Below, one piece after another: positions 1 through 64,000 of a stretch of DNA of 64,000 bases (positions within the stretch are counted from its first letter, which is position 1; each line of letters opens with the position of its first letter). Origin of the DNA: Ophelia neglecta (Eukaryota); NCBI GenBank assembly GCA_965285935.1, contig OZ260662.1, forward strand, positions 70,990,001-71,054,000, in the 5' to 3' direction. The position numbers and the translations under genes were made by a program. The notes below the pieces were generated by a model. It made no database searches. It was given only the letters and a program-made list of their open reading frames with translations, and was not told the DNA's origin.

Positions 1-39
1 TCCTTCGGGGAACACAGGGAATTCTCCGGGTTTAAATTG
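1..39 (-). CDS. A-module second exon, truncated by the window edge
   Basis: Acceptor at 40-41; [13 protein letters not shown]. Confidence 0.8.
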
Positions 40-3000
40 CTACAAAATATTAGTTCGGAATGAATTGTCATATATGCGATTATTTTCACTTTAATGCATG
101 CATTATCTCTAAAATATCACGGTACAGTATTTCCCAAATCGATCATCTATTAGATCTTACATCTGGTTCTTGGTCGCCATCCAGATCTAGAGGTACCCAA
201 GTGGTTGATCCCTCGGGCATAATGTATATTTCAAAGGTGTCAACATTTTCTGTCACAGGAATCAGCTTCCCAAGCTGTGGAGCCTCGGGATAACCATCAC
301 TAGTCAGATCAACTATAATTTCCTTGTTTGGTTCATCAACAGGAATGTTCAATGGGTCATTATCGCTTGGTCTCACAGAGCCGGTGCTCCCGGTAGGCAT
401 GTTAATGTTTTCGTCGGGGATTATTTGTGGATTGTCCATGCCATCTTCAACCGTGCAAGGTCCTTCTGGTAGGCGGATAATCAATTATTGTATTTATGTA
501 CTTTTACAGAATTGCAGAAAGGGTCCGTATTAGTTTGTCCTTTCTCAAGTTAGAAAACTGTTGTTATGTTGATTTTTGATGCAAATATGTTACATCTTGA
601 TAATTGATTACCTGTTGTTGTTTCTGGGGCGGTAGTAGTTCCTGGACTTGTGGTCGATACAGCAGTTGTAGTTCCTGAACAACAATTGTTGTTAGTAAAT
701 AAATAGATTTTTGTTTATGGATAGGTATGGGTGAATGAACTATCTTTAAACATGCATGTAAAAACCTGTATGTAGATAGTTTACTCTCATGCTTAAAATT
801 GGATTCAACGGCAATAGATACACTATCTGACTTTATTCTATGTAGGTGTGTGCTGCGGTGTTTATTCGAGGATGTCTATGAGTTCAAGTTATTTTCAAAT
901 GCGATGCTATGACTTTTATGGTCATGAATGATGAATCATGTTTGTTTCATTACATTCGACATTGTGTTTGATGCATTTCCGACTGCAAAACTGGTTAAAT
1001 ACTAGTATACAGTCAATGCGATAAACATTAACAATACCAAAAGCGAATATATTGCTTGAAACTACAAGGATGAGAACATGTTGGTGAACTGGTGACAGCC
1101 TTTCTTCGAAGAAAAAGGTTATGATCAATCTTCACATTGTCTTATAGACAGAAATACACTACCTGGATGATAACAGGCAGTTAGTTCGAAGGTGATCAAA
1201 ACAGGCAACGTTTCATCTAGAGGGTTGACGACAATTTTAATTTCTTCGGCAAAAGTTCCTTCGGGGAACTCAGGGGCCTCTCCAGGGCTAAATTGCTAAA
1301 AGAACATGTTTGCATATAGACTATTATATGCGATCCGGGTTTTAAATGTTGATACAGTCATTGTCTTTCAAATCAACGAAGCAGTATGTGTGAATGAAGT
1401 GCGTTTTTAAATCTTACATCTGGTTCCCCATCGCCATCAAGATCTAGAGGTATCCATGTTGTTGATCCCTCGGGCATAATGTATACTTCAAAAGTGTCGA
1501 CATTTTCTGTCACAGGAACCAGCTGTCCAAGGCTAGGAGCCCCGGGGTAGCCATCACTAGTCAGGTCAACTACAATTTCCTTGTTTGGTTCATCAGCAGG
1601 TATGGTCAATGGATCGTTATCACCTGGTCTCACAGAGCCGGTGCTTCCGCTTGGCACACTAATATTTTCGTCGGGAAGTATTTGTGGATTATCCATGCCA
1701 TCTTCAATCTGGCAAGGTCCTTCTGCCAGGTGGATATATTATATAAGATTTATGTTTCGGGGTGATTTCGAAGTAAGACATTCACTCATACATTCTACCT
1801 AAATAAATAAACTGTCATGATTCTTGTTTGAGAAAATATGAGATTTTCCAAGAGTAGGTTACCTGTTGTTGTACCCGGGGCAGATGTTGTTCCTGGACTA
1901 GTGGTCGATACTGCTGTTGTAGTTCCTAAGCAATTCAGAATGAATGTCAATCAAGAAACTTGTAATTATATAATGGATTATAAGTGTTAAATGTATCTAA
2001 TGTCAAAACACTTGCAGAGCTGATGATCAATCATTTTAAACTTGTTGGATCAGTAATTGTTCCAGAATGTATGATCTTTTGTGTATATACATTGGTCCCT
2101 TTGGACCATCTAAATTTGAAATATTGTCCATATGACGTTAATGTCATGCGCAACTTTGAAATAGCTGCATTAATATGAAGAGCTAAATCGCCAATTCACT
2201 GGTTGAAAAGAATGGGAATGAATTATATTCTTTTGAGTGAAATAGAAACACTTTTTTCGAGGCAAAAGGGATAGTTTAAAATACACATTGAAGTACACTA
2301 CCTGGATGATAACAAGCTGATAATTCGAAAGTGATCACTACAGGCGATGTTTCATCTACAGGGTCAAGAACAATTTTTACTTCTTCAGCGTATGTTCCTT
2401 CGGGGAATACAGGGGATTCTCCGGGTTTAAATTGCTACAAAATATTAGTTCGGAATGAATTGTCATATATGCGATTATTTTCACTTTAATGCATGCATTA
2501 TCTCTAAAATAACACGGTACAGTATTTCCCAAATCGATCATCTATTAAATCTTACATCTGGTTCTTGGTCGCCATCCAGATCTAGAGGTACCCAAGTGGT
2601 TGATCCCTCGGGCATTATGTATATTTCAAAGGTGTCAACATTTTCTGTCACAGGAATCAGCTTCCCAAGCTGTGGAGCCTCGGGATAACCATCACTAGTC
2701 AGATCAACTATAATTTCCTTGTTCGGTTCATCAACAGGAATGTTTAATGGGTCATTATCGCTTGGTCTCACAGAGCCGGTGCTCCCGGTAGGCATGTTAA
2801 TGTTTTCGTCGGGGATTATTTGTGGATTGTCCATGCCATCTTCAATCGTGCAAGGTCCTTCTGGTAGGCGGATAATCAATTATTGTATTTATGTACTTTT
2901 ACAGAATTGCAGAAAGGGTCCGTATTAGTTTGTCCTTTCTCAAGTTAGAAAACTGTTGTTATGTTGATTTTTGATGCAAATATGTTACATCTTGATAATT

Positions 3001-6000
3001 GATTACCTGTTGTTGTTTCTGGGGCGGTAGTAGTTCCTGGACTTGTGGTCGATACAGCAGTTGTAGTTCCTGAACAACAATTGTTGTTAGTAAATAAATA
3101 GATTTTTGTTTATGGATAGGTATGGGTGAATGAACTATCTTTAAACATGCATGTAAAAACCTGTATGTAGATAGTTTACTCTCATGCTTAAAATTGGATT
3201 CAACGGCAATAGATACACTATCTGACTTTATTCTATGTAGGTGTGTGCTGCAGTGTTTATTCGAGGATGTCTATGAGTTCAAGTTATTTTTAAATGCGAT
3301 GCTATGACTTTTATGGTCATGAATGATGAATCATGTTTGTTTCATTACATTCGACATTGTGTTTGATGCATTTCCGACTGCAAAACTGGTTAAATACTAG
3401 TATACAGTCAATGCGATAAACATTAACAATACCAAAAGCGAATATATTGCTTGAAACTACAAGGATGAGAACATGTTGGTGAACTGGTGACAGCCTTTCT
3501 TCGAAGAAAAAGGTTATGATAAATCTTCACATTGTCTTATAGACAGAAATACACTACCTGGATGATAACAGGCAGTTAGTTCGAAGGTGATCAAAACAGG
3601 CAACGTTTCATCTAGAGGGTTGACGACAATTTTAATTTCTTCGGCAAAAGTTCCTTCGGGGAACTCAGGGGCCTCTCCAGGGCTAAATTGCTAAAAGAAC
3701 ATGTTTGCATATAGACTATTATATGCGATCCGGGTTTTAAATGTTGACACAGTCATTGTCTTTCAAATCAACGAAGCAGTATGTGTGAATGAAGTGCGTT
3801 TTAAAATCTTACATCTGGTTCCCCATCGCCATCAAGATCTAGAGGTATCCATGTTGTTGATCCCTCGGGCATAATGTATACTTCAAAAGTGTCGACATTT
3901 TCTGTCACAGGAACCAGCTGTCCAAGGCTAGGAGCCCCGGGGTAGCCATCACTAGTCAGGTCAACTACAATTTCCTTGTTTGGTTCATCAGCAGGTATGT
4001 TCAATGGATCGTTATCACCTGGTCTCACAGAGCCGGTGCTTCCGCTTGGCACACTAATATTTTCGTCGGGAAGTATTTGGGGATTATCCATGCCATCTTC
4101 AATCTGGCAAGGTCCTTCTGCCAGGTGGATATATTATATAAGATTTATGTTTCGGGGTGATTTCGAAGTAAGACATTCACTCATACATTCTACCCTAATA
4201 AATAAACTGTCATGATTCTTGTTTGAGAAAATATGAGATTTTCCAAGAGTAGGTTACCTGTTGTTGTACCCGGGGCAGATGTTGTTCCTGGACTAGTGGT
4301 CGATACTGCTGTTGTAGTTCCTAAGCAATTCAGAATGAATGTCAATCAAGAAACTTGTAATTATATAATGGATTATAAGTGTTAAATGTATCTAATGTCA
4401 AAACACTTGCAGAGCTGATGATCAATCATTTTAAACTTGTTGGATCAGTAATTGTTCCAGAATGTATGATCTTTTGTGTATATACATTGATCCCTTTGGA
4501 CCATCTAAATTTGAAATATTGTACATATGACGATTATGTCATGCGCAACTTTGAAATAGCTGCATTAATATGAAGAGCTAAATCGCCAGTTCACTGTTTG
4601 AAAAGAATGGGAATGAATTATATTCTTTTGAGTGAAATAGAAACACTTTTTTCGAGGCAAAAGGGATCGTTTAAAATACACATTGAAGTACACTACCTGG
4701 ATGATAACAAGCTGATAATTCGAAAGTGATCACTACAGGCGATGTTTCATCTACAGGGTCAAGAACAATTTTTACTTCTTCAGCGTATGTTCCTTCGGGG
4801 AATACAGGGGATTCTCCGGGTTTAAATTGCTACAAAATATTAGTTCGGAATGAATTGTCATATATGCGATTATTTTCACTTTAATGCATGCATTATCTCT
4901 AAAATAACACGGTACAGTATTTCCCAAATCGATCATCTATTAAATCTTACATCTGGTTCTTGGTCGCCATCCAGATCTAGAGGTACCCAAGTGGTTGATC
5001 CCTCGGGCATTATGTATATTTCAAAGGTGTCAACATTTTCTGTCACAGGAATCAGCTTCCCAAGCTGTGGAGCCTCGGGATAACCATCACTAGTCAGATC
5101 AACTATAATTTCCTTGTTTGGTTCATCAACAGGAATGTTTAATGGGTCATTATCGCTTGGTCTCACAGAGCCGGTGCTCCCGGTAGGCATGTTAATGTTT
5201 TCGTCGGGGATTATTTGTGGATTGTCCATGCCATCTTCAATCGTGCAAGGTCCTTCTGGTAGGCGGATAATCAATTATTGTATTTATGTACTTTTACAGA
5301 ATTGCAGAAAGGGTCCGTATTAGTTTGTCCTTTCTCAAGTTAGAAAACTGTTGTTATGTTGATTTTTGATGCAAATATGTTACATCTTGATAATTGATTA
5401 CCTGTTGTTGTTTCTGGGGCGGTAGTAGTTCCTGGACTTGTGGTCGATACAGCAGTTGTAGTTCCTGAACAACAATTGTTGTTAGTAAATAAATAGATTT
5501 TTGTTTATGGATAGGTATGGGTGAATGAACTATCTTTAAACATGCATGTAAAAACCTGTATGTAGATAGTTTACTCACATGCTTAAAATTGGATTCAACG
5601 GCAATAGATACACTATCTGACTTTATTCTATGTAGGTGTGTGCTGCAGTGTTTATTCGAGGATGTCTATGAGTTCAAGTTATTTTTAAATGCGATGCTAT
5701 GACTTTTATGGTCATGAATGATGAATCATGTTTGTTTCATTACATTCGACATTGTGTTTGATGCATTTCCGACTGCAAAACTGGTTAAATACTAGTATAC
5801 AGTCAATGCGATAAACATTAACAATACCAAAAGCGAATATATTGCTTGAAACTACAAGGATGAGAACATGTTGGTGAACTGGTGACAGCCTTTCTTCGAA
5901 GAAAAAGGTTATGATAAATCTTCACATTGTCTTATAGACAGAAATACACTACCTGGATGATAACAGGCAGTTAGTTCGAAGGTGATCAAAACAGGCAACG

Positions 6001-9000
6001 TTTCATCTAGAGGGTTGACGACAATTTTAATTTCTTCGGCAAAAGTTCCTTCGGGGAACTCAGGGGCCTCTCCAGGGCTAAATTGCTAAAAGAACATGTT
6101 TGCATATAGACTATTATATGCGATCCGGGTTTTAAATGTTGACACAGTCATTGTCTTTCAAATCAACGAAGCAGTATGTGTGAATGAAGTGCGTTTTAAA
6201 ATCTTACATCTGGTTCCCCATCGCCATCAAGATCTAGAGGTATCCATGTTGTTGATCCCTCGGGCATAATGTATACTTCAAAAGTGTCGACATTTTCTGT
6301 CACAGGAACCAGCTGTCCAAGGCTAGGAGCCCCGGGGTAGCCATCACTAGTCAGGTCAACTACAATTTCCTTGTTTGGTTCATCAGCAGGTATGTTCAAT
6401 GGATCGTTATCACCTGGTCTCACAGAGCCGGTGCTTCCGCTTGGCACACTAATATTTTCGTCGGGAAGTATTTGGGGATTATCCATGCCATCTTCAATCT
6501 GGCAAGGTCCTTCTGCCAGGTGGATATATTATATAAGATTTATGTTTCGGGGTGATTTCGAAGTAAGACATTCACTCATACATTCTACCCTAATAAATAA
6601 ACTGTCATGATTCTTGTTTGAGAAAATATGAGATTTTCCAAGAGTAGGTTACCTGTTGTTGTACCCGGGGCAGATGTTGTTCCTGGACTAGTGGTCGATA
6701 CTGCTGTTGTAGTTCCTAAGCAATTCAGAATGAATGTCAATCAAGAAACTTGTAATTATATAATGGATTATAAGTGTTAAATGTATCTAATGTCAAAACA
6801 CTTGCAGAGCTGATGATCAATCATTTTAAACTTGTTGGATCAGTAATTGTTCCAGAATGTATGATCTTTTGTGTATATACATTGGTCCCTTTGGACCATC
6901 TAAATTTGAAATATTGTACATATGACGTTTATGTCATGCGCAACTTTGAAATAGCTGCATTAATATGAAGAGCTAAATCGCCAGTTCACTGGTTGAAAAG
7001 AATGGGAATGAATTATATTCTTTTGAGTGAAATAGAAACACTTTTTTCGAGGCAAAAAGGATCGTTTAAAATACACATTGAAGTACACTACCTGGATGAT
7101 AACAAGCTGATAATTCGAAAGTGATCACTACAGGCGATGTTTCATCTACAGGGTCAAGAACAATTTTTACTTGTCCAGCGTATGTTCCTTCGGGGAACAC
7201 AGGGGATTCTCCGGGTTTAAATTGCTACAAAATATTAGTTCGGAATGAATTGTCATATATGCGATTATTTTCACTTTAATGCATGCATTATCTCTAAAAT
7301 AACACGGTACAGTATTTCCCAAATCGATCATCTATTAAATCTTACATCTGGTTCTTGGTCGCCATCCAGATCTAGAGGTACCCAAATGGTTGATCCCTCG
7401 GGCATTATGTATATTTCAAAGGTGTCAACATTTTCTGTCACAGGAATCAGCTTCCCAAGCTGTGGAGCCTCGGGATAACCATCACTAGTCAGATCAACTA
7501 TAATTTCCTTGTTTGGTTCATCAACAGGAATGTTTAATGGGTCATTATCGCTTGGTCTCACAGAGCCGGTGCTCCCGGTAGGCATGTTAATGTTTTCGTC
7601 GGGGATTATTTGTGGATTGTCCATGCCATCTTCAATCGTGCAAGGTCCTTCTGGTAGGCGGATAATCAATTATTGTATTTATGTACTTTTACAGAATTGC
7701 AGAATGGGTCCGTATTAGTTTGTCCTTTCTCAAGTTAGAAAACTGTTGTTATGTTGATATTTGATGCAAATATGTTACATCTTGATAATTGATTACCTGT
7801 TGTTGTTTCTGGGGCGGTAGTAGTTCCTGGACTTGTGGTCGATACAGCAGTTGTAGTTCCTGAACAACAATTGTTGTTAGTAAATAAATAGATTTTTGTT
7901 TATGGATAGGTATGGGTGAATGAACTATCTTTAAACATGCATGTAAAAACCTGTATGTAGATAGTTTACTTTCATGCTTAAAATTGGATTCAACGGCAAT
8001 AGATACACTATCTGACTTTATTCTATGTAGGTGTGTGCTGCAGTGTTTATTCGAGGATGTCTATGAGTTCAAGTTATTTTTAAATGCGATGCTATGACTT
8101 TTATGGTCATGAATGATGAATCATGTTTGTTTCATTACATTCGACATTGTGTTTGATGCATTTCAAACTGCAAAACTGGTTAAATACTAGTATACAGTCA
8201 ATGCGATAAACATTAACAATACCAAAAGCGAATATATTGCTTGAAACTACAAGGATGAGAACATGTTGGTGAACTGGTGACAGCCTTTCTTCGAAGAAAA
8301 AGGTTATGATCAATCTTCACATTGTCTTATAGACAGAAATACACTACCTGGATGATAACAGGCAGTTAGTTCGAAGGTGATCAAAACAGGCAACGTTTCA
8401 TCTAGAGGGTTGACGACAATTTTAATTTCTTCGGCAAAAGTTCCTTCGGGGAACTCAGGGGCCTCTCCAGGGCTAAATTGCTAAAAGAACATGTTTGCAT
8501 ATAGACTATTATATGCGATCCGGGTTTTAAATGTTGATACAGTCATTGTCTTTCAATTCAACGAAGCAGTATGTGTGAATGAAGTGCGTTTTTAAATCTT
8601 ACATCTGGTTCCCCATCGCCATCAAGATCTAGAGGTATCCATGTTGTTGATCCCTCGGGCATAATGTATACTTCAAAAGTGTCGACATTTTCTGTCACAG
8701 GAACCAGCTGTCCAAGGCTAGGAGCCCCGGGGTAGCCATCACTAGTCAGGTCAACTACAATTTCCTTGTTTGGTTCATCAGCAGGTATGGTCAATGGATC
8801 GTTATCACCTGGTCTCACAGAGCCGGTGCTTCCGCTTGGCACACTAATATTTTCGTCGGGAAGTATTTGGGGATTATCCATGCCATCTTCAATCTGGCAA
8901 GGTCCTTCTGCCAGGTGGATATATTATATAAGATTTATGTTTCGGGGTGATTTCGAAGTAAGACATTCACTCATACATTCTACCTAAATAAATAAACTGT

Positions 9001-12000
9001 CATGATTCTTGTTTGAGAAAATATGAGATTTTCCAAGAGTAGGTTACCTGTTGTTGTACCCGGGGCAGATGTTGTTCCTGGACTAGTGGTCGATACTGCT
9101 GTTGTAGTTCCTAAGCAATTCAGAATGAATGTCAATCAAGAAACTTGTAATTATATAATGGATTATAAGTGTTAAATGTATCTAATGTCAAAACACTTGC
9201 AGAGCTGATGATCAATCATTTTAAACTTGTTGGATCAGTAATTGTTCCAGAATGTATGACCTTTTGTGTATATACATTGGTCTAAATTTGAAATATTGTC
9301 CATATGACGTTAATGTCATGCGCAACTTTGAAATAGCTGCATTAATATGAAGAGCTAAATCGCCAATTCACTGGTTGAAAAGAATGGGAATGAATTATAT
9401 TATTTTGAAAGAAATAGAAACACTTTTTTCGAGGCAAAAGGGATAGTTTAAAATACACATTGAAGTACACTACCTGGATGATAACAAGCTGATAATTCGA
9501 AAGTGATCACTACAGGCGATGTTTCATCTACAGGGTCAAGAACAATTTTTACTTCTTCAGCGTATGTTCCTTCGGGGAACACAGGGGATTCTCCGGGTTT
9601 AAATTGCTACAAAATATTAGTTCGGAATGAATTGTCATATATGCGATTATTTTCACTTTAATGCATGCATTATCTCTAAAATAACACAGTACAGTATTTC
9701 CAAAATCGATCATCTATTAAATCTTACATCTGGTTCTTGGTCGCCATCCAGATCTAGAGGTACCCAAGTGGTTGATCCCTCGGGCATAATGTATATTTCA
9801 AAGGTGTCAACATTTTCTGTCACAGGAATCAGCTTCCCAAGCTGTGGAGCCTCGGGATAACCATCACTAGTCAGATCAACTATAATTTCCTTGTTTGGTT
9901 CATCAACAGGAATGTTCAATGGGTCATTATCGCTTGGTCTCACAGAGCCGGTGCTCCCGGTAGGCATGTTAATGTTTTCGTCGGGGATTATTTGTGGATT
10001 GTCCATGCCATCTTCAATCGTGCAAGGTCCTTCTGGTAGGCGGATAATCAATTATTGTATTTATGTACTTTTACAGAATTGCCGAAAGGGACCGTATTAG
10101 TTTGTCCTTTCTCAAGTTAGAAAACTGTTGTTATGTTGATTTTTGATGCCAATATGTTACATCTTGATAATTGATTACCTGTTGTTGTTTCTGGGGCGGT
10201 AGTGGTTCCTGGACTTGTGGTCGATACAGCAGTTGTAGTTCCTGAACAACATTTGTTGTTAGTAAATAAACAGCATTTTGTTTATTGAAAGGTATGGGCG
10301 AATGAAATATCTTTAAACATGCATGTAAAAACCAGTATGTAGATAGTTTACTCTCATGTATAACATTGGAATCATCGGCAATAGATTCACTATCTGACTA
10401 TATTCTATGTAGGTGTGTACTGCGGTGTTTAGTCGAGGATGTCTATGAGTTCAAGTTGTTTTTAAATGCGATTCTATGACTTTTATGGTTATGAATGATG
10501 AATCATGTTTGTTTCATTACATTCGACATTGTGTTTGATGCATTTCCGACTGCAAAACTGGTTAAATACTAGTATACAGTCAATGCGATAAACATTAACA
10601 ATACCAAAAGCGAATATATTGCTTGAAACTACAAGGATGAGTACATGTTGGTGAACTCGTGACAGCCTTTCTTCGAAGAAAAAGGTCATGATCAATCTTC
10701 ACATTGTCTTATAGACAGAAATACACTACCTGGATGATAACAGGCAGTTAGTTCGAAGGTGATCAAAACAGGCAACGTTTCATCTAGAGGGTTGACGACA
10801 ATTTTAATTTCTTCGGCAAAAGTTCCTTCGGGGAACTCAGGGGCCTCTCCAGGGCTAAATTGCTAAAAGAACATGTTTGCATATAGACTATTCTATGCGA
10901 TCCGGGTTTTAAATGTTGATACAGTCATTATCTTTCAAATCAACGAAGCAGTATGGGTGAATGAAGTGCGTTTTAAAATCTTACATCTGGTTCCCCATCG
11001 CCATCAAGATCTAGAGGTATCCATGTTGTTGATCCCTCGGGCATAATGTATACTTCAAAAGTGTCGACATTTTCTGTCACAGGAACCAGCTGTCCAAGGC
11101 TAGGAGCCCCGGGGTAGCCATCACTAGTCAGGTCAACTACAATTTCCTTGTTTGGTTCATCAGCAGGTATGGTCAATGGATCGTTATCACCTGGTCTCAC
11201 AGAGCCGGTGCTTCCGCTTGGCACACTAATATTTTCGTCGGGAAGTATTTGGGGATTATCCATGCCATCTTCAATCTGGCAAGGTCCTTCTGCCAGGTGG
11301 ATATATTATATAAGATTTATGTTTCGGGGTGATTTCGAAGTAAGACATTCACTCATACATTCTACCTAAATAAATAAACTGTCATGATTCTTGTTTGAGA
11401 AAATATGAGATTTTCCAAGAGTAGGTTACCTGTTGTTGTACCCGGGGCAGATGTTGTTCCTGGACTAGTGGTCGATACTGCTGTTGTAGTTCCTAAGCAA
11501 TTCAGAATGAATGTCAATCAAGAAACTTGTAATTATATAATGGATTATAAGTGTTAAATGTATCTTATGTCAAAACACTTGCAGAGCTGATGATCAATCA
11601 TTTTAAACTTGTTGGATCAGTAATTGTTCCAGAATGTATGATCTTTTGTGTATATACATTGGTCCCTTTGGACCATCTAAATTTGAAATATTGTTCATAT
11701 GACGTTAATGTCATGCGCAACTTTGAAATAGCTGCATTAATATGAAGAGCTAAATCGCCAATTCACTGGTTGAAAAGAATGGGAATGAATTATATTCTTT
11801 TGAATGAAATAGAAACACTTTTTTCGAGGCAAAAGGGATAGTTTAAAATACACATTGAAGTACACTACCTGGATGATAACAAGCTGATAATTCGAAAGTG
11901 ATCACTACAGGCGATGTTTCATCTACAGGGTCAAGAACAATTTTTACTTCTTCAGCGTATGTTCCTTCGGGGAACACAGGGGATTCTCCGGGTTTAAATT

Positions 12001-15000
12001 GCTACAAAATATTGGTTCGGAATGAATTGTCATATATGCGATTATTTTCACTTTAATGCATGCATTATCTCTAAAATAACACGGTACAGTATTTCCCAAA
12101 TCGATCATCTATTAGATCTTACATCTGGTTCTTGGTCGCCATCCAGATCTAGAGGTACCCAAGTGGTTGATCCCTCGGGCATAATGTATATTTCAAAGGT
12201 GTCAACATTTTCTGTCACAGGAATCAGCTTCCCAAGCTGTGGAGCCTCGGGATAACCATCACTAGTCAGATCAACTATAATTTCCTTGTTTGGTTCATCA
12301 ACAGGAATGTTCAATGGGTCGTTATCGCTTGGTCTCACAGAGCCGGTGCTCCCGGTAGGCATGTTAATGTTTTCGTCGGGGATTATTTGTGGATTGTCCA
12401 TGCCATCTTCAATCGTGCAAGGTCCTTCTGGTAGGCGGATAATCAATTATTGTATTTATGTACTTTTACAAAATTGCAGAAAGGGACCGTATTAGTTTGT
12501 CCTTTCTCAAGTTAGAAAACTGTTGTTATGTTGATTTTTGATGCCAATATGTTACATCTTGATAATTGATTACCTGTTGTTGTTTCTGGGGCGGTAGTGG
12601 TTCCTGGACTTGTGGTCGATACAGCAGTTGTAGTTCCTGAACAACATTTGTTGTTAGTAAATAAACAGCATTTTGTTTATTGAAAGGTATGGGCGAATGA
12701 AATATCTTTAAACATGCATGTAAAAACCAGTATGTAGATAGTTTACTCTCATGTATAACATTGGAATCATCGGCAATAGATTCACTATCTGACTATATTC
12801 TATGTAGGTGTGTACTGCGGTGTTTAGTCGAGGATGTCTATGAGTTCAAGTTGTTTTTAAATGCGATTCTATGACTTTTATGGTTATGAATGATGAATCA
12901 TGTTTGTTTCATTACATTCGACATTGTGTTTGATGCATTTCCGACTGCAAAACTGGTTAAATACTAGTATACAGTCAATGCGATAAACATTAATAATACC
13001 AAAAGCGAATATATTGCTTGAAACTACAAGGATGAGTACATGTTGGTGAACTCGTGACAGCCTTTCTTCGAAGAAAAAGGTCATGATCAATCTTCACATT
13101 GTCTTATAGACAGAAATACACTACCTGGATGATAACAGGCAGTTAGTTCGAAGGTGATCAAAACAGGCAACGTTTCATCTAGAGGGTTGACGACAATTTT
13201 AATTTCTTCGGCAAAAGTTCCTTCGGGGAACTCAGGGGCCTCTCCAGGGCTAAATTGCTAAAAGAACATGTTTCCATATAGACTATTCTATGCGATCCGG
13301 GTTTTAAATGTTGATACAGTCATTATCTTTCAAATCAACGAAGCAGTATGGGTGAATGAAGTGCGTTTTAAAATCTTACATCTGGTTCCCCATCGCCATC
13401 AAGATCTAGAGGTATCCATGTTGTTGATCCCTCGGGCATAATGTATACTTCAAAAGTGTCGACATTTTCTGTCACAGGAACCAGCTGTCCAAGGCTAGGA
13501 GCCCCGGGGTAGCCATCACTAGTCAGGTCAACTACAATTTCCTTGTTTGGTTCATCAGCAGGTATGTTCAATGGATCGTTATCACCTGGTCTCACAGAGC
13601 CGGTGCTTCCGCTTGGCACACTAATATTTTCGTCGGGAAGTATTTGTGGATTATCCATGCCATCTTCAATCTGGCAAGGTCCTTCTGCCAGGTGGATATA
13701 TTATAAAAGATTTATGTTTCGGGGTGATTTCGAAGTAAGACATTCACTCATACATTCTACCTAAATAAATAAACTGTCATGATTCTTGTTTGAGAAAATA
13801 TGAGATTTTCCAAGAGTAGGTTACCTGTTGTTGTACCCGGGGCAGATGTTGTTCCTGGACTAGTGGTCGATACTGCTGTTGTAGTTCCTAAGCAATTCAG
13901 AATGAATGTCAATCAAGAAACTTGTAATTATATAATGGATTATAAAAGTTAAATGTATCTAATGTCAAAACACTTGCAGAGCTGATGATCAATCATTTTA
14001 AACTGGTTGGATCAGTAATTGTTCCAGAATGTATGATCTTTTGTGTATATACATTGGTCCCTTTGGACCATCTAAATTTGAAATATTGTTCATATGACGT
14101 TAATGTCATGCGCAACTTTGAAATAGCTGCATTAATATGAAGAGCTAAATCGCCAATTCACTGGTTGAAAAGAATGGGAATGAATTATATTCTTTTGAAT
14201 GAAATAGAAACTTTTTCTAAGAGGCAAAAGGGATAGTTTAAAATACACATTGAAGTACACTACCTGGATGATAACAAGCTGATAATTCGAAAGTGATCAC
14301 TACAGGCGATGTTGCATCTACAGGGTCAAGAACAATTTTTACTTCTTCAGCGTATGTTCCTTCGGGGAACACAGGGGATTCTCCGGGTTTAAATTGCTAC
14401 AAAATATTAGTTCGGAATGAATTGTCATATATGCGATTATTTTCACTTTAATGCATGCATTATCTCTAAAATAACACGGTACAGTATTTCCAAAATCGAT
14501 CATCTATTAGATCTTACATCTGGTTCTTGGTCGCCATCCAGATCTAGAGGTACCCAAGTGGTTGATCCCTCGGGCATAATGTATATTTCAAAGGTGTCAA
14601 CATTTTCTGTCACAGGAATCAGCTTCCCAAGCTGTGGAGCCTCGGGATAACCATCACTAGTCAGATCAACTATAATTTCCTTGTTTGGTTCATCAACAGG
14701 AATGTTCAATGGGTCGTTATCGCTTGGTCTCACAGAGCCGGTGCTCCCGGTAGGCATGTTAATGTTTTCGTCGGGGATTATTTGTGGATTGTCCATGCCA
14801 TCTTCAATCGTGCAAGGTCCTTCTGGTAGGCGGATAATCAATTATTGTATTTATGTACTTTTACAGAATTGCAGAAAGGGTCCGTATTAGTTTGTCCTTT
14901 CTCAAGTTAGAAAACTGTTGTTATGTTGATTTTTGATGCCAATATGTTACATCTTGATAATTGATTACCTGTTGTTGTTTCTGGGGCGGTAGTGGTTCCT

Positions 15001-18000
15001 GGACTGGTGGTCGATACAGCAGTTGTAGTTCCTGAACAACATTTGTTGTTAGTAAATAAACAGCATTTTGTTTATTGAAAGGTATGGGCGAATGAAATAT
15101 CTTTAAACATGCATGTAAAAACCAGTATGTAGATAGTTTACTCTCATGTCTAACATTGGAATCATCGGCAATAGATTCACTATCTGACTATATTCTATGT
15201 AGGTGTGTACTGCGGTGTTTAGTCGAGGATGTCTATGAGTTCAAGTTATTTTTAAATGCGATTCTATGACTTTTATGGTTATGAATGATGAATCATGTTT
15301 GTTTCATTACATTCGACATTGTGTTTGATGCATTTCCGACTGCAAACTGCTAAAATACTAGTATACAGTCAATGCGATAAACATTGACAATACCAAAAGC
15401 GAATATATTGCTTGAAACTACAAGGATGAGGAACATGTTGGTGCACTCGTGACAGCCTTTCTTCGAAGAAAAAGGTTATGATCAATCTTCACATTGTCTT
15501 ATAGACAGAAATACACTACCTGGATGATAACAGGCAGTTAGTTCGAAGGTGATCAAAACAGGCAACGTTTCATCTAGAGGGTTGACGACAATTTTAATTT
15601 CTTCGGCAAAAGTTCCTTCGGGGAACTCAGGGGCCTCTCCAGGGCTAAATTGCTAAAAGAACATGTTTGCATATAGACTATTATATGCGATCCGGGTTTT
15701 AAATGTTGATACAGTCATTATCTTTCAAATCAACGAAGCAGTATGTGTGAATGAAGTGCGTTTTTAAATCTTACATCTGGTTCCCCATCGCCATCAAGAT
15801 CTAGAGGTATCCATGTTGTTGATCCCTCGGGCATAATGTATACTTCAAAAGTGTCGACATTTTCTGTCACAGGAACCAGCTGTCCAAGGCTAGGAGCCCC
15901 GGGGTAGCCATCACTAGTCAGGTCAACTACAATTTCCTTGTTTGGTTCATCAGCAGGTATGTTCAATGGATCGTTATCACCTGGTCTCACAGAGCCGGTG
16001 CTTCCGCTTGGCACACTAATATTTTCGTCGGGAAGTATTTGTGGATTATCCATGCCATCTTCAATCTGGCAAGGTCCTTCTGCCAGGTGGATATATTATA
16101 AAAGATTTATGTTTCGGGGTGATTTCGAAGTAAGACATTCACTCATACATTCTACCTAAATAAATAAACTGTCATGATTCTTGTTTGAGAAAATATGAGA
16201 TTTTCCAAGAGTAGGTTACCTGTTGTTGTACCCGGGGCAGATGTTGTTCCTGGACTAGTGGTCGATACTGCTGTTGTAGTTCCTAAGCAATTCAGAATGA
16301 ATGTCAATCAAGAAACTTGTAATTATATAATGGATTATAAGAGTTAAATGTATCTAATGTCAAAACACTTGCAGAGCTGATGATCAATCATTTTAAACTG
16401 GTTGGATCAGTAATTGTTCCAGAATGTATGATCTTTTGTGTATATACATTGGTCCCTTTGGACCATCTAAATTTGAAATATTGTTCATATGACGTTAATG
16501 TCATGCGCAACTTTGAAATAGCTGCATTAATATGAAGAGCTAAATCGCCAATTCACTGGTTGAAAAGAATGGGAATGAATTATATTCTTTTGAATGAAAT
16601 AGAAACTCTTTCTAAGAGGCAAAAGGGATAGTTTAAAATACACATTGAAGTACACTACCTGGATGATAACAAGCTGATAATTCGAAAGTGATCACTACAG
16701 GCGATGTTTCATCTACAGGGTCAAGAACAATTTTTACTTCTTCAGCGTATGTTCCTTCGGGGAACACAGGGGATTCTCCGGGTTTAAATTGCTACAAAAT
16801 ATTAGTTCGGAATGAATTGTCATATATGCGATTATTTTCACTTTAATGCATGCATTATCTCTAAAATAACACGGTACAGTATTTCCAAAATCGATCATCT
16901 ATTAGATCTTACATCTGGTTCTTGGTCGCCATCCAGATCTAGAGGTACCCAAGTGGTTGATCCCTCGGGCATAATGTATATTTCAAAGGTGTCAACATTT
17001 TCTGTCACAGGAATCAGCTTCCCAAGCTGTGGAGCCTCGGGATAACCATCACTAGTCAGATCAACTATAATTTCCTTGTTTGGTTCATCAACAGGAATGT
17101 TCAATGGGTCGTTATCGCTTGGTCTCACAGAGCCGGTGCTCCCGGTAGGCATGTTAATGTTTTCGTCGGGGATTATTTGTGGATTGTCCATGCCATCTTC
17201 AATCGTGCAAGGTCCTTCTGGTAGGCGGATAATCAATTATTGTATTTATGTACTTTTACAGAATTGCAGAAAGGGTCCGTATTAGTTTGTCCTTTCTCAA
17301 GTTAGAAAACTGTTGTTATGTTGATTTTTGATGCCAATATGTTACATCTTGATAATTGATTACCTGTTGTTGTTTCTGGGGCGGTAGTGGTTCCTGGACT
17401 GGTGGTCGATACAGCAGTTGTAGTTCCTGAACAACATTTGTTGTTAGTAAATAAACAGCATTTTGTTTATTGAAAGGTATGGGCGAATGAAATATCTTTA
17501 AACATGCATGTAAAAACCAGTATGTAGATAGTTTACTCTCATGTCTAACATTGGAATCATCGGCAATAGATTCACTATCTGACTATATTCTATGTAGGTG
17601 TGTACTGCGGTGTTTAGTCGAGGATGTCTATGAGTTCAAGTTATTTTTAAATGCGATTCTATGACTTTTATGGTTATGAATGATGAATCATGTTTGTTTC
17701 ATTACATTCGACATTGTGTTTGATGCATTTCCGACTGCAAACTGCTAAAATACTAGTATACAGTCAATGCGATAAACATTGACAATACCAAAAGCGAATA
17801 TATTGCTTGAAACTACAAGGATGAGGAACATGTTGGTGCACTCGTGACAGCCTTTCTTCGAAGAAAAAGGTTATGATCAATCTTCACATTGTCTTATAGA
17901 CAGAAATACACTACCTGGATGATAACAGGCAGTTAGTTCGAAGGTGATCAAAACAGGCAACGTTTCATCTAGAGGGTTGACGACAATTTTAATTTCTTCG

Positions 18001-21000
18001 GCAAAAGTTCCTTCGGGGAACTCAGGGGCCTCTCCAGGGCTAAATTGCTAAAAGAACATGTTTGCATATAGACTATTATATGCGATCCGGGTTTTAAATG
18101 TTGATACAGTCATTATCTTTCAAATCAACGAAGCAGTATGTGTGAATGAAGTGCGTTTTTAAATCTTACATCTGGTTCCCCATCGCCATCAAGATCTAGA
18201 GGTATCCATGTTGTTGATCCCTCGGGCATAATGTATACTTCAAAAGTGTCGACATTTTCTGTCACAGGAACCAGCTGTCCAAGGCTAGGAGCCCCGGGGT
18301 AGCCATCACTAGTCAGGTCAACTACAATTTCCTTGTTTGGTTCATCAGCAGGTATGTTCAATGGATCGTTATCACCTGGTCTCACAGAGCCGGTGCTTCC
18401 GCTTGGCACACTAATATTTTCGTCGGGAAGTATTTGTGGATTATCCATGCCATCTTCAATCTGGCAAGGTCCTTCTGCCAGGTGGATATATTATAAAAGA
18501 TTTATGTTTCGGGGTGATTTCGAAGTAAGACATTCACTCATACATTCTACCTAAATAAATAAACTGTCATGATTCTTGTTTGAGAAAATATGAGATTTTC
18601 CAAGAGTAGGTTACCTGTTGTTGTACCCGGGGCAGATGTTGTTCCTGGACTAGTGGTCGATACTGCTGTTGTAGTTCCTAAGCAATTCAGAATGAATGTC
18701 AATCAAGAAACTTGTAATTATATAATGGATTATAAGAGTTAAATGTATCTAATGTCAAAACACTTGCAGAGCTGATGATCAATCATTTTAAACTGGTTGG
18801 ATCAGTAATTGTTCCAGAATGTATGATCTTTTGTGTATATACATTGGTCCCTTTGGACCATCTAAATTTGAAATATTGTTCATATGACGTTAATGTCATG
18901 CGCAACTTTGAAATAGCTGCATTAATATGAAGAGCTAAATCGCCAATTCACTGGTTGAAAAGAATGGGAATGAATTATATTCTTTTGAATGAAATAGAAA
19001 CTCTTTCTAAGAGGCAAAAGGGATAGTTTAAAATACACATTGAAGTACACTACCTGGATGATAACAAGCTGATAATTCGAAAGTGATCACTACAGGCGAT
19101 GTTTCATCTACAGGGTCAAGAACAATTTTTACTTCTTCAGCGTATGTTCCTTCGGGGAACACAGGGGATTCTCCGGGTTTAAATTGCTACAAAATATTAG
19201 TTCGGAATGAATTGTCATATATGCGATTATTTTCACTTTAATGCATGCATTATCTCTAAAATAACACGGTACAGTATTTCCAAAATCGATCATCTATTAG
19301 ATCTTACATCTGGTTCTTGGTCGCCATCCAGATCTAGAGGTACCCAAGTGGTTGATCCCTCGGGCATAATGTATATTTCAAAGGTGTCAACATTTTCTGT
19401 CACAGGAATCAGCTTCCCAAGCTGTGGAGCCTCGGGATAACCATCACTAGTCAGATCAACTATAATTTCCTTGTTTGGTTCATCAACAGGAATGTTCAAT
19501 GGGTCGTTATCGCTTGGTCTCACAGAGCCGGTGCTCCCGGTAGGCATGTTAATGTTTTCGTCGGGGATTATTTGTGGATTGTCCATGCCATCTTCAATCG
19601 TGCAAGGTCCTTCTGGTAGGCGGATAATCAATTATTGTATTTATGTACTTTTACAGAATTGCAGAAAGGGTCCGTATTAGTTTGTCCTTTCTCAAGTTAG
19701 AAAACTGTTGTTATGTTGATTTTTGATGCCAATATGTTACATCTTGATAATTGATTACCTGTTGTTGTTTCTGGGGCGGTAGTGGTTCCTGGACTGGTGG
19801 TCGATACAGCAGTTGTAGTTCCTGAACAACATTTGTTGTTAGTAAATAAACAGCATATTGTTTATTGAAAGGTATGGGCGAATGAAATATCTTTAAACAT
19901 GCATGTAAAAACCAGTATGTAGATAGTTTACTCTCATGTCTAACATTGGAATCATCGGCAATAGATTCACTATCTGACTATATTCTATGTAGGTGTGTAC
20001 TGCGGTGTTTAGTCGAGGATGTCTATGAGTTCAAGTTATTTTTAAATGCGATTCTATGACTTTTATGGTTATGAATGATGAATCATGTTTGTTTCATTAC
20101 ATTCGACATTGTGTTTGATGCATTTCCGACTGCAAACTGCTAAAATACTAGTATACAGTCAATGCGATAAACAATGACAATACCAAAAGCGAATATATTG
20201 CTTGAAACTACAAGGATGAGGAACATGTTGGTGCACTCGTGACAGCCTTTCTTCGAAGAAAAACGTTATGATCAATCTTCGCATTGTCTTATAGACAGAA
20301 ATACACTACCTGGATGATAACAGGCAGTTAGTTCGAAGGTGATCAAAACAGGCAACGTTTCATCTAGAGGGTTGACGACAATTTTGATTTCTTCGGCAAA
20401 AGTTCCTTCGGGGAACTCAGGGGCCTCTCCAGGGCTAAATTGCTAAAAGAACATGTTTGCATATAGACTATTATATGCGATCCGGGTTTTAAATGTTGAT
20501 ACAGTCATTATCTTTCAAATCAACGAAGCAGTATGTGTGAATGAAGTGCGTTTTTAAATCTTACATCTGGTTCCCCATCGCCATCAAGATCTAGAGGTAT
20601 CCATGTTGTTGATCCCTCGGGCATAATGTATACTTCAAAAGTGTCGACATTTTCTGTCACAGGAACCAGCTGTCCAAGGCTAGGAGCCCCAGGGTAGCCA
20701 TCACTAGTCAGGTCAACTACAATTTCCTTGTTTGGTTCATCAGCAGGTATGTTCAATGGATCGTTATCACCTGGTCTCACAGAGCCGGTGCTTCCGCTTG
20801 GCACACTAATATTTTCGTCGGGAAGTATTTGTGGATTATCCATGCCATCTTCAATCTGGCAAGGTCCTTCTGCCAGGTGGATATATTATAAAAGATTTAT
20901 GTTTCGGGGTGATTTCGAAGTAAGACATTCACTCATACATTCTACCTAAATAAATAAACTGTCATGATTCTTGTTTGAGAAAATATGAGATTTTCCAAGA

Positions 21001-24000
21001 GTAGGTTACCTGTTGTTGTACCCGGGGCAGATGTTGTTCCTGGACTAGTGGTCGATACTGCTGTTGTAGTTCCTAAGCAATTCAGAATGAATGTCAATCA
21101 AGAAACTTGTAATTATATAATGGATTATAAGTGTTAAATGTATCTAATGTCAAAACACTTGCAGAGCTGATGATCAATCATTTTAAACTGGTTGGATCAG
21201 TAATTGTTCCAGAATGTATGATCTTTTGTGTATATACATTGGTCCCTTTGGACCATCTAAATTTGAAATATTGTTCATATGACGTTAATGTCATGCGCAA
21301 CTTTGAAATAGCTGCATTAATATGAAGAGCTAAATCGCCAATTCACTGGTTGAAAAGAATGGGAATGAATTATATTCTTTTGAATGAAATAGAAACTCTT
21401 TCTAAGAGGCAAAAGGGATAGTTTAAAATACACATTGAAGTACACTACCTGGATGATAACAAGCTGATAATTCGAAAGTGATCACTACAGGCGATGTTTC
21501 ATCTACAGGGTCAAGAACAAGTTTTACTTCTTCAGCGTATGTTCCTTCGGGGAACACAGGGGATTCTCCGGGTTTAAATTGCTACAAAATATTAGTTCGG
21601 AATGAATTGTCATATATGCGATTATTTTCACTTTAATGCATGCATTATCTCTAAAATAACACGGTACAGTATTTCCAAAATCGATCATCTATTAGATCTT
21701 ACATCTGGTTCTTGGTCGCCATCCAGATCTAGAGGTACCCAAGTGGTTGATCCCTCGGGCATAATGTATATTTCAAAGGTGTCAACATTTTCTGTCACAG
21801 GAATCAGCTTCCCAAGCTGTGGAGCCTCGGGATAACCATCACTAGTCAGATCAACTATAATTTCCTTGTTTGGTTCATCAACAGGAATGTTCAATGGGTC
21901 GTTATCGCTTGGTCTCACAGAGCCGGTGCTCCCGGTAGGCATGTTAATGTTTTCGTCGGGGATTATTTGTGGATTGTCCATGCCATCTTCAATCGTGCAA
22001 GGTCCTTCTGGTAGGCGGATAATCAATTATTGTATTTATGTACTTTTACAGAATTGCAGAAAGGGTCCGTATTAGTTTGTCCTTTCTCAAGTTAGAAAAC
22101 TGTTGTTATGTTGATTTTTGATGCCAATATGTTACATCTTGATAATTGATTACCTGTTGTTGTTTCTGGGGCGGTAGTGGTTCCTGGACTGGTGGTCGAT
22201 ACAGCAGTTGTAGTTCCTGAACAACATTTGTTGTTAGTAAATAAACAGCATTTTGTTTATTGAAAGGTATGGGCGAATGAAATATCTTTAAACATGCATG
22301 TAAAAACCAGTATGTAGATAGTTTACTCTCATGTCTAACATTGGAATCATCGGCAATAGATTCACTATCTGACTATATTCTATGTAGGTGTGTACTGCGG
22401 TGTTTAGTCGAGGATGTCTATGAGTTCAAGTTATTTTTAAATGCGATTCTATGACTTTTATGGTTATGAATGATGAATCATGTTTGTTTCATTACATTCG
22501 ACATTGTGTTTGATGCATTTCCGACTGCAAACTGCTAAAATACTAGTATACAGTCAATGCGATAAACATTGACAATACCAAAAGCGAATATATTGCTTGA
22601 AACTACAAGGATGAGGAACATGTTGGTGCACTCGTGACAGCCTTTCTTCGAAGAAAAACGTTATGATCAATCTTCGCATTGTCTTATAGACAGAAATACA
22701 CTACCTGGATGATAACAGGCAGTTAGTTCGAAGGTGATCAAAACAGGCAACGTTTCATCTAGAGGGTTGACGACAATTTTGATTTCTTCGGCAAAAGTTC
22801 CTTCGGGGAACTCAGGGGCCTCTCCAGGGCTAAATTGCTAAAAGAACATGTTTGCATATAGACTATTATATGCGATCCGGGTTTTAAATGTTGATACAGT
22901 CATTATCTTTCAAATCAACGAAGCAGTATGTGTGAATGAAGTGCGTTTTTAAATCTTACATCTGGTTCCCCATCGCCATCAAGATCTAGAGGTATCCATG
23001 TTGTTGATCCCTCGGGCATAATGTATACTTCAAAAGTGTCGACATTTTCTGTCACAGGAACCAGCTGTCCAAGGCTAGGAGCCCCGGGGTAGCCATCACT
23101 AGTCAGGTCAACTACAATTTCCTTGTTTGGTTCATCAGCAGGTATGTTCAATGGATCGTTATCACCTGGTCTCACAGAGCCGGTGCTTCCGCTTGGCACA
23201 CTAATATTTTCGTCGGGAAGTATTTGTGGATTATCCATGCCATCTTCAATCTGGCAAGGTCCTTCTGCCAGGTGGATATATTATAAAAGATTTATGTTTC
23301 GGGGTGATTTCGAAGTAAGACATTCACTCATACATTCTACCTAAATAAATAAACTGTCATGATTCTTGTTTGAGAAAATATGAGATTTTCCAAGAGTAGG
23401 TTACCTGTTGTTGTACCCGGGGCAGATGTTGTTCCTGGACTAGTGGTCGATACTGCTGTTGTAGTTCCTAAGCAATTCAGAATGAATGTCAATCAAGAAA
23501 CTTGTAATTATATAATGGATTATAAGTGTTAAATGTATCTAATGTCAAAACACTTGCAGAGCTGATGATCAATCATTTTAAACTGGTTGGATCAGTAATT
23601 GTTCCAGAATGTATGATCTTTTGTGTATATACATTGGTCCCTTTGGACCATCTAAATTTGAAATATTGTTCATATGACGTTAATGTCATGCGCATCTTTG
23701 AAATAGCTGCATTAATATGAAGAGCTAAATCGCCAATTCACTGGTTGAAAAGAATGGGAATGAATTATATTCTTTTGAATGAAATAGAAACTCTTTCTAA
23801 GAGGCAAAAGGGATAGTTTAAAATACACATTGAAGTACACTACCTGGATGATAACAAGCTGATAATTCGAAAGTGATCACTACAGGCGATGTTTCATCTA
23901 CAGGGTCAAGAACAAGTTTTACTTCTTCAGCGTATGTTCCTTCGGGGAACACAGGGGATTCTCCGGGTTTAAATTGCTACAAAATATTAGTTCGGAATGA

Positions 24001-27000
24001 ATTGTCATATATGCGATTATTTTCACTTTAATGCATGCATTATCTCTAAAATAACACGGTACAGTATTTCCAAAATCGATCATCTATTAGATCTTACATC
24101 TGGTTCTTGGTCGCCATCCAGATCTAGAGGTACCCAAGTGGTTGATCCCTCGGGCATAATGTATATTTCAAAGGTGTCAACATTTTCTGTCACAGGAATC
24201 AGCTTCCCAAGCTGTGGAGCCTCGGGATAACCATCACTAGTCAGATCAACTATAATTTCCTTGTTTGGTTCATCAACAGGAATGTTCAATGGGTCGTTAT
24301 CGCTTGGTCTCACAGAGCCGGTGCTCCCGGTAGGCATGTTAATGTTTTCGTCGGGGATTATTTGTGGATTGTCCATGCCATCTTCAATCGTGCAAGGTCC
24401 TTCTGGTAGGCGGATAATCAATTATTGTATTTATGTACTTTTACAGAATTGCAGAAAGGGTCCGTATTAGTTTGTCCTTTCTCAAGTTAGAAAACTGTTG
24501 TTATGTTGATTTTTGATGCCAATATGTTACATCTTGATAATTGATTACCTGTTGTTGTTTCTGGGGCGGTAGTGGTTCCTGGACTGGTGGTCGATACAGC
24601 AGTTGTAGTTCCTGAACAACATTTGTTGTTAGTAAATAAACAGCATTTTGTTTATTGAAAGGTATGGGCGAATGAAATATCTTTAAACATGCATGTAAAA
24701 ACCAGTATGTAGATAGTTTACTCTCATGTCTAACATTGGAATCATCGGCAATAGATTCACTATCTGACTATATTCTATGTAGGTGTGTACTGCGGTGTTT
24801 AGTCGAGGATGTCTATGAGTTCAAGTTATTTTTAAATGCGATTCTATGACTTTTATGGTTATGAATGATGAATCATGTTTGTTTCATTACATTCGACATT
24901 GTGTTTGATGCATTTCCGACTGCAAACTGCTAAAATACTAGTATACAGTCAATGCGATAAACATTGACAATACCAAAAGCGAATATATTGCTTGAAACTA
25001 CAAGGATGAGGAACATGTTGGTGCACTCGTGACAGCCTTTCTTCGAAGAAAAACGTTATGATCAATCTTCGCATTGTCTTATAGACAGAAATACACTACC
25101 TGGATGATAACAGGCAGTTAGTTCGAAGGTGATCAAAACAGGCAACGTTTCATCTAGAGGGTTGACGACAATTTTGATTTCTTCGGCAAAAGTTCCTTCG
25201 GGGAACTCAGGGGCCTCTCCAGGGCTAAATTGCTAAAAGAACATGTTTGCATATAGACTATTATATGCGATCCGGGTTTTAAATGTTGATACAGTCATTA
25301 TCTTTCAAATCAACGAAGCAGTATGTGTGAATGAAGTGCGTTTTTAAATCTTACATCTGGTTCCCCATCGCCATCAAGATCTAGAGGTATCCATGTTGTT
25401 GATCCCTCGGGCATAATGTATACTTCAAAAGTGTCGACATTTTCTGTCACAGGAACCAGCTGTCCAAGGCTAGGAGCCCCGGGGTAGCCATCACTAGTCA
25501 GGTCAACTACAATTTCCTTGTTTGGTTCATCAGCAGGTATGTTCAATGGATCGTTATCACCTGGTCTCACAGAGCCGGTGCTTCCGCTTGGCACACTAAT
25601 ATTTTCGTCGGGAAGTATTTGTGGATTATCCATGCCATCTTCAATCTGGCAAGGTCCTTCTGCCAGGTGGATATATTATAAAAGATTTATGTTTCGGGGT
25701 GATTTCGAAGTAAGACATTCACTCATACATTCTACCTAAATAAATAAACTGTCATGATTCTTGTTTGAGAAAATATGAGATTTTCCAAGAGTAGGTTACC
25801 TGTTGTTGTACCCGGGGCAGATGTTGTTCCTGGACTAGTGGTCGATACTGCTGTTGTAGTTCCTAAGCAATTCAGAATGAATGTCAATCAAGAAACTTGT
25901 AATTATATAATGGATTATAAGTGTTAAATGTATCTAATGTCAAAACACTTGCAGAGCTGATGATCAATCATTTTAAACTGGTTGGATCAGTAATTGTTCC
26001 AGAATGTATGATCTTTTGTGTATATACATTGGTCCCTTTGGACCATCTAAATTTGAAATATTGTTCATATGACGTTAATGTCATGCGCATCTTTGAAATA
26101 GCTGCATAAATATGAAGAGCTAAATCGCCAATTCACTGGTTGAAAAGAATGGGAATGAATTATATTCTTTTGAATGAAATAGAAACACTTTTCAATTGCT
26201 TGAAACTACAAGGATGAGGAACATGTTGGTGAACTCGTGACAGCCTTTCTTCGAAGAAAAAGGTTATGATCAATCTTCACATTGTCTTATAGACAGAAAT
26301 ACACTACCTGGATGATAACAGGCAGTTAGTTCGAAGGTGATCAAAACAGGCAACGTTTCATCTAGAGGGTTGACAACAATTTTAATTTCTTCGGCAAAAG
26401 TTCCTTCGGGGAACTCAGGGGCCTCTCCAGGGCTAAATTGCTAAAAGAACATGTTTGCATATAGACTATTATATGCGATCCGGGTTTTAAATGTTGATAC
26501 AGTCATTATCTTTCGAATCAACGAAGCAGTATGTGTGAATGAAGTGCCTTTTTAAATCTTACATCTGGTTCCCCATCGCCATCAAGATCTAGAGGTATCC
26601 ATGTTGTTGATCCCTCGGGCATAATGTATACTTCAAAAGTGTCGACATTTTCTGTCACAGGAACCAGCTGCCCAAGGCTTGGAGCCCCGGGGTAGCCATC
26701 ACTAGTCAGGTCAACTACAATTTCCTTGTTTGGTTCATCAGCAGGTATGTTCAATGGATCGTTATCACCTGGTCTCACAGAGCCGGTGCTTCCGCTTGGC
26801 ACACTAATATTTTCGTCGGGAAGTATTTGTGGATTATCCATGCCATCTTCAATCTGGCAAGGTCCTTCTGCCAGGTGGATATATTATATAAAATTTATGT
26901 TTCGGGGTGATTTCCAGGTAAGACATTCACTGATACATTCTACCTAAATAAATAAACTGTCATGATTCTTGTTTGAGAAAATATGAGATTTTCCAAAAGT

Positions 27001-30000
27001 AGGTTACCTGTTGTTGTACCCGGGGCAGATGTTGTTCCTGGACTAGTGGTCGATACTACTGTTGTAGTTCCTAAGCAATTCAGAATGAATGTCAATCAAG
27101 AAACTTGTAATTATATAATGGATTATAAGTGTTCAAAGTATCTAATGACAAAACAATTGCAGAGCTGATGATCAATCATTTTAAACTTGTTGGATCAGTA
27201 ATTGTTCCAGAATGTATGATCTCATGTGTATATACATTTGTCCTTTTGGACCATCTTAATTTGAAATATTATTTGTGGATTGTCCATGCCATCTTCAATC
27301 GTGCAAGGTCCTTCTGGTAGGCGGATAATCAATTATTGTATTTATGTACTTTTACAGAATTGCAGAAAGGGTCCGTGTTAGTTTGTCCTTTCTCAATTAG
27401 AAAACTGTTGTTATGTTGATTTTTGATGCCAATATGTTACATCTTGATAATTGATTACCTGTTGTTGTTTCTGGGGCGGTAGTGGTTCCTGGACTTGTGG
27501 TCGATACAGCAGTTGTAGTTGCTGAACAACAATTGTTGTTAGTAAATAAACAGCATTTTGTTTATTGAAAGGTATGGTTGAATGAGTTATCTTTAAACAT
27601 GCATGTAAAAACCTGCATGTAGATAGTTTACTCTCATGTCTAAAATTGGAATCATCGGCAATAGATTCACTATCTGACTATATTCTATGTAGGTATGTGC
27701 TGCGGTGTTTATTCGAGGATGTCTATGAGTTCAAGTTATTTTTAAATGCGATGCTATGACTTTTATGGTTATGAATGATGAATCATGTTTGTTTCATTAC
27801 ATTCGACATTGTGTTTGATGCATTTCCTACTGCAAAACTGTTAAAATACTAGTATACAGTCAATGCGATAAACATTAGCAATACCAAAAGCGAATATATT
27901 GCTTGAAACTACAAGGATGAGAAACATGTTGGTGAACTCGTGACAGCCTTTCTTCGAAGAAAAAGGTTATGATCAATCTTCGCATTGTCTTATAGACAGA
28001 AATACACTACCTGGATGATAACAGGCAGTTAGTTCGAAGGTGATCAAAACAGGCAACGTTTCATCTAGAGGGTTGACGACAATTTTAATTTCTTCGGCAA
28101 AAGTTCCTTCGGGGAACTCAGGGGCCTCTCCAGGGCTAAATTGCTAAAAGTACATGTTTGCATATAGACTATTATATGCGAACCAGGTTTTAAATCTTGA
28201 TACAGGCGTTATCTTTCAAAATCAACGAAGCAGTATGTGTGAATGAAATGCGTTTTTAAATCTTACATCTGGTTCCCCATCGCCATCAAGATCTAGAGGT
28301 ATCCATGTTGTTGATCCCTCGGGCATAATGTATACTTCAAAAGTGTCGACATTTTCTGTCACAGGAACCAGCTGTCCAAGGCTTGGAGCCCCGGGGTAGC
28401 CATCACTAGTCAGGTCAACTACAATTTCCTTGTTTGGTTCATCAGCAGGTATGTTCAATGGATCGTTATCACCTGGTCTCACAGAGCCGGTGCTTCCGCT
28501 TGGCACATTAATATTTTCGTCGGGAAGTATTTGTGGATTATCCATGCCATCTTCAATCTGGCAAGGTCCTTCTGCCAGGTGGATATATTATATAAAATTT
28601 ATGTTTCGGGGTGATTTCGAGGTAAGACATTCACTGATACATTCTACCTAAATAAATAAACTGTCATGATTCTTGTTTGATAAAATATGAGATTTTCCAA
28701 AAGTAGGTTACCTGTTGTTGTACCCGGGGCAGATGTTGTTCCTGGACTAGTGGTCGATACTACTGTTGTAGTTCCTAAGCAATTCAGAATGAATGTCAAT
28801 CAAGAAACTTGTAATTATATAATGGATTATAAGTGTTCAATGTATATAATGACAAAACAATTGCAGAGCTGATGATCAATCATTTTAAACTTGTTGGATC
28901 AGTAATTGTTCCAGAATGTATGCTCTTTTGTGTATATACATTGGTTCCTTTGGACCATCTAAATTTGAAATATTATTTGTGGATTGTCCATGCCATCTTC
29001 AATCGTGCAAGGTCCTTCTGGTAGGCGGATAATCAATTATTGTATTTATGTTCTTTTACAGAATTGCAGAAAGGGTCCGTGTTAGTTTGTCCTTTCTCAA
29101 GTTAGAAAACTGTTGTTATGTTGATTTTTGATGCCAATATGTTACATCTTGATAATTGATTACCTGTTGTTGTTTCTGGGGCGGTAGTGGTTCCTGGACT
29201 TGTGGTCGATACAGCAGTTGTAGTTGCTGAACAACAATTGTTGTTAGTAAATAAACAGCATTTTGTTTATTACAAGGTATGGTTGAATGAGATATCTTTA
29301 AACATGCATGTAAAAACCTGCATGTAGATAGTTTACTCTCATGTCTAAAATTGGAATCATCGGCAATAGATTCACTATCTGACTATATTCTATGTAGGTG
29401 TGTGCTGCGGTGTTTATTCGAGGATGTCTATGAGTTCAAGTTATTTTTAAATGCGATGCTATGACTTTAATGGTTATGAATGATGAATCATGTTTGTTTC
29501 AATACATTCGACATTGTGTTTGATGCATTTCCGACCGCAAAACTGGTTAAATACTAGTATACAGTCAACGCGATAAACATTAACAATACCAAAAGCGAAT
29601 ATATTGCTTGAAACTACAAGGATGAGAAACATGTTGGTGAACTCGTGACAGCCTTTCTTCGAAGAAAAAGGTTATGATCAATCTTCGCATTGTCTTATAG
29701 ACAGAAATACACTACCTGGATGATAACAGGCAGTTAGTTCGAAGGTGATCAAAACAGGCAACGTTTCATCTAGAGGGTTGACGACAATTTTAATTTCTTC
29801 GGCAAAAGTTCCTTCGGGGAACTCAGGTGCCTCTCCAGGGCTAAATTGCTAAAAGTACATGTTTGCATATAGACTATTATATGCGATCCAGGTTTTAAAT
29901 GTTGATACAGGCGTTATCTTTCAAATCAACGAAGCAGTATGTGTGAATGAAGTGCGTTTTTAAATCTTACATCTGGTTCCCCATCGCCATCAAGATCTAG

Positions 30001-33000
30001 AGGTATCCATGTTGTTGATCCCTCGGGCATAATGTATACTTCAAAAGTGTCGACATTTTCTGTCACAGGAACCAGCTGTCCAAGGCTTGGAGCCCCGGGG
30101 TAGCCATCACTAGTCAGGTCAACTACAATTTCCTTGTTTGGTTCATCAGCAGGTATGTTCAATGGATCGTTATCACCTGGTCTCACAGAGCCGGTGCTTC
30201 CGCTTGGCACACTAATATTTTCGTCGGGAAGTATTTGTGGATTATCCATGCCATCTTCAATCTGGCAAGGTCCTTCTGCCAGGTAGATATATTATATAAA
30301 ATTTATGTTTTGGGGTGATTTCGAGGTAAGACATTCACTGATACATTCTACCTAAATAAATAAACTGTCATGATTCTCGTTTGAGAAAATATGAGATTTT
30401 CCAAAAGTAGGTTACCTGTTGTTGTACCCGGGGCAGATGTTGTTCCTGGACTAGTGGTCGATACTACTGTTGTTGTTCCTAAGCAATTCGGAATGAATGT
30501 CAATCGAGAAACTTGTAATTATATAATGGATTATAAGTGTTCAATGTATCTAATGACAAAACAATTGCAGAGCTGATGATCAATCATTTTAAACTTGTTG
30601 GATCAGTAATTGTTCCAGAATGTATGATCTCATGTGTATATACATTTGTCCTTTTGGACCATCTTAATTTGAAATATTATTTGTGGATTGTCCATGCCAT
30701 CTTCAATCGTGCAAGGTCCTTCTGGTAGGCGGATAATCAATTATTGTATTTATGTACTTTTACAGAATTGCAGAAAGGGTCCGTGTTAGTTTGTCCTTTC
30801 TCAATTAGAAAACTGTTGTTATGTTGATTTTTGATGCCAATATGTTACATCTTGATAATTGATTACCTGTTGTTGTTTCTGGGGCGGTAGTGGTTCCTGG
30901 ACTTGTGGTCGATACAGCAGTTGTAGTTGCTGAACAACAATTGTTGTTAGTAAATAAACAGCATTTTGTTTATTGAAAGGTATGGTTGAATGAGTTATCT
31001 TTAACCATGCATGTAAAAACCTGCATGTAGATAGTTTACTCTCATGTCTAAAATTGGAATCATCGGCAATAGATTCACTATCTGACTATATTCTATGTAG
31101 GTATGTGCTGCGGTGTTTATTCGAGGATGTCTATGAGTTCAAGTTATTTTTAAATGCGATGCTATGACTTTTATGGTTATGAATGATGAATCATGTTTGT
31201 TTCATTACATTCGACATTGTGTTTGATGCATTTCCTACTGCAAACTGTTAAAATACTAGTATACAGTCAATGCGATAAACATTAGCAATACCAAAAGCGA
31301 ATATATTGCTTGAAACTACAAGGATGAGAAACATGTTGGTGAACTCGTGACAGCCTTTCTTCGAAGAAAAAGGTTATGATCAATCTTCGCATTGTCTTAT
31401 AGACAGAAATACACTACCTGGATGATAACAGGCAGTTAGTTCGAAGGTGATCAAAACAGGCAACGTTTCATCTAGAGGGTTGACGACAATTTTAATTTCT
31501 TCGGCAAAAGTTCCTTCGGGGAACTCAGGGGCCTCTCCAGGGCTAAATTGCTAAAAGTACATGTTTGCATATAGACTATTATATGCGAACCAGGTTTTAA
31601 ATCTTGATACAGGCGTTATCTTTCAAAATCAACGAAGCAGTATGTGTGAATGAAATGCGTTTTTAAATCTTACATCTGGTTCCCCATCGCCATCAAGATC
31701 TAGAGGTATCCATGTTGTTGATCCCTCGGGCATAATGTATACTTCAAAAGTGTCGACATTTTCTGTCACAGGAACCAGCTGTCCAAGGCTTGGAGCCCCG
31801 GGGTAGCCATCACTAGTCAGGTCAACTACAATTTCCTTGTTTGGTTCATCAGCAGGTATGTTCAATGGATCGTTATCACCTGGTCTCACAGAGCCGGTGC
31901 TTCCGCTTGGCACATTAATATTTTCGTCGGGAAGTATTTGTGGATTATCCATGCCATCTTCAATCTGGCAAGGTCCTTCTGCCAGGTGGATATATTATAT
32001 AAAATTTATGTTTCGGGGTGATTTCGAGGTAAGACATTCACTGATACATTCTACCTAAATAAATAAACTGTCATGATTCTTGTTTGATAAAATATGAGAT
32101 TTTCCAAAAGTAGGTTACCTGTTGTTGTACCCGGGGCAGATGTTGTTCCTGGACTAGTGGTCGATACTACTGTTGTAGTTCCTAAGCAATTCAGAATGAA
32201 TGTCAATCAAGAAACTTGTAATTATATAATGGATTATAAGTGTTCAATGTATATAATGACAAAACAATTGCAGAGCTGATGATCAATCATTTTAAACTTG
32301 TTGGATCAGTAATTGTTCCAGAATGTATGCTCTTTTGTGTATATACATTGGTTCCTTTGGACCATCTAAATTTGAAATATTATTTGTGGATTGTCCAAGC
32401 CATCTTCAATCGTGCAAGGTCCTTCTGGTAGGCGGATAATCAATTATTGTATTTATGTTCTTTTACAGAATTGCAGAAAGGGTCCGTGTTAGTTTGTCCT
32501 TTCTCAAGTTAGAAAACTGTTGTTATGTTGATTTTTGATGCCAATATGTTACATCTTGATAATTGATTACCTGTTGTTGTTTCTGGGGCGGTAGTGGTTC
32601 CTGGACTTGTGGTCGATACAGCAGTTGTAGTTGCTGAACAACAATTGTTGTTAGTAAATAAACAGCATTTTGTTTATTGAAAGGTATGGTTGAATGAGAA
32701 ATCTTTAAACATGCATGTAAAAACCTGCATGTAGATAGTTTACTCTCATGTCTAAAATTGGAATCATCGGCAATAGATTCTCTATCTGACTATATTCTAT
32801 GTAGGTGTGTGCTGCGGTGTTTATTCGAGGATGTCTATGAGTTCAAGTTATTTTTAAATGCGATGCTATGACTTTAATGGTTATGAATGATGAATCATGT
32901 TTGTTTCATTACATTCGACATTGTGTTTGATGCATTTCCGACCGCAAAACTGGTTAAATACTAGTATACAGTCAACGCGATAAACATTAACAATACCAAA

Positions 33001-36000
33001 AGCGAATATATTGCTTGAAACTACAAGGATGAGAAACATGTTGGTGAACTCGTGACAGCCTTTCTTCGAAGAAAAAGGTTATGATCAATTTTCGCATTGT
33101 CTTATAGACAGAAATACATTACCTGGATGATAACAGGCAGTTAGTTCGAAGGTGATCAAAACAGGCAACGTTTCATCTAGAGGGTTGACGACAATTTTAA
33201 TTTCTTCGGCAAAAGTTCCTTCGGGGAACTCAGGGGCCTCTCCAGGGCTAAATTGCTAAAAGTACATGTTTGCATATAGACTATTATACGCGATCCAGGT
33301 TTTAAATCTTGATACAGGCGTTATCTTTCAAATCAACGAAGCAGTATGTGTGAATGAAGTGCGTTTTTAAATCTTACATCTGGTTCCCCATCGCCATCAA
33401 GATCTAGAGGTATCCATGTTGTTGATCCCTCGGGCATAATGTATACTTCAAAAGTGTCGACATTTTCTGTCACAGGAACCAGCTGTCCAAGGCTAGGAGC
33501 CCCGGGGTAGCCATCACTAGTCAGGTCAACTACAATTTCCTTGTTTGGTTCATCAGCAGGTATGTTCAATGGATCGTTATCACCTGGTCTCACAGAGCCG
33601 GTGCTTCCGCTTGGCACATTAATATTTTCGTCGGGAAGTATTTGTGAATTATCCATGCCATCTTCAATCTGGCAAGGTCCTTCTGCCAGGTGGATATATT
33701 ATGTAAAATTTTATGTTTCGGGGTGATTTCGAGGTAAGACATTCACTGATACAATCTACCTAAATAAATAAACTGTCATTATTCTTGTTTGAGAAAATAT
33801 GAGATTTTCCAAGAGTAGGTTACCTGTTGTTGTACCCGGGGCAGTTGTTGTTCCTGGACTAGTGGTCGATACTGCTGTTGTAGTTCCTACGCAATTAAAA
33901 TGTCAATCGAGAAATTTGTAATTTTATAAGAGATAATAAGGTGTTCAACGTATTTAATGACAAAACATTTAAACTGTTTATTCTGTCCTCAGGATCTTTC
34001 ATTTTAAACCAATAGCATCAGGCATCTTTACCGAATGTTTGAATATTTTGCTTTATATATACACATTATTTGCCTGAGAACATGTAAATGTTATGCTCAA
34101 GGTAGACACGATTGTCTCCTTAGAATGATATTGCATATCAATATTTTCAACGGGAAATATTTGTGGATTGTCCATGCCATCTTTAATCGTATAATGTCCT
34201 TGTGGTAAGTAGATACATTAATAATTGTGTATATGTTCTTCCGGTATTGTAAAGTGGGGGTGATTGTGGGTGGGCAGGTGATGTATTAGTCTACCCTATC
34301 TCGAGTAAGTAAACAGATTTTATGTTGATGTTTAAATTAAAAGGTTCATATCCTGATAAATCATTACCTGTTGTTCCTTCTGGAGCAGTGGTTGTTCCTG
34401 GACTTGTGGTCGATACGGCAGTTGTGGTTCCTAGGACACATTTTTGTTAATTTATAGCCAGCTTTAATATGCTAGTATACAGTCAACGCGTTAAACATTA
34501 AGGATAACCATAGCGAATATATAGGTTGAAACTGTTATGATGAGACAAATGTTGGTGAACTCAGTGAAAGGCTTTCTTCTTTAAGAATGTTATGCTGAAC
34601 CTTTGCATTGTTTTATCGAGAAAAATACACTACCTGGATGATAACAGGCAGTTAGTTCGAAGGTGATCACAACTGGCAACGTTTCATCCAGAGGGTTGAC
34701 GACAATTTTAATTTGTTCGGCAATAGTTCCTTCGGGGAACTCAGGGGACTCTCCAGGACTGAATTGCTAAAAATATATGTTTGCACCTCGACTATTATAT
34801 GCGGTCAGGGTGTTTAATGTTGATACAGGCATTATCATTCAAATCAACAAAACTGTATTTGCGAAAGAATGCGTTTTCAAATCTTACATCTGGTTCCCCA
34901 TCGCCATCAAGATCTACAGGTATCCATGTTGTTGATCCCTCGGGCATAATGTATACTTCAAAAGTGTCGACATTTTCTGTCACAGGAACCAGCTGTCCAA
35001 GCTGTGGAGCCTCGGGGTAGCCATCACTAGTCAGGTCAACTACAATTTCCTTGATTGGTTCATCAGCAGGTATGTTCAATGGGTTGTTATCGCTTGGTCT
35101 GACAGAGCCGGTGCTTCCACTTGGCACATTAATATTTTCGTCGGGAATTATTTGTGGATTATCCATGCCATCTTCAATCTTGCAAGGTCCTTCTGCCAGG
35201 TAGATGATTAGATAGTATCTTATTTTTTCGACTGATTTAAAGTTGGAAATTCTTTCGTTCTTTTTATCAAATCCATTTTATATTTCAGGTTTGAGAAAAG
35301 TATGAGATTTGCAAAGGTAGGTTACCTGTTGTTGTTCCCGGGGCAGATGTTGTTCCTGGACTAGTCGTCGATCCTGCTGGTGTAGTTCCTAAGAAATTAA
35401 AATGTCAATCGAGAAACTTTCAATAATATAATGGATAATTATGTTTTCGACGTATTCAATGACAACGCATTTAAACAGCAAATTGTGAACTGATGATCAA
35501 TCAGTTTTTAACAAATAGCATCAGTCATCTTTACTGAATGTGTGATATTTTGCTGTATATACACATTATTCACTTGAGAAAATATTATATGATATGACGT
35601 TAATGTTATGCGCAAGGTTGACATGATTGTCTCCTTAGATTGATATTGCATATTAATATTTTCAACGGGAAATATTCGTGGATTGTCCATGCCATCTTTA
35701 ATCGTATAATGTCCTTGTGGTAAGTAGATACATTAATAATTGTGTATATGTTCTTCCGGTATTGTAGAGTGGGGGTGATTGTGGGTGGGCAGGGGGTGTA
35801 TTAGTCTACCCTATCTCGAGTAAGTAAACAGATTTTATGTTGTTTTTTAAATTAAAAGGTTCATATCCTGATAAATCATTACCTGTTGTTCCTTCTGGGG
35901 CAGTGGTTGTTCCTGGACTTGTGGTCGATACGGCAGTTGTGGTTCCTAGGACACATTTTTGTTAATTTATAGCCAGCTTTAAAATGCTAGTATACAGTCA

Positions 36001-39000
36001 ACGCGTTAGACATTAACGATAACCATAGCGAATATATAGATTGAAACTGTTATGATGAGAGAAATGTTGGTGAACTCCGTGAAAGGCTTTCTTCTTTAAG
36101 ATAGTTATGCTCAATCTTTGCATTGTTTTATCGACAAAAATACACTACCTGGATGATAACAGGCAGTTAGTTCGAAGGTGATCAAAACTGGCAACGTTTC
36201 ATCCAGAGGGTTGACGACAATTTTAATTTGTTCGGCAATAGTTCCTTCGGGGAACTCAGGGGACTCTCCAGGACTGAATTGCTAAAAATATATGTTTGCA
36301 CCTCGACTATTATATGCGGTCAGGGTGGTAAATGTTGATACAGGCATTATCATTCAAATCAACAAAACTGTATTTGCGAAGGAATGCGTTTTCAAATCTT
36401 ACATCTGGTTCCCCATCGCCATCCAGATCTACAGGTATCCATGTTGTTGATCCCTCGGGCATAATGTATACTTCAAAAGTGTCGACATTTTCTGTCACAG
36501 GAACCAGCTGTCCAAGGTTTGGAGCCTCGGGGTAGCCATCACTTGTCAGGTCAACTACAATTTCCTTGATTGGTTCATCAGCAGGTATGTTCAATGGGTT
36601 GTTATCGCTTGGTCTGACAGAGCCGGTGCTACCGGTTGGCACATTAATATTTTCGTCGGGAATTATTTGTGGATTATCCATGCCATCTTCAATCTTGCAA
36701 GGTCCTTCTGCCAGGTAGATGATTAAATAGTATCTTATTTTTTCGACTGATTTAAAGTTGGAAATTCATTCGTTCTTTTTATCAAATCCATTTTATATTT
36801 CTGGTTTGAGAAAAGTATGAGATGTGCAAAGGTAGGTTACCTGTTGTTGTTCCCGGGGCAGATGTTGTTCCTGGACTAGTCGTCGATCCTGCTGGTGTAG
36901 TTGCTAAGCAATTAAAATGTCAATCGAGAAACTTTCAATTATATAATGGATAATTATGTTTTCGACGTATTCAATGACAAAGCATGTAAACAGCAAATTG
37001 TAAACAGATGATCAATCATTTTTAAACCAATAGCATCAGTCATCTTTACTGAATGTGTGATATTTTGCTGTATATACACAATATTCACTTGAGAAAATAT
37101 TATATGATATGACGTTAATGTTATGCGCAAGGTTGACATGATTGTCTCCTAAGAATGATATTGCATATTAATATTTTCAACGGGAAATATTTATGGATTG
37201 TCCATGCCATCTTCAAACGTATAATGTCCTTGTGGTAAGTAGATACATTCATAATTGTGTACATGTGCTTCCGGTATTGTAGAGTTGGGGGTGATTGTGG
37301 GTGGGCAGGTGGTGTGTAAGTTTACCCTATCTCGAGTAAGTAAACAGATTTTATGTTGATGTTTAAATTAAAAGGTTCATATCCTGATAAATCATTACCT
37401 GTTGTTCCTTCTGGGGCAGTGGTTGTTCCTGGACTTGTGGTCGATACGGCAGCTGTGGTTCATAGGACACATTTGTGTTAATTTATAGCCAGCTTTAAAA
37501 TGCTAGTATACAGTTAATGCGTTAAATATTAAGATAACCATAGCGAATATATAGGTTGAAACTGTTATGATTAGACCAACAGGTAGTCTCCTAAGAATGA
37601 TATTGCATATTAATATTTTCAACGGGAAATATTTGTGGATTGTCCATGCCATCTTCAATCGTATAATGTCCTTGTTGTAAGTAGATACATTAATAATTGT
37701 GTATATGTTCTTCCGGTATTGTAGAGTGGGGGTGATTGTGGGTGGGCAGGGGGTGTATTAGTCTACCCTATCTCGAGTAAGTAAACAGATTTTATGTTTA
37801 TGTTTAAATTAAAAGGTTCATATCCTGATAAATCATTACCTGTTGTTCCTTCTGGGGCAGTGGTTGTTCCTGGACTTGTGGTCGATACGGCAGCTGTGGT
37901 TCCTAGGACACATTTGTGTTAATTTATAGCCAGCTTTAAAATGCTAGTATACAGTCAATGCGTTAAATATTAAGATAACCATAGCGAATATATAGGTTGA
38001 AACTGTTATGATTAGACCAACAGGTAGTCTCCTAAGAATGATATTGCATATTAATATTTTCAACGGGAAATATTTGTGGATTGTCCATGCCATCTTCAAT
38101 CGTATAATGTCCTTGTGGTAAGTAGATACATTAATAATTGTGTATATGTTCTTCCGGTATTGTAGAGTGGGGGTGATTGTGAGTGGGCAGGGGGTGTATT
38201 AGTCTTCCCTATCTCGAGTAAGTAAACAGATTTTATGTTGTTGTTTAAATTAAAAGGTTCATATCCTGATAAATCATTACCTGTTGTTCCTTCTGGGGCA
38301 GTGGTTGTTCCTGGACTTGTGGTCGATACGGCAGTTGTGGTTCCTAGGACACATTTTTGTTAATTTATAGCCAGCTTTAAAATGCTAGTATACAGTCAAC
38401 GCGTTAAACATTAATGATAACCATAGCGAATATATAGGTTGAAACTGTTATGATGAGACAAATGTTGGTGAACTCAGTGAAAGGCTTTCTTCTTTAAGAT
38501 TGTTATGCTCAATCTTTGCATTGTTTTATCGACAAAAATACACTACCTGGATGATAACAGGCAGTTAGTTCGAAGGTGATCAAAACTGGCAACGTTTCAT
38601 CCAGAGGGTTGACGACAATTTTAATTTGTTCGGCAATAGTTCCTTCGGGGAACTCAGGGGACTCTCCAGGACTGAATTGCTAAAAATATATGTTTGCACC
38701 TCGACTATTATATGCGGTCAGGGTGGTTAATGTTGATACAGGCATTATCATTCAAATCAACAAAACTGTATTTGCGAAGGAATGCGTTTTCAAATCTTAC
38801 ATCTGGTTCCCCATCGCCATCAAGATCTACAGGTATCCATGTTGTTGATCCCTCGGGCATAATGTATACTTCAAAAGTGTCGACATTTTCTGTCACAGGA
38901 ACCAGCTGTCCAAGGTTTGGAGCCTCGGGGTAGCCATCACTTGTCAGGTCAACTACAATTTCCTTGATTGGTTCATCAGCAGGTATGTTCAATGGGTTGT

Positions 39001-42000
39001 TATCGCTTGGTCTGACAGAGCCGGTGCTACCGCTTGGCACATTAATATTTTCGTCGGGAATTATTTGTGGATTATCCATGCCATCTTCAATCTTGCAAGG
39101 TCCTTCTGCCAGGTAGATGATTAAATAGTATCTTATTTTTTCGACTGATTTAAAGTTGGAAATTCATTCGTTCTTTTTATCAAATCCATTTTATATTTCT
39201 GGTTTGAGAAAAGTATGAGATTTGCAAATGTAGGTTACCTGTTGTTGTTCCCGGGGCAGATGTTGTTCCTGAACTAGTCGTCGATCCTGCTGGTGTAGTT
39301 GCTAAGCAATTAAAATGTCAATCGAGAAACTTTCAATTATATAATGGATAATTGTTTTCGACGTATTCAATGACAAAGCATGTAAACAGCAAATTGTAAA
39401 CAGATGATCATTCATTTTTAAACCAATAGCATCAGTCATCTTTACTGAATGTGTGATATTTTGCTGTATATACACAATATTCACTTGAGAAAATATTATA
39501 TGATATGACGTTAATGTTATGCGCAAGGTGGACATGATTGTCTCCTAAGAATGATATTGCATATTAATATTTTCAACGGGAAATATTTATGGATTGTCCA
39601 TGCCATCTTCAATCGTATAATGTCCTTGTAGTAAGTAGATACATTCATAATTGTGTACATGTTCTTCCGGTATTTTAGAGTTGGGGGTGATTGTGGGTGG
39701 GCAGGTGGTGTGTTAGTTTACCCTATCTCGAGTAAGTCAACAGATTTTATGTTGTTGTTTAAATTAAAAGGTTCATATCCTGATAAATCATTACCTGTTG
39801 TTCCTTCTGGGGCAGTGGTTGTTCCTGGACTTGTGGTCGATACGGCAGTTGTGGTTCCTAGGACACATTTTTGTTAATTAATAGCCAGCTTTAAAATGCT
39901 AGTATGCAGTAAACGTGTTAAACATTAACGATAACCATGGCGAATATATAGGTTGAAACTGTTATGATGAGACCAACAGGTAGTCTCCTAAGAATGATAT
40001 TGCATATTAATATTTTCAATGGGAAATATTTGTGGATTGTCCATGCCATCTTCAAACGTATAATGTCCTTGTGGTAAGTAAATACATTCATAATTGTGTA
40101 TATGTTCTTCCGGTATTGTAGAGTGGGGGTGATGGTGGGTGGTCAGGTGGTGTATAAGTCTACCCTATCTCGAGTAAGTAAACAGATTTTATGTTGTTGT
40201 TTAAATTAAAAGGTTCATATCCTGATAAATCATTACCTGTTGTTCCTTCTGGGGCAGTGGTTGTTCCTGGACTTGTGGTCGATATGGCAGTTGTGGTTCC
40301 TAGGACACATTTTTGTTAATTTATAGCCAGCTTTAAAATGCTAGTATACAGTCAACGCGTTAAACATTAAGGATAACCATAGCGAATATATAGGTGTAAC
40401 TGTTATGATGAGACAAATGTTAGTGAACTCAGTGAAAGGCTTTCTTCTTAAAGATAGTTATGCTCAATCTTTGCATTCTTTTATCGACAAAAATACAATA
40501 CCTGGATGATAACAGGCAGTTAGTTCGAAGGTGATCAAAACTGGCAACGTTTCATCCAGAGGGTTGACGACAATTTTAATTTGTTCGGCAATAGTTCCTT
40601 CGGGGAACTCAGGGGACTCTCCAGGACTGAATTGCTAAAAATATATGTTTGCACCTCGACTATTATATGCGGTCAGGGTGTTTAATGTTGATACAGGCAT
40701 TATCATTCAAATCAACAAAACTGTATTTGCGAAGGAATGCGTTTTCAAATCTTACATCTGGTTCCCCATCGCCATCAAGATCTACAGGTATCCATGTTGT
40801 TGATCCCTCGGGCATAATGTATACTTCAAAAGTGTCGACATTTTCTGTCACAGGAACCAGCTGTCCAAGGTTTGGAGCCTCGGGGTAGCCATCACTTGTC
40901 AGGTCAACTACAATTTCCTTGATTGGTTCATCAGCAGGTATGTTCAATGGGTTGTTATCGCTTGGTCTGACAGAGCCGGTGCTTCCGGTTGGCACATTAA
41001 TATTTTCGTCGGGAATTATTTGTGGATTATCCATGCCATCCTCAATCTTGCAAGGTCCTTCTGCCAGGTAGATGATTAAATAGTATCTTATTTTTTCGAC
41101 TGATTTAAAGTTGGAAATTCATTCGTTCTTTTTATCAAATCCATTTTATATTTCTGGTTTGAGAAAAGTATGAGATTTGCAAAGGTAGGTTACCTGTTGT
41201 TGTTCCCGGGGCAGATGTTGTTCCTGGACTAGTCGTCGATCCTGCTGGTGTAGTTGCTAAGCAATTAAAATGTCAATCGAGAAACTTTCAATTATATAAT
41301 GGATAATTATGTTTTCGACGTATTCAATGACAAAGCATGTAAACAGCAAATTGTGAACCGATGATCAATCATTTTTTAACCAATAGCATCAGTCATCTTT
41401 ACTGAATGTGTGATATTTGCTGTATATACACAATATTCACTTGATAAAATATTATATGATATGACGTTAATGTTATGCGCAAGGTGGACATGTTTGACTC
41501 CTAAGAATGATATTGCATATTAATATTTTCAACGAGAAATATTTATGGATTGTCCATGCCATCTTCAATCGTATAATGTCCTTGTGGTAAGTAGATACAT
41601 TCATAATTGTGTACATGTTCTTTCGGTATTTTAGAGTTGGGGGTGATTGTGGGTGGGCAGGTGGTGTGTTAGTTTATCCTATCTCGAGTAAGTAAACAGA
41701 TTTTATGTTGATGTTTAAATTAAAAGGTTCATATCCTGATAAATCATTACCTGTTGTTCCTTCTGGGGCAGTGGTTGTTCCTGGACTTGTGGTCGATACG
41801 GCAGTTGTGGTTCCTAGGACACATTTTTGTTAATTAATAGCCAGCTTTAAAATGCTAGTATGCAGTAAACGTGTTAAACATTAACGATAACCATGGCGAA
41901 TATATAGGTTGAAACTGTTATGATGAGACCAACAGGTAGTCTCCTAAGAATGATATTGCATATTAATATTTTCAATGGGAAATATTTGTGGATTGTCCAT

Positions 42001-45000
42001 GCCATCTTCAAACGTATAATGTCCTTGTGGTAAGTAAATACATTCATAATTGTGTATATGTTCTTCCGGTATTGTAGAGTGGGGGTGATGGTGGGTGGGC
42101 AGGTGGTGTATAAGTCTACCCTATCTCGAGTAAGTAAACAGATTTTATGTTGTTGTTTAAATTAAAAGGTTCATATCCTGATAAATCATTACCTGTTGTT
42201 CCTTCTGGGGCAGTGGTTGTTCCTGGACTTGTGGTCGATATGGCAGTTGTGGTTCCTAGGACACATTTTTGTTAATTTATAGCCAGCTTTAAAATGCTAG
42301 TATACAGTCAACGCGTTAAACATTAAGGATAACCATAGCGAATATATAGGTGTAACTGTTATGATGAGACAAATGTTAGTGAACTCAGTGAAAGGCTTTC
42401 TTCTTAAAGATAGTTATGCTCAATCTTTGCATTCTTTTATCGACAAAAATACAATACCTGGATGATAACAGGCAGTTAGTTCGAAGGTGATCAAAACTGG
42501 CAACGTTTCATCCAGAGGGTTGACGACAATTTTAATTTGTTCGGCAATAGTTCCTTCGGGGAACTCAGGGGACTCTCCAGGACTGAATTGCTAAAAATAT
42601 ATGTTTGCACCTCGACTATTATATGCGGTCAGGGTGTTTAATGTTGATACAGGCATTATCATTCAAATCAACAAAACTGTATTTGCGAAGGAATGCGTTT
42701 TCAAATCTTACATCTGGTTCCCCATCGCCATCAAGATCTACAGGTATCCATGTTGTTGATCCCTCGGGCATAATGTATACTTCAAAAGTGTCGACATTTT
42801 CTGTCACAGGAACCAGCTGTCCAAGGTTTGGAGCCTCGGGGTAGCCATCACTTGTCAGGTCAACTACAATTTCCTTGATTGGTTCATCAGCAGGTATGTT
42901 CAATGGGTTGTTATCGCTTGGTCTGACAGAGCCGGTGCTTCCGGTTGGCACATTAATATTTTCGTCGGGAATTATTTGTGGATTATCCATGCCATCCTCA
43001 ATCTTGCAAGGTCCTTCTGCCAGGTAGATGATTAAATAGTATCTTATTTTTTCGACTGATTTAAAGTTGGAAATTCATTCGTTCTTTTTATCAAATCCAT
43101 TTTATATTTCTGGTTTGAGAAAAGTATGAGATTTGCAAAGGTAGGTTACCTGTTGTTGTTCCCGGGGCAGATGTTGTTCCTGGACTAGTCGTCGATCCTG
43201 CTGGTGTAGTTGCTAAGCAATTAAAATGTCAATCGAGAAACTTTCAATTATATAATGGATAATTATGTTTTCGACGTATTCAATGACAAAGCATGTAAAC
43301 AGCAAATTGTGAACCGATGATCAATCATTTTTTAACCAATAGCATCAGTCATCTTTACTGAATGTGTGATATTTGCTGTATATACACAATATTCACTTGA
43401 TAAAATATTATATGATATGACGTTAATGTTATGCGCAAGGTGGACATGTTTGACTCCTAAGAATGATATTGCATATTAATATTTTCAACGAGAAATATTT
43501 ATGGATTGTCCATGCCATCTTCAATCGTATAATGTCCTTGTGGTAAGTAGATACATTCATAATTGTGTACATGTTCTTTCGGTATTTTAGAGTTGGGGGT
43601 GATTGTGGGTGGGCAGGTGGTGTGTTAGTTTATCCTATCTCGAGTAAGTAAACAGATTTTATGTTGATGTTTAAATTAAAAGGTTCATATCCTGATAAAT
43701 CATTACCTGTTGTTCCTTCTGGGGCAGTGGTTGTTCCTGGACTTGTGGTCGATACGGCAGTTGTGGTTCCTAGGACACATTTTTGTTAATCAATAGCCAG
43801 CTTTAAAATGCTAGTATACAGTCAACGCATTAAACATTAACGATAACCATAGCGAATATATAAGTTGAAACTGTCATGAAGAGACAAATGTTGGTGAACT
43901 CAGTGAAAGGCTTTCTTCTTTAAGAATGTTATGCTCAACATTTGCATTGTTTTATCGACAAAATACACTACCTGGATGATAACAGGCAGTTAGTTCGAAG
44001 GTGATCAAAACTGGCAACGTTTCATCCAGAGGGTTGACGACAATTTTAATTTGTTCGGCAATAGTTCCTTCGGGGAACTCAGGGGCCTCTCCAGGACTGA
44101 ATTGCTAAAAATATATGTTTGCACCTCGACTATTATATGCGGTCAGGGTGTTTAATGTTGATACAGGCATTATCATTCAAATCAACAAAACTGTATTTGC
44201 GAAGGAATGCGTTTTCAAATCTTACATCTGGTTCCCCATCGCCATCAAGATCTACAGGTATCCATGTTGTTGATCCCTCGGGCATAATGTATACTTCAAA
44301 AGTGTCGACATTTTCTGTCACAGGAACCAGCTGTCCAAGGTTTGGAGCCTCGGGGTAGCCATCACTTGTCAGGTCAACTACAATTTCCTTGATTGGTTCA
44401 TCAGCAGGTATGTTCAATGGGTTGTTATCGCTTGGTCTGACAGAGCCGGTGCTTCCGCTTGGCACATTAAAATTTTCGTCGGGAATTATTTGTGGATTAT
44501 CCATGCCATCTTCAATCTTGCAAGGTCCTTCTGCCATGTAGATGATTAAATAGAATCTTATTTTTTCGACTGATTTAAAGTTGGAAATTCATTCGTTCTT
44601 TTTATCAAATCCATTTTATATTTCTGGTTTGAGAAAAGTATGAGATTTGCAAAGGTAGGTTACCTGTTGTTGTTCCCGGGGCAGATGTTGTTCCTGGACT
44701 AGTCGTCGATCCTGCTGGTGTAGTTGCTAAGCAATTAAAATGTCAATCGAGAAACTTTCAATTATATAATGGAAAATTATGTTTTCGACGTATTCAATGA
44801 CAAAGCATTTAAACAGCAAATTGTGAACCGATGATCAATCATTTTTAAACCAATAGCATCAGTCATCTTTACTGAATGTGTGATATTTTGCTGTATATAC
44901 ACATTATTCACTTGAGTAAATATTAAATGATATGACGTTAATGTTATGCGCAAGGTTGACATGATTGTCTCCTAAGAATAATATTGCATATTAATATTTT

Positions 45001-48000
45001 CAACGGGAAATATTTATGGATTGTCCATGCCATCTTCAATCGTACAATGTCCTTGTGGTAAGTAGATACATTAATAATTGTGTATATGTTCTTCCGGGTA
45101 TTGTAGAGTTGGGGGTGATTGTGGGTGGGCAGGTGGTGTATTAGTCTACCCTATCTCGAGTAAGTAAACAGATTTTATGTTGTTGTTTAAATTAAAAGGT
45201 TCATATCCTGATAAATCATTACCTGTTGTTCCTTCTGGGGCAGTGGTTGTTCCTGGACTTGTGGTCGATACGGCAGTTGTGGTTCCTAGGACACATTTTT
45301 GTTAATTTATAGCCAGCTTTAAAATGCTAATATACAGTCAACGCGTTAAACATTAACGATAACCATAGCCAATATATAGGTTGAAACTGTTATGATGAGA
45401 CCAACAGGTAGTCTCCTAAGAATGATATTGCATATTAATATTTTCAACGGGAAATATTTGTGGATTGTCCATGCCATCTTCAATCGTATAATGTCCTTGT
45501 GGTAAGTAAATACATTAATAATTGTGTATATGTTCTTCCGGTATTGTAGAGTGGGGGTGATTGTGGGTGGGCAGGTGGTGTATTAGTCTACCCTATCTCG
45601 AGTAAGTAAACAGAGTTTATGTTTATGTTTAAATTAAAAGGTTTATATCCTGATAAATCATTACCTGTTGTTCCTTCTGGAGCAGTGGTTGTTCCTGGAC
45701 TTGTGGTCGATACGGCAGTTGTGGTTCCTATGACACATTTTTGTTAATTTATAGCCAGCTTTAAAATGCTAGTATACAGTCAACGCGTTAAAGATTAACG
45801 ATAACCAGAGCGAATATATAGGTTGAAACTGTTATGATGAGACAAATGTTGGTGAACTCAGTGAAAGGCTTTCTTCTTTAAGAATGTTATGCTCAATCTT
45901 TGCATTGTTTAATCGACAAAAATACACTACCTGGATGATAACAGGCAGTTAGTTCAAAAGTGATCAAAACTGGCAACGTTTCATCCAGAGGGTTGACGAC
46001 AATTTTAATTTGTTCAGCAATAGTTCCTTCGGGGAACTCAGGGGCCTCTCCAGGACTGAATTGCTAAAAATATATGTTTGCACCTCGACTATTATATGCG
46101 GTCAGGGTGTTAAATGTTGATACAGGCATTATCATTCAAATCAACAAAACTGTATTTGCGAAGGAATGCGTTTAAAAATCTTACATCTGGTTCCCCATCG
46201 CCATCAAGATCTACAGGTATCCATGTTGTTGATCCCTCGGGCATAATGTATACTTCAAAAGTGTTGACATTTTCTGTCACAGGAACCAGCTGTCCAAGGT
46301 TTGGAGCCTCGGGGTAGCCATCACTTGTCAGGTCAACTACAATTTCCTTGATTGGTTCATCAGCAGGTATGTTCAATGGGTTGTTATCGCTTGGTCTGAC
46401 AGAGCCGGTGCTTCCGCTTGGCACATTAATATTTTCGTCGGGAATTATTTGTGGATTATCCATGCCATCTTCAATCTTGCAAGGTCCTTCTGCCATGTAG
46501 ATGATTAAATAGTATCTTATTTTTTCGACTGATTTAAAGTTGGAAATTCTTTCGTTCTTTTAATCAAATCAATTTTATATTTCTGGTTTGAGAAAAGTAT
46601 GAGATTTGCAAAGGTAGGTTACCTGTTGTTGTTCCCGGGGCAGATGTTGTTCCTGGACTAGTCGTCGATCCTGCTGGTGTAGTTCCTAAGCAATTAAAAT
46701 GTCAATCGAGAAACTTTCAATTATGTAATGGATAATTATGTTTTCGACGTATTCAATGGCAAAGCATTTAAACAACAAATTGTGAACCGATGATCAATCA
46801 TTTTTAAATGATAGCATCAGTAATCTTTACTGAATGTGTGATATTTTGCTGTATATACACATTATTCACTTGAGAAAATATTGTTTGATATGACGTTAAT
46901 GTTATGCGCAAGGTTGACTTGATTGTCTCCTAAGAATGATATTGCATATTAATATTTTCAACGGGAAATATTTATGGATTGTCCATGCCATCTTCAATCG
47001 TACAATGTCCTTGTGGTAAGTAGATACATTCATAATTGTGTATATGTTCTTCCGGGTATTGTAGAGTTGGGGGTGATTGTGGGTGGGCAGGTGGTGTGTT
47101 AGTCTACCCTATCTCGAGTAAGTAAACAGATTTTATGTTGATGTTTAAATTAAAAGGTTCATATCCTGATAAATCATTACCTGTTGTTCCTTCTGGGGCA
47201 GTGGTTGTTCCTGGACTTGTGGTCGATACGGCAGTTGTGGTTCCTAGGACACATTTTTGTTAATTTATAGCCAGCTTTAAAATGCTAGTATACAGTCAAC
47301 GCGTTAAACATTAATGATAACCATAGCGAATATATAGGTTGAAACTGTTATGATGAGACAAATGTTGGTGAACTCAGTGAAAGGCTTTCTTCTTTAAGAT
47401 TGTTATGCTCAATCTTTGCATTGTTTTATCGACAAAAAGACACTACCTGGATGATAACAGGCAGTTAGTTCGAAGGTGATCAAAACTGGCAACGTTTCAT
47501 CCAGAGGGTTGACGACAATTTTAATTTGTTCGGCAATAGTTCCTTCGGGGAACTCAGGGGCCTCTCCAGGACTAAATTGCTAAAAGTACATGTTTGCACC
47601 TCGACTATTATATGCGGTCAGGGTGTTTAATGTTGATACGGGCATTATCATTCAAATCAACATAACTGTATTTGCGAAGGAATGCGTTTTTAAATCTTAC
47701 ATCTGGTTCCCCATCGCCATCAAGATCTACAGGTATCCATGTTGTTGATCCCTCGGGCATAATGTATACTTCAAAAGTGTCGACATTTTCTGTCACAGGA
47801 ACCAGCTGTCCAAGGTTTGGAGCCTCGGGGTAGCCATCACTTGTCAGATCAACTACAATTTCCTTGTTTGGTTCATCAGCAGGTATGTTCAATGGGTTGT
47901 TATCGCCTGGTCTCACAGAGCCGGTGCTTCCACTTGGCACATCAATATTTTCGTCGGGAAGTATTTGTGGATTATCCATGCCATCTTCAATCTTGCAAGG

Positions 48001-51000
48001 TCCTTCTGCCAGGTGCATATATAATATAGTTTTTTACCGCGTCGGGGAGGAAATTTGTTCTTCTTTTTACTTAATTTAACGAATTATCATGATTCTGGTG
48101 TGAAAAGAGGAGTTTTCAAGAGTAGGTAACCTGTTGTTGTTCCCGGGGCAGATGTTGTTCCTGGACTAGTGGTCGATACTGCTGCTGTAGTTCCTAAGCA
48201 ATGGCAATCACAAAACATACTATTATATAAAAGATTTCTAGGTGTTTGACGTTTTTGATTATTCATGCAATCTGCAAGCGTGCATATTCCTTCTCTTTAA
48301 TTAATAAATGATTTAGAATATTCTCACTCTATGCATGTTTTCAAAATATCTCTAACAGGTACATTCTTGCTATCCTATTGGGTTAAGGAAATGTGCAAAC
48401 TTCAAACGGAATCTTACCCGTTGTTGTACCAAGGGCGGTTGTTGGAGGAGTGATCGATACTGGAGTTGTAGTTCCTAAGCGAAACATAATGTGAAAAAGA
48501 AATATATCTTCTAAATAAAGGACAAACACAAGATACATATGATTGTGATGTAATGTAATACAAGTAAAAATGATCAATCATGTATAAGGATTATAATAGT
48601 GACAAATTTAGTATTAGTGTAAGACTTATTTTTTTTATGAACAACGCTTTAAGCTGAAACAATCGTCGCCGAGTTCATGATCCTTACAAATTGGATGGTA
48701 TTGCTTGTGCGGTAGGTCAGATGAAACAGCATTGCTTCCTCGAAATTACATATGGTGTTTGAATCAAATGGTTTTTCAAAAGGTATAATGGATTTCGTGT
48801 CCATTCCAACGCCATGAATATCATTCTGATGTCGGTGTATAGAGAGAAATGAAAACTACATGGATGAGAGCAGGCAGTAAAGTCAAAGGCGTAAGAAGCG
48901 GCGATGTGACACCTGGAGGGTTGAAGATAATTTTGGCAATATATTTTTGGGAACTCAACGGATTCCCAATGAGAAAAATGTCTAACAAACTGTTTCAGAA
49001 CCACCTGTCATGTGTAAATGCTTGTTACTACATTTCTTGCAGCCATTATATTTCAAATACACAGGCATTGTATATCTGAATTGGTTGCGTTATTAAATCG
49101 TACATTATCTTCCCCGTCACCATCAAGATCTAGAGGTATCAATAGTGTTTATCCCTCGGGCAGAATAAAAATTTCGAATGTTTTTGTAACAAGAATCAGG
49201 TTTTCAAGTCTTGGAACCTTGGAGTAGCCATCATTTGTCAAGTTATCTACAATTTCCTTGTTTGGTTCCTTAGCCGGTATGTTCAATGTCACTTTAATAT
49301 TTTCTTCGGGAATAATTTGTAAATTGACTTTGCCATCTTCAATCATACACCGTCCTTCTTGTTAGTTGATAAATGATCTAGGATATTCTTGTTCGGGGAC
49401 GAATTGCATCTTTTCATCCTCCATTAGGTAAAGTGTCGCAAACCAGGTTGCTAAATGACATAAGTAAAACATCAAGTCTTACCTGTTGTGCCAGGGGCAG
49501 TTGTTGTTCCTGGAGGGGTGGTCGATGCTGCACTTGTAGTTCCTAAGCGAAAAAAGTATGTAAAATAAGAAACAGTCATCCGATTAAAGGAATAGATAAG
49601 TGCCCGAATAGTGAAATTTTCAAAAATACATGTAGGCAAATTCATGCAGTATAGTTGAAAGTGAGACAAAATGAGATTGCGGCCTAAAAGTGATGCTCTG
49701 GTTTTACAAAAGGGTTAATAAGTTCTGCCATTACTCGATATATAAACATCGTTATAAGCGATTTCTTTTTTGTCGATTATAAAGTTTGCCGCGCCGCGTT
49801 TAAACTTAGCCACATCCTCATGGCCCAATGGGGCCGAGTAAACTGCATACGCACTGCTATACAGCAGAATGAAAAGTCTACTGTAAAACCGTTATATTTG
49901 ATAAGCCATTATTATGAGAATTTGAGAGTATGGTGAATTATAAGGGAACATCTGGGACATCGTAAGGGGAATTGTAGACACATTTAAAACACGAAAGTAA
50001 TTGATATCGTTTCCCCCCTTGCCCGGAACACAGCACTGGTTATAACAAAGATGACACAGTAGCACGGATACGGTGGAAATAATCGTGATATTGATAGTAA
50101 TAAAGTGATTTTGTCGGGTGAATGTTACATAAATGGTATTTTGGCCATGATTATCGGCCTTTCTGCTAATCCTTGATGTCGGGCCTACAACACAACTCAC
50201 ACAGTAGAGTTAAAAGCTAAAAATGAGGTAGATGAGGCATATTTGAAGTAGACGAATGACTTCTATACTACTTGTAAAAATATGTTTCGTTTGTTTTGGG
50301 GTGTTCAGTATTATAATTCCGATGTTGAGGAAAGCAAAACCAGAGAAAGATCTGAATGAATGTAAGTGAAACATTATCGGATGCGATGCATTAATTTTAT
50401 GTTAAAAGGCAATTTCTGAAACTATAGTGTAACCACACAGATACTTTATGAGCAGCTGACGGCAAGCCTGAAATATTGAGATTCACTAATGCGTTCTTAA
50501 ATAATGTTTCACGCTGTTTCTACATGAAGTAGCGAATTAAAATATAGTCTCAAAGATACAATAAATCTAAAGGAAACGAATAACATTGTAAATAAACGTC
50601 ACTATATGCTGAACTCTTACTGTAAAACCGCTAGGGGGAGCTGGTCTAGACTGACTCCATTACATAAGAGACAAAATTCAACTCAACAAAATGAGGAAAA
50701 CATATAAAGGCAGGGTTTAGAGCCAAATACTTATCATTCTATAAAAAATCTCTCAAACAGATAATCGAGGCAAACATCAAGGGAACAGCTAATTATCACA
50801 AGGGTAGTGTTTGTATCAAAGGTCCAAGCTACGGATCCATAATGACCATAAAATAAAACCGGGCACACGTTTTGTCTAACTGTCACTACAATACTAAATC
50901 AATAATTTTGGGAGCTAACATAATAGCCAATACAATCATATAGGTGAGGGTTCTAGATTAATATAATGACTACAACCTCCCGAAGTTCTCGTCAAATCAA

Positions 51001-54000
51001 GAACGCGAGTTCCTCCTATTGGGAACGTTGTGGTAGCGGTTCCACTAGCCATGAATGTGGACCCTGTCACTGTTGTTGTCGCTGTAAAATCAAAGCTATC
51101 AGAATCACTACATTGCGCTATAGGTAATCAAAAAGTGGTTTTATAGTTGCATGTTTGTAGGGAATTAATACATCTGATGATAATATAATATGAGAAAAGT
51201 CGTGGTCTTCATGTTGAGTGTGGTTGTTCAATAAATCCTCTTGATCATTCGGTACGGTTATAAATATTTGTTCTCATAAAACTGACACGACTTAATTGTG
51301 GGACTAAAATAGAAAGGTGTGATTGCAAAACAAACAATTTACATTCATTAAAAACGCAAGTAGTTTATACTACACTACAAAACTATACCCTAACATAAAT
51401 ACCCATAAGTTTGATTAAACATTGCTAAAAATGTCAGAGGTATTTGAATGTACATACATGTACATACATTTCAACCTGGCAAGGAAAACACCTTAATCCC
51501 ACGGGGAGTAACACTTAGGACAGTTTTAGCAAACGAGAATGCCTCACGTTTGTCGTAACCGTGGACGTTTGATTTGTAAAATTAAGCAGGGCTTTGTTGG
51601 CTTAGCGAAAATATTCAAAACCACTTTAACAAAATAAATTCATCTCTCAAATTTGTCAATATTTTTATCTGGAATGGTAAGCGTCTTAGATCGCCAGTAG
51701 TCGAGGAGAAATAATACGTACGTATGAACTTGATTTACAACTTGGTACACGACTAATAATTTACAACGCTATGCTGACTAAGGGTTTATGGGTAAAGATT
51801 ATAGGCAACATGCAAACATATATGGTTAAATTCTTGTGACGGGGGAATATTAAGGGTATGAAGGGAATTGCTCAATAAGGCTCGGTTCATAAACTAACTA
51901 CTATCTATAACAACCTCCTTCCATTCTTGTCAAATCCAGTACTTGTGATGCTCCAAACCCGAAACTGGTGGTTGAAGAAATCCCAAACTCGGTACTAGTC
52001 ATAGTCCCTGTTTGTAAATATTCCACAAATGTGTAAGAATTCTTGAATATGAGATTGTATGTGGGGACATATGACATAAAGCAAAGGCGATTGGAAATTG
52101 AATAGGATCTTCATTTGGGTGATCAAATACATTAAATATATACATGTATATATATATATATATTGTACACTGATAAAATCTGCAAATAAGAGGAAATGGA
52201 CATGGAAAAGGATAAAAGGCATACGGGTTTTAAAGTGCCACGTTTGCTATTGCTTTCTTATATTTATTGAAAACAACGACCAAATTTAAGACGTAGTCTC
52301 GCAATGTAAAAGAAGAGTGGGATAGTTTGATGGTGGCAATTAATCAGGCTGGCGATGAATAAGCTCCGTTCGAGATCCAGTTCTTCTTGATCCCAAGTGA
52401 TCATTTTGTGTAAATAGAATAGTTTTGTCATTACTTGAATCAATACGTTGTTTATAATTTGCAAAAAAATGACTGAATATGTCTCTGATATGTAACCACC
52501 TATTTTTCTGGACTTATAAATATGGCAGACATGTTAGAGCTTTATTCATTTAATATCCATTAAATGATTGTTACGAACAGTGATGCATGTTCTCCTTGGT
52601 TTGGCTGTTCGAATCATTTAATGATGTCTAACAGGAAATCAACCATGGAGCTACCACAAAGGTGTGATATTATACTGCCCTCAACAAAGGTACTTGCAAT
52701 CTGGGACACTGCGCCAATTCGATAGTAAAAGTCTAAGAATAGCAGCTAATTTTTTTCCGACGTACCCCGTCTGAATTCGAAGGGAAAGCCATTTGAAAGA
52801 AAGTTGCTTCAAAAGCCAGCATGCTGAAGTCAAGCCCGATTTGAAAAAGCTAGTCCGGAAGGTTCGTAGACTTTGTTTATCTTAAACCGCATTCTGTGTC
52901 AGCTTTTTTGGCTTTTCATAAAAATCCCTTCCCCCTTTTATAAGACTTAGCTAGCTGACAAAATGTGTTAATATAGTGTCATGATATCATGAAGTCTTAG
53001 CCTATGTTAGGTGAGAATCTCTACGAAACTGAAATGAAGAGCATCATTACGGGTGTCAATTTCGAGGTGAAAGACAAACTCTCAAACAATAAAAATTTGT
53101 GGCCCAGCTCAAGCACTTAAAAACAGGTTGTCTTATTCATTCTGGAATCTCCAGGTTGAGCAATGATTCATGACAAAAGGTGGGGTCTATACGCCAAGAT
53201 CGCACCCACAGGCTTATCATCAATGACAATGTACAGATACAATTGTCCAACTGTGACAAAGTTGGCGGATGAATATTGGGACAAAGTCACGATCTAAATT
53301 TTTGACTTGCGGAGAACAGCAACTTGATCAACCGAGGCCACTTTTGTCAGTGATTTTTTTCGGGGATGGTAGGCCTATAGGTAATAATCCAGCCTTCTCG
53401 ACTATTGATTCCCCGAAGAAGGTTTTGCCTTCTCCTCTTTAAATTGACATTCTTGGTCTGCTTTGAATGTTTCGACATAGCGGCCCTCAAGATTCTCATC
53501 GTGCACTATTATTATTATCTGTCTGGCAGAGACTGAAAATACCCTTCATACTGGTGTCTCTGGCTTTTGAACTGTGCAATGGATGTTGCGTGGTATAAGT
53601 TTTATTTTGTAAAATCGGCTTGATGCAGGGTCAAGGGAGCGTAGCGTCGGGCCAGCTCATTGAAGTCAACGCCAGTACAGAGCGCCACACTCAGGTAGCC
53701 GATATGGTGTCCTTCCGGTAATCTCATGAAATTGCCACGTGACCACCACGCGGCAGTAAGCATGGTCTCATGCTTCTCATGCAAAAGGCATCGCGCCTCA
53801 CACATGTCCCGGCAAATTCTTGAGTTAATTTCATGTTTTATTTCTTTGTTATATACATTATTTATAATTAAGCTAGTACATTTTGATATTGATAGGAACA
53901 AAGTATAAAACAAATACCTTCAGTCGTTGATGCTGTGCTGGTTCCCAAGGAAGGAGATGTTGATGGTGTGGAGGTAAATGGTGTGGTGGTCGAACCTAGG

Positions 54001-57000
54001 GTGGTTCCGCCTATAGAATAATACAAGATCAACCTTTAAGATGAATTTTCTTATAACTTTTAACATGAAAATCATATACATTTTGCAACAATAATGTTTT
54101 TAATGATATATCTTTCTAGCAAAGTAATGTTATCACTATAAATTGCCGTATAAAAACAAACGTAGTTTATGAAGGGGAAACTTACCGCAACATATGACTA
54201 CATATGCCCCAGATATCATGATCGTATCATCGCCATTTCGAACAGCGACAACCTCGAAGTCGTTTCCTTCGTACCCTTGTCCGACATCTTGTTGTCCGTT
54301 AATAAACTCGCCATCACGTACGGCGGTCTGGTTTGAAAGGGGCAAAAAATTTCTGATAACATGGAATAGGCTATATGTAGGTCTGAGCACGTCCCATTTA
54401 ATTTCCAAGTACAGTGAAACCTGTGTTTGTGGTCACCTGTGTAATAAGGCCACCTGCCCACTAATGTCACTAAAAATAGCCCAATCGTCAGTTATGCTGT
54501 CTTAAATGACCTGCCTATTAAGGTCACCTGCATAATGTGGTCAGCTTTTTCCAGTTCCTTGACTGACCTGATTAGACAGGTTTCACTGTATTGGTTATTG
54601 CTTGGATTCATATTTATACAAATGCGTGCCTTTTGATTGATTTATTATCATTGCCCCTTAACCATTACATGCTTAACACGTGGACACTACTTATCGTTTA
54701 CACTTTTAATGTATTGTTTTCTATGACGCTGCCCCGCTGACTGTTTACCTACCGCATTTGACATTGCGTTTCCAATCCTGATGAGAACGCTGCCAGCGCC
54801 GGTTGGATAAAATCCAAATTCGACTATCTCTGGTTCCGCACATGGTTCTGCCAGCTTCATGACGAAACTAACTTGCTCAATGCCGCTTGGGGCAACCCAT
54901 CCATCCGTATTGGGTGAACCGAGAAGTCCGTCACTGGCATCTTCGGTCACACTTCCATCGGAATCGGAGCCCACAGCTTCGAAATTCACAGTACCAAGAT
55001 CCAAAGTGTCGAAGTTCAGGACTCGGCTGTTCGCACAAGGTGGAACGATGGAAGTCGCCACTGTTGAAACTGTGGCTAAACGAAATAAAAACATTGTGTT
55101 TTAAACAGTGGACGTTTATTCAGTTGAATGACCATGGTATTTTCATTGTACATGTACGTGTAGTTCGACATTCGGAGCCTTTCTTTATTTGAAATGTATG
55201 GTTGCACAGTTAAAAAAAGTTGTATATAATGTCACTTGAATATGTTGTCATCCGCACCCCCACGCATATACCAACGTGTAATAATTCATAGGACTGTATT
55301 ATATATTTAAACACTTACTGAGTCCATGCTCACAAACTTCGATAACCACATCCTTCAATTGTGGAATGTTCCCATCAGTCGGCGTCAATAATAGTACCAA
55401 AACGTAAGGGATCATGTTGTCTTCATAGTTAAAGTTTATTTCTCCGGACGGCCAAAATTCATCTTTGCTCACTAACGTAGTTGGGGTAATCTGAAGTCAC
55501 AGCGAAAAATAATTGTAAAGTGGGAGAAGCATGGTTCATGCATATCTAAAGGATTTTTTTATGTTGTTCTCGACCAATTAATCTTTGATTTAGCGCCTAC
55601 ATTAATACAGGATGTGGGGTACAAAATGAGGAAATATAGTCTTTGTTGCAAGAAAAATGAAGTCATGTTAGAGCAAAAGTTGTTATAATGTTCATGGCTT
55701 TAATTTACTTTCAGTATTTCAGAATTGGTTAATAATATTACGATTAATAACATCAACATTAATATTTGGCAGATACAATTTTCTGGATACTTTAGTATTG
55801 TGATTGTGTACGTTGTGATTAAAAAGTACTCCCCGGAAATAACCATGGACATTTCAAGTTCAAACAGAAGTATTTGTTATTTATATTAATGAATATTATC
55901 AGCCCTTAATATTCCTTATGCATACAATAATGGCGCCGGATGGGCAAAACGAGCCATGCCACAAATCAACCTAACTGCTCGTTTTTGATAATTGAGAAAT
56001 GGTTCCAAATATGATTTACAGGCACTTCCCACACAATAATCCAGATAAGGATATAAAAATGAATAATAAGGTGACTTTAATGCTCCCTTGGTGATAATTA
56101 TCCGAACAGACTTGTCTAAGTATTGTAAAAACGAAATTACGAGCATGTCACCTAACGTATAGAACCCTTTCAGTAAAAGGCTTTATTTTACATGAAAATC
56201 CTTGTAAAACACAGCTTAATTGGGCGGTATTTATCACGTGCGTGCCATAACCAACGAATCAAACTTGACACTCCAAGTTATCCACTGTAACAGGTGAACA
56301 TTATGTGCCATGCTGTACCAACGTGGCTGCTCTGGCTAAATTACAGCCTGATACTCCCAAAGTATCCCAGCATGCAGCCCCGTCTTCCGTTTCTCGCCAG
56401 ATGGCATTAACATAAAAAAATATTCTCCTGCATATGCCCTATTCGGAAGCCGCCTTCGATCATAGCCAAAGGAAATTCAATGTTCAATTCAATTTATATA
56501 CCATATTCGCCTTATGAATATAGAAACATTATTAATTAAATGTATATGTACCTATTATAAAGTCACGAATAATATTACAACATCATTAGCTTCAAAACTG
56601 CAGAGCAGAAAACCAAAATGTCATATATTTCATCACAGCAACAAAGGAAACATGCATTAATGTTCGATAAAATAACGACGGTCTGTATATTTTACAAATG
56701 TGCTAAAGCGAGTGTGAGGGTGGGAGGGTTAAATGTGATGTGAAATGTGTATATATAATGAGGTGCTAGGTTTCTATTGTGATACTGTGATTCGATGATT
56801 AAGTTGTAGATAAATGGAGTTATAATTAAATAATTATAACTAGAAATATTGTGGAGAAGAAAGATCTTTGTTGGTTTTCTAAATAAGTGCGTTGGGTAGT
56901 TTTAATTTAAATAATTATGGCATAGATATGTATAATCCATTCTCTATATCTATGATTATGGGTACCGAAGATTCGAAGGCTTTTTTCATTACCTTTCAAA

Positions 57001-60000
57001 TTTTGGCTTATGAACGATATCATACTATATGATAAAGGAAACTTTTAGGTTGTATCTTACCTCATTGTCTATGACTGCTTTCTCCTCAAAGCCAATAAAT
57101 TCAAACTCCAGTTTTGCACTTTCAACATTGGCCGCTTCAAATGACAGGGACACAATTTTAGAAATGCTGTCGGTGACTTCAAAACGTATCCACACTTGTT
57201 CATCATTTGCGTCTTCACTGGTAGGAGACCAGACGTCTTCTGACCCAGTCAGTAAATTAACTGCATCTGGTGAGTTGGACGAAGCCGTAACTTCCATTTC
57301 GTTTGCGGATGTTGAAAATAGTACGTCGTGACATATTCCAGTGGTTGTTGTTTCAGCGGTTGTAGGGGTAGCGGTAAGGGTGGAGGTAAGCGGTGTCGAT
57401 GGTGTACTGGTACTCATAGTAGTAGGTCCAACTACAACACAAAACATGTAAAATGCATATACATTTTATTGAGTAGCCTCGCGATGAAACGCCGGCCTTA
57501 TTCATGTTATAACAAAATGATTTATACACAATGCTTCATCGCGGTAACAGGATACAAATGGCTCTCATGAAAATGCAGTTCGAACTGGTTCTATCTGTCT
57601 GTGAGAATCTGTCTCCAGAATGAAAATAGTTTAAGCTAGATTGTGGCATGGTTGCCCAGTATGCTCGCGCCAAATCTCATACCTCTATGTATGCATGCAT
57701 CCAATACAAGATCACGGACGAGTACGTTTTGTTCTCCATCAACGATTTCAGTAATTTCTATTTGAACGCTAGCGACATCTTGGATACCATCGCCAGGCAT
57801 CTCGGTATCTACCAGCATCCAGCTGGTTGGCTCCTCGAAGGAGAGCTGTAATTGTTCATTTTCATGGTTAAATTAATTCATTTAAAATAGTAATGGGCGA
57901 GATATGTGGGAAGGTAAGAAAGCGTTTTGGGGTCAAACGCGTAAATTGATACGCAAATTTATACTTGTATGCACATAATTTGTAGGTTCCACACTCTCAA
58001 CGCTTTAAATATTACCCTCAAATAAAAATGAATCGCACACCAAAGCAAGAAAATACGAGAATAGATATATGTATATGATAATCTAGTTATATCTAGTCAT
58101 ATATTTATATATAACGCATACACAGATCTAAGCAGGCAGGAGTAGAATGGCAGTGGGTTGCGACTAGAAGGTAATCAGAAACTCACTTGTTTGGAAGCCA
58201 GCTGTTGGCCATTTTCACCGAAGATAGTTATATCAATTGTGTCTGCATTTTGGATAAAAAACTGGAGGTCAACCAGTGTAAAAGGATTGAGGTCGTCATC
58301 TTTCCTGATGACTATAGTGGGAGCTCCGTCGACAGGAATGTCCAGCGTCAGAGTGCTGCCAGAGTTGGCTAGAGCATCTTCTGGGCCGTCCTGACCAGGA
58401 CCGATAGGATTGGCACTGATTGTGAAACCGCCCGATCCATATTCGTAGTTGATTCTGTCCTCGTTCGCATAACAGATCTTCGCTGTTTTGGAGAAGAAAA
58501 AAGTATTTTAAGTTAGGTTTTAATCTACCCGTAGAATATGACGTTCTGATGGCACGGCCCATTACATGAATCTCATAAAGAATGTTGTAACAAGGACGAC
58601 AGCCATTGTTAATTTGAGTAAAACCTGCATTACAGTAAATGCTAACAATTAGGTCGGCTATTAGACGGATCATGCGGCGTCTGGCTGATGGGAAAGGAGG
58701 CTGCCAGCGGCTGGAATCTCCTCTCTCACCAGCCATTGGGCGCTGGTGTATGGGTGGCGCTGCAGGGGTGTGAGAGAGGGATAATATCGGCTTTTGGAAC
58801 GGATGTCGGTTAGGGAAAAAAGGAAGAGCACTTCAATGCCCAGGCCTCTGCGGGGTGGGGCATAGACTTCCAAGGTGGGGGCACTTTCGGAGTCAGGACA
58901 AACAGACTTCTTCGGGATGTGGGTGGGGCGGTGTTACCATTGTAAGAATAGCAATTATCAAAAACATGGTATTGTGGTATTATACATGTTAAGTGTCAAT
59001 TAATAAAATAAATAGCACATGGTTTGTTCAATATCACGGATTGTCATCTACCTGGTGTCTGAAGGCGGATGGTATTATCACCTGAGACGCAGGCCAGGGC
59101 AATAAAATATATTCAAGGAGCCATTTACAAGTAATTTGAAGTTATGTGATATTAAACAAACCATTATTTGTATAATATCTACCTTCAGAGGTGGTTGGCA
59201 GTGTCGACAGTGTTGTATACGCTAATGTCGGCCCAGTGCCTGCAGTAAATATACAGTACATAGAATTTAATACTTGATAAATGCTAATGGAAATTTGTTG
59301 CCAAGTATAATAGTTTTAATGTGAAGTATACGGTGGTAAATAATCTAAGTAAACATTAAAAAACTTGCTTGAGGAGATGATTTCCGTTACGGTTGTTGTA
59401 TACGCTAATGTCGGCCCAGTGCCTGCAGTAAATATACAGTACATAGAATTTAATACTTGATAAATGCTAATGGAAATTTGTTGCCAAGTATAACAGTTTT
59501 AATGTTAAGTATACGGTGGTAAATAATCTAAGTAAACAGTAAAAAACTTGCTTGAGGAGATGATTTCCGTTACGGTAGAAGTGGATGTCGGTATTGTTGT
59601 TGTTCCTCTTGTGGTAGTTGCTTTATGGTTAGAATGAAAACAATTAGAATTGTGCTGTTTAATTTGGCATTTAATTGACTTGCCATAAGATATCTGTTAC
59701 TATATTCATATCCATATTTATCCAATATCCACTTTAACATAATAGATATAAATTTATATATAACAGTATATAGTGGTATAGCCTGTATATAGAAATCCTG
59801 TAGACAATTGTCCACTTACGCAGATATATGCATGCTTTCAGGGCCACACCCCTAAGGCCTATGTTTATTGAGGATGATGTTTGCTCGAAGGAGATTTGAA
59901 GATCTCCACTCACAACCCCCTCCCGTCCAAGGTCGATACTCATAAAGTTGAAGTCATTTGGGTTCTCTGGTATCATATCAAATGTCTGAAAATATATAAT

Positions 60001-62997
60001 TAGTTTTGTTTAAAACACAGAGAAAAGACTGTCCAAGCAGAATACGGTTTTTTCCACGCCACCTTCATACGTGTTTAACTATTGATTGCTTCAAATAACT
60101 GGAAAATTATTAAGACACACCTTTGAGCGAGTGAACAATCAGTTTCGATATCTATGTAGGATATTTTACCTCGAGTATAGATTTGTATATTAAAGTGATT
60201 TAGATCTACAATGTTAATCCAAATGTCAATTTTACTGGGGATATATTGGTGTATGAGATGTCTGGGATTCAAAGCCACGTTATGAAAAGACAGACACCCA
60301 CATACAAACATGAATATTTATTATAGTAAAAAAAAGTCAAGATATTTCGGCACCTACCCCATTAGGCAGTGGCGTCACACCATTTGGCTCAAGGAATGTG
60401 AGGATGACTTTGTCCGCTCCTCGCACCCACAGATGAACGTAGAATACAGAGGTCTCTTCTGAATCCAGATGAAGGGTGACAGTTTCGTCTGCATCAAACC
60501 AACCACTCTCACCAGACTCTTGCATGATATCGAGGCCAACGTCTGTTGGCTCAATGCTAAGATATTCCGAATTCACGTCCACGAGCTCTTCTTCGCATAT
60601 CTCTGTCGAGAGACGTATTATTGTTTTTTATTTTTCCAATTAAATCTAGTATAGGAAGGTGGGACAGCCGTCCCCCTCCCTCTATTCATGCTGGTAAATT
60701 GTCCTATATTAGTTCTATTTATTTCAATGATTGTTTTAAAACTCTGTAGTATTTATTAAAACAATTTCTTCCATGCCCTAATTTTCCCAAAACATATATT
60801 TAAAACATATCTCATTGTTATCATTCATCATATTTTTATGAATTAAAATTTGTGATCAAAGAAAGAGGATATGACGTGGACTTACTGCATCCATATTCAT
60901 CGGACCCATCCCCACAATCGTCATGGCCGTCACATTGGACTTCTGGGGGCATGCAGCCGCCATTGTTACAACGGAAGTAGTCGGTAGCCTCACATTCTGC
61001 AAAAAAAGGCATGCACTCATTACCATCAAATGAAGTGAATCAGTATAGATAAAACGTTACATTTAAAAGTCCATAATAAATAAAGAACCAAACAAATTTA
61101 TCTATGACCCGAATGCAAGGAACGCTAGAAATATTAGATAAAGGCATTGCACACATGTCTGCCTAGGTTTCAACACCTTACCAAGCACAAATTTAATTAA
61201 ACAATCTAATTAAATTGCCATTTTGGTGTATACACATTCTACCATATTGTTACTTTTGTTACAATCGATGGAAATATATTTGATAAGAAGAATTTACATT
61301 AAATGAGAAAATATATAAATGAATGTGATGACGATTAAGCTGGCCCACTCTGTATGACCATGCTCCAATGCCGCCCCCAGTACTGGCAATGGCCAATCTT
61401 AATACATTATATGTCAGTTTATATCATCGTGGTCAATGATACCAGATAATATTAATTTTGTGCGGCTAACTATCCAAATTCCGGTGGCGATATTCACTGA
61501 TCTACTATAAAAATCGGCATGCTAATACACCTATAATCACCCAAATTACTATGATTTGATCTCAAAAGTCGACTTTGACCCAGTGACTTCCAACTTACCA
61601 GTGCAATTGACTTCATCTGATGTATCATCTAAGCCACAATCATAGCTACCGTCGCAGCGGAAATCTCTATGGATACAATTTCCAGTATCACAGGTGAAGA
61701 AAGCTCGGTCACAGATTGGTGCTCCTGCATAATCAGATAGATCATATGAAGCCTATTGGTTCATTACAACATTCAACAAATCTCTTGAGAGTTAAAAGTG
61801 TATACAAAAGAAGAATTCTCTACAACACGTGTAAAATAAGTTTATTCAAGCTGCATATTTCTATCATTTTCGAACCACGTCTTACCACATCCGAACTCAT
61901 CACTGCCGTCGGCACAGTCGGGAGTTCCATCGCACTGGAAGTTCATGGATACACATTGTCCTCCGGACTGACACGAGAATTCGCCAGCTTGACAGATAAA
62001 TGCTGAAAAAAGTACCCAACTCTTGTTTACGTTTAGAAGGTGGATGTCTTATGGTGATTTATGGGCAACGATTTTAAATAAAGGGGTAAATTACTATGCT
62101 GAAACTTGTTAAAACATTGCGTATTGATTTTGATGTTGAAACGTACTGCAATTAAACTCATCAGATCCGTCTTGACAATCAGCGAGATGATCACACTTGA
62201 AGTTGGGAGGTAGACAGCGATCCTCGGCCTCGCAGCAGAAATCGTCCTCATCGCAGTCAGCACACTTCTGGCACCGCTCCCCGATACAATCAAATCGGCC
62301 AGCTTCGCAGGTGCTGCAATACACAACAATACATATTAACTTGAAGGGGCCTATGAACTTATATTGGATTCCGACTAGACCAGCCCTAAAGGCCTACATG
62401 TATATGCTTTTTCAAGTTTGACAGCTTCAAATACAAACGTGAATATAAATACAAACGTATTATCATATTGGTTTGCAATTTGAATATATATTTTTTTTAT
62501 TCTCCCTATGAAGGTGAGAATTCATGGGCATGTCAGCTTACCAATTTTGGCATTCTATGACAGCTTCTGTGCCTGGCGGGTAGTATTCACCGGCATGTTC
62601 ACAGCTGCAGTTCAGCGAGGGTATACACATATCGTCTGTTTCAAGTAAAAAAAGACATTTAGTAAGTAAAATACGAACAGCATAGGCCGGACCGCAACTA
62701 GCTATACATTAATCTTGTAAATAACAAGATGTTAAAACTGTTAACGTTTTATTTCCTCTGATATTTTTGAAATGACTCCACCCCTTTATATTTGGTCAGC
62801 TTACTAACTATGATATTGATCACAGAAAATGATGAAGAGTTGTTTACCTTGCGATACTGTGCCTTCAGGACAGAAGCAGCCTTCCAGACAATGGGCTTCC
62901 TGACAGTACGGCTCAGGGTCATCACCGATATTCTGGCAGGTTTGCTCGCATGGCGGTCCACATGCCCTGTACTCCTTGCCACCCTCACACATCATGG
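1..62997 (-). CDS. Partial giant multi-exon gene: secreted SCO-spondin/hemolectin/mucin-like protein (TIL-TILa/VWC-4xLDLa, then ~39 discoidin-like domains with Thr-rich linkers); open at both ends
   Basis: Consecutive exons have AG acceptors, GT (two probable GC) donors and matching phases, and give one continuous frame from 62997 to 1. TIL and LDLa cysteine patterns are recognisable. Confidence 0.88.
161..465 (-). CDS. Representative A-module first exon
   Basis: accag|..|gtaag, 305 nt, phase 1-0; [26 protein letters not shown]...[13 protein letters not shown]. Confidence 0.9.
612..674 (-). CDS. Representative A linker exon
   Basis: ttcag|..|gtaat, 63 nt, phase 1-1; [21 protein letters not shown]. 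Confidence 0.85.
1163..1295 (-). CDS. Representative B-module second exon
   Basis: tttag|..|gtagtg, 133 nt, phase 0-1; [44 protein letters not shown]. Confidence 0.88.
1418..1722 (-). CDS. Representative B-module first exon
   Basis: ggcag|..|gtaag, 305 nt, phase 1-0; [26 protein letters not shown]...[13 protein letters not shown]. Confidence 0.9.
1863..1925 (-). CDS. Representative B linker exon
   Basis: cttag|..|gtaac, 63 nt, phase 1-1; [21 protein letters not shown]. Confidence 0.85.
2302..2434 (-). CDS. Representative A-module second exon (repeats every 2395 bp)
   Basis: tgtag|..|gtagtg, 133 nt, phase 0-1; [44 protein letters not shown]. Confidence 0.88.
26195..33900 (-). repeat. 1704-bp sub-array: 5 B-type domain modules with truncated A-type pseudo-exons; 3407-bp higher-order period
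   Basis: 305-nt exons start at 26563, 28267, 29971, 31674, 33378. 133-nt exons start at 26308, 28011, 29716, 31418, 33123. Linker exons start at 27008, 27459, 28712, 29164, 30416, 30867, 32119, 32571, 33824. Confidence 0.9.
33900..48193 (-). repeat. C-type sub-array: 8 domain modules, spacing ~1515 bp + n x ~441 bp
   Basis: 305-nt exons start at 34888, 36403, 38801, 40756, 42712, 44226, 46185, 47701. 133-nt exons start at 34634, 36149, 38547, 40502, 42458, 43972, 45931, 47447. There are 21 63-nt linker exons between 34368 and 48193 and 13 intronic relics of a lost A-type exon. Confidence 0.9.
48418..48474 (-). CDS. Thr-rich linker exon
   Basis: cttag|..|gtaag, 57 nt, phase 1-1; [19 protein letters not shown]. 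Confidence 0.7.
48860..49357 (-). pseudogene. Decayed copy of the repeat domain (pseudo-exons 49104-49357 and 48860-48981)
   Basis: The first exon relic has in-frame deletions and TCA>TAA after ILPEG. The second exon relic is frameshifted but retains ...FTACSHP. Confidence 0.8.
49483..49542 (-). CDS. Thr-rich linker exon at the 5' edge of the array
   Basis: cttag|..|gtaag, 60 nt, phase 1-1; [20 protein letters not shown]. Confidence 0.72.
50977..51081 (-). CDS. Linker exon with VLDLTR motif
   Basis: tacag|..|gttgt, 105 nt, phase 1-1; [35 protein letters not shown]. Confidence 0.62.
51915..52007 (-). CDS. Linker exon with VLDLTR motif
   Basis: aacag|..|gttgt, 93 nt, phase 1-1; [31 protein letters not shown]. 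Confidence 0.6.
52137..52163. repeat. Short (TA)n microsatellite
   Basis: tatatacatgtatatatatatatatat. Confidence 0.7.
53918..54010 (-). CDS. Thr/Ser/Pro linker exon
   Basis: tatag|..|gtatt, 93 nt, phase 1-1; [31 protein letters not shown]. Confidence 0.78.
54186..54327 (-). CDS. Exon, domain U4, second half
   Basis: accag|..|gtaag, 142 nt, phase 0-1; [12 protein letters not shown]...[10 protein letters not shown]. Confidence 0.8.
54412..54588. mobile_element. 177-bp MITE, Tc1/mariner superfamily (pogo/Tigger-like ends)
   Basis: Perfect 13-bp TIR CAGTGAAACCTGT / ACAGGTTTCACTG, flanked by TA at 54410-54411 and 54589-54590; internal (C/G)ACCTG repeats. Confidence 0.85.
54753..55075 (-). CDS. 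Exon, short linker + discoidin-like domain U4, first half
   Basis: tttag|..|gtaggt, 323 nt, phase 1-0; [11 protein letters not shown]...[18 protein letters not shown]... Confidence 0.8.
55319..55490 (-). CDS. Exon, domain U3, second half
   Basis: ttcag|..|gtaag, 172 nt, phase 0-1; [14 protein letters not shown]...[13 protein letters not shown]. Confidence 0.8.
55770..56090 (-). mobile_element. Degenerate non-LTR retrotransposon (CR1/L2-like) 3' ORF2 fragment in intron
   Basis: Translation [43 protein letters not shown], then stop-interrupted [17 protein letters not shown]; recognised from memory as the post-RT region of CR1/L2-clade LINEs; boundaries approximate. Confidence 0.72.
57061..57431 (-). 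CDS. Exon, PTS linker + discoidin/F5-8C-like domain U3, first half
   Basis: tgtag|..|gtaag, 371 nt, phase 1-0; Thr-rich run, then C...EVTASS...VWSP...EQVWIRFEV, which resembles F5/8C motifs. Confidence 0.85.
57683..57845 (-). CDS. Exon, domain U2, second half
   Basis: tacag|..|gtatg, 163 nt, phase 0-1; LSFEEPTSW...[12 protein letters not shown]. Confidence 0.82.
58187..58482 (-). CDS. Exon, divergent discoidin-like domain U2, first half
   Basis: aacag|..|gtgag, 296 nt, phase 1-0; [26 protein letters not shown]...[22 protein letters not shown]. Confidence 0.82.
59183..59239 (-). CDS. Thr-rich linker exon
   Basis: tgcag|..|gtaga, 57 nt, phase 1-1; [19 protein letters not shown]. Confidence 0.7.
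59211..59576. repeat. Two-copy 183-bp tandem duplication
   Basis: 59211-59393 and 59394-59576 are near-identical. Confidence 0.92.
59369..59422 (-). CDS. Chimeric Thr-rich linker exon created by a 183-bp duplication (probable GC donor)
   Basis: tgcag|..|gcaagt, 54 nt, phase 1-1; [18 protein letters not shown]. Confidence 0.55.
59552..59620 (-). CDS. Thr-rich linker exon (probable GC donor)
   Basis: taaag|..|gcaagt, 69 nt, phase 1-1; [22 protein letters not shown]. Confidence 0.62.
59820..59985 (-). CDS. Exon, domain U1, second half
   Basis: ttcag|..|gtaag, 166 nt, phase 0-1; TFDMIPENP...[13 protein letters not shown]. Confidence 0.82.
60358..60602 (-). CDS. Exon, divergent discoidin-like domain U1, first half
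   Basis: gacag|..|gtaggt, 245 nt, phase 1-0; [14 protein letters not shown]...[13 protein letters not shown]...TPLPNG. Confidence 0.8.
60886..60996 (-). CDS. Exon, LDLa repeat 4
   Basis: tgcag|..|gtaag, 111 nt, phase 1-1; [37 protein letters not shown]. Confidence 0.93.
61599..61724 (-). CDS. Exon, LDLa repeat 3
   Basis: tgcag|..|gtaag, 126 nt, phase 1-1; [41 protein letters not shown]. Confidence 0.93.
61886..62002 (-). CDS. Exon, LDLa repeat 2
   Basis: ttcag|..|gtaag, 117 nt, phase 1-1; [38 protein letters not shown]. Confidence 0.93.
62147..62313 (-). CDS. Exon, end of TILa/VWC-like module + LDLa repeat 1
   Basis: tgcag|..|gtacg, 167 nt, phase 2-1; [15 protein letters not shown]...[23 protein letters not shown]. 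Confidence 0.92.
62542..62635 (-). CDS. Exon, end of TIL and start of TILa/VWC-like module
   Basis: aacag|..|gtaagc, 94 nt, phase 1-2; [32 protein letters not shown]. Confidence 0.9.
62848..62997 (-). CDS. Exon, TIL (trypsin inhibitor-like Cys-rich) domain
   Basis: cgcag|..|gtaaac, 150 nt, phase 1-1; [49 protein letters not shown]. Confidence 0.93.
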
Positions 62998-64000
62998 CTG
63001 CGAGTAGTACGTGTATCAATAAACATTGAGATGAGTACTTTCGACTCCTTTGTTTTAAAATGCAATATATTTTAAATGTAGTATGTGTGAAAGGGCTAAT
63101 CAGATAACGATCCCTCAACTGATCCAACCTAAAACTTCCTTGACAAGAAACTACCTTGTGTGAAGCTGTCTTCTTAGATCGATATAACCTACCTCAAACT
63201 AAATCTAAAGGCTCTACGACCGACCCAAGTTGATTACATCGAATGTAAATCAAACATGGATGTGCTTGGATTTAAGTTTTATATTTTGGGAATATGCTGT
63301 CAACACACCTGCTCTCGATAGATCAAGGCGGCTAACAATTGACAGTTCTCAATATTATATTTTCTGCTTATTTCCAAAAGTTAAACTTTTTTTTTTAAAT
63401 GTGCGCCTCCTAACGAGAAAAAATGCCCTGTATTTATATGAACTATCGTATTTAATGCCGTGGCAATCATGAGTAACTATTTAGATAAAAAAAGAATCCT
63501 TTCGGGTTACATTCTAAATATCCGTCGTAGATTCACTTCGGGTCATTCAATTTAAATATGTTTAGATTGAAGGAGTGTTGGCAATCTTACCAGATTGCTT
63601 TAAACCATGACACAGCTGGACATGGACAATGAAAGGCTCAACCTGTCTAAATGTGGTCACTTTAAAAACAAACCATTCACAGGCCTTTTTTAAATTAGAC
63701 AACCAATGACCTTCGATGCCTATACCGAATGACTTCCAAATAATTGATTTATAGACAAGGTGTAGTTGACATGGCTTCATTGACAGAGAAGCCTGGAGTG
63801 TGACTGGGACATTAAACAGAACACAGTCACTATAGACACGTGTTTCGATTGAAAGCGACAATGCTTGATAGTGTTTGGATTGAAGGCGACAATGATTGAT
63901 AGTTCTCTAATTGGATTTGTTTGATAGACAAGTCCGTAGAATTACAGAATAGGTATACAAAAGTATCATTAAGTATAGAAAAATGGTAACACGCATGGTG

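What the first reader, a model, noticed from the sequence alone, without database searches (positions are those of the whole stretch)
1..62997. Giant beads-on-a-string secreted protein: a TIL/LDLa head fused to at least 35 near-identical acidic domains with mucin-type linkers
Seen: all exons can be spliced into one frame of roughly 7,200 aa (about 1,040 aa unique, about 6,200 aa array), still open at both ends. Known: TIL + TILa/VWC followed by LDLa repeats and an F5/8 type C domain is the arrangement of SCO-spondin, and related VWD-C8-TIL proteins (hemolectin, gel-forming mucins) polymerise into fibres or gels. Inference: here the discoidin-like position has expanded to ~39 copies alternating with O-glycosylatable Thr linkers. 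I do not recognise this architecture. It could be a lineage-specific mucus, adhesive, tube or mineralised-matrix polymer.
Basis: partly seen in the sequence, partly recalled or inferred. Interest (0 to 1): 0.85.

Follow-up and report, generated by a model that had tools for sequence, protein, structure and literature searches.

The report
Giant discoidin-beaded SCO-spondin-like mucin gene
The window holds the middle third of one huge invertebrate gene for a secreted, polymer-forming mucus-type protein, in which short sugar-carrying threonine linkers alternate with dozens of near-identical acidic beads of the discoidin (lectin-like) fold; it is an unusual variant of a known protein class, and no RNA evidence is available.

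Summary
On the minus strand the window carries a TIL exon, four LDLa exons and four unassigned two-exon modules. After these come 35 intact copies of a three-exon cassette: 305 + 133 + 63 nt, which is 167 codons. In total there are 35 first exons, 34 second exons, 52 linker exons and 4 truncated relics, about 6,160 aa.

A phase-consistent GT-AG chain links head and array. The cassettes are under purifying selection (pN/pS 0.19-0.35).

The gene runs far beyond the window. Upstream lie EGF, a weak TB hit and three sets of VWD exons with C8 and TIL. Downstream lie 33 more beads (68 in all), a second array of 15 different beads with 240-aa PTS exons, then TSP1, TIL and a cystine knot. The locus spans roughly 173 kb and perhaps 20,000 aa.

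The bead has no Pfam match. A 33%-identical relative folds as a discoidin/galactose-binding-like sandwich, with top Foldseek hits to neuropilin b1b2 and factor V/VIII C domains. The bead also shares a phase-0 intron position with this genome's canonical F5/8-C exons.

Lophotrochozoan SCO-spondin-like mucins with F5/8-C domains are already published, so this is a new variant, not a new kind. This scan had already described the same gene's tail and two similar loci 17 Mb away. Transcript continuity and function remain untested.

The parts
62849..62989 (-). TIL domain exon (inside the open segment 62807-63193; the acceptor is uncertain)
   Evidence: Pfam PF01826, E 2.5e-9, residues 69-115 of the segment
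62542..62635 (-). Cys-rich exon that continues the TIL module (TILa-like); no Pfam hit
   Evidence: Open segment with 7 Cys; chosen by the splice chain; Pfam gave nothing
62148..62258 (-). LDLa repeat 1, preceded in the same exon by an extra Cys-rich stretch
   Evidence: Pfam PF00057, E 3.7e-6
61886..62002 (-). LDLa repeat 2, a phase 1-1 exon
   Evidence: Pfam PF00057, E 1e-12; splice chain
61599..61724 (-). LDLa repeat 3, a phase 1-1 exon
   Evidence: Pfam PF00057, E 4.4e-10; splice chain
60886..60996 (-). LDLa repeat 4, a phase 1-1 exon
   Evidence: Pfam PF00057, E 1.8e-10; splice chain
59850..60602 (-). Unassigned module U1. Two exons, about 60358-60602 and about 59850-59985. The second probably extends a few codons further, to a GTAAGT donor after the terminal Cys.
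   Evidence: Open segments; phases 1-0-1 as in the array module; no Pfam hit
59145..59696 (-). Thr-rich linker exon candidates, including a 183-bp tandem duplication (59211-59576). Exact exons are uncertain.
   Evidence: TRF, 2 copies at 98%; open segments; weak splice scores
57683..58482 (-). Unassigned module U2. Two exons: 58187-58482 and 57683-57833.
   Evidence: no Pfam hit
55319..57431 (-). Module U3 with a 30-aa Pro/Thr/Ser leader. Exons 57061-57431 and 55319-55490. The intron between them holds a retrotransposon-like ORF.
   Evidence: no meaningful Pfam hit
54186..55069 (-). Module U4. Exons 54753-55069 and 54186-54327. It is related to the beads of the second array downstream.
   Evidence: 33% identity, E 2.8e-6, to the array-B exon; alignment A3; splice chain
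53918..54010 (-). Thr/Ser/Pro linker exon
50977..52007 (-). Two short Thr/Ser-rich candidate exons (51915-52007 and 50977-51117). Donors are weak, so inclusion is uncertain.
   Evidence: donor scores -1.9 and -3.4
49152..49361 (-). Degenerate bead exon with an internal deletion and a stop codon: a dead first copy
   Evidence: 66% identity with 1 TAA; open segments
48131..49542 (-). Three Thr-rich linker exons leading into the array: 49483-49542, about 48418-48510, and 48131-48193
33824..48005 (-). Array, proximal part. Eight 'GPCK' cassettes with periods of about 1.5-2.4 kb. Each has exon a, exon b and 2-4 linker exons. The extra linkers sit on 441-bp sub-repeats that also carry decayed exon-a relics.
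25800..33682 (-). Array, middle part. Five 'GPCQ' cassettes with a 1704-bp period. Four of them are followed by a truncated T-type exon-a relic, starting at 32424, 30721, 29017 and 27313.
1..25659 (-). Array, distal part. Alternating Q-type and T-type cassettes in 2395-bp double units that are 97-100% identical, introns included. It continues past the window start.
   Evidence: continuation shown
3007..4117 (-). Representative Q-type cassette: exon a 3813-4117 (305 nt), exon b 3558-3690 (133 nt), linker exon c 3007-3069 (63 nt)
   Evidence: Sequence read directly; regex model
1863..2860 (-). Representative T-type cassette: exon a 2556-2860, exon b 2302-2434, linker exon c 1863-1925

Best explanation
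The window is the middle of one very large minus-strand gene of a lophotrochozoan invertebrate (mollusc or annelid, not resolved). The gene spans about 173 kb, at G000:C2 from about 70.8917 to 71.0647 Mb. It encodes a secreted, disulfide-polymerising glycoprotein of the VWD-C8-TIL / cystine-knot class, that is, a gel-forming mucin on a SCO-spondin-like frame.

Shown here:
- The domain order is EGF / TB-like, three sets of VWD exons with C8 and TIL, then TIL, four LDLa and four unique bead modules.
- These are followed by 68 near-identical acidic beads, each followed by one or more 21-aa Thr-rich linker exons.
- Then come 15 beads of a second type, each with a PTS exon (about 240 aa in most units, shorter in the three diverged ones).
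- The tail is TSP1, TIL and a cystine knot.
- The arrays grew by tandem copying of whole exon-intron cassettes whose exons are all phase-compatible.
- The bead coding sequence is under purifying selection.

Inferred:
- The N-terminal VWD assemblies and the C-terminal knot join chains end to end, as in mucins, VWF and SCO-spondin.
- The linkers are O-glycosylated and stiff.
- Each bead is a roughly 145-aa discoidin-type beta-sandwich, closed by its first and last cysteine and carrying a DxDxDG-type calcium loop.
- The beads act as spacers and as weak glycan- or calcium-dependent cross-linkers, giving a cohesive mucus or adhesive secretion.
For: Anatomy:
- A phase-consistent GT-AG chain runs from TIL to the array, and the U modules share the bead's 1-0-1 intron phases.

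Extent:
- All 69 genomic matches to exon a lie in one block, C2:70950721-71039358.
- The second array has 15 copies, plus the window's U4 as a 33%-identical relative.

Ends of the gene:
- Upstream: three separate VWD hits plus C8, TIL, EGF and a weak TB.
- Downstream: TSP_1 twice, TIL and Cys_knot in two exons.

Selection:
- pN/pS is 0.22, 0.19 and 0.35 between bead subtypes, with pS up to 0.44.
- Between subtypes, exons are 80-85% identical and introns 51-63%.
- There is no stop or frameshift in 35 + 34 exons.

Real array rather than a collapsed assembly:
- Units show an identity gradient from 1.000 between neighbours to 0.972 between distant units, and there are distinct unit variants.

Fold:
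- An AF2 model of relative P0021 has domain-1 pLDDT of about 77.
- Its top Foldseek hits are neuropilin b1b2 and factor V/VIII C domains, E from 6e-6.
- VIA Z scores of 9-11 cover the galactose-binding-like superfamily.
- Window exons a and b both align to that relative, E 9e-8 and 2e-4.
- A family profile against PDB sequences gives CBM32 (E 0.027) and factor V C2 (E 0.25) as the top hits, in register.

Intron position:
- Canonical F5/8-C exons of this genome break at profile position 83/84 with a phase-0 donor, just before the F-x-G-N motif. The bead breaks in phase 0 just before Q-F-x-P-G-E, and its last exon is 44 aa against 42-44.

Literature:
- Lophotrochozoan mucin-like proteins carry F5_F8 domains and group with SCO-spondins (PMC4948705).
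- A SCO-spondin-like VWD-C8-TIL-LDLa protein is made in the limpet pedal sole and found in its adhesive mucus (PMC7333891).
- Discoidin-repeat proteins Nectin and Sfp1 act in echinoderm adhesives (PMC7037938).
Against:
- No signal-peptide exon was identified (one search gave only weak candidates).
- The bead does not reach Pfam F5_F8_type_C.
- hhalign against this genome's canonical exons is not significant: E 0.12 for exon a and 0.44 for exon b.
- The window's own exon a, folded alone, gave no usable fold.
- The fold evidence rests on a relative with about 33% identity.
- The linkers are only 21 aa long, far shorter than classical PTS domains.
- Four exon-a relics keep their acceptor site and would introduce stops if used.
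Confidence: 0.72

Rival explanations
1. This is the organism's true SCO-spondin orthologue. It would be secreted by neural or glial cells into a Reissner-fibre-like thread rather than into epithelial mucus, and the bead arrays would be a lineage-specific lengthening of the middle.
For: The head and tail follow the SCO-spondin order: VWD, C8 and TIL exons, then LDLa, and at the far end TSP1, TIL and CTCK. Lang 2016 places some invertebrate mucin-like proteins next to SCO-spondins (PMC4948705). SCO-spondin expression is discussed for protostome radial glia in PMC5543218, but I saw only the title and abstract of that paper.
Against: Only two TSP1 exons were found, against the long TSP1/SCOR series that defines SCO-spondin as described in PMC7333891. 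PTS exons of 240 aa and about 87 beads point to a mucin. The limpet protein with the same head is expressed in the foot sole (PMC7333891). Two further giant bead mucins are noted 17 Mb away (earlier notes, not tested here), so this is a gene family rather than a single conserved orthologue.
Confidence: 0.1
2. The head and the array are not one expressed protein. The array, or much of it, would be skipped, pseudo-exonic, or a separate transcription unit.
For: No RNA evidence is available. There is one dead first copy with a stop and four truncated relics with intact acceptors. Splice sites between 50 and 52 kb are weak.
Against: All 69 intact exons in the window are open and of constant length. 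pN/pS is well below 1 and exons are conserved far better than introns. Every cassette is phase-symmetric and in frame with the head and with the downstream cystine knot. The array has no start-like or terminal exon of its own. A chiton protein model contains seven such beads with PTS spacers.
Confidence: 0.1
3. The copy number is partly an assembly artefact. Near-identical 2.4-kb units may have been over- or under-expanded, so the true protein could be considerably shorter or longer.
For: Neighbouring double units are 99.6-100% identical, introns included. That is the range in which assemblers can miscount.
Against: Identity falls gradually with distance, from 1.000 to 0.972. Unit subtypes (T, Q, K; periods 2395, 2382, 1704, 1956 and 1514 bp) occur in an ordered layout. 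There are no gaps (N) in the window or in the flanks read. This rival changes the number of beads, not the nature of the gene.
Confidence: 0.12
4. The protein is an acidic calcium-binding matrix component (shell, tube or other mineralised or hardened secretion) rather than a hydrated mucus.
For: The beads have pI about 4 and about 20% Asp+Glu, and each carries a DLDGDGEPD loop. Pfam gives weak, sub-threshold FG-GAP calcium-loop hits, E 0.007-0.06.
Against: The polymerising VWD/CTCK ends and the PTS exons are the hallmark of gel-forming mucins. The nearest described analogues are mucus or adhesive proteins (PMC7333891, PMC7037938). There are no Gly/Ala/Asp low-complexity runs typical of shell-matrix proteins in the exons read.
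Confidence: 0.06

Closest known systems
Lophotrochozoan gel-forming mucin-like proteins with F5_F8_type_C domains (Lang et al. 2016, PMC4948705)
   Same: They have N-terminal VWD-C8-TIL units, discoidin-type domains in the middle, and a sequence affinity to SCO-spondins. They come from the same broad animal group.
   Different: That paper describes recognisable F5_F8 domains and inserted CysD domains. Here there are about 87 beads that Pfam does not recognise, arranged as strict bead-linker cassettes, plus LDLa repeats and TSP1 exons.
Vertebrate SCO-spondin
   Same: The order is the same: VWD-C8-TIL units, a TIL, a cluster of LDLa repeats, then TSP1/TIL and a C-terminal cystine knot. It is also a giant secreted, fibre-forming glycoprotein.
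   Different: SCO-spondin's bulk is a long TSP1/SCOR series without PTS domains. Here the bulk is two bead/PTS arrays, and only two TSP1 exons were found. Orthology was not tested.
Limpet pedal-mucus proteins P-vulgata_3 and P-vulgata_6 (Kang et al. 2020, PMC7333891)
   Same: P-vulgata_3 has VWD x3, C8 x2, TIL x2 and LDLa x5, the same composition as this gene's head. P-vulgata_6 has TSP1 x4 plus a cystine knot, matching this gene's tail. Both were found in adhesive mucus, and P-vulgata_3 is expressed in the foot sole.
   Different: They are reported as two separate transcriptome contigs with no bead array. Whether they are the two ends of one gene like this one is my conjecture and was not tested.
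Liolophura sinensis 'mucin-2-like' XP_064614628.1 (P0005)
   Same: It is the only named protein carrying the same bead, with 46% identity to exon a. Seven beads alternate with Pro/Thr/Ser spacers.
   Different: It is an 1,824-aa automatic model with no VWD, LDLa or cystine knot in the model. Its beads are about 160 aa and its spacers are longer and irregular.
Echinoderm adhesive proteins Nectin (six discoidin domains) and Sfp1 (discoidin + VWD + C8 + EGF) (PMC7037938)
   Same: They are secreted proteins with tandem discoidin domains used for cohesion in temporary adhesives. Their discoidin domains bind galactose and GlcNAc.
   Different: They have canonical discoidin domains in 4-6 copies, no mucin linkers, and come from a different phylum. 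The resemblance is functional only.
CysD-interrupted PTS regions of vertebrate MUC2/MUC5
   Same: Small disulfide-closed globular domains are interspersed in O-glycosylated stretches of a VWD/CTCK polymer. This comparison rests on my own knowledge, with CysD mentioned in PMC4948705.
   Different: The fold is different and copy numbers are far lower. The PTS stretches dominate, whereas here the beads dominate.

Membership tests
Gel-forming mucin / VWD-CTCK polymerising glycoprotein | Several N-terminal VWD-C8-TIL units | tested here: met
   Three separate VWD hits plus C8 and TIL hits in the 10 kb upstream of the window (L005), same strand and order
Gel-forming mucin / VWD-CTCK polymerising glycoprotein | Central Pro/Thr/Ser-rich (PTS) regions | tested here: met
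   52 linker exons of 20-21 aa, about 60% Thr+Ser, in the window; PTS exons of about 240 aa in the downstream array
Gel-forming mucin / VWD-CTCK polymerising glycoprotein | C-terminal cystine knot | tested here: met
   Pfam Cys_knot in two consecutive exons at L011:1724-2405, E 6.4e-7 and 7.8e-5
Gel-forming mucin / VWD-CTCK polymerising glycoprotein | Signal peptide; a single transcript; heavy O-glycosylation | not testable with these tools
   No RNA runs were available. Only weak start-exon candidates were found. Glycosylation needs experiment.
SCO-spondin | Cluster of LDLa repeats after the VWD/TIL head | tested here: met
   Four Ldl_recept_a exons directly after a TIL exon
SCO-spondin | Long series of TSP1 / SCOR repeats forming most of the protein | tested here: not met
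   Only two TSP_1 exons were detected near the 3' end. The bulk of the protein is bead and PTS arrays.
SCO-spondin | N-terminal EMI domain | tested here: inconclusive
   An exon with a CCxGW motif lies upstream (L006:505-678), but Pfam gave no EMI hit. The adjacent EGF exon is confirmed.
SCO-spondin | Orthology by phylogeny of the VWD/LDLa region | not tested
   No tree was built. The organism's own annotated proteins are absent from the protein collection.
F5/8 type C (discoidin) domain, PF00754 | Match to the Pfam profile above its gathering score | tested here: not met
   No hit for any window exon or for relatives P0005, P0015, P0021 and P0022. None of the 126 genomic PF00754 matches lies in this gene.
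F5/8 type C (discoidin) domain, PF00754 | Discoidin / galactose-binding-like beta-sandwich fold | tested here: met
   Met for relative P0021 only. Foldseek top hits are neuropilin b1b2 and FV/FVIII C domains, E 6e-6 to 1e-3. VIA gives Z 9-11 over 115-130 residues. The window's exon a alone was uninformative. The joined bead was not folded.
F5/8 type C (discoidin) domain, PF00754 | Cysteine near each end of the domain (the N-C disulfide of FA58C, from my own knowledge) | tested here: met
   There are exactly two Cys per bead: residue 3 of exon a and the fourth residue from the end of exon b, in all copies. The disulfide itself is inferred.
F5/8 type C (discoidin) domain, PF00754 | Statistically supported sequence homology to canonical members | tested here: inconclusive
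   hhalign against this genome's canonical exons gives E 0.12 and 0.44, though in the correct register. The family profile against PDB gives CBM32 E 0.027 and factor V C2 E 0.25. The phase-0 intron position before the F-x-G motif is shared.
Hemolectin / hemocytin | 3 + 2 VWD layout, with discoidin domains between the two VWD blocks | tested here: inconclusive
   No VWD-like open segment was seen in the 10 kb holding the tail. The stretch between the arrays and the tail was only read as open frames, not scanned exhaustively.

The most novel reading that the evidence does not exclude
The protein is a self-complementary gel. Its roughly 87 lectin-fold, calcium-loop-bearing beads would bind the O-glycans of the neighbouring linkers or PTS stretches of other chains. 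One gene product would then supply both the ligand and the receptor of a reversible, calcium-tunable network. If so, cassette copy number would be a directly evolvable dial for mucus stiffness or adhesion.
Probability: 0.12. Interest if true: 0.75.

Novelty: new variant of a known kind. Interest (0 to 1): 0.5.

Why it matters
If it is expressed as one chain, this would be among the largest secreted proteins known, at roughly 20,000 residues. It would also be a clear example of a mucin whose bulk is folded lectin-type beads rather than disordered glycosylated sequence.

It shows how whole exon-intron cassettes with symmetric phases can be amplified to tune the length of an extracellular polymer.

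It suggests that short-read transcriptome studies of mollusc and annelid mucus or adhesives, such as the limpet SCO-spondin-like fragments, may have seen only the unique ends of such genes.

The bead family is invisible to Pfam and has only about 20 detectable relatives among 1.84 billion representative proteins. Describing it would improve annotation of lophotrochozoan secretomes.

Tried and rejected
Everything was done exon by exon, by reference.
- Window exon a folded alone, with a 21-row alignment, gave pLDDT 73 but almost no strands and no Foldseek match.
- hhalign of the exon-a family and the exon-b copies against canonical F5/8-C exons of the same genome was not significant.
- hhalign of array-A beads against array-B beads was not significant, E 0.037, probability 1.4%. 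The two bead types cannot be called homologous by sequence.
- ESM Atlas feature search with exon a gave no usable hit. The fold search 'atlas' library was unavailable.
- The search for homologous proteins with one bead of the chiton protein found only the chiton protein itself in the 1,000-3,200 aa range.
- Organism identification through the neighbouring ZIP transporter failed, with a best hit of 65% and no name. Contigs of the nearest bead relatives carry only run or assembly accessions.
- The bacterial Calx-beta and FG-GAP hits in the representative search (P0006, P0011, P0014, P0020) match only the acidic DxDxDG-type stretch. I set them aside as motif-level similarity.
- The search for a start exon with a signal peptide gave only weak candidates.

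Full report
**What is in the window**

The sequence is eukaryotic, 38% G+C, with no N. A k-mer distance spectrum shows a dominant 2,395-bp period plus 1,704, 1,956 and 1,514-bp variants. All long meaningful open segments lie on the minus strand.

Reading one unit directly gives a three-exon cassette with canonical GT-AG borders:
- Exon a is 305 nt. It starts with two bases that complete a Glu codon, then G-P-C, and ends at E-P-D.
- Exon b is 133 nt, from Q-F-x-P-G-E to A-C-Y-H-P plus one base.
- Exon c is 63 nt and encodes a 20-21-aa linker with about 60% Thr and Ser.

The three sum to 501 nt, or 167 codons, so every cassette is frame-neutral.

A pattern scan of the whole window finds 35 exon a, all 305 nt and open, giving 13 protein variants. 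It finds 34 exon b, all 133 nt and open, with the 35th cut by the window start. It also finds 52 linker exons and 4 truncated exon-a relics, at 27313, 29017, 30721 and 32424. Together these are 18,470 nt, about 6,157 aa. The '~39' figure includes the four relics, and a further dead copy with a stop sits at 49,152-49,361.

**The head**

Pfam confirms a TIL exon (E 2.5e-9) and four LDLa exons (E 3.7e-6 to 1e-12) between 63.0 and 60.9 kb. Between 60.6 and 54.1 kb lie four two-exon modules (U1-U4) with no Pfam match, separated by Thr-rich exons.

I ran a dynamic-programming search over all AG/GT pairs inside the candidate open segments. It finds a chain from the TIL exon to the first array exon in which every junction keeps the frame. 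The LDLa exons are phase 1-1. Each U module has the same 1-0-1 phase pattern as the array bead.

Some borders are uncertain: the TIL and LDLa1 acceptors, the U1 second-exon donor, the linkers at 59.1-59.7 kb, and two weak exons at 51-52 kb. The head is roughly 1,050-1,250 aa.

**Beyond the window**

The window is G000:C2:70,990,001-71,054,000. A six-frame search of the whole 762-Mb genome with exon a returns 69 matches, all in one block at C2:70,950,721-71,039,358 on the minus strand. Of these, 68 are intact and one is degenerate. The array is therefore twice what the window shows, and the bead occurs nowhere else in the genome at this sensitivity.

Directly downstream lies a second array with a period of about 3.1 kb. 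Each unit has a PTS exon of about 240 aa and a different two-exon bead. There are 12 near-identical and 3 diverged copies, and the window's U4 is a 33%-identical relative.

The 3' end then carries two TSP_1 exons, a TIL exon and a cystine knot split over two exons. About 4.6 kb further on there is an unrelated ZIP-transporter ORF.

Upstream of the window, Pfam finds three VWD hits with C8 and TIL, an EGF exon and a weak TB hit.

The whole locus is about 173 kb. My rough sum of exons is on the order of 20,000 residues with about 87 beads. That total is an estimate, not a measured transcript.

**Is it real coding sequence?**

Between the three bead subtypes (T, Q, K), synonymous divergence reaches 0.42-0.44 while non-synonymous divergence is 0.08-0.09. 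This gives pN/pS of 0.22, 0.19 and 0.35.

Between T and Q half-units, exons are 80-85% identical and the introns 51-63%. No copy has a stop or a length change. This pattern indicates selection on the protein rather than neutral repeat DNA.

The 2,395-bp double units are 97.2-100% identical, introns included, and neighbours are more alike than distant units. This fits recent tandem amplification or gene conversion of whole cassettes and argues against a simple assembly collapse. The exact copy number still deserves long-read confirmation.

**What the bead is**

The bead is about 145 aa with pI about 4.05. It has about 29 acidic against 3-5 basic residues, and exactly two cysteines, one near each end. 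It ends exon a with D-L-D-G-D-G-E-P-D, a DxDxDG-type motif. That motif explains weak, sub-threshold FG-GAP hits and the motif-level bacterial hits in the library search.

Pfam has no model for the bead. An exhaustive HMMER scan of 1.84 billion representative proteins returns only 22 hits. About 16 are true relatives, mostly single exons from unannotated animal contigs. Their read-through tails start with the same Val-Arg codons (GTx AGx), which suggests the donor site is conserved. The only named relative is the chiton Liolophura sinensis 'mucin-2-like' XP_064614628.1, with seven beads between PTS spacers.

Relative P0021 is 394 aa with two beads, and the window's exons a and b align to it at E 9e-8 and 2e-4. 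It was folded with a 21-row alignment, and its first bead has pLDDT of about 77. Foldseek's best matches are neuropilin b1b2 and coagulation factor V/VIII C domains, E from 6e-6. The independent VIA search gives Z 9-11 over 115-130 residues to DOC, IFT25, CBM32 and discoidin domains, that is, the galactose-binding-like superfamily.

A profile of the family against PDB sequences puts a CBM32 (E 0.027) and the factor V C2 domain (E 0.25) on top, in the same register.

The genome has at least 126 canonical F5/8-C exon matches, and none lies in this gene. These canonical domains are typically split at profile position 83/84. In the four examples for which I had flanking sequence, the donor after the conserved Trp/Phe is phase 0. 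The following exon starts at x-F-x-G-N and is 42-44 aa. The bead is split in phase 0 just before Q-F-x-P-G-E, and its last exon is 44 aa ending in F-E-L-x-A-C, compared with W-E-L in the canonical exons.

Profile-profile comparison with those canonical exons is not significant, although it is in register. I conclude that the bead has a discoidin-type fold and is probably a very divergent F5/8-C derivative. Membership of PF00754 by sequence is not met.

The window's exon a alone did not give a searchable model. The fold evidence is therefore indirect, and the U1-U4 and array-B modules were not folded at all.

**How it most likely works**

- Shown: the domain order, the cassette structure and the selective constraint.
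- Inferred from established knowledge of VWD-C8-TIL / CTCK proteins (mucins, VWF, SCO-spondin): C-terminal knots dimerise and N-terminal VWD assemblies multimerise, producing long disulfide-linked polymers.
- Inferred: the Thr-rich exons are O-glycosylated and act as stiff spacers. The beads are compact, disulfide-closed, strongly acidic sandwiches that may bind calcium through the DxDxDG loop and glycans through the discoidin loops, adding reversible cross-links.

The nearest described analogues point to a cohesive mucus or temporary adhesive. The limpet foot-sole protein P-vulgata_3 (VWD x3, C8, TIL, LDLa x5) and P-vulgata_6 (TSP1 x4 + CTCK) are both found in pedal mucus (PMC7333891). Echinoderm Nectin and Sfp1 have tandem sugar-binding discoidin domains (PMC7037938). 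I conjecture that the two limpet contigs could be the unique ends of a gene like this one. That was not tested.

**Comparison with the known, and novelty**

Lang et al. 2016 (PMC4948705) already state that Lophotrochozoa have several mucin-like proteins, that the F5_F8 domain is characteristic of them, and that invertebrate mucin-like sequences are most similar to SCO-spondins. The class is therefore known.

What I could not find described is the scale and regularity: about 87 beads, 68 of them near-identical in 167-codon cassettes. I also found no description of beads diverged beyond Pfam recognition, nor of this combination with LDLa and TSP1 modules.

This scan had already described the last third of this same gene (s1-745699) and two similar giant genes 17 Mb away (s1-747423, s1-730842). 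My exon-a search did not pick those loci up, so their beads are at best distant relatives.

I rate the finding as a new variant of a known kind, of moderate interest, limited by the complete lack of expression data.

**Limits**

- The organism was not identified. It is a lophotrochozoan by its nearest relatives, but mollusc versus annelid is open.
- No signal-peptide exon was found.
- Splice sites are predicted, not observed.
- Copy number rests on the assembly.

Noticed in passing
window 37144-38459, 39540-40414, 41498-42370, 44967-45843: 441-442-bp tandem sub-repeats (94-97% identical) lie inside the proximal cassettes. Each carries one 63-nt linker exon plus a decayed exon-a relic (P-Q-G-H-Y in place of P-E-G-P-C, acceptor lost). 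Linker number therefore varies from 2 to 4 per bead through a second, nested level of cassette copying.
   Followed up: partly
window 27313, 29017, 30721, 32424 (minus strand): Four truncated T-type exon-a relics keep a perfect acceptor but run into a stop after 18-29 codons. A deletion fused exon a to the intron that follows exon b. If they are recognised by the spliceosome they would poison the transcript, so they must be skipped or tolerated.
   Followed up: partly
window 59211-59576: A 183-bp tandem duplication (2 copies, 98%) duplicates a candidate Thr-rich mini-exon between modules U1 and U2.
   Followed up: no
window 55919-56182 (minus strand): An 88-aa open segment in the intron of module U3 looks, from memory, like the C-terminal part of a non-LTR retrotransposon reverse transcriptase. 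It is probably a transposon fragment.
   Followed up: no
L012:6064-7101 (G000:C2:70886064-70887101, minus strand): A single-exon ZIP zinc-transporter ORF (PF02535 in its relatives) lies about 4.6 kb past the cystine-knot exon and marks the 3' limit of the giant gene. Its best database relative is only 65% identical, so this species' proteins are not in the collection.
   Followed up: partly
G000: C1:132.7-133.6 Mb, C2:103.8-104.9 Mb, C5:16.6-19.1 Mb, C12:62.0-62.2 Mb, C16:0.26-0.90 Mb: Large clusters of canonical F5/8 type C exons occur here, with at least 126 matches genome-wide. This suggests expanded families of discoidin-domain genes, most of them split by a phase-0 intron at profile position 83/84.
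   Followed up: partly
L016 (Logan ERR14113986 contig), L017 (ENA ERZ27286548 contig): Unannotated contigs from other samples encode single bead exons 59-63% identical to the window's exon a, with the same exon end. The bead family therefore exists in other, unidentified animals.
   Followed up: partly
L006:226-678 and L005:9521-9868 (upstream of the window): The 5' part of the gene has a CCxGW-motif exon, an EGF exon and a weak TB-like exon ahead of the first VWD domain. This head is unusual for a mucin. An EMI domain was not confirmed by Pfam.
   Followed up: partly

Follow-up and report, generated by a model that had tools for sequence, protein, structure and literature searches.

The window analysed here comprises 64,000 nucleotides of Ophelia neglecta (assembly GCA_965285935.1, contig OZ260662.1, below C2, positions 70,990,001 to 71,054,000) and contains a tandemly repeated coding unit, which raises the question of which fold the encoded domain adopts and what a long string of such domains may do in a protein. 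A preliminary description had placed the repeated 146-residue unit at 1163..1722 and had interpreted it as a strongly acidic, highly divergent discoidin/F5-8 type C (F5/8C) domain with exactly two Cys residues, one at each end, altered specificity and possibly a place in an unnamed subfamily. The coordinates proved exact. Two exons on the minus strand, exon B (1722-1418, 305 nt, with a CAG acceptor and a GTAAGA donor) and exon C (1295-1163, 133 nt, with a TAG acceptor and a GTAGTG donor), give exactly 146 codons together with the last base of the preceding linker exon and form a phase 1-0-1 module. The linker exon itself (1863..1925, minus strand, 63 nt, 21 codons, phase 1-1) encodes a Pro/Thr/Ser stretch. 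Exon B, here in its A variant, encodes residues 1-102 and thereby about the first two thirds of the predicted jelly roll, whereas exon C encodes residues 103-146 with the final predicted strands and the Cys at the end. That the exons are joined in this way is suggested by their splice signals and by colinear homologues encoded in single ORFs. The unit contains 30 Asp and Glu residues against 3 Lys and Arg, as well as 1 Trp, 3 Tyr, 5 Phe and 20 Pro. Its Cys residues are located at positions 4 and 143 only (codons 1712..1714 and 1173..1175, minus strand, computed from the exon start), and all motifs quoted earlier are present in the translation.

By exon mapping, the array occupies positions 1..48005 of the window (minus strand) with 35 B exons, 34 complete C exons and 34 complete units. 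A search of the genome with exon B gave 69 matches, all in one stretch of C2, and the array extends to the left to approximately C2:70,950,450, with 68 B+C units in total. All 68 have AG/GT ends, are free of stop codons and encode 146 amino acids with Cys4 and Cys143, so that the earlier statement about the two cysteines applies to every copy. Provided that all exons are used, the coding length of the array is about 11,800 residues. The units fall into 40 copies of an A variant and 28 copies of a B variant and encode 22 distinct proteins. A B-variant unit lies at 2302..2860 (minus strand), with exon B at 2860-2556 and exon C at 2434-2302, and the A and B variants take turns in a repeat of 2,395 bp. 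This regular two-variant repeat was observed from 161 to 25864 of the window and onward to C2:70,950,450. The same period also appears in a tandem joint from the contigs of three runs, which represent one sample and contain no splice joints. At 1735-1854 of the window the contigs of all three runs include a form missing 118 bases of the intron between linker and exon B; because of this skip, some copies or alleles may deviate from the assembly at this position.

Among 87 linker exons 84 have AG/GT ends and no stop, and Pro, Thr and Ser make up 74% of the encoded residues. One linker exon (37399-37461) has lost its acceptor (TAG to TAT). The 5′ part of the array (27250..49357, minus strand) was found by mapping to contain extra linker exons and, interspersed with intact A units, 18 truncated remnants of exon B (27313-49357). 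In 13 remnants the acceptor is lost (AG to AC), and in five it is retained, four of the latter lying at 27313-32424. The linker exons of the remnants stay intact, and thus dead beads leave doubled or tripled linkers.

Copies of the repeat are 98-99.5% identical in introns and exons overall, and copies of the A variant reach 99.5% in exons and 98.2% in introns. Between the A and B variants identity is 80-85% in exons and 50-65% in introns, with a dS of 0.56, a dN of 0.10 and a dN/dS of 0.18. The excess of dS over dN and the higher identity of exons than of introns between the variants indicate purifying selection on the exons. Since copies are nearly identical and yet the variants differ at this dS, homogenisation of the array appears to act within variants and not between them. 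The near-identity of A-variant copies and the dead exon remnants would also be expected if the array were mostly non-functional or inflated, by satellite-like amplification or by an assembly artefact, with its exons largely skipped; furthermore, the copy number rests on the assembly and the runs used for comparison stem from one sample. Nevertheless, all 68 units are intact including their splice ends, the dN/dS is low, 22 protein variants are distinguished and the same domain is tandemly repeated in a chiton protein, so that we regard such an origin of the array as very improbable.

Homologues were identified by a phmmer search with exon B against 1.84 billion representatives, which gave 22 hits. 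Four of these are bacterial proteins with Ig-like, FG-GAP or MAM-like domains; they were rejected as compositional matches and, because of these domains, left out before any alignment or count. One true hit carries a name (XP_064614628.1, a mucin-2-like protein of the chiton Liolophura sinensis). Whole domains inside single ORFs are present in this protein and in two unnamed proteins, and the spliced unit is colinear with such intact homologues from Cys to Cys at 25-32% identity. Against a profile of nine intact homologous domains the spliced unit scored 59.2 bits and exon C alone 18.9 bits. The maxima of shuffled sequences were 8.6 bits (280 of 300 reported) and 4.6 bits (259 of 300 reported), respectively, which excludes a chance match between the unit and its homologues. 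A profile search returned 12 short proteins, seven of them new. Two weak searches for long homologues yielded none among 173 candidates and, after scoring of 7,989, one protein that had already been found; one homologous domain gave no match in the own genome in a search too weak to show absence. An FG-GAP/integrin blade fold, suggested by weak Pfam rows, was rejected, as the match covers a 10-residue acidic motif only.

The chiton protein resembles the host protein in the tandem arrangement of a Pfam-negative domain between Thr/Pro-rich linkers, with approximately 30-32% identity over most of the unit. It differs in its longer linkers, an extra Cys and the lack of a Dx[DN]xDG loop, and at the domain level it is unannotated. 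The Pfam family of canonical F5/8C domains, PF00754, was not matched above the cut-off by exons B and C (scanned singly), the 22 search hits or the 20 alignment members, nor by the 12 short proteins from the profile search. There was no PF00754 match in the array region either; at least 84 matches in the genome, with 150 of 555 candidates scored, lie elsewhere.

Discoidin (DS) domains are described as eight-stranded barrels whose termini a conserved disulfide holds together and whose top carries the ligand loops (PMC4332414, PMC3320712). The preliminary description had named structure prediction and Foldseek as a check on the proposed fold. AlphaFold2 and Foldseek were applied to an intact homologous domain and to exon B, and the homologue, about 29% identical to the unit, was predicted as a galactose-binding-like jelly roll consisting mainly of strands (pLDDT 87.8, pTM 0.83, from a 20-row alignment). 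Foldseek returned 49 hits for this model at E ≤0.001, including IFT25, APC10/DOC, CBM32, fucose-binding modules and factor VIII C domains. In a VIA-align comparison with 48,161 chains the best 50 matches have Z 10.0-12.0 and are mostly to galactose-binding-like folds (CBM32, F5/8C, DOC, IFT25). The top entry was 4zxe (Z 12.0, rmsd 3.1, 119 aligned), followed by 4a42 (Z 11.8) and IFT25 (Z 11.6). Neuropilin-1 b1 reached Z 11.5 (rmsd 3.2, 125 aligned, model residues 1-145 on 273-428) and DDR1 Z 11.1 (1-145 on 30-189), and the scores of CBM32, IFT25, neuropilin-1 and DDR1 are to be read as ties. With an ESM Atlas model of this homologue, F5/8C clusters were matched at TM 0.63-0.71; six of ten rows aligned on PF00754, and one exceeded the naming bar.

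The model of exon B from the window (pLDDT 75) has little assigned secondary structure. With this model, animal F5/8C entries took ranks 1-16 in VIA-align over the N-terminal two thirds of each domain, at Z 4.7-5.5; since these values are low and even the best may, according to the tool, reflect a common arrangement, the ranking alone was used. Foldseek gave no hit at E ≤0.001 for the exon-B model, and ESM Atlas no usable hit for exon B. Searches with family profiles reached E 0.0086 and 0.0072 for CBM32 4a42 and E 1.0 for factor V, and profile-profile comparison by hhalign against the canonical F5/8 exons of the own genome was not significant (1.4-1.5% probability).

The gene structure provides an independent hint at kinship. 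The intron between exons B and C has a phase-0 donor 12 codons past the conserved Trp. Among 12 canonical F5/8 exons of the own genome, eight have a phase-0 donor-like site 5-12 codons past the Trp, three read through and one was mis-anchored. A phase-1 acceptor just ahead of the first Cys was seen in all three canonical exons examined. The splice sites of the canonical exons are predicted and some of the loci are near-identical; within this frame, phase and position of the introns in the unit resemble those of canonical F5/8C genes. The two models of the homologue, the ranking of the exon-B model, the weak CBM32 hit and the intron placement all bear out the fold proposed at the outset, and the unit very probably folds as a discoidin/F5-8 C jelly roll, the full-domain model being that of the homologue. 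From the end-to-end alignment with domains having disulfide-linked termini, a disulfide between Cys4 and Cys143 would be expected to close the unit.

The branch of this fold to which the unit belongs was considered separately. On the full model CBM32, IFT25 and DOC/APC10 are level with or above animal F5/8C in Foldseek and VIA-align, IFT25 and APC10 leading in the former and CBM32 in the latter; the sole sequence hit below E 0.01 is bacterial CBM32, and PF00754 is not matched. The unit could thus have its galactose-binding-like jelly roll from outside the animal F5/8C branch, from a CBM32-, DOC/APC10- or IFT25-like lineage. However, the two best CBM32 rows begin at model residue 13 only, whereas the rows of animal F5/8C domains cover residues 1-145, and the exon-B model ranks animal F5/8C first. 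CBM32 (4a42, 4zxe, 2v72), DOC/APC10 and IFT25 share the superfamily fold, with tied or best scores and a weak sequence hit to 4a42, but their best rows lack the N-terminal Cys segment and they occur in a bacterial or intracellular context. The Cys-x4-Gly start, the terminal Cys, the intron placement and the F5/8C slot of this class of mucins suit animal descent. Thus, the unit probably descends from the animal F5/8C branch, and we consider a different lineage improbable.

Comparison with animal F5/8C domains (neuropilin-1 b1, 2qqi and 4gz9; DDR1/DDR2, 4ag4 and 7azb; factor V C2, 1czs; factor VIII C1, 7kwo; CASPR2, 5y4m) shows how far the unit has diverged. Shared are the jelly roll predicted from end to end (with the homologue model at Z 10-11.5), the terminal Cys, the Cys-x4-Gly start and the similar intron placement. 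The unit differs by an identity of 12-17%, the absence of a PF00754 match, trimmed loops, a strongly acidic character, an added Dx[DN]xDGxxD loop and a Thr in place of the Arg before the last strand. Because it fails both the Pfam and the loop test, it was filed as an unnamed divergent subfamily and not as a member of PF00754, as the preliminary description had suspected; neither the array nor the homologues match that family. No description of this subfamily was found in the literature searched, which covered few subscription journals.

The ligand site of DS domains is formed by the top loops L1-L4 (PMC4332414). Two top-loop segments comprise 5 and 4 residues in the unit, compared to 17-18 and 10 in three canonical domains; the loop anchors were placed visually, and two of these references are near-identical. 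These segments are also short in intact homologues (5-9 and 4). With its loops trimmed, the unit is more likely to have lost the classical site than to have acquired the altered specificity suggested earlier. The Trp before the second strand, kept in two of three anchored intact homologues, is Leu in the unit. Position six before the last Cys is Thr in the unit and Arg in two of five homologous domains; we take this position to be the register of factor VIII R2320/R2163. In factor VIII these two Arg residues are tied to lipid binding (PMC9643838). The ratio of acidic to basic residues is 30:3 in the unit vs. 7-12:6-12 in five canonical pieces, and this composition argues against carbohydrate binding via aromatic and basic residues.

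The last residues encoded by exon B of the A variant (94-102; 1418..1444, minus strand) form a Dx[DN]xDGxxD motif of the calcium-binding type, which abuts the phase-0 intron. A calcium loop is defined in PMC3123361 by Dx[DN]xDG and an Asp further downstream, and the A variant fits this definition, including the downstream Asp and the extracellular setting. The collection in that paper already includes one galactose-binding-like context, a gingipain adhesin; the motif of the unit is located neither in a propeller blade nor in an EF-hand, and the word discoidin does not occur in the text of the paper. The strict motif with a downstream Asp or Glu is present in 40 of the 68 copies, and the other 28, the B variant, carry Gln for Gly. 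In shuffled sequences the motif arises at a rate of 0.0014. Six of 25 homologues have the strict motif, some homologues ending before the site, and it was detected neither in the chiton homologue nor in the two other intact homologues. In a tree of 26 rows a relaxed motif occurs in 11 of the 18 rows that make up one side of a split (support 94/99, not starred) and in none of the eight on the other side, which includes the chiton.

The exons of the host gene all lie on the same strand over about 173 kb and presumably join into one transcript. Pfam was applied to 34 exon ORFs picked by hand and to the ORFs of the window. In this set the gene starts with a weak EMI match, EGF, a weak TB match, three VWD-C8-TIL units and four LDLa ORFs, which are followed by about four Pfam-negative Cys-bracketed domains, the 68-unit array, a second array, TSP1, TIL and a cystine knot. 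The weak TB-domain match (C2:71,063,521-71,063,868; E 0.0011, below the cut-off) has the EGF exon on one side and the first VWD exon on the other. The TIL-domain exon that closes the third VWD-C8-TIL unit (62807..63193, minus strand) and the four Pfam-positive LDL-receptor class A ORFs (60839..62393, minus strand) are within the window, and the VWD units lie to its right. The approximately four further acidic two-exon domains (54139..60627, minus strand, from ORFs and Pfam) are possibly more distant jelly rolls. For the single upstream domain at 57049-57336 and for the domain of the second array, sequence comparison established no tie to F5/8C or to the unit.

The second tandem array (C2:70,897,800-70,947,000, left of the window) has 15 first exons and a period of about 3.1 kb. 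Thr/Pro exons of up to about 200 residues alternate there with another Cys-bracketed Pfam-negative domain, and a single relative of this domain is located at 54729-55043 of the window.

According to Pfam the gene follows the plan of a gel-forming mucin, with three VWD-C8-TIL units, LDLa repeats, TSP1 and a C-terminal cystine knot, and its domain content identifies it, at the level of predicted exons, as a giant SCO-spondin-like mucin gene. For chick SCO-spondin (Q2PC93) EMI, three VWD, one FA5/8C, LDLa, TIL, TSR, VWC, EGF and CTCK domains are listed (PMC8487547). An EMI-like/EGF start, three VWD, TIL, LDLa, TSP1, a cystine knot and an F5/8C-type domain are common to both proteins. The chick protein contains a single FA5/8C besides 13 LDLa and 27 TSR (PMC8487547), whereas the host has 68 divergent F5/8C-like beads plus the second array, and four LDLa and two TSP1 Pfam-positive ORFs. 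Lang et al. describe hemolectin with F5_F8_type_C domains after three VWD-C8-TIL units and consider F5_F8_type_C characteristic of lophotrochozoan mucin-like proteins (PMC4948705). In that account these domains are detectable by Pfam and hemolectin carries two further VWD units. The host differs in having LDLa and TSP1 and a far higher copy number, and no VWD exon was seen among its C-terminal ORFs scanned. Neither the F5/8C fold nor its occurrence in SCO-spondin and in the mucins of lophotrochozoans is therefore new (PMC4948705, PMC8487547). New are the cryptic acidic form with its calcium-type loop and the 68-fold expansion.

Because of the shortened binding loops and the added calcium-type motif, a structural bead appears likelier than a sugar or lipid binder. 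The reading that we prefer and consider somewhat probable is that the 68-fold acidic 146-residue F5/8C-like module would serve as a calcium-binding structural bead of a SCO-spondin-like mucin and not as a classical lectin or lipid binder. The same fold might still bind a ligand with new specificity, as a lectin, a cationic-protein binder or a self binder, and be displayed 68-fold for avidity. The nearest solved folds indeed include carbohydrate-binding CBM32 and F-type lectin modules, purifying selection holds, and intact homologues partly keep the Trp (two of three anchored cases) and the Arg (two of five domains). The unit of the window has neither of these residues, though, and its one Trp in all, its 3 basic residues and its trimmed top loops make a binder rather unlikely.

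For a structural bead the following mode of action can be envisaged. Polymerisation through VWD units and cystine knots is established for VWF-type proteins (PMC8487547), and the corresponding parts of the host may, with about even chances, polymerise the secreted chain as in other gel-forming mucins. The middle of the chain would then consist of disulfide-closed acidic beads, which act as spacers on short, probably O-glycosylated linkers. Ca2+ bound at the acidic surface and in the Dx[DN]xDGxxD loop could stiffen the beads and screen their charge, and would thereby tune packing and cross-linking of the gel. By analogy, the beads may be paralleled with the CysD domains of vertebrate mucins. 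A more specific version of the structural-bead reading, which we consider less likely than not, is a Pfam-invisible branch of animal discoidin domains that shed its ligand loops, had a Dx[DN]xDG loop grafted on and now acts as a calcium-switched cross-linking bead of giant SCO-spondin-like mucins. If this is true, many invertebrate mucins would have strings of such domains as their unannotated middle parts, with a length of about 11,800 residues in the present case.

SCO-spondin-like proteins are reported from the adhesive and pedal mucus of limpets (PMC7333891) and from annelid radial glia (PMC5543218). The occurrence in adhesive mucus, together with the calcium-type loop and an excess of 27 acidic over basic residues per unit, would also fit beads that chiefly bind mineral or metal, in the cementing of tube, shell or sediment, and do not tune a gel. 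We consider this quite improbable, as the sole named homologue is annotated as mucin-2-like and the host gene is built like a gel-forming mucin. That the limpet sequences P-vulgata_3 and P-vulgata_6 might be two ends of one such gene is not supported by the published table, in which both have stops and their FPKM values are 2 vs. 1147 (PMC7333891).

The analysis provides a fold and a testable calcium hypothesis for a domain that escapes Pfam and makes up the unannotated central part of giant invertebrate mucins. It suggests that SCO-spondin-type proteins may lengthen via an amplified F5/8C slot rather than via TSP1 repeats, and if the unit binds calcium, the Dx[DN]xDG loop would be known from one more structural context.

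In the neighbourhood of the host gene, a gene on the minus strand at C2:71,085,300-71,091,240 has, as judged by eye, cysteine-rich exons of lectin-like appearance and a Pro-rich tail. On the other side, recurring translated motifs at C2:70,810,470-70,816,540 correspond to short tandem repeats.
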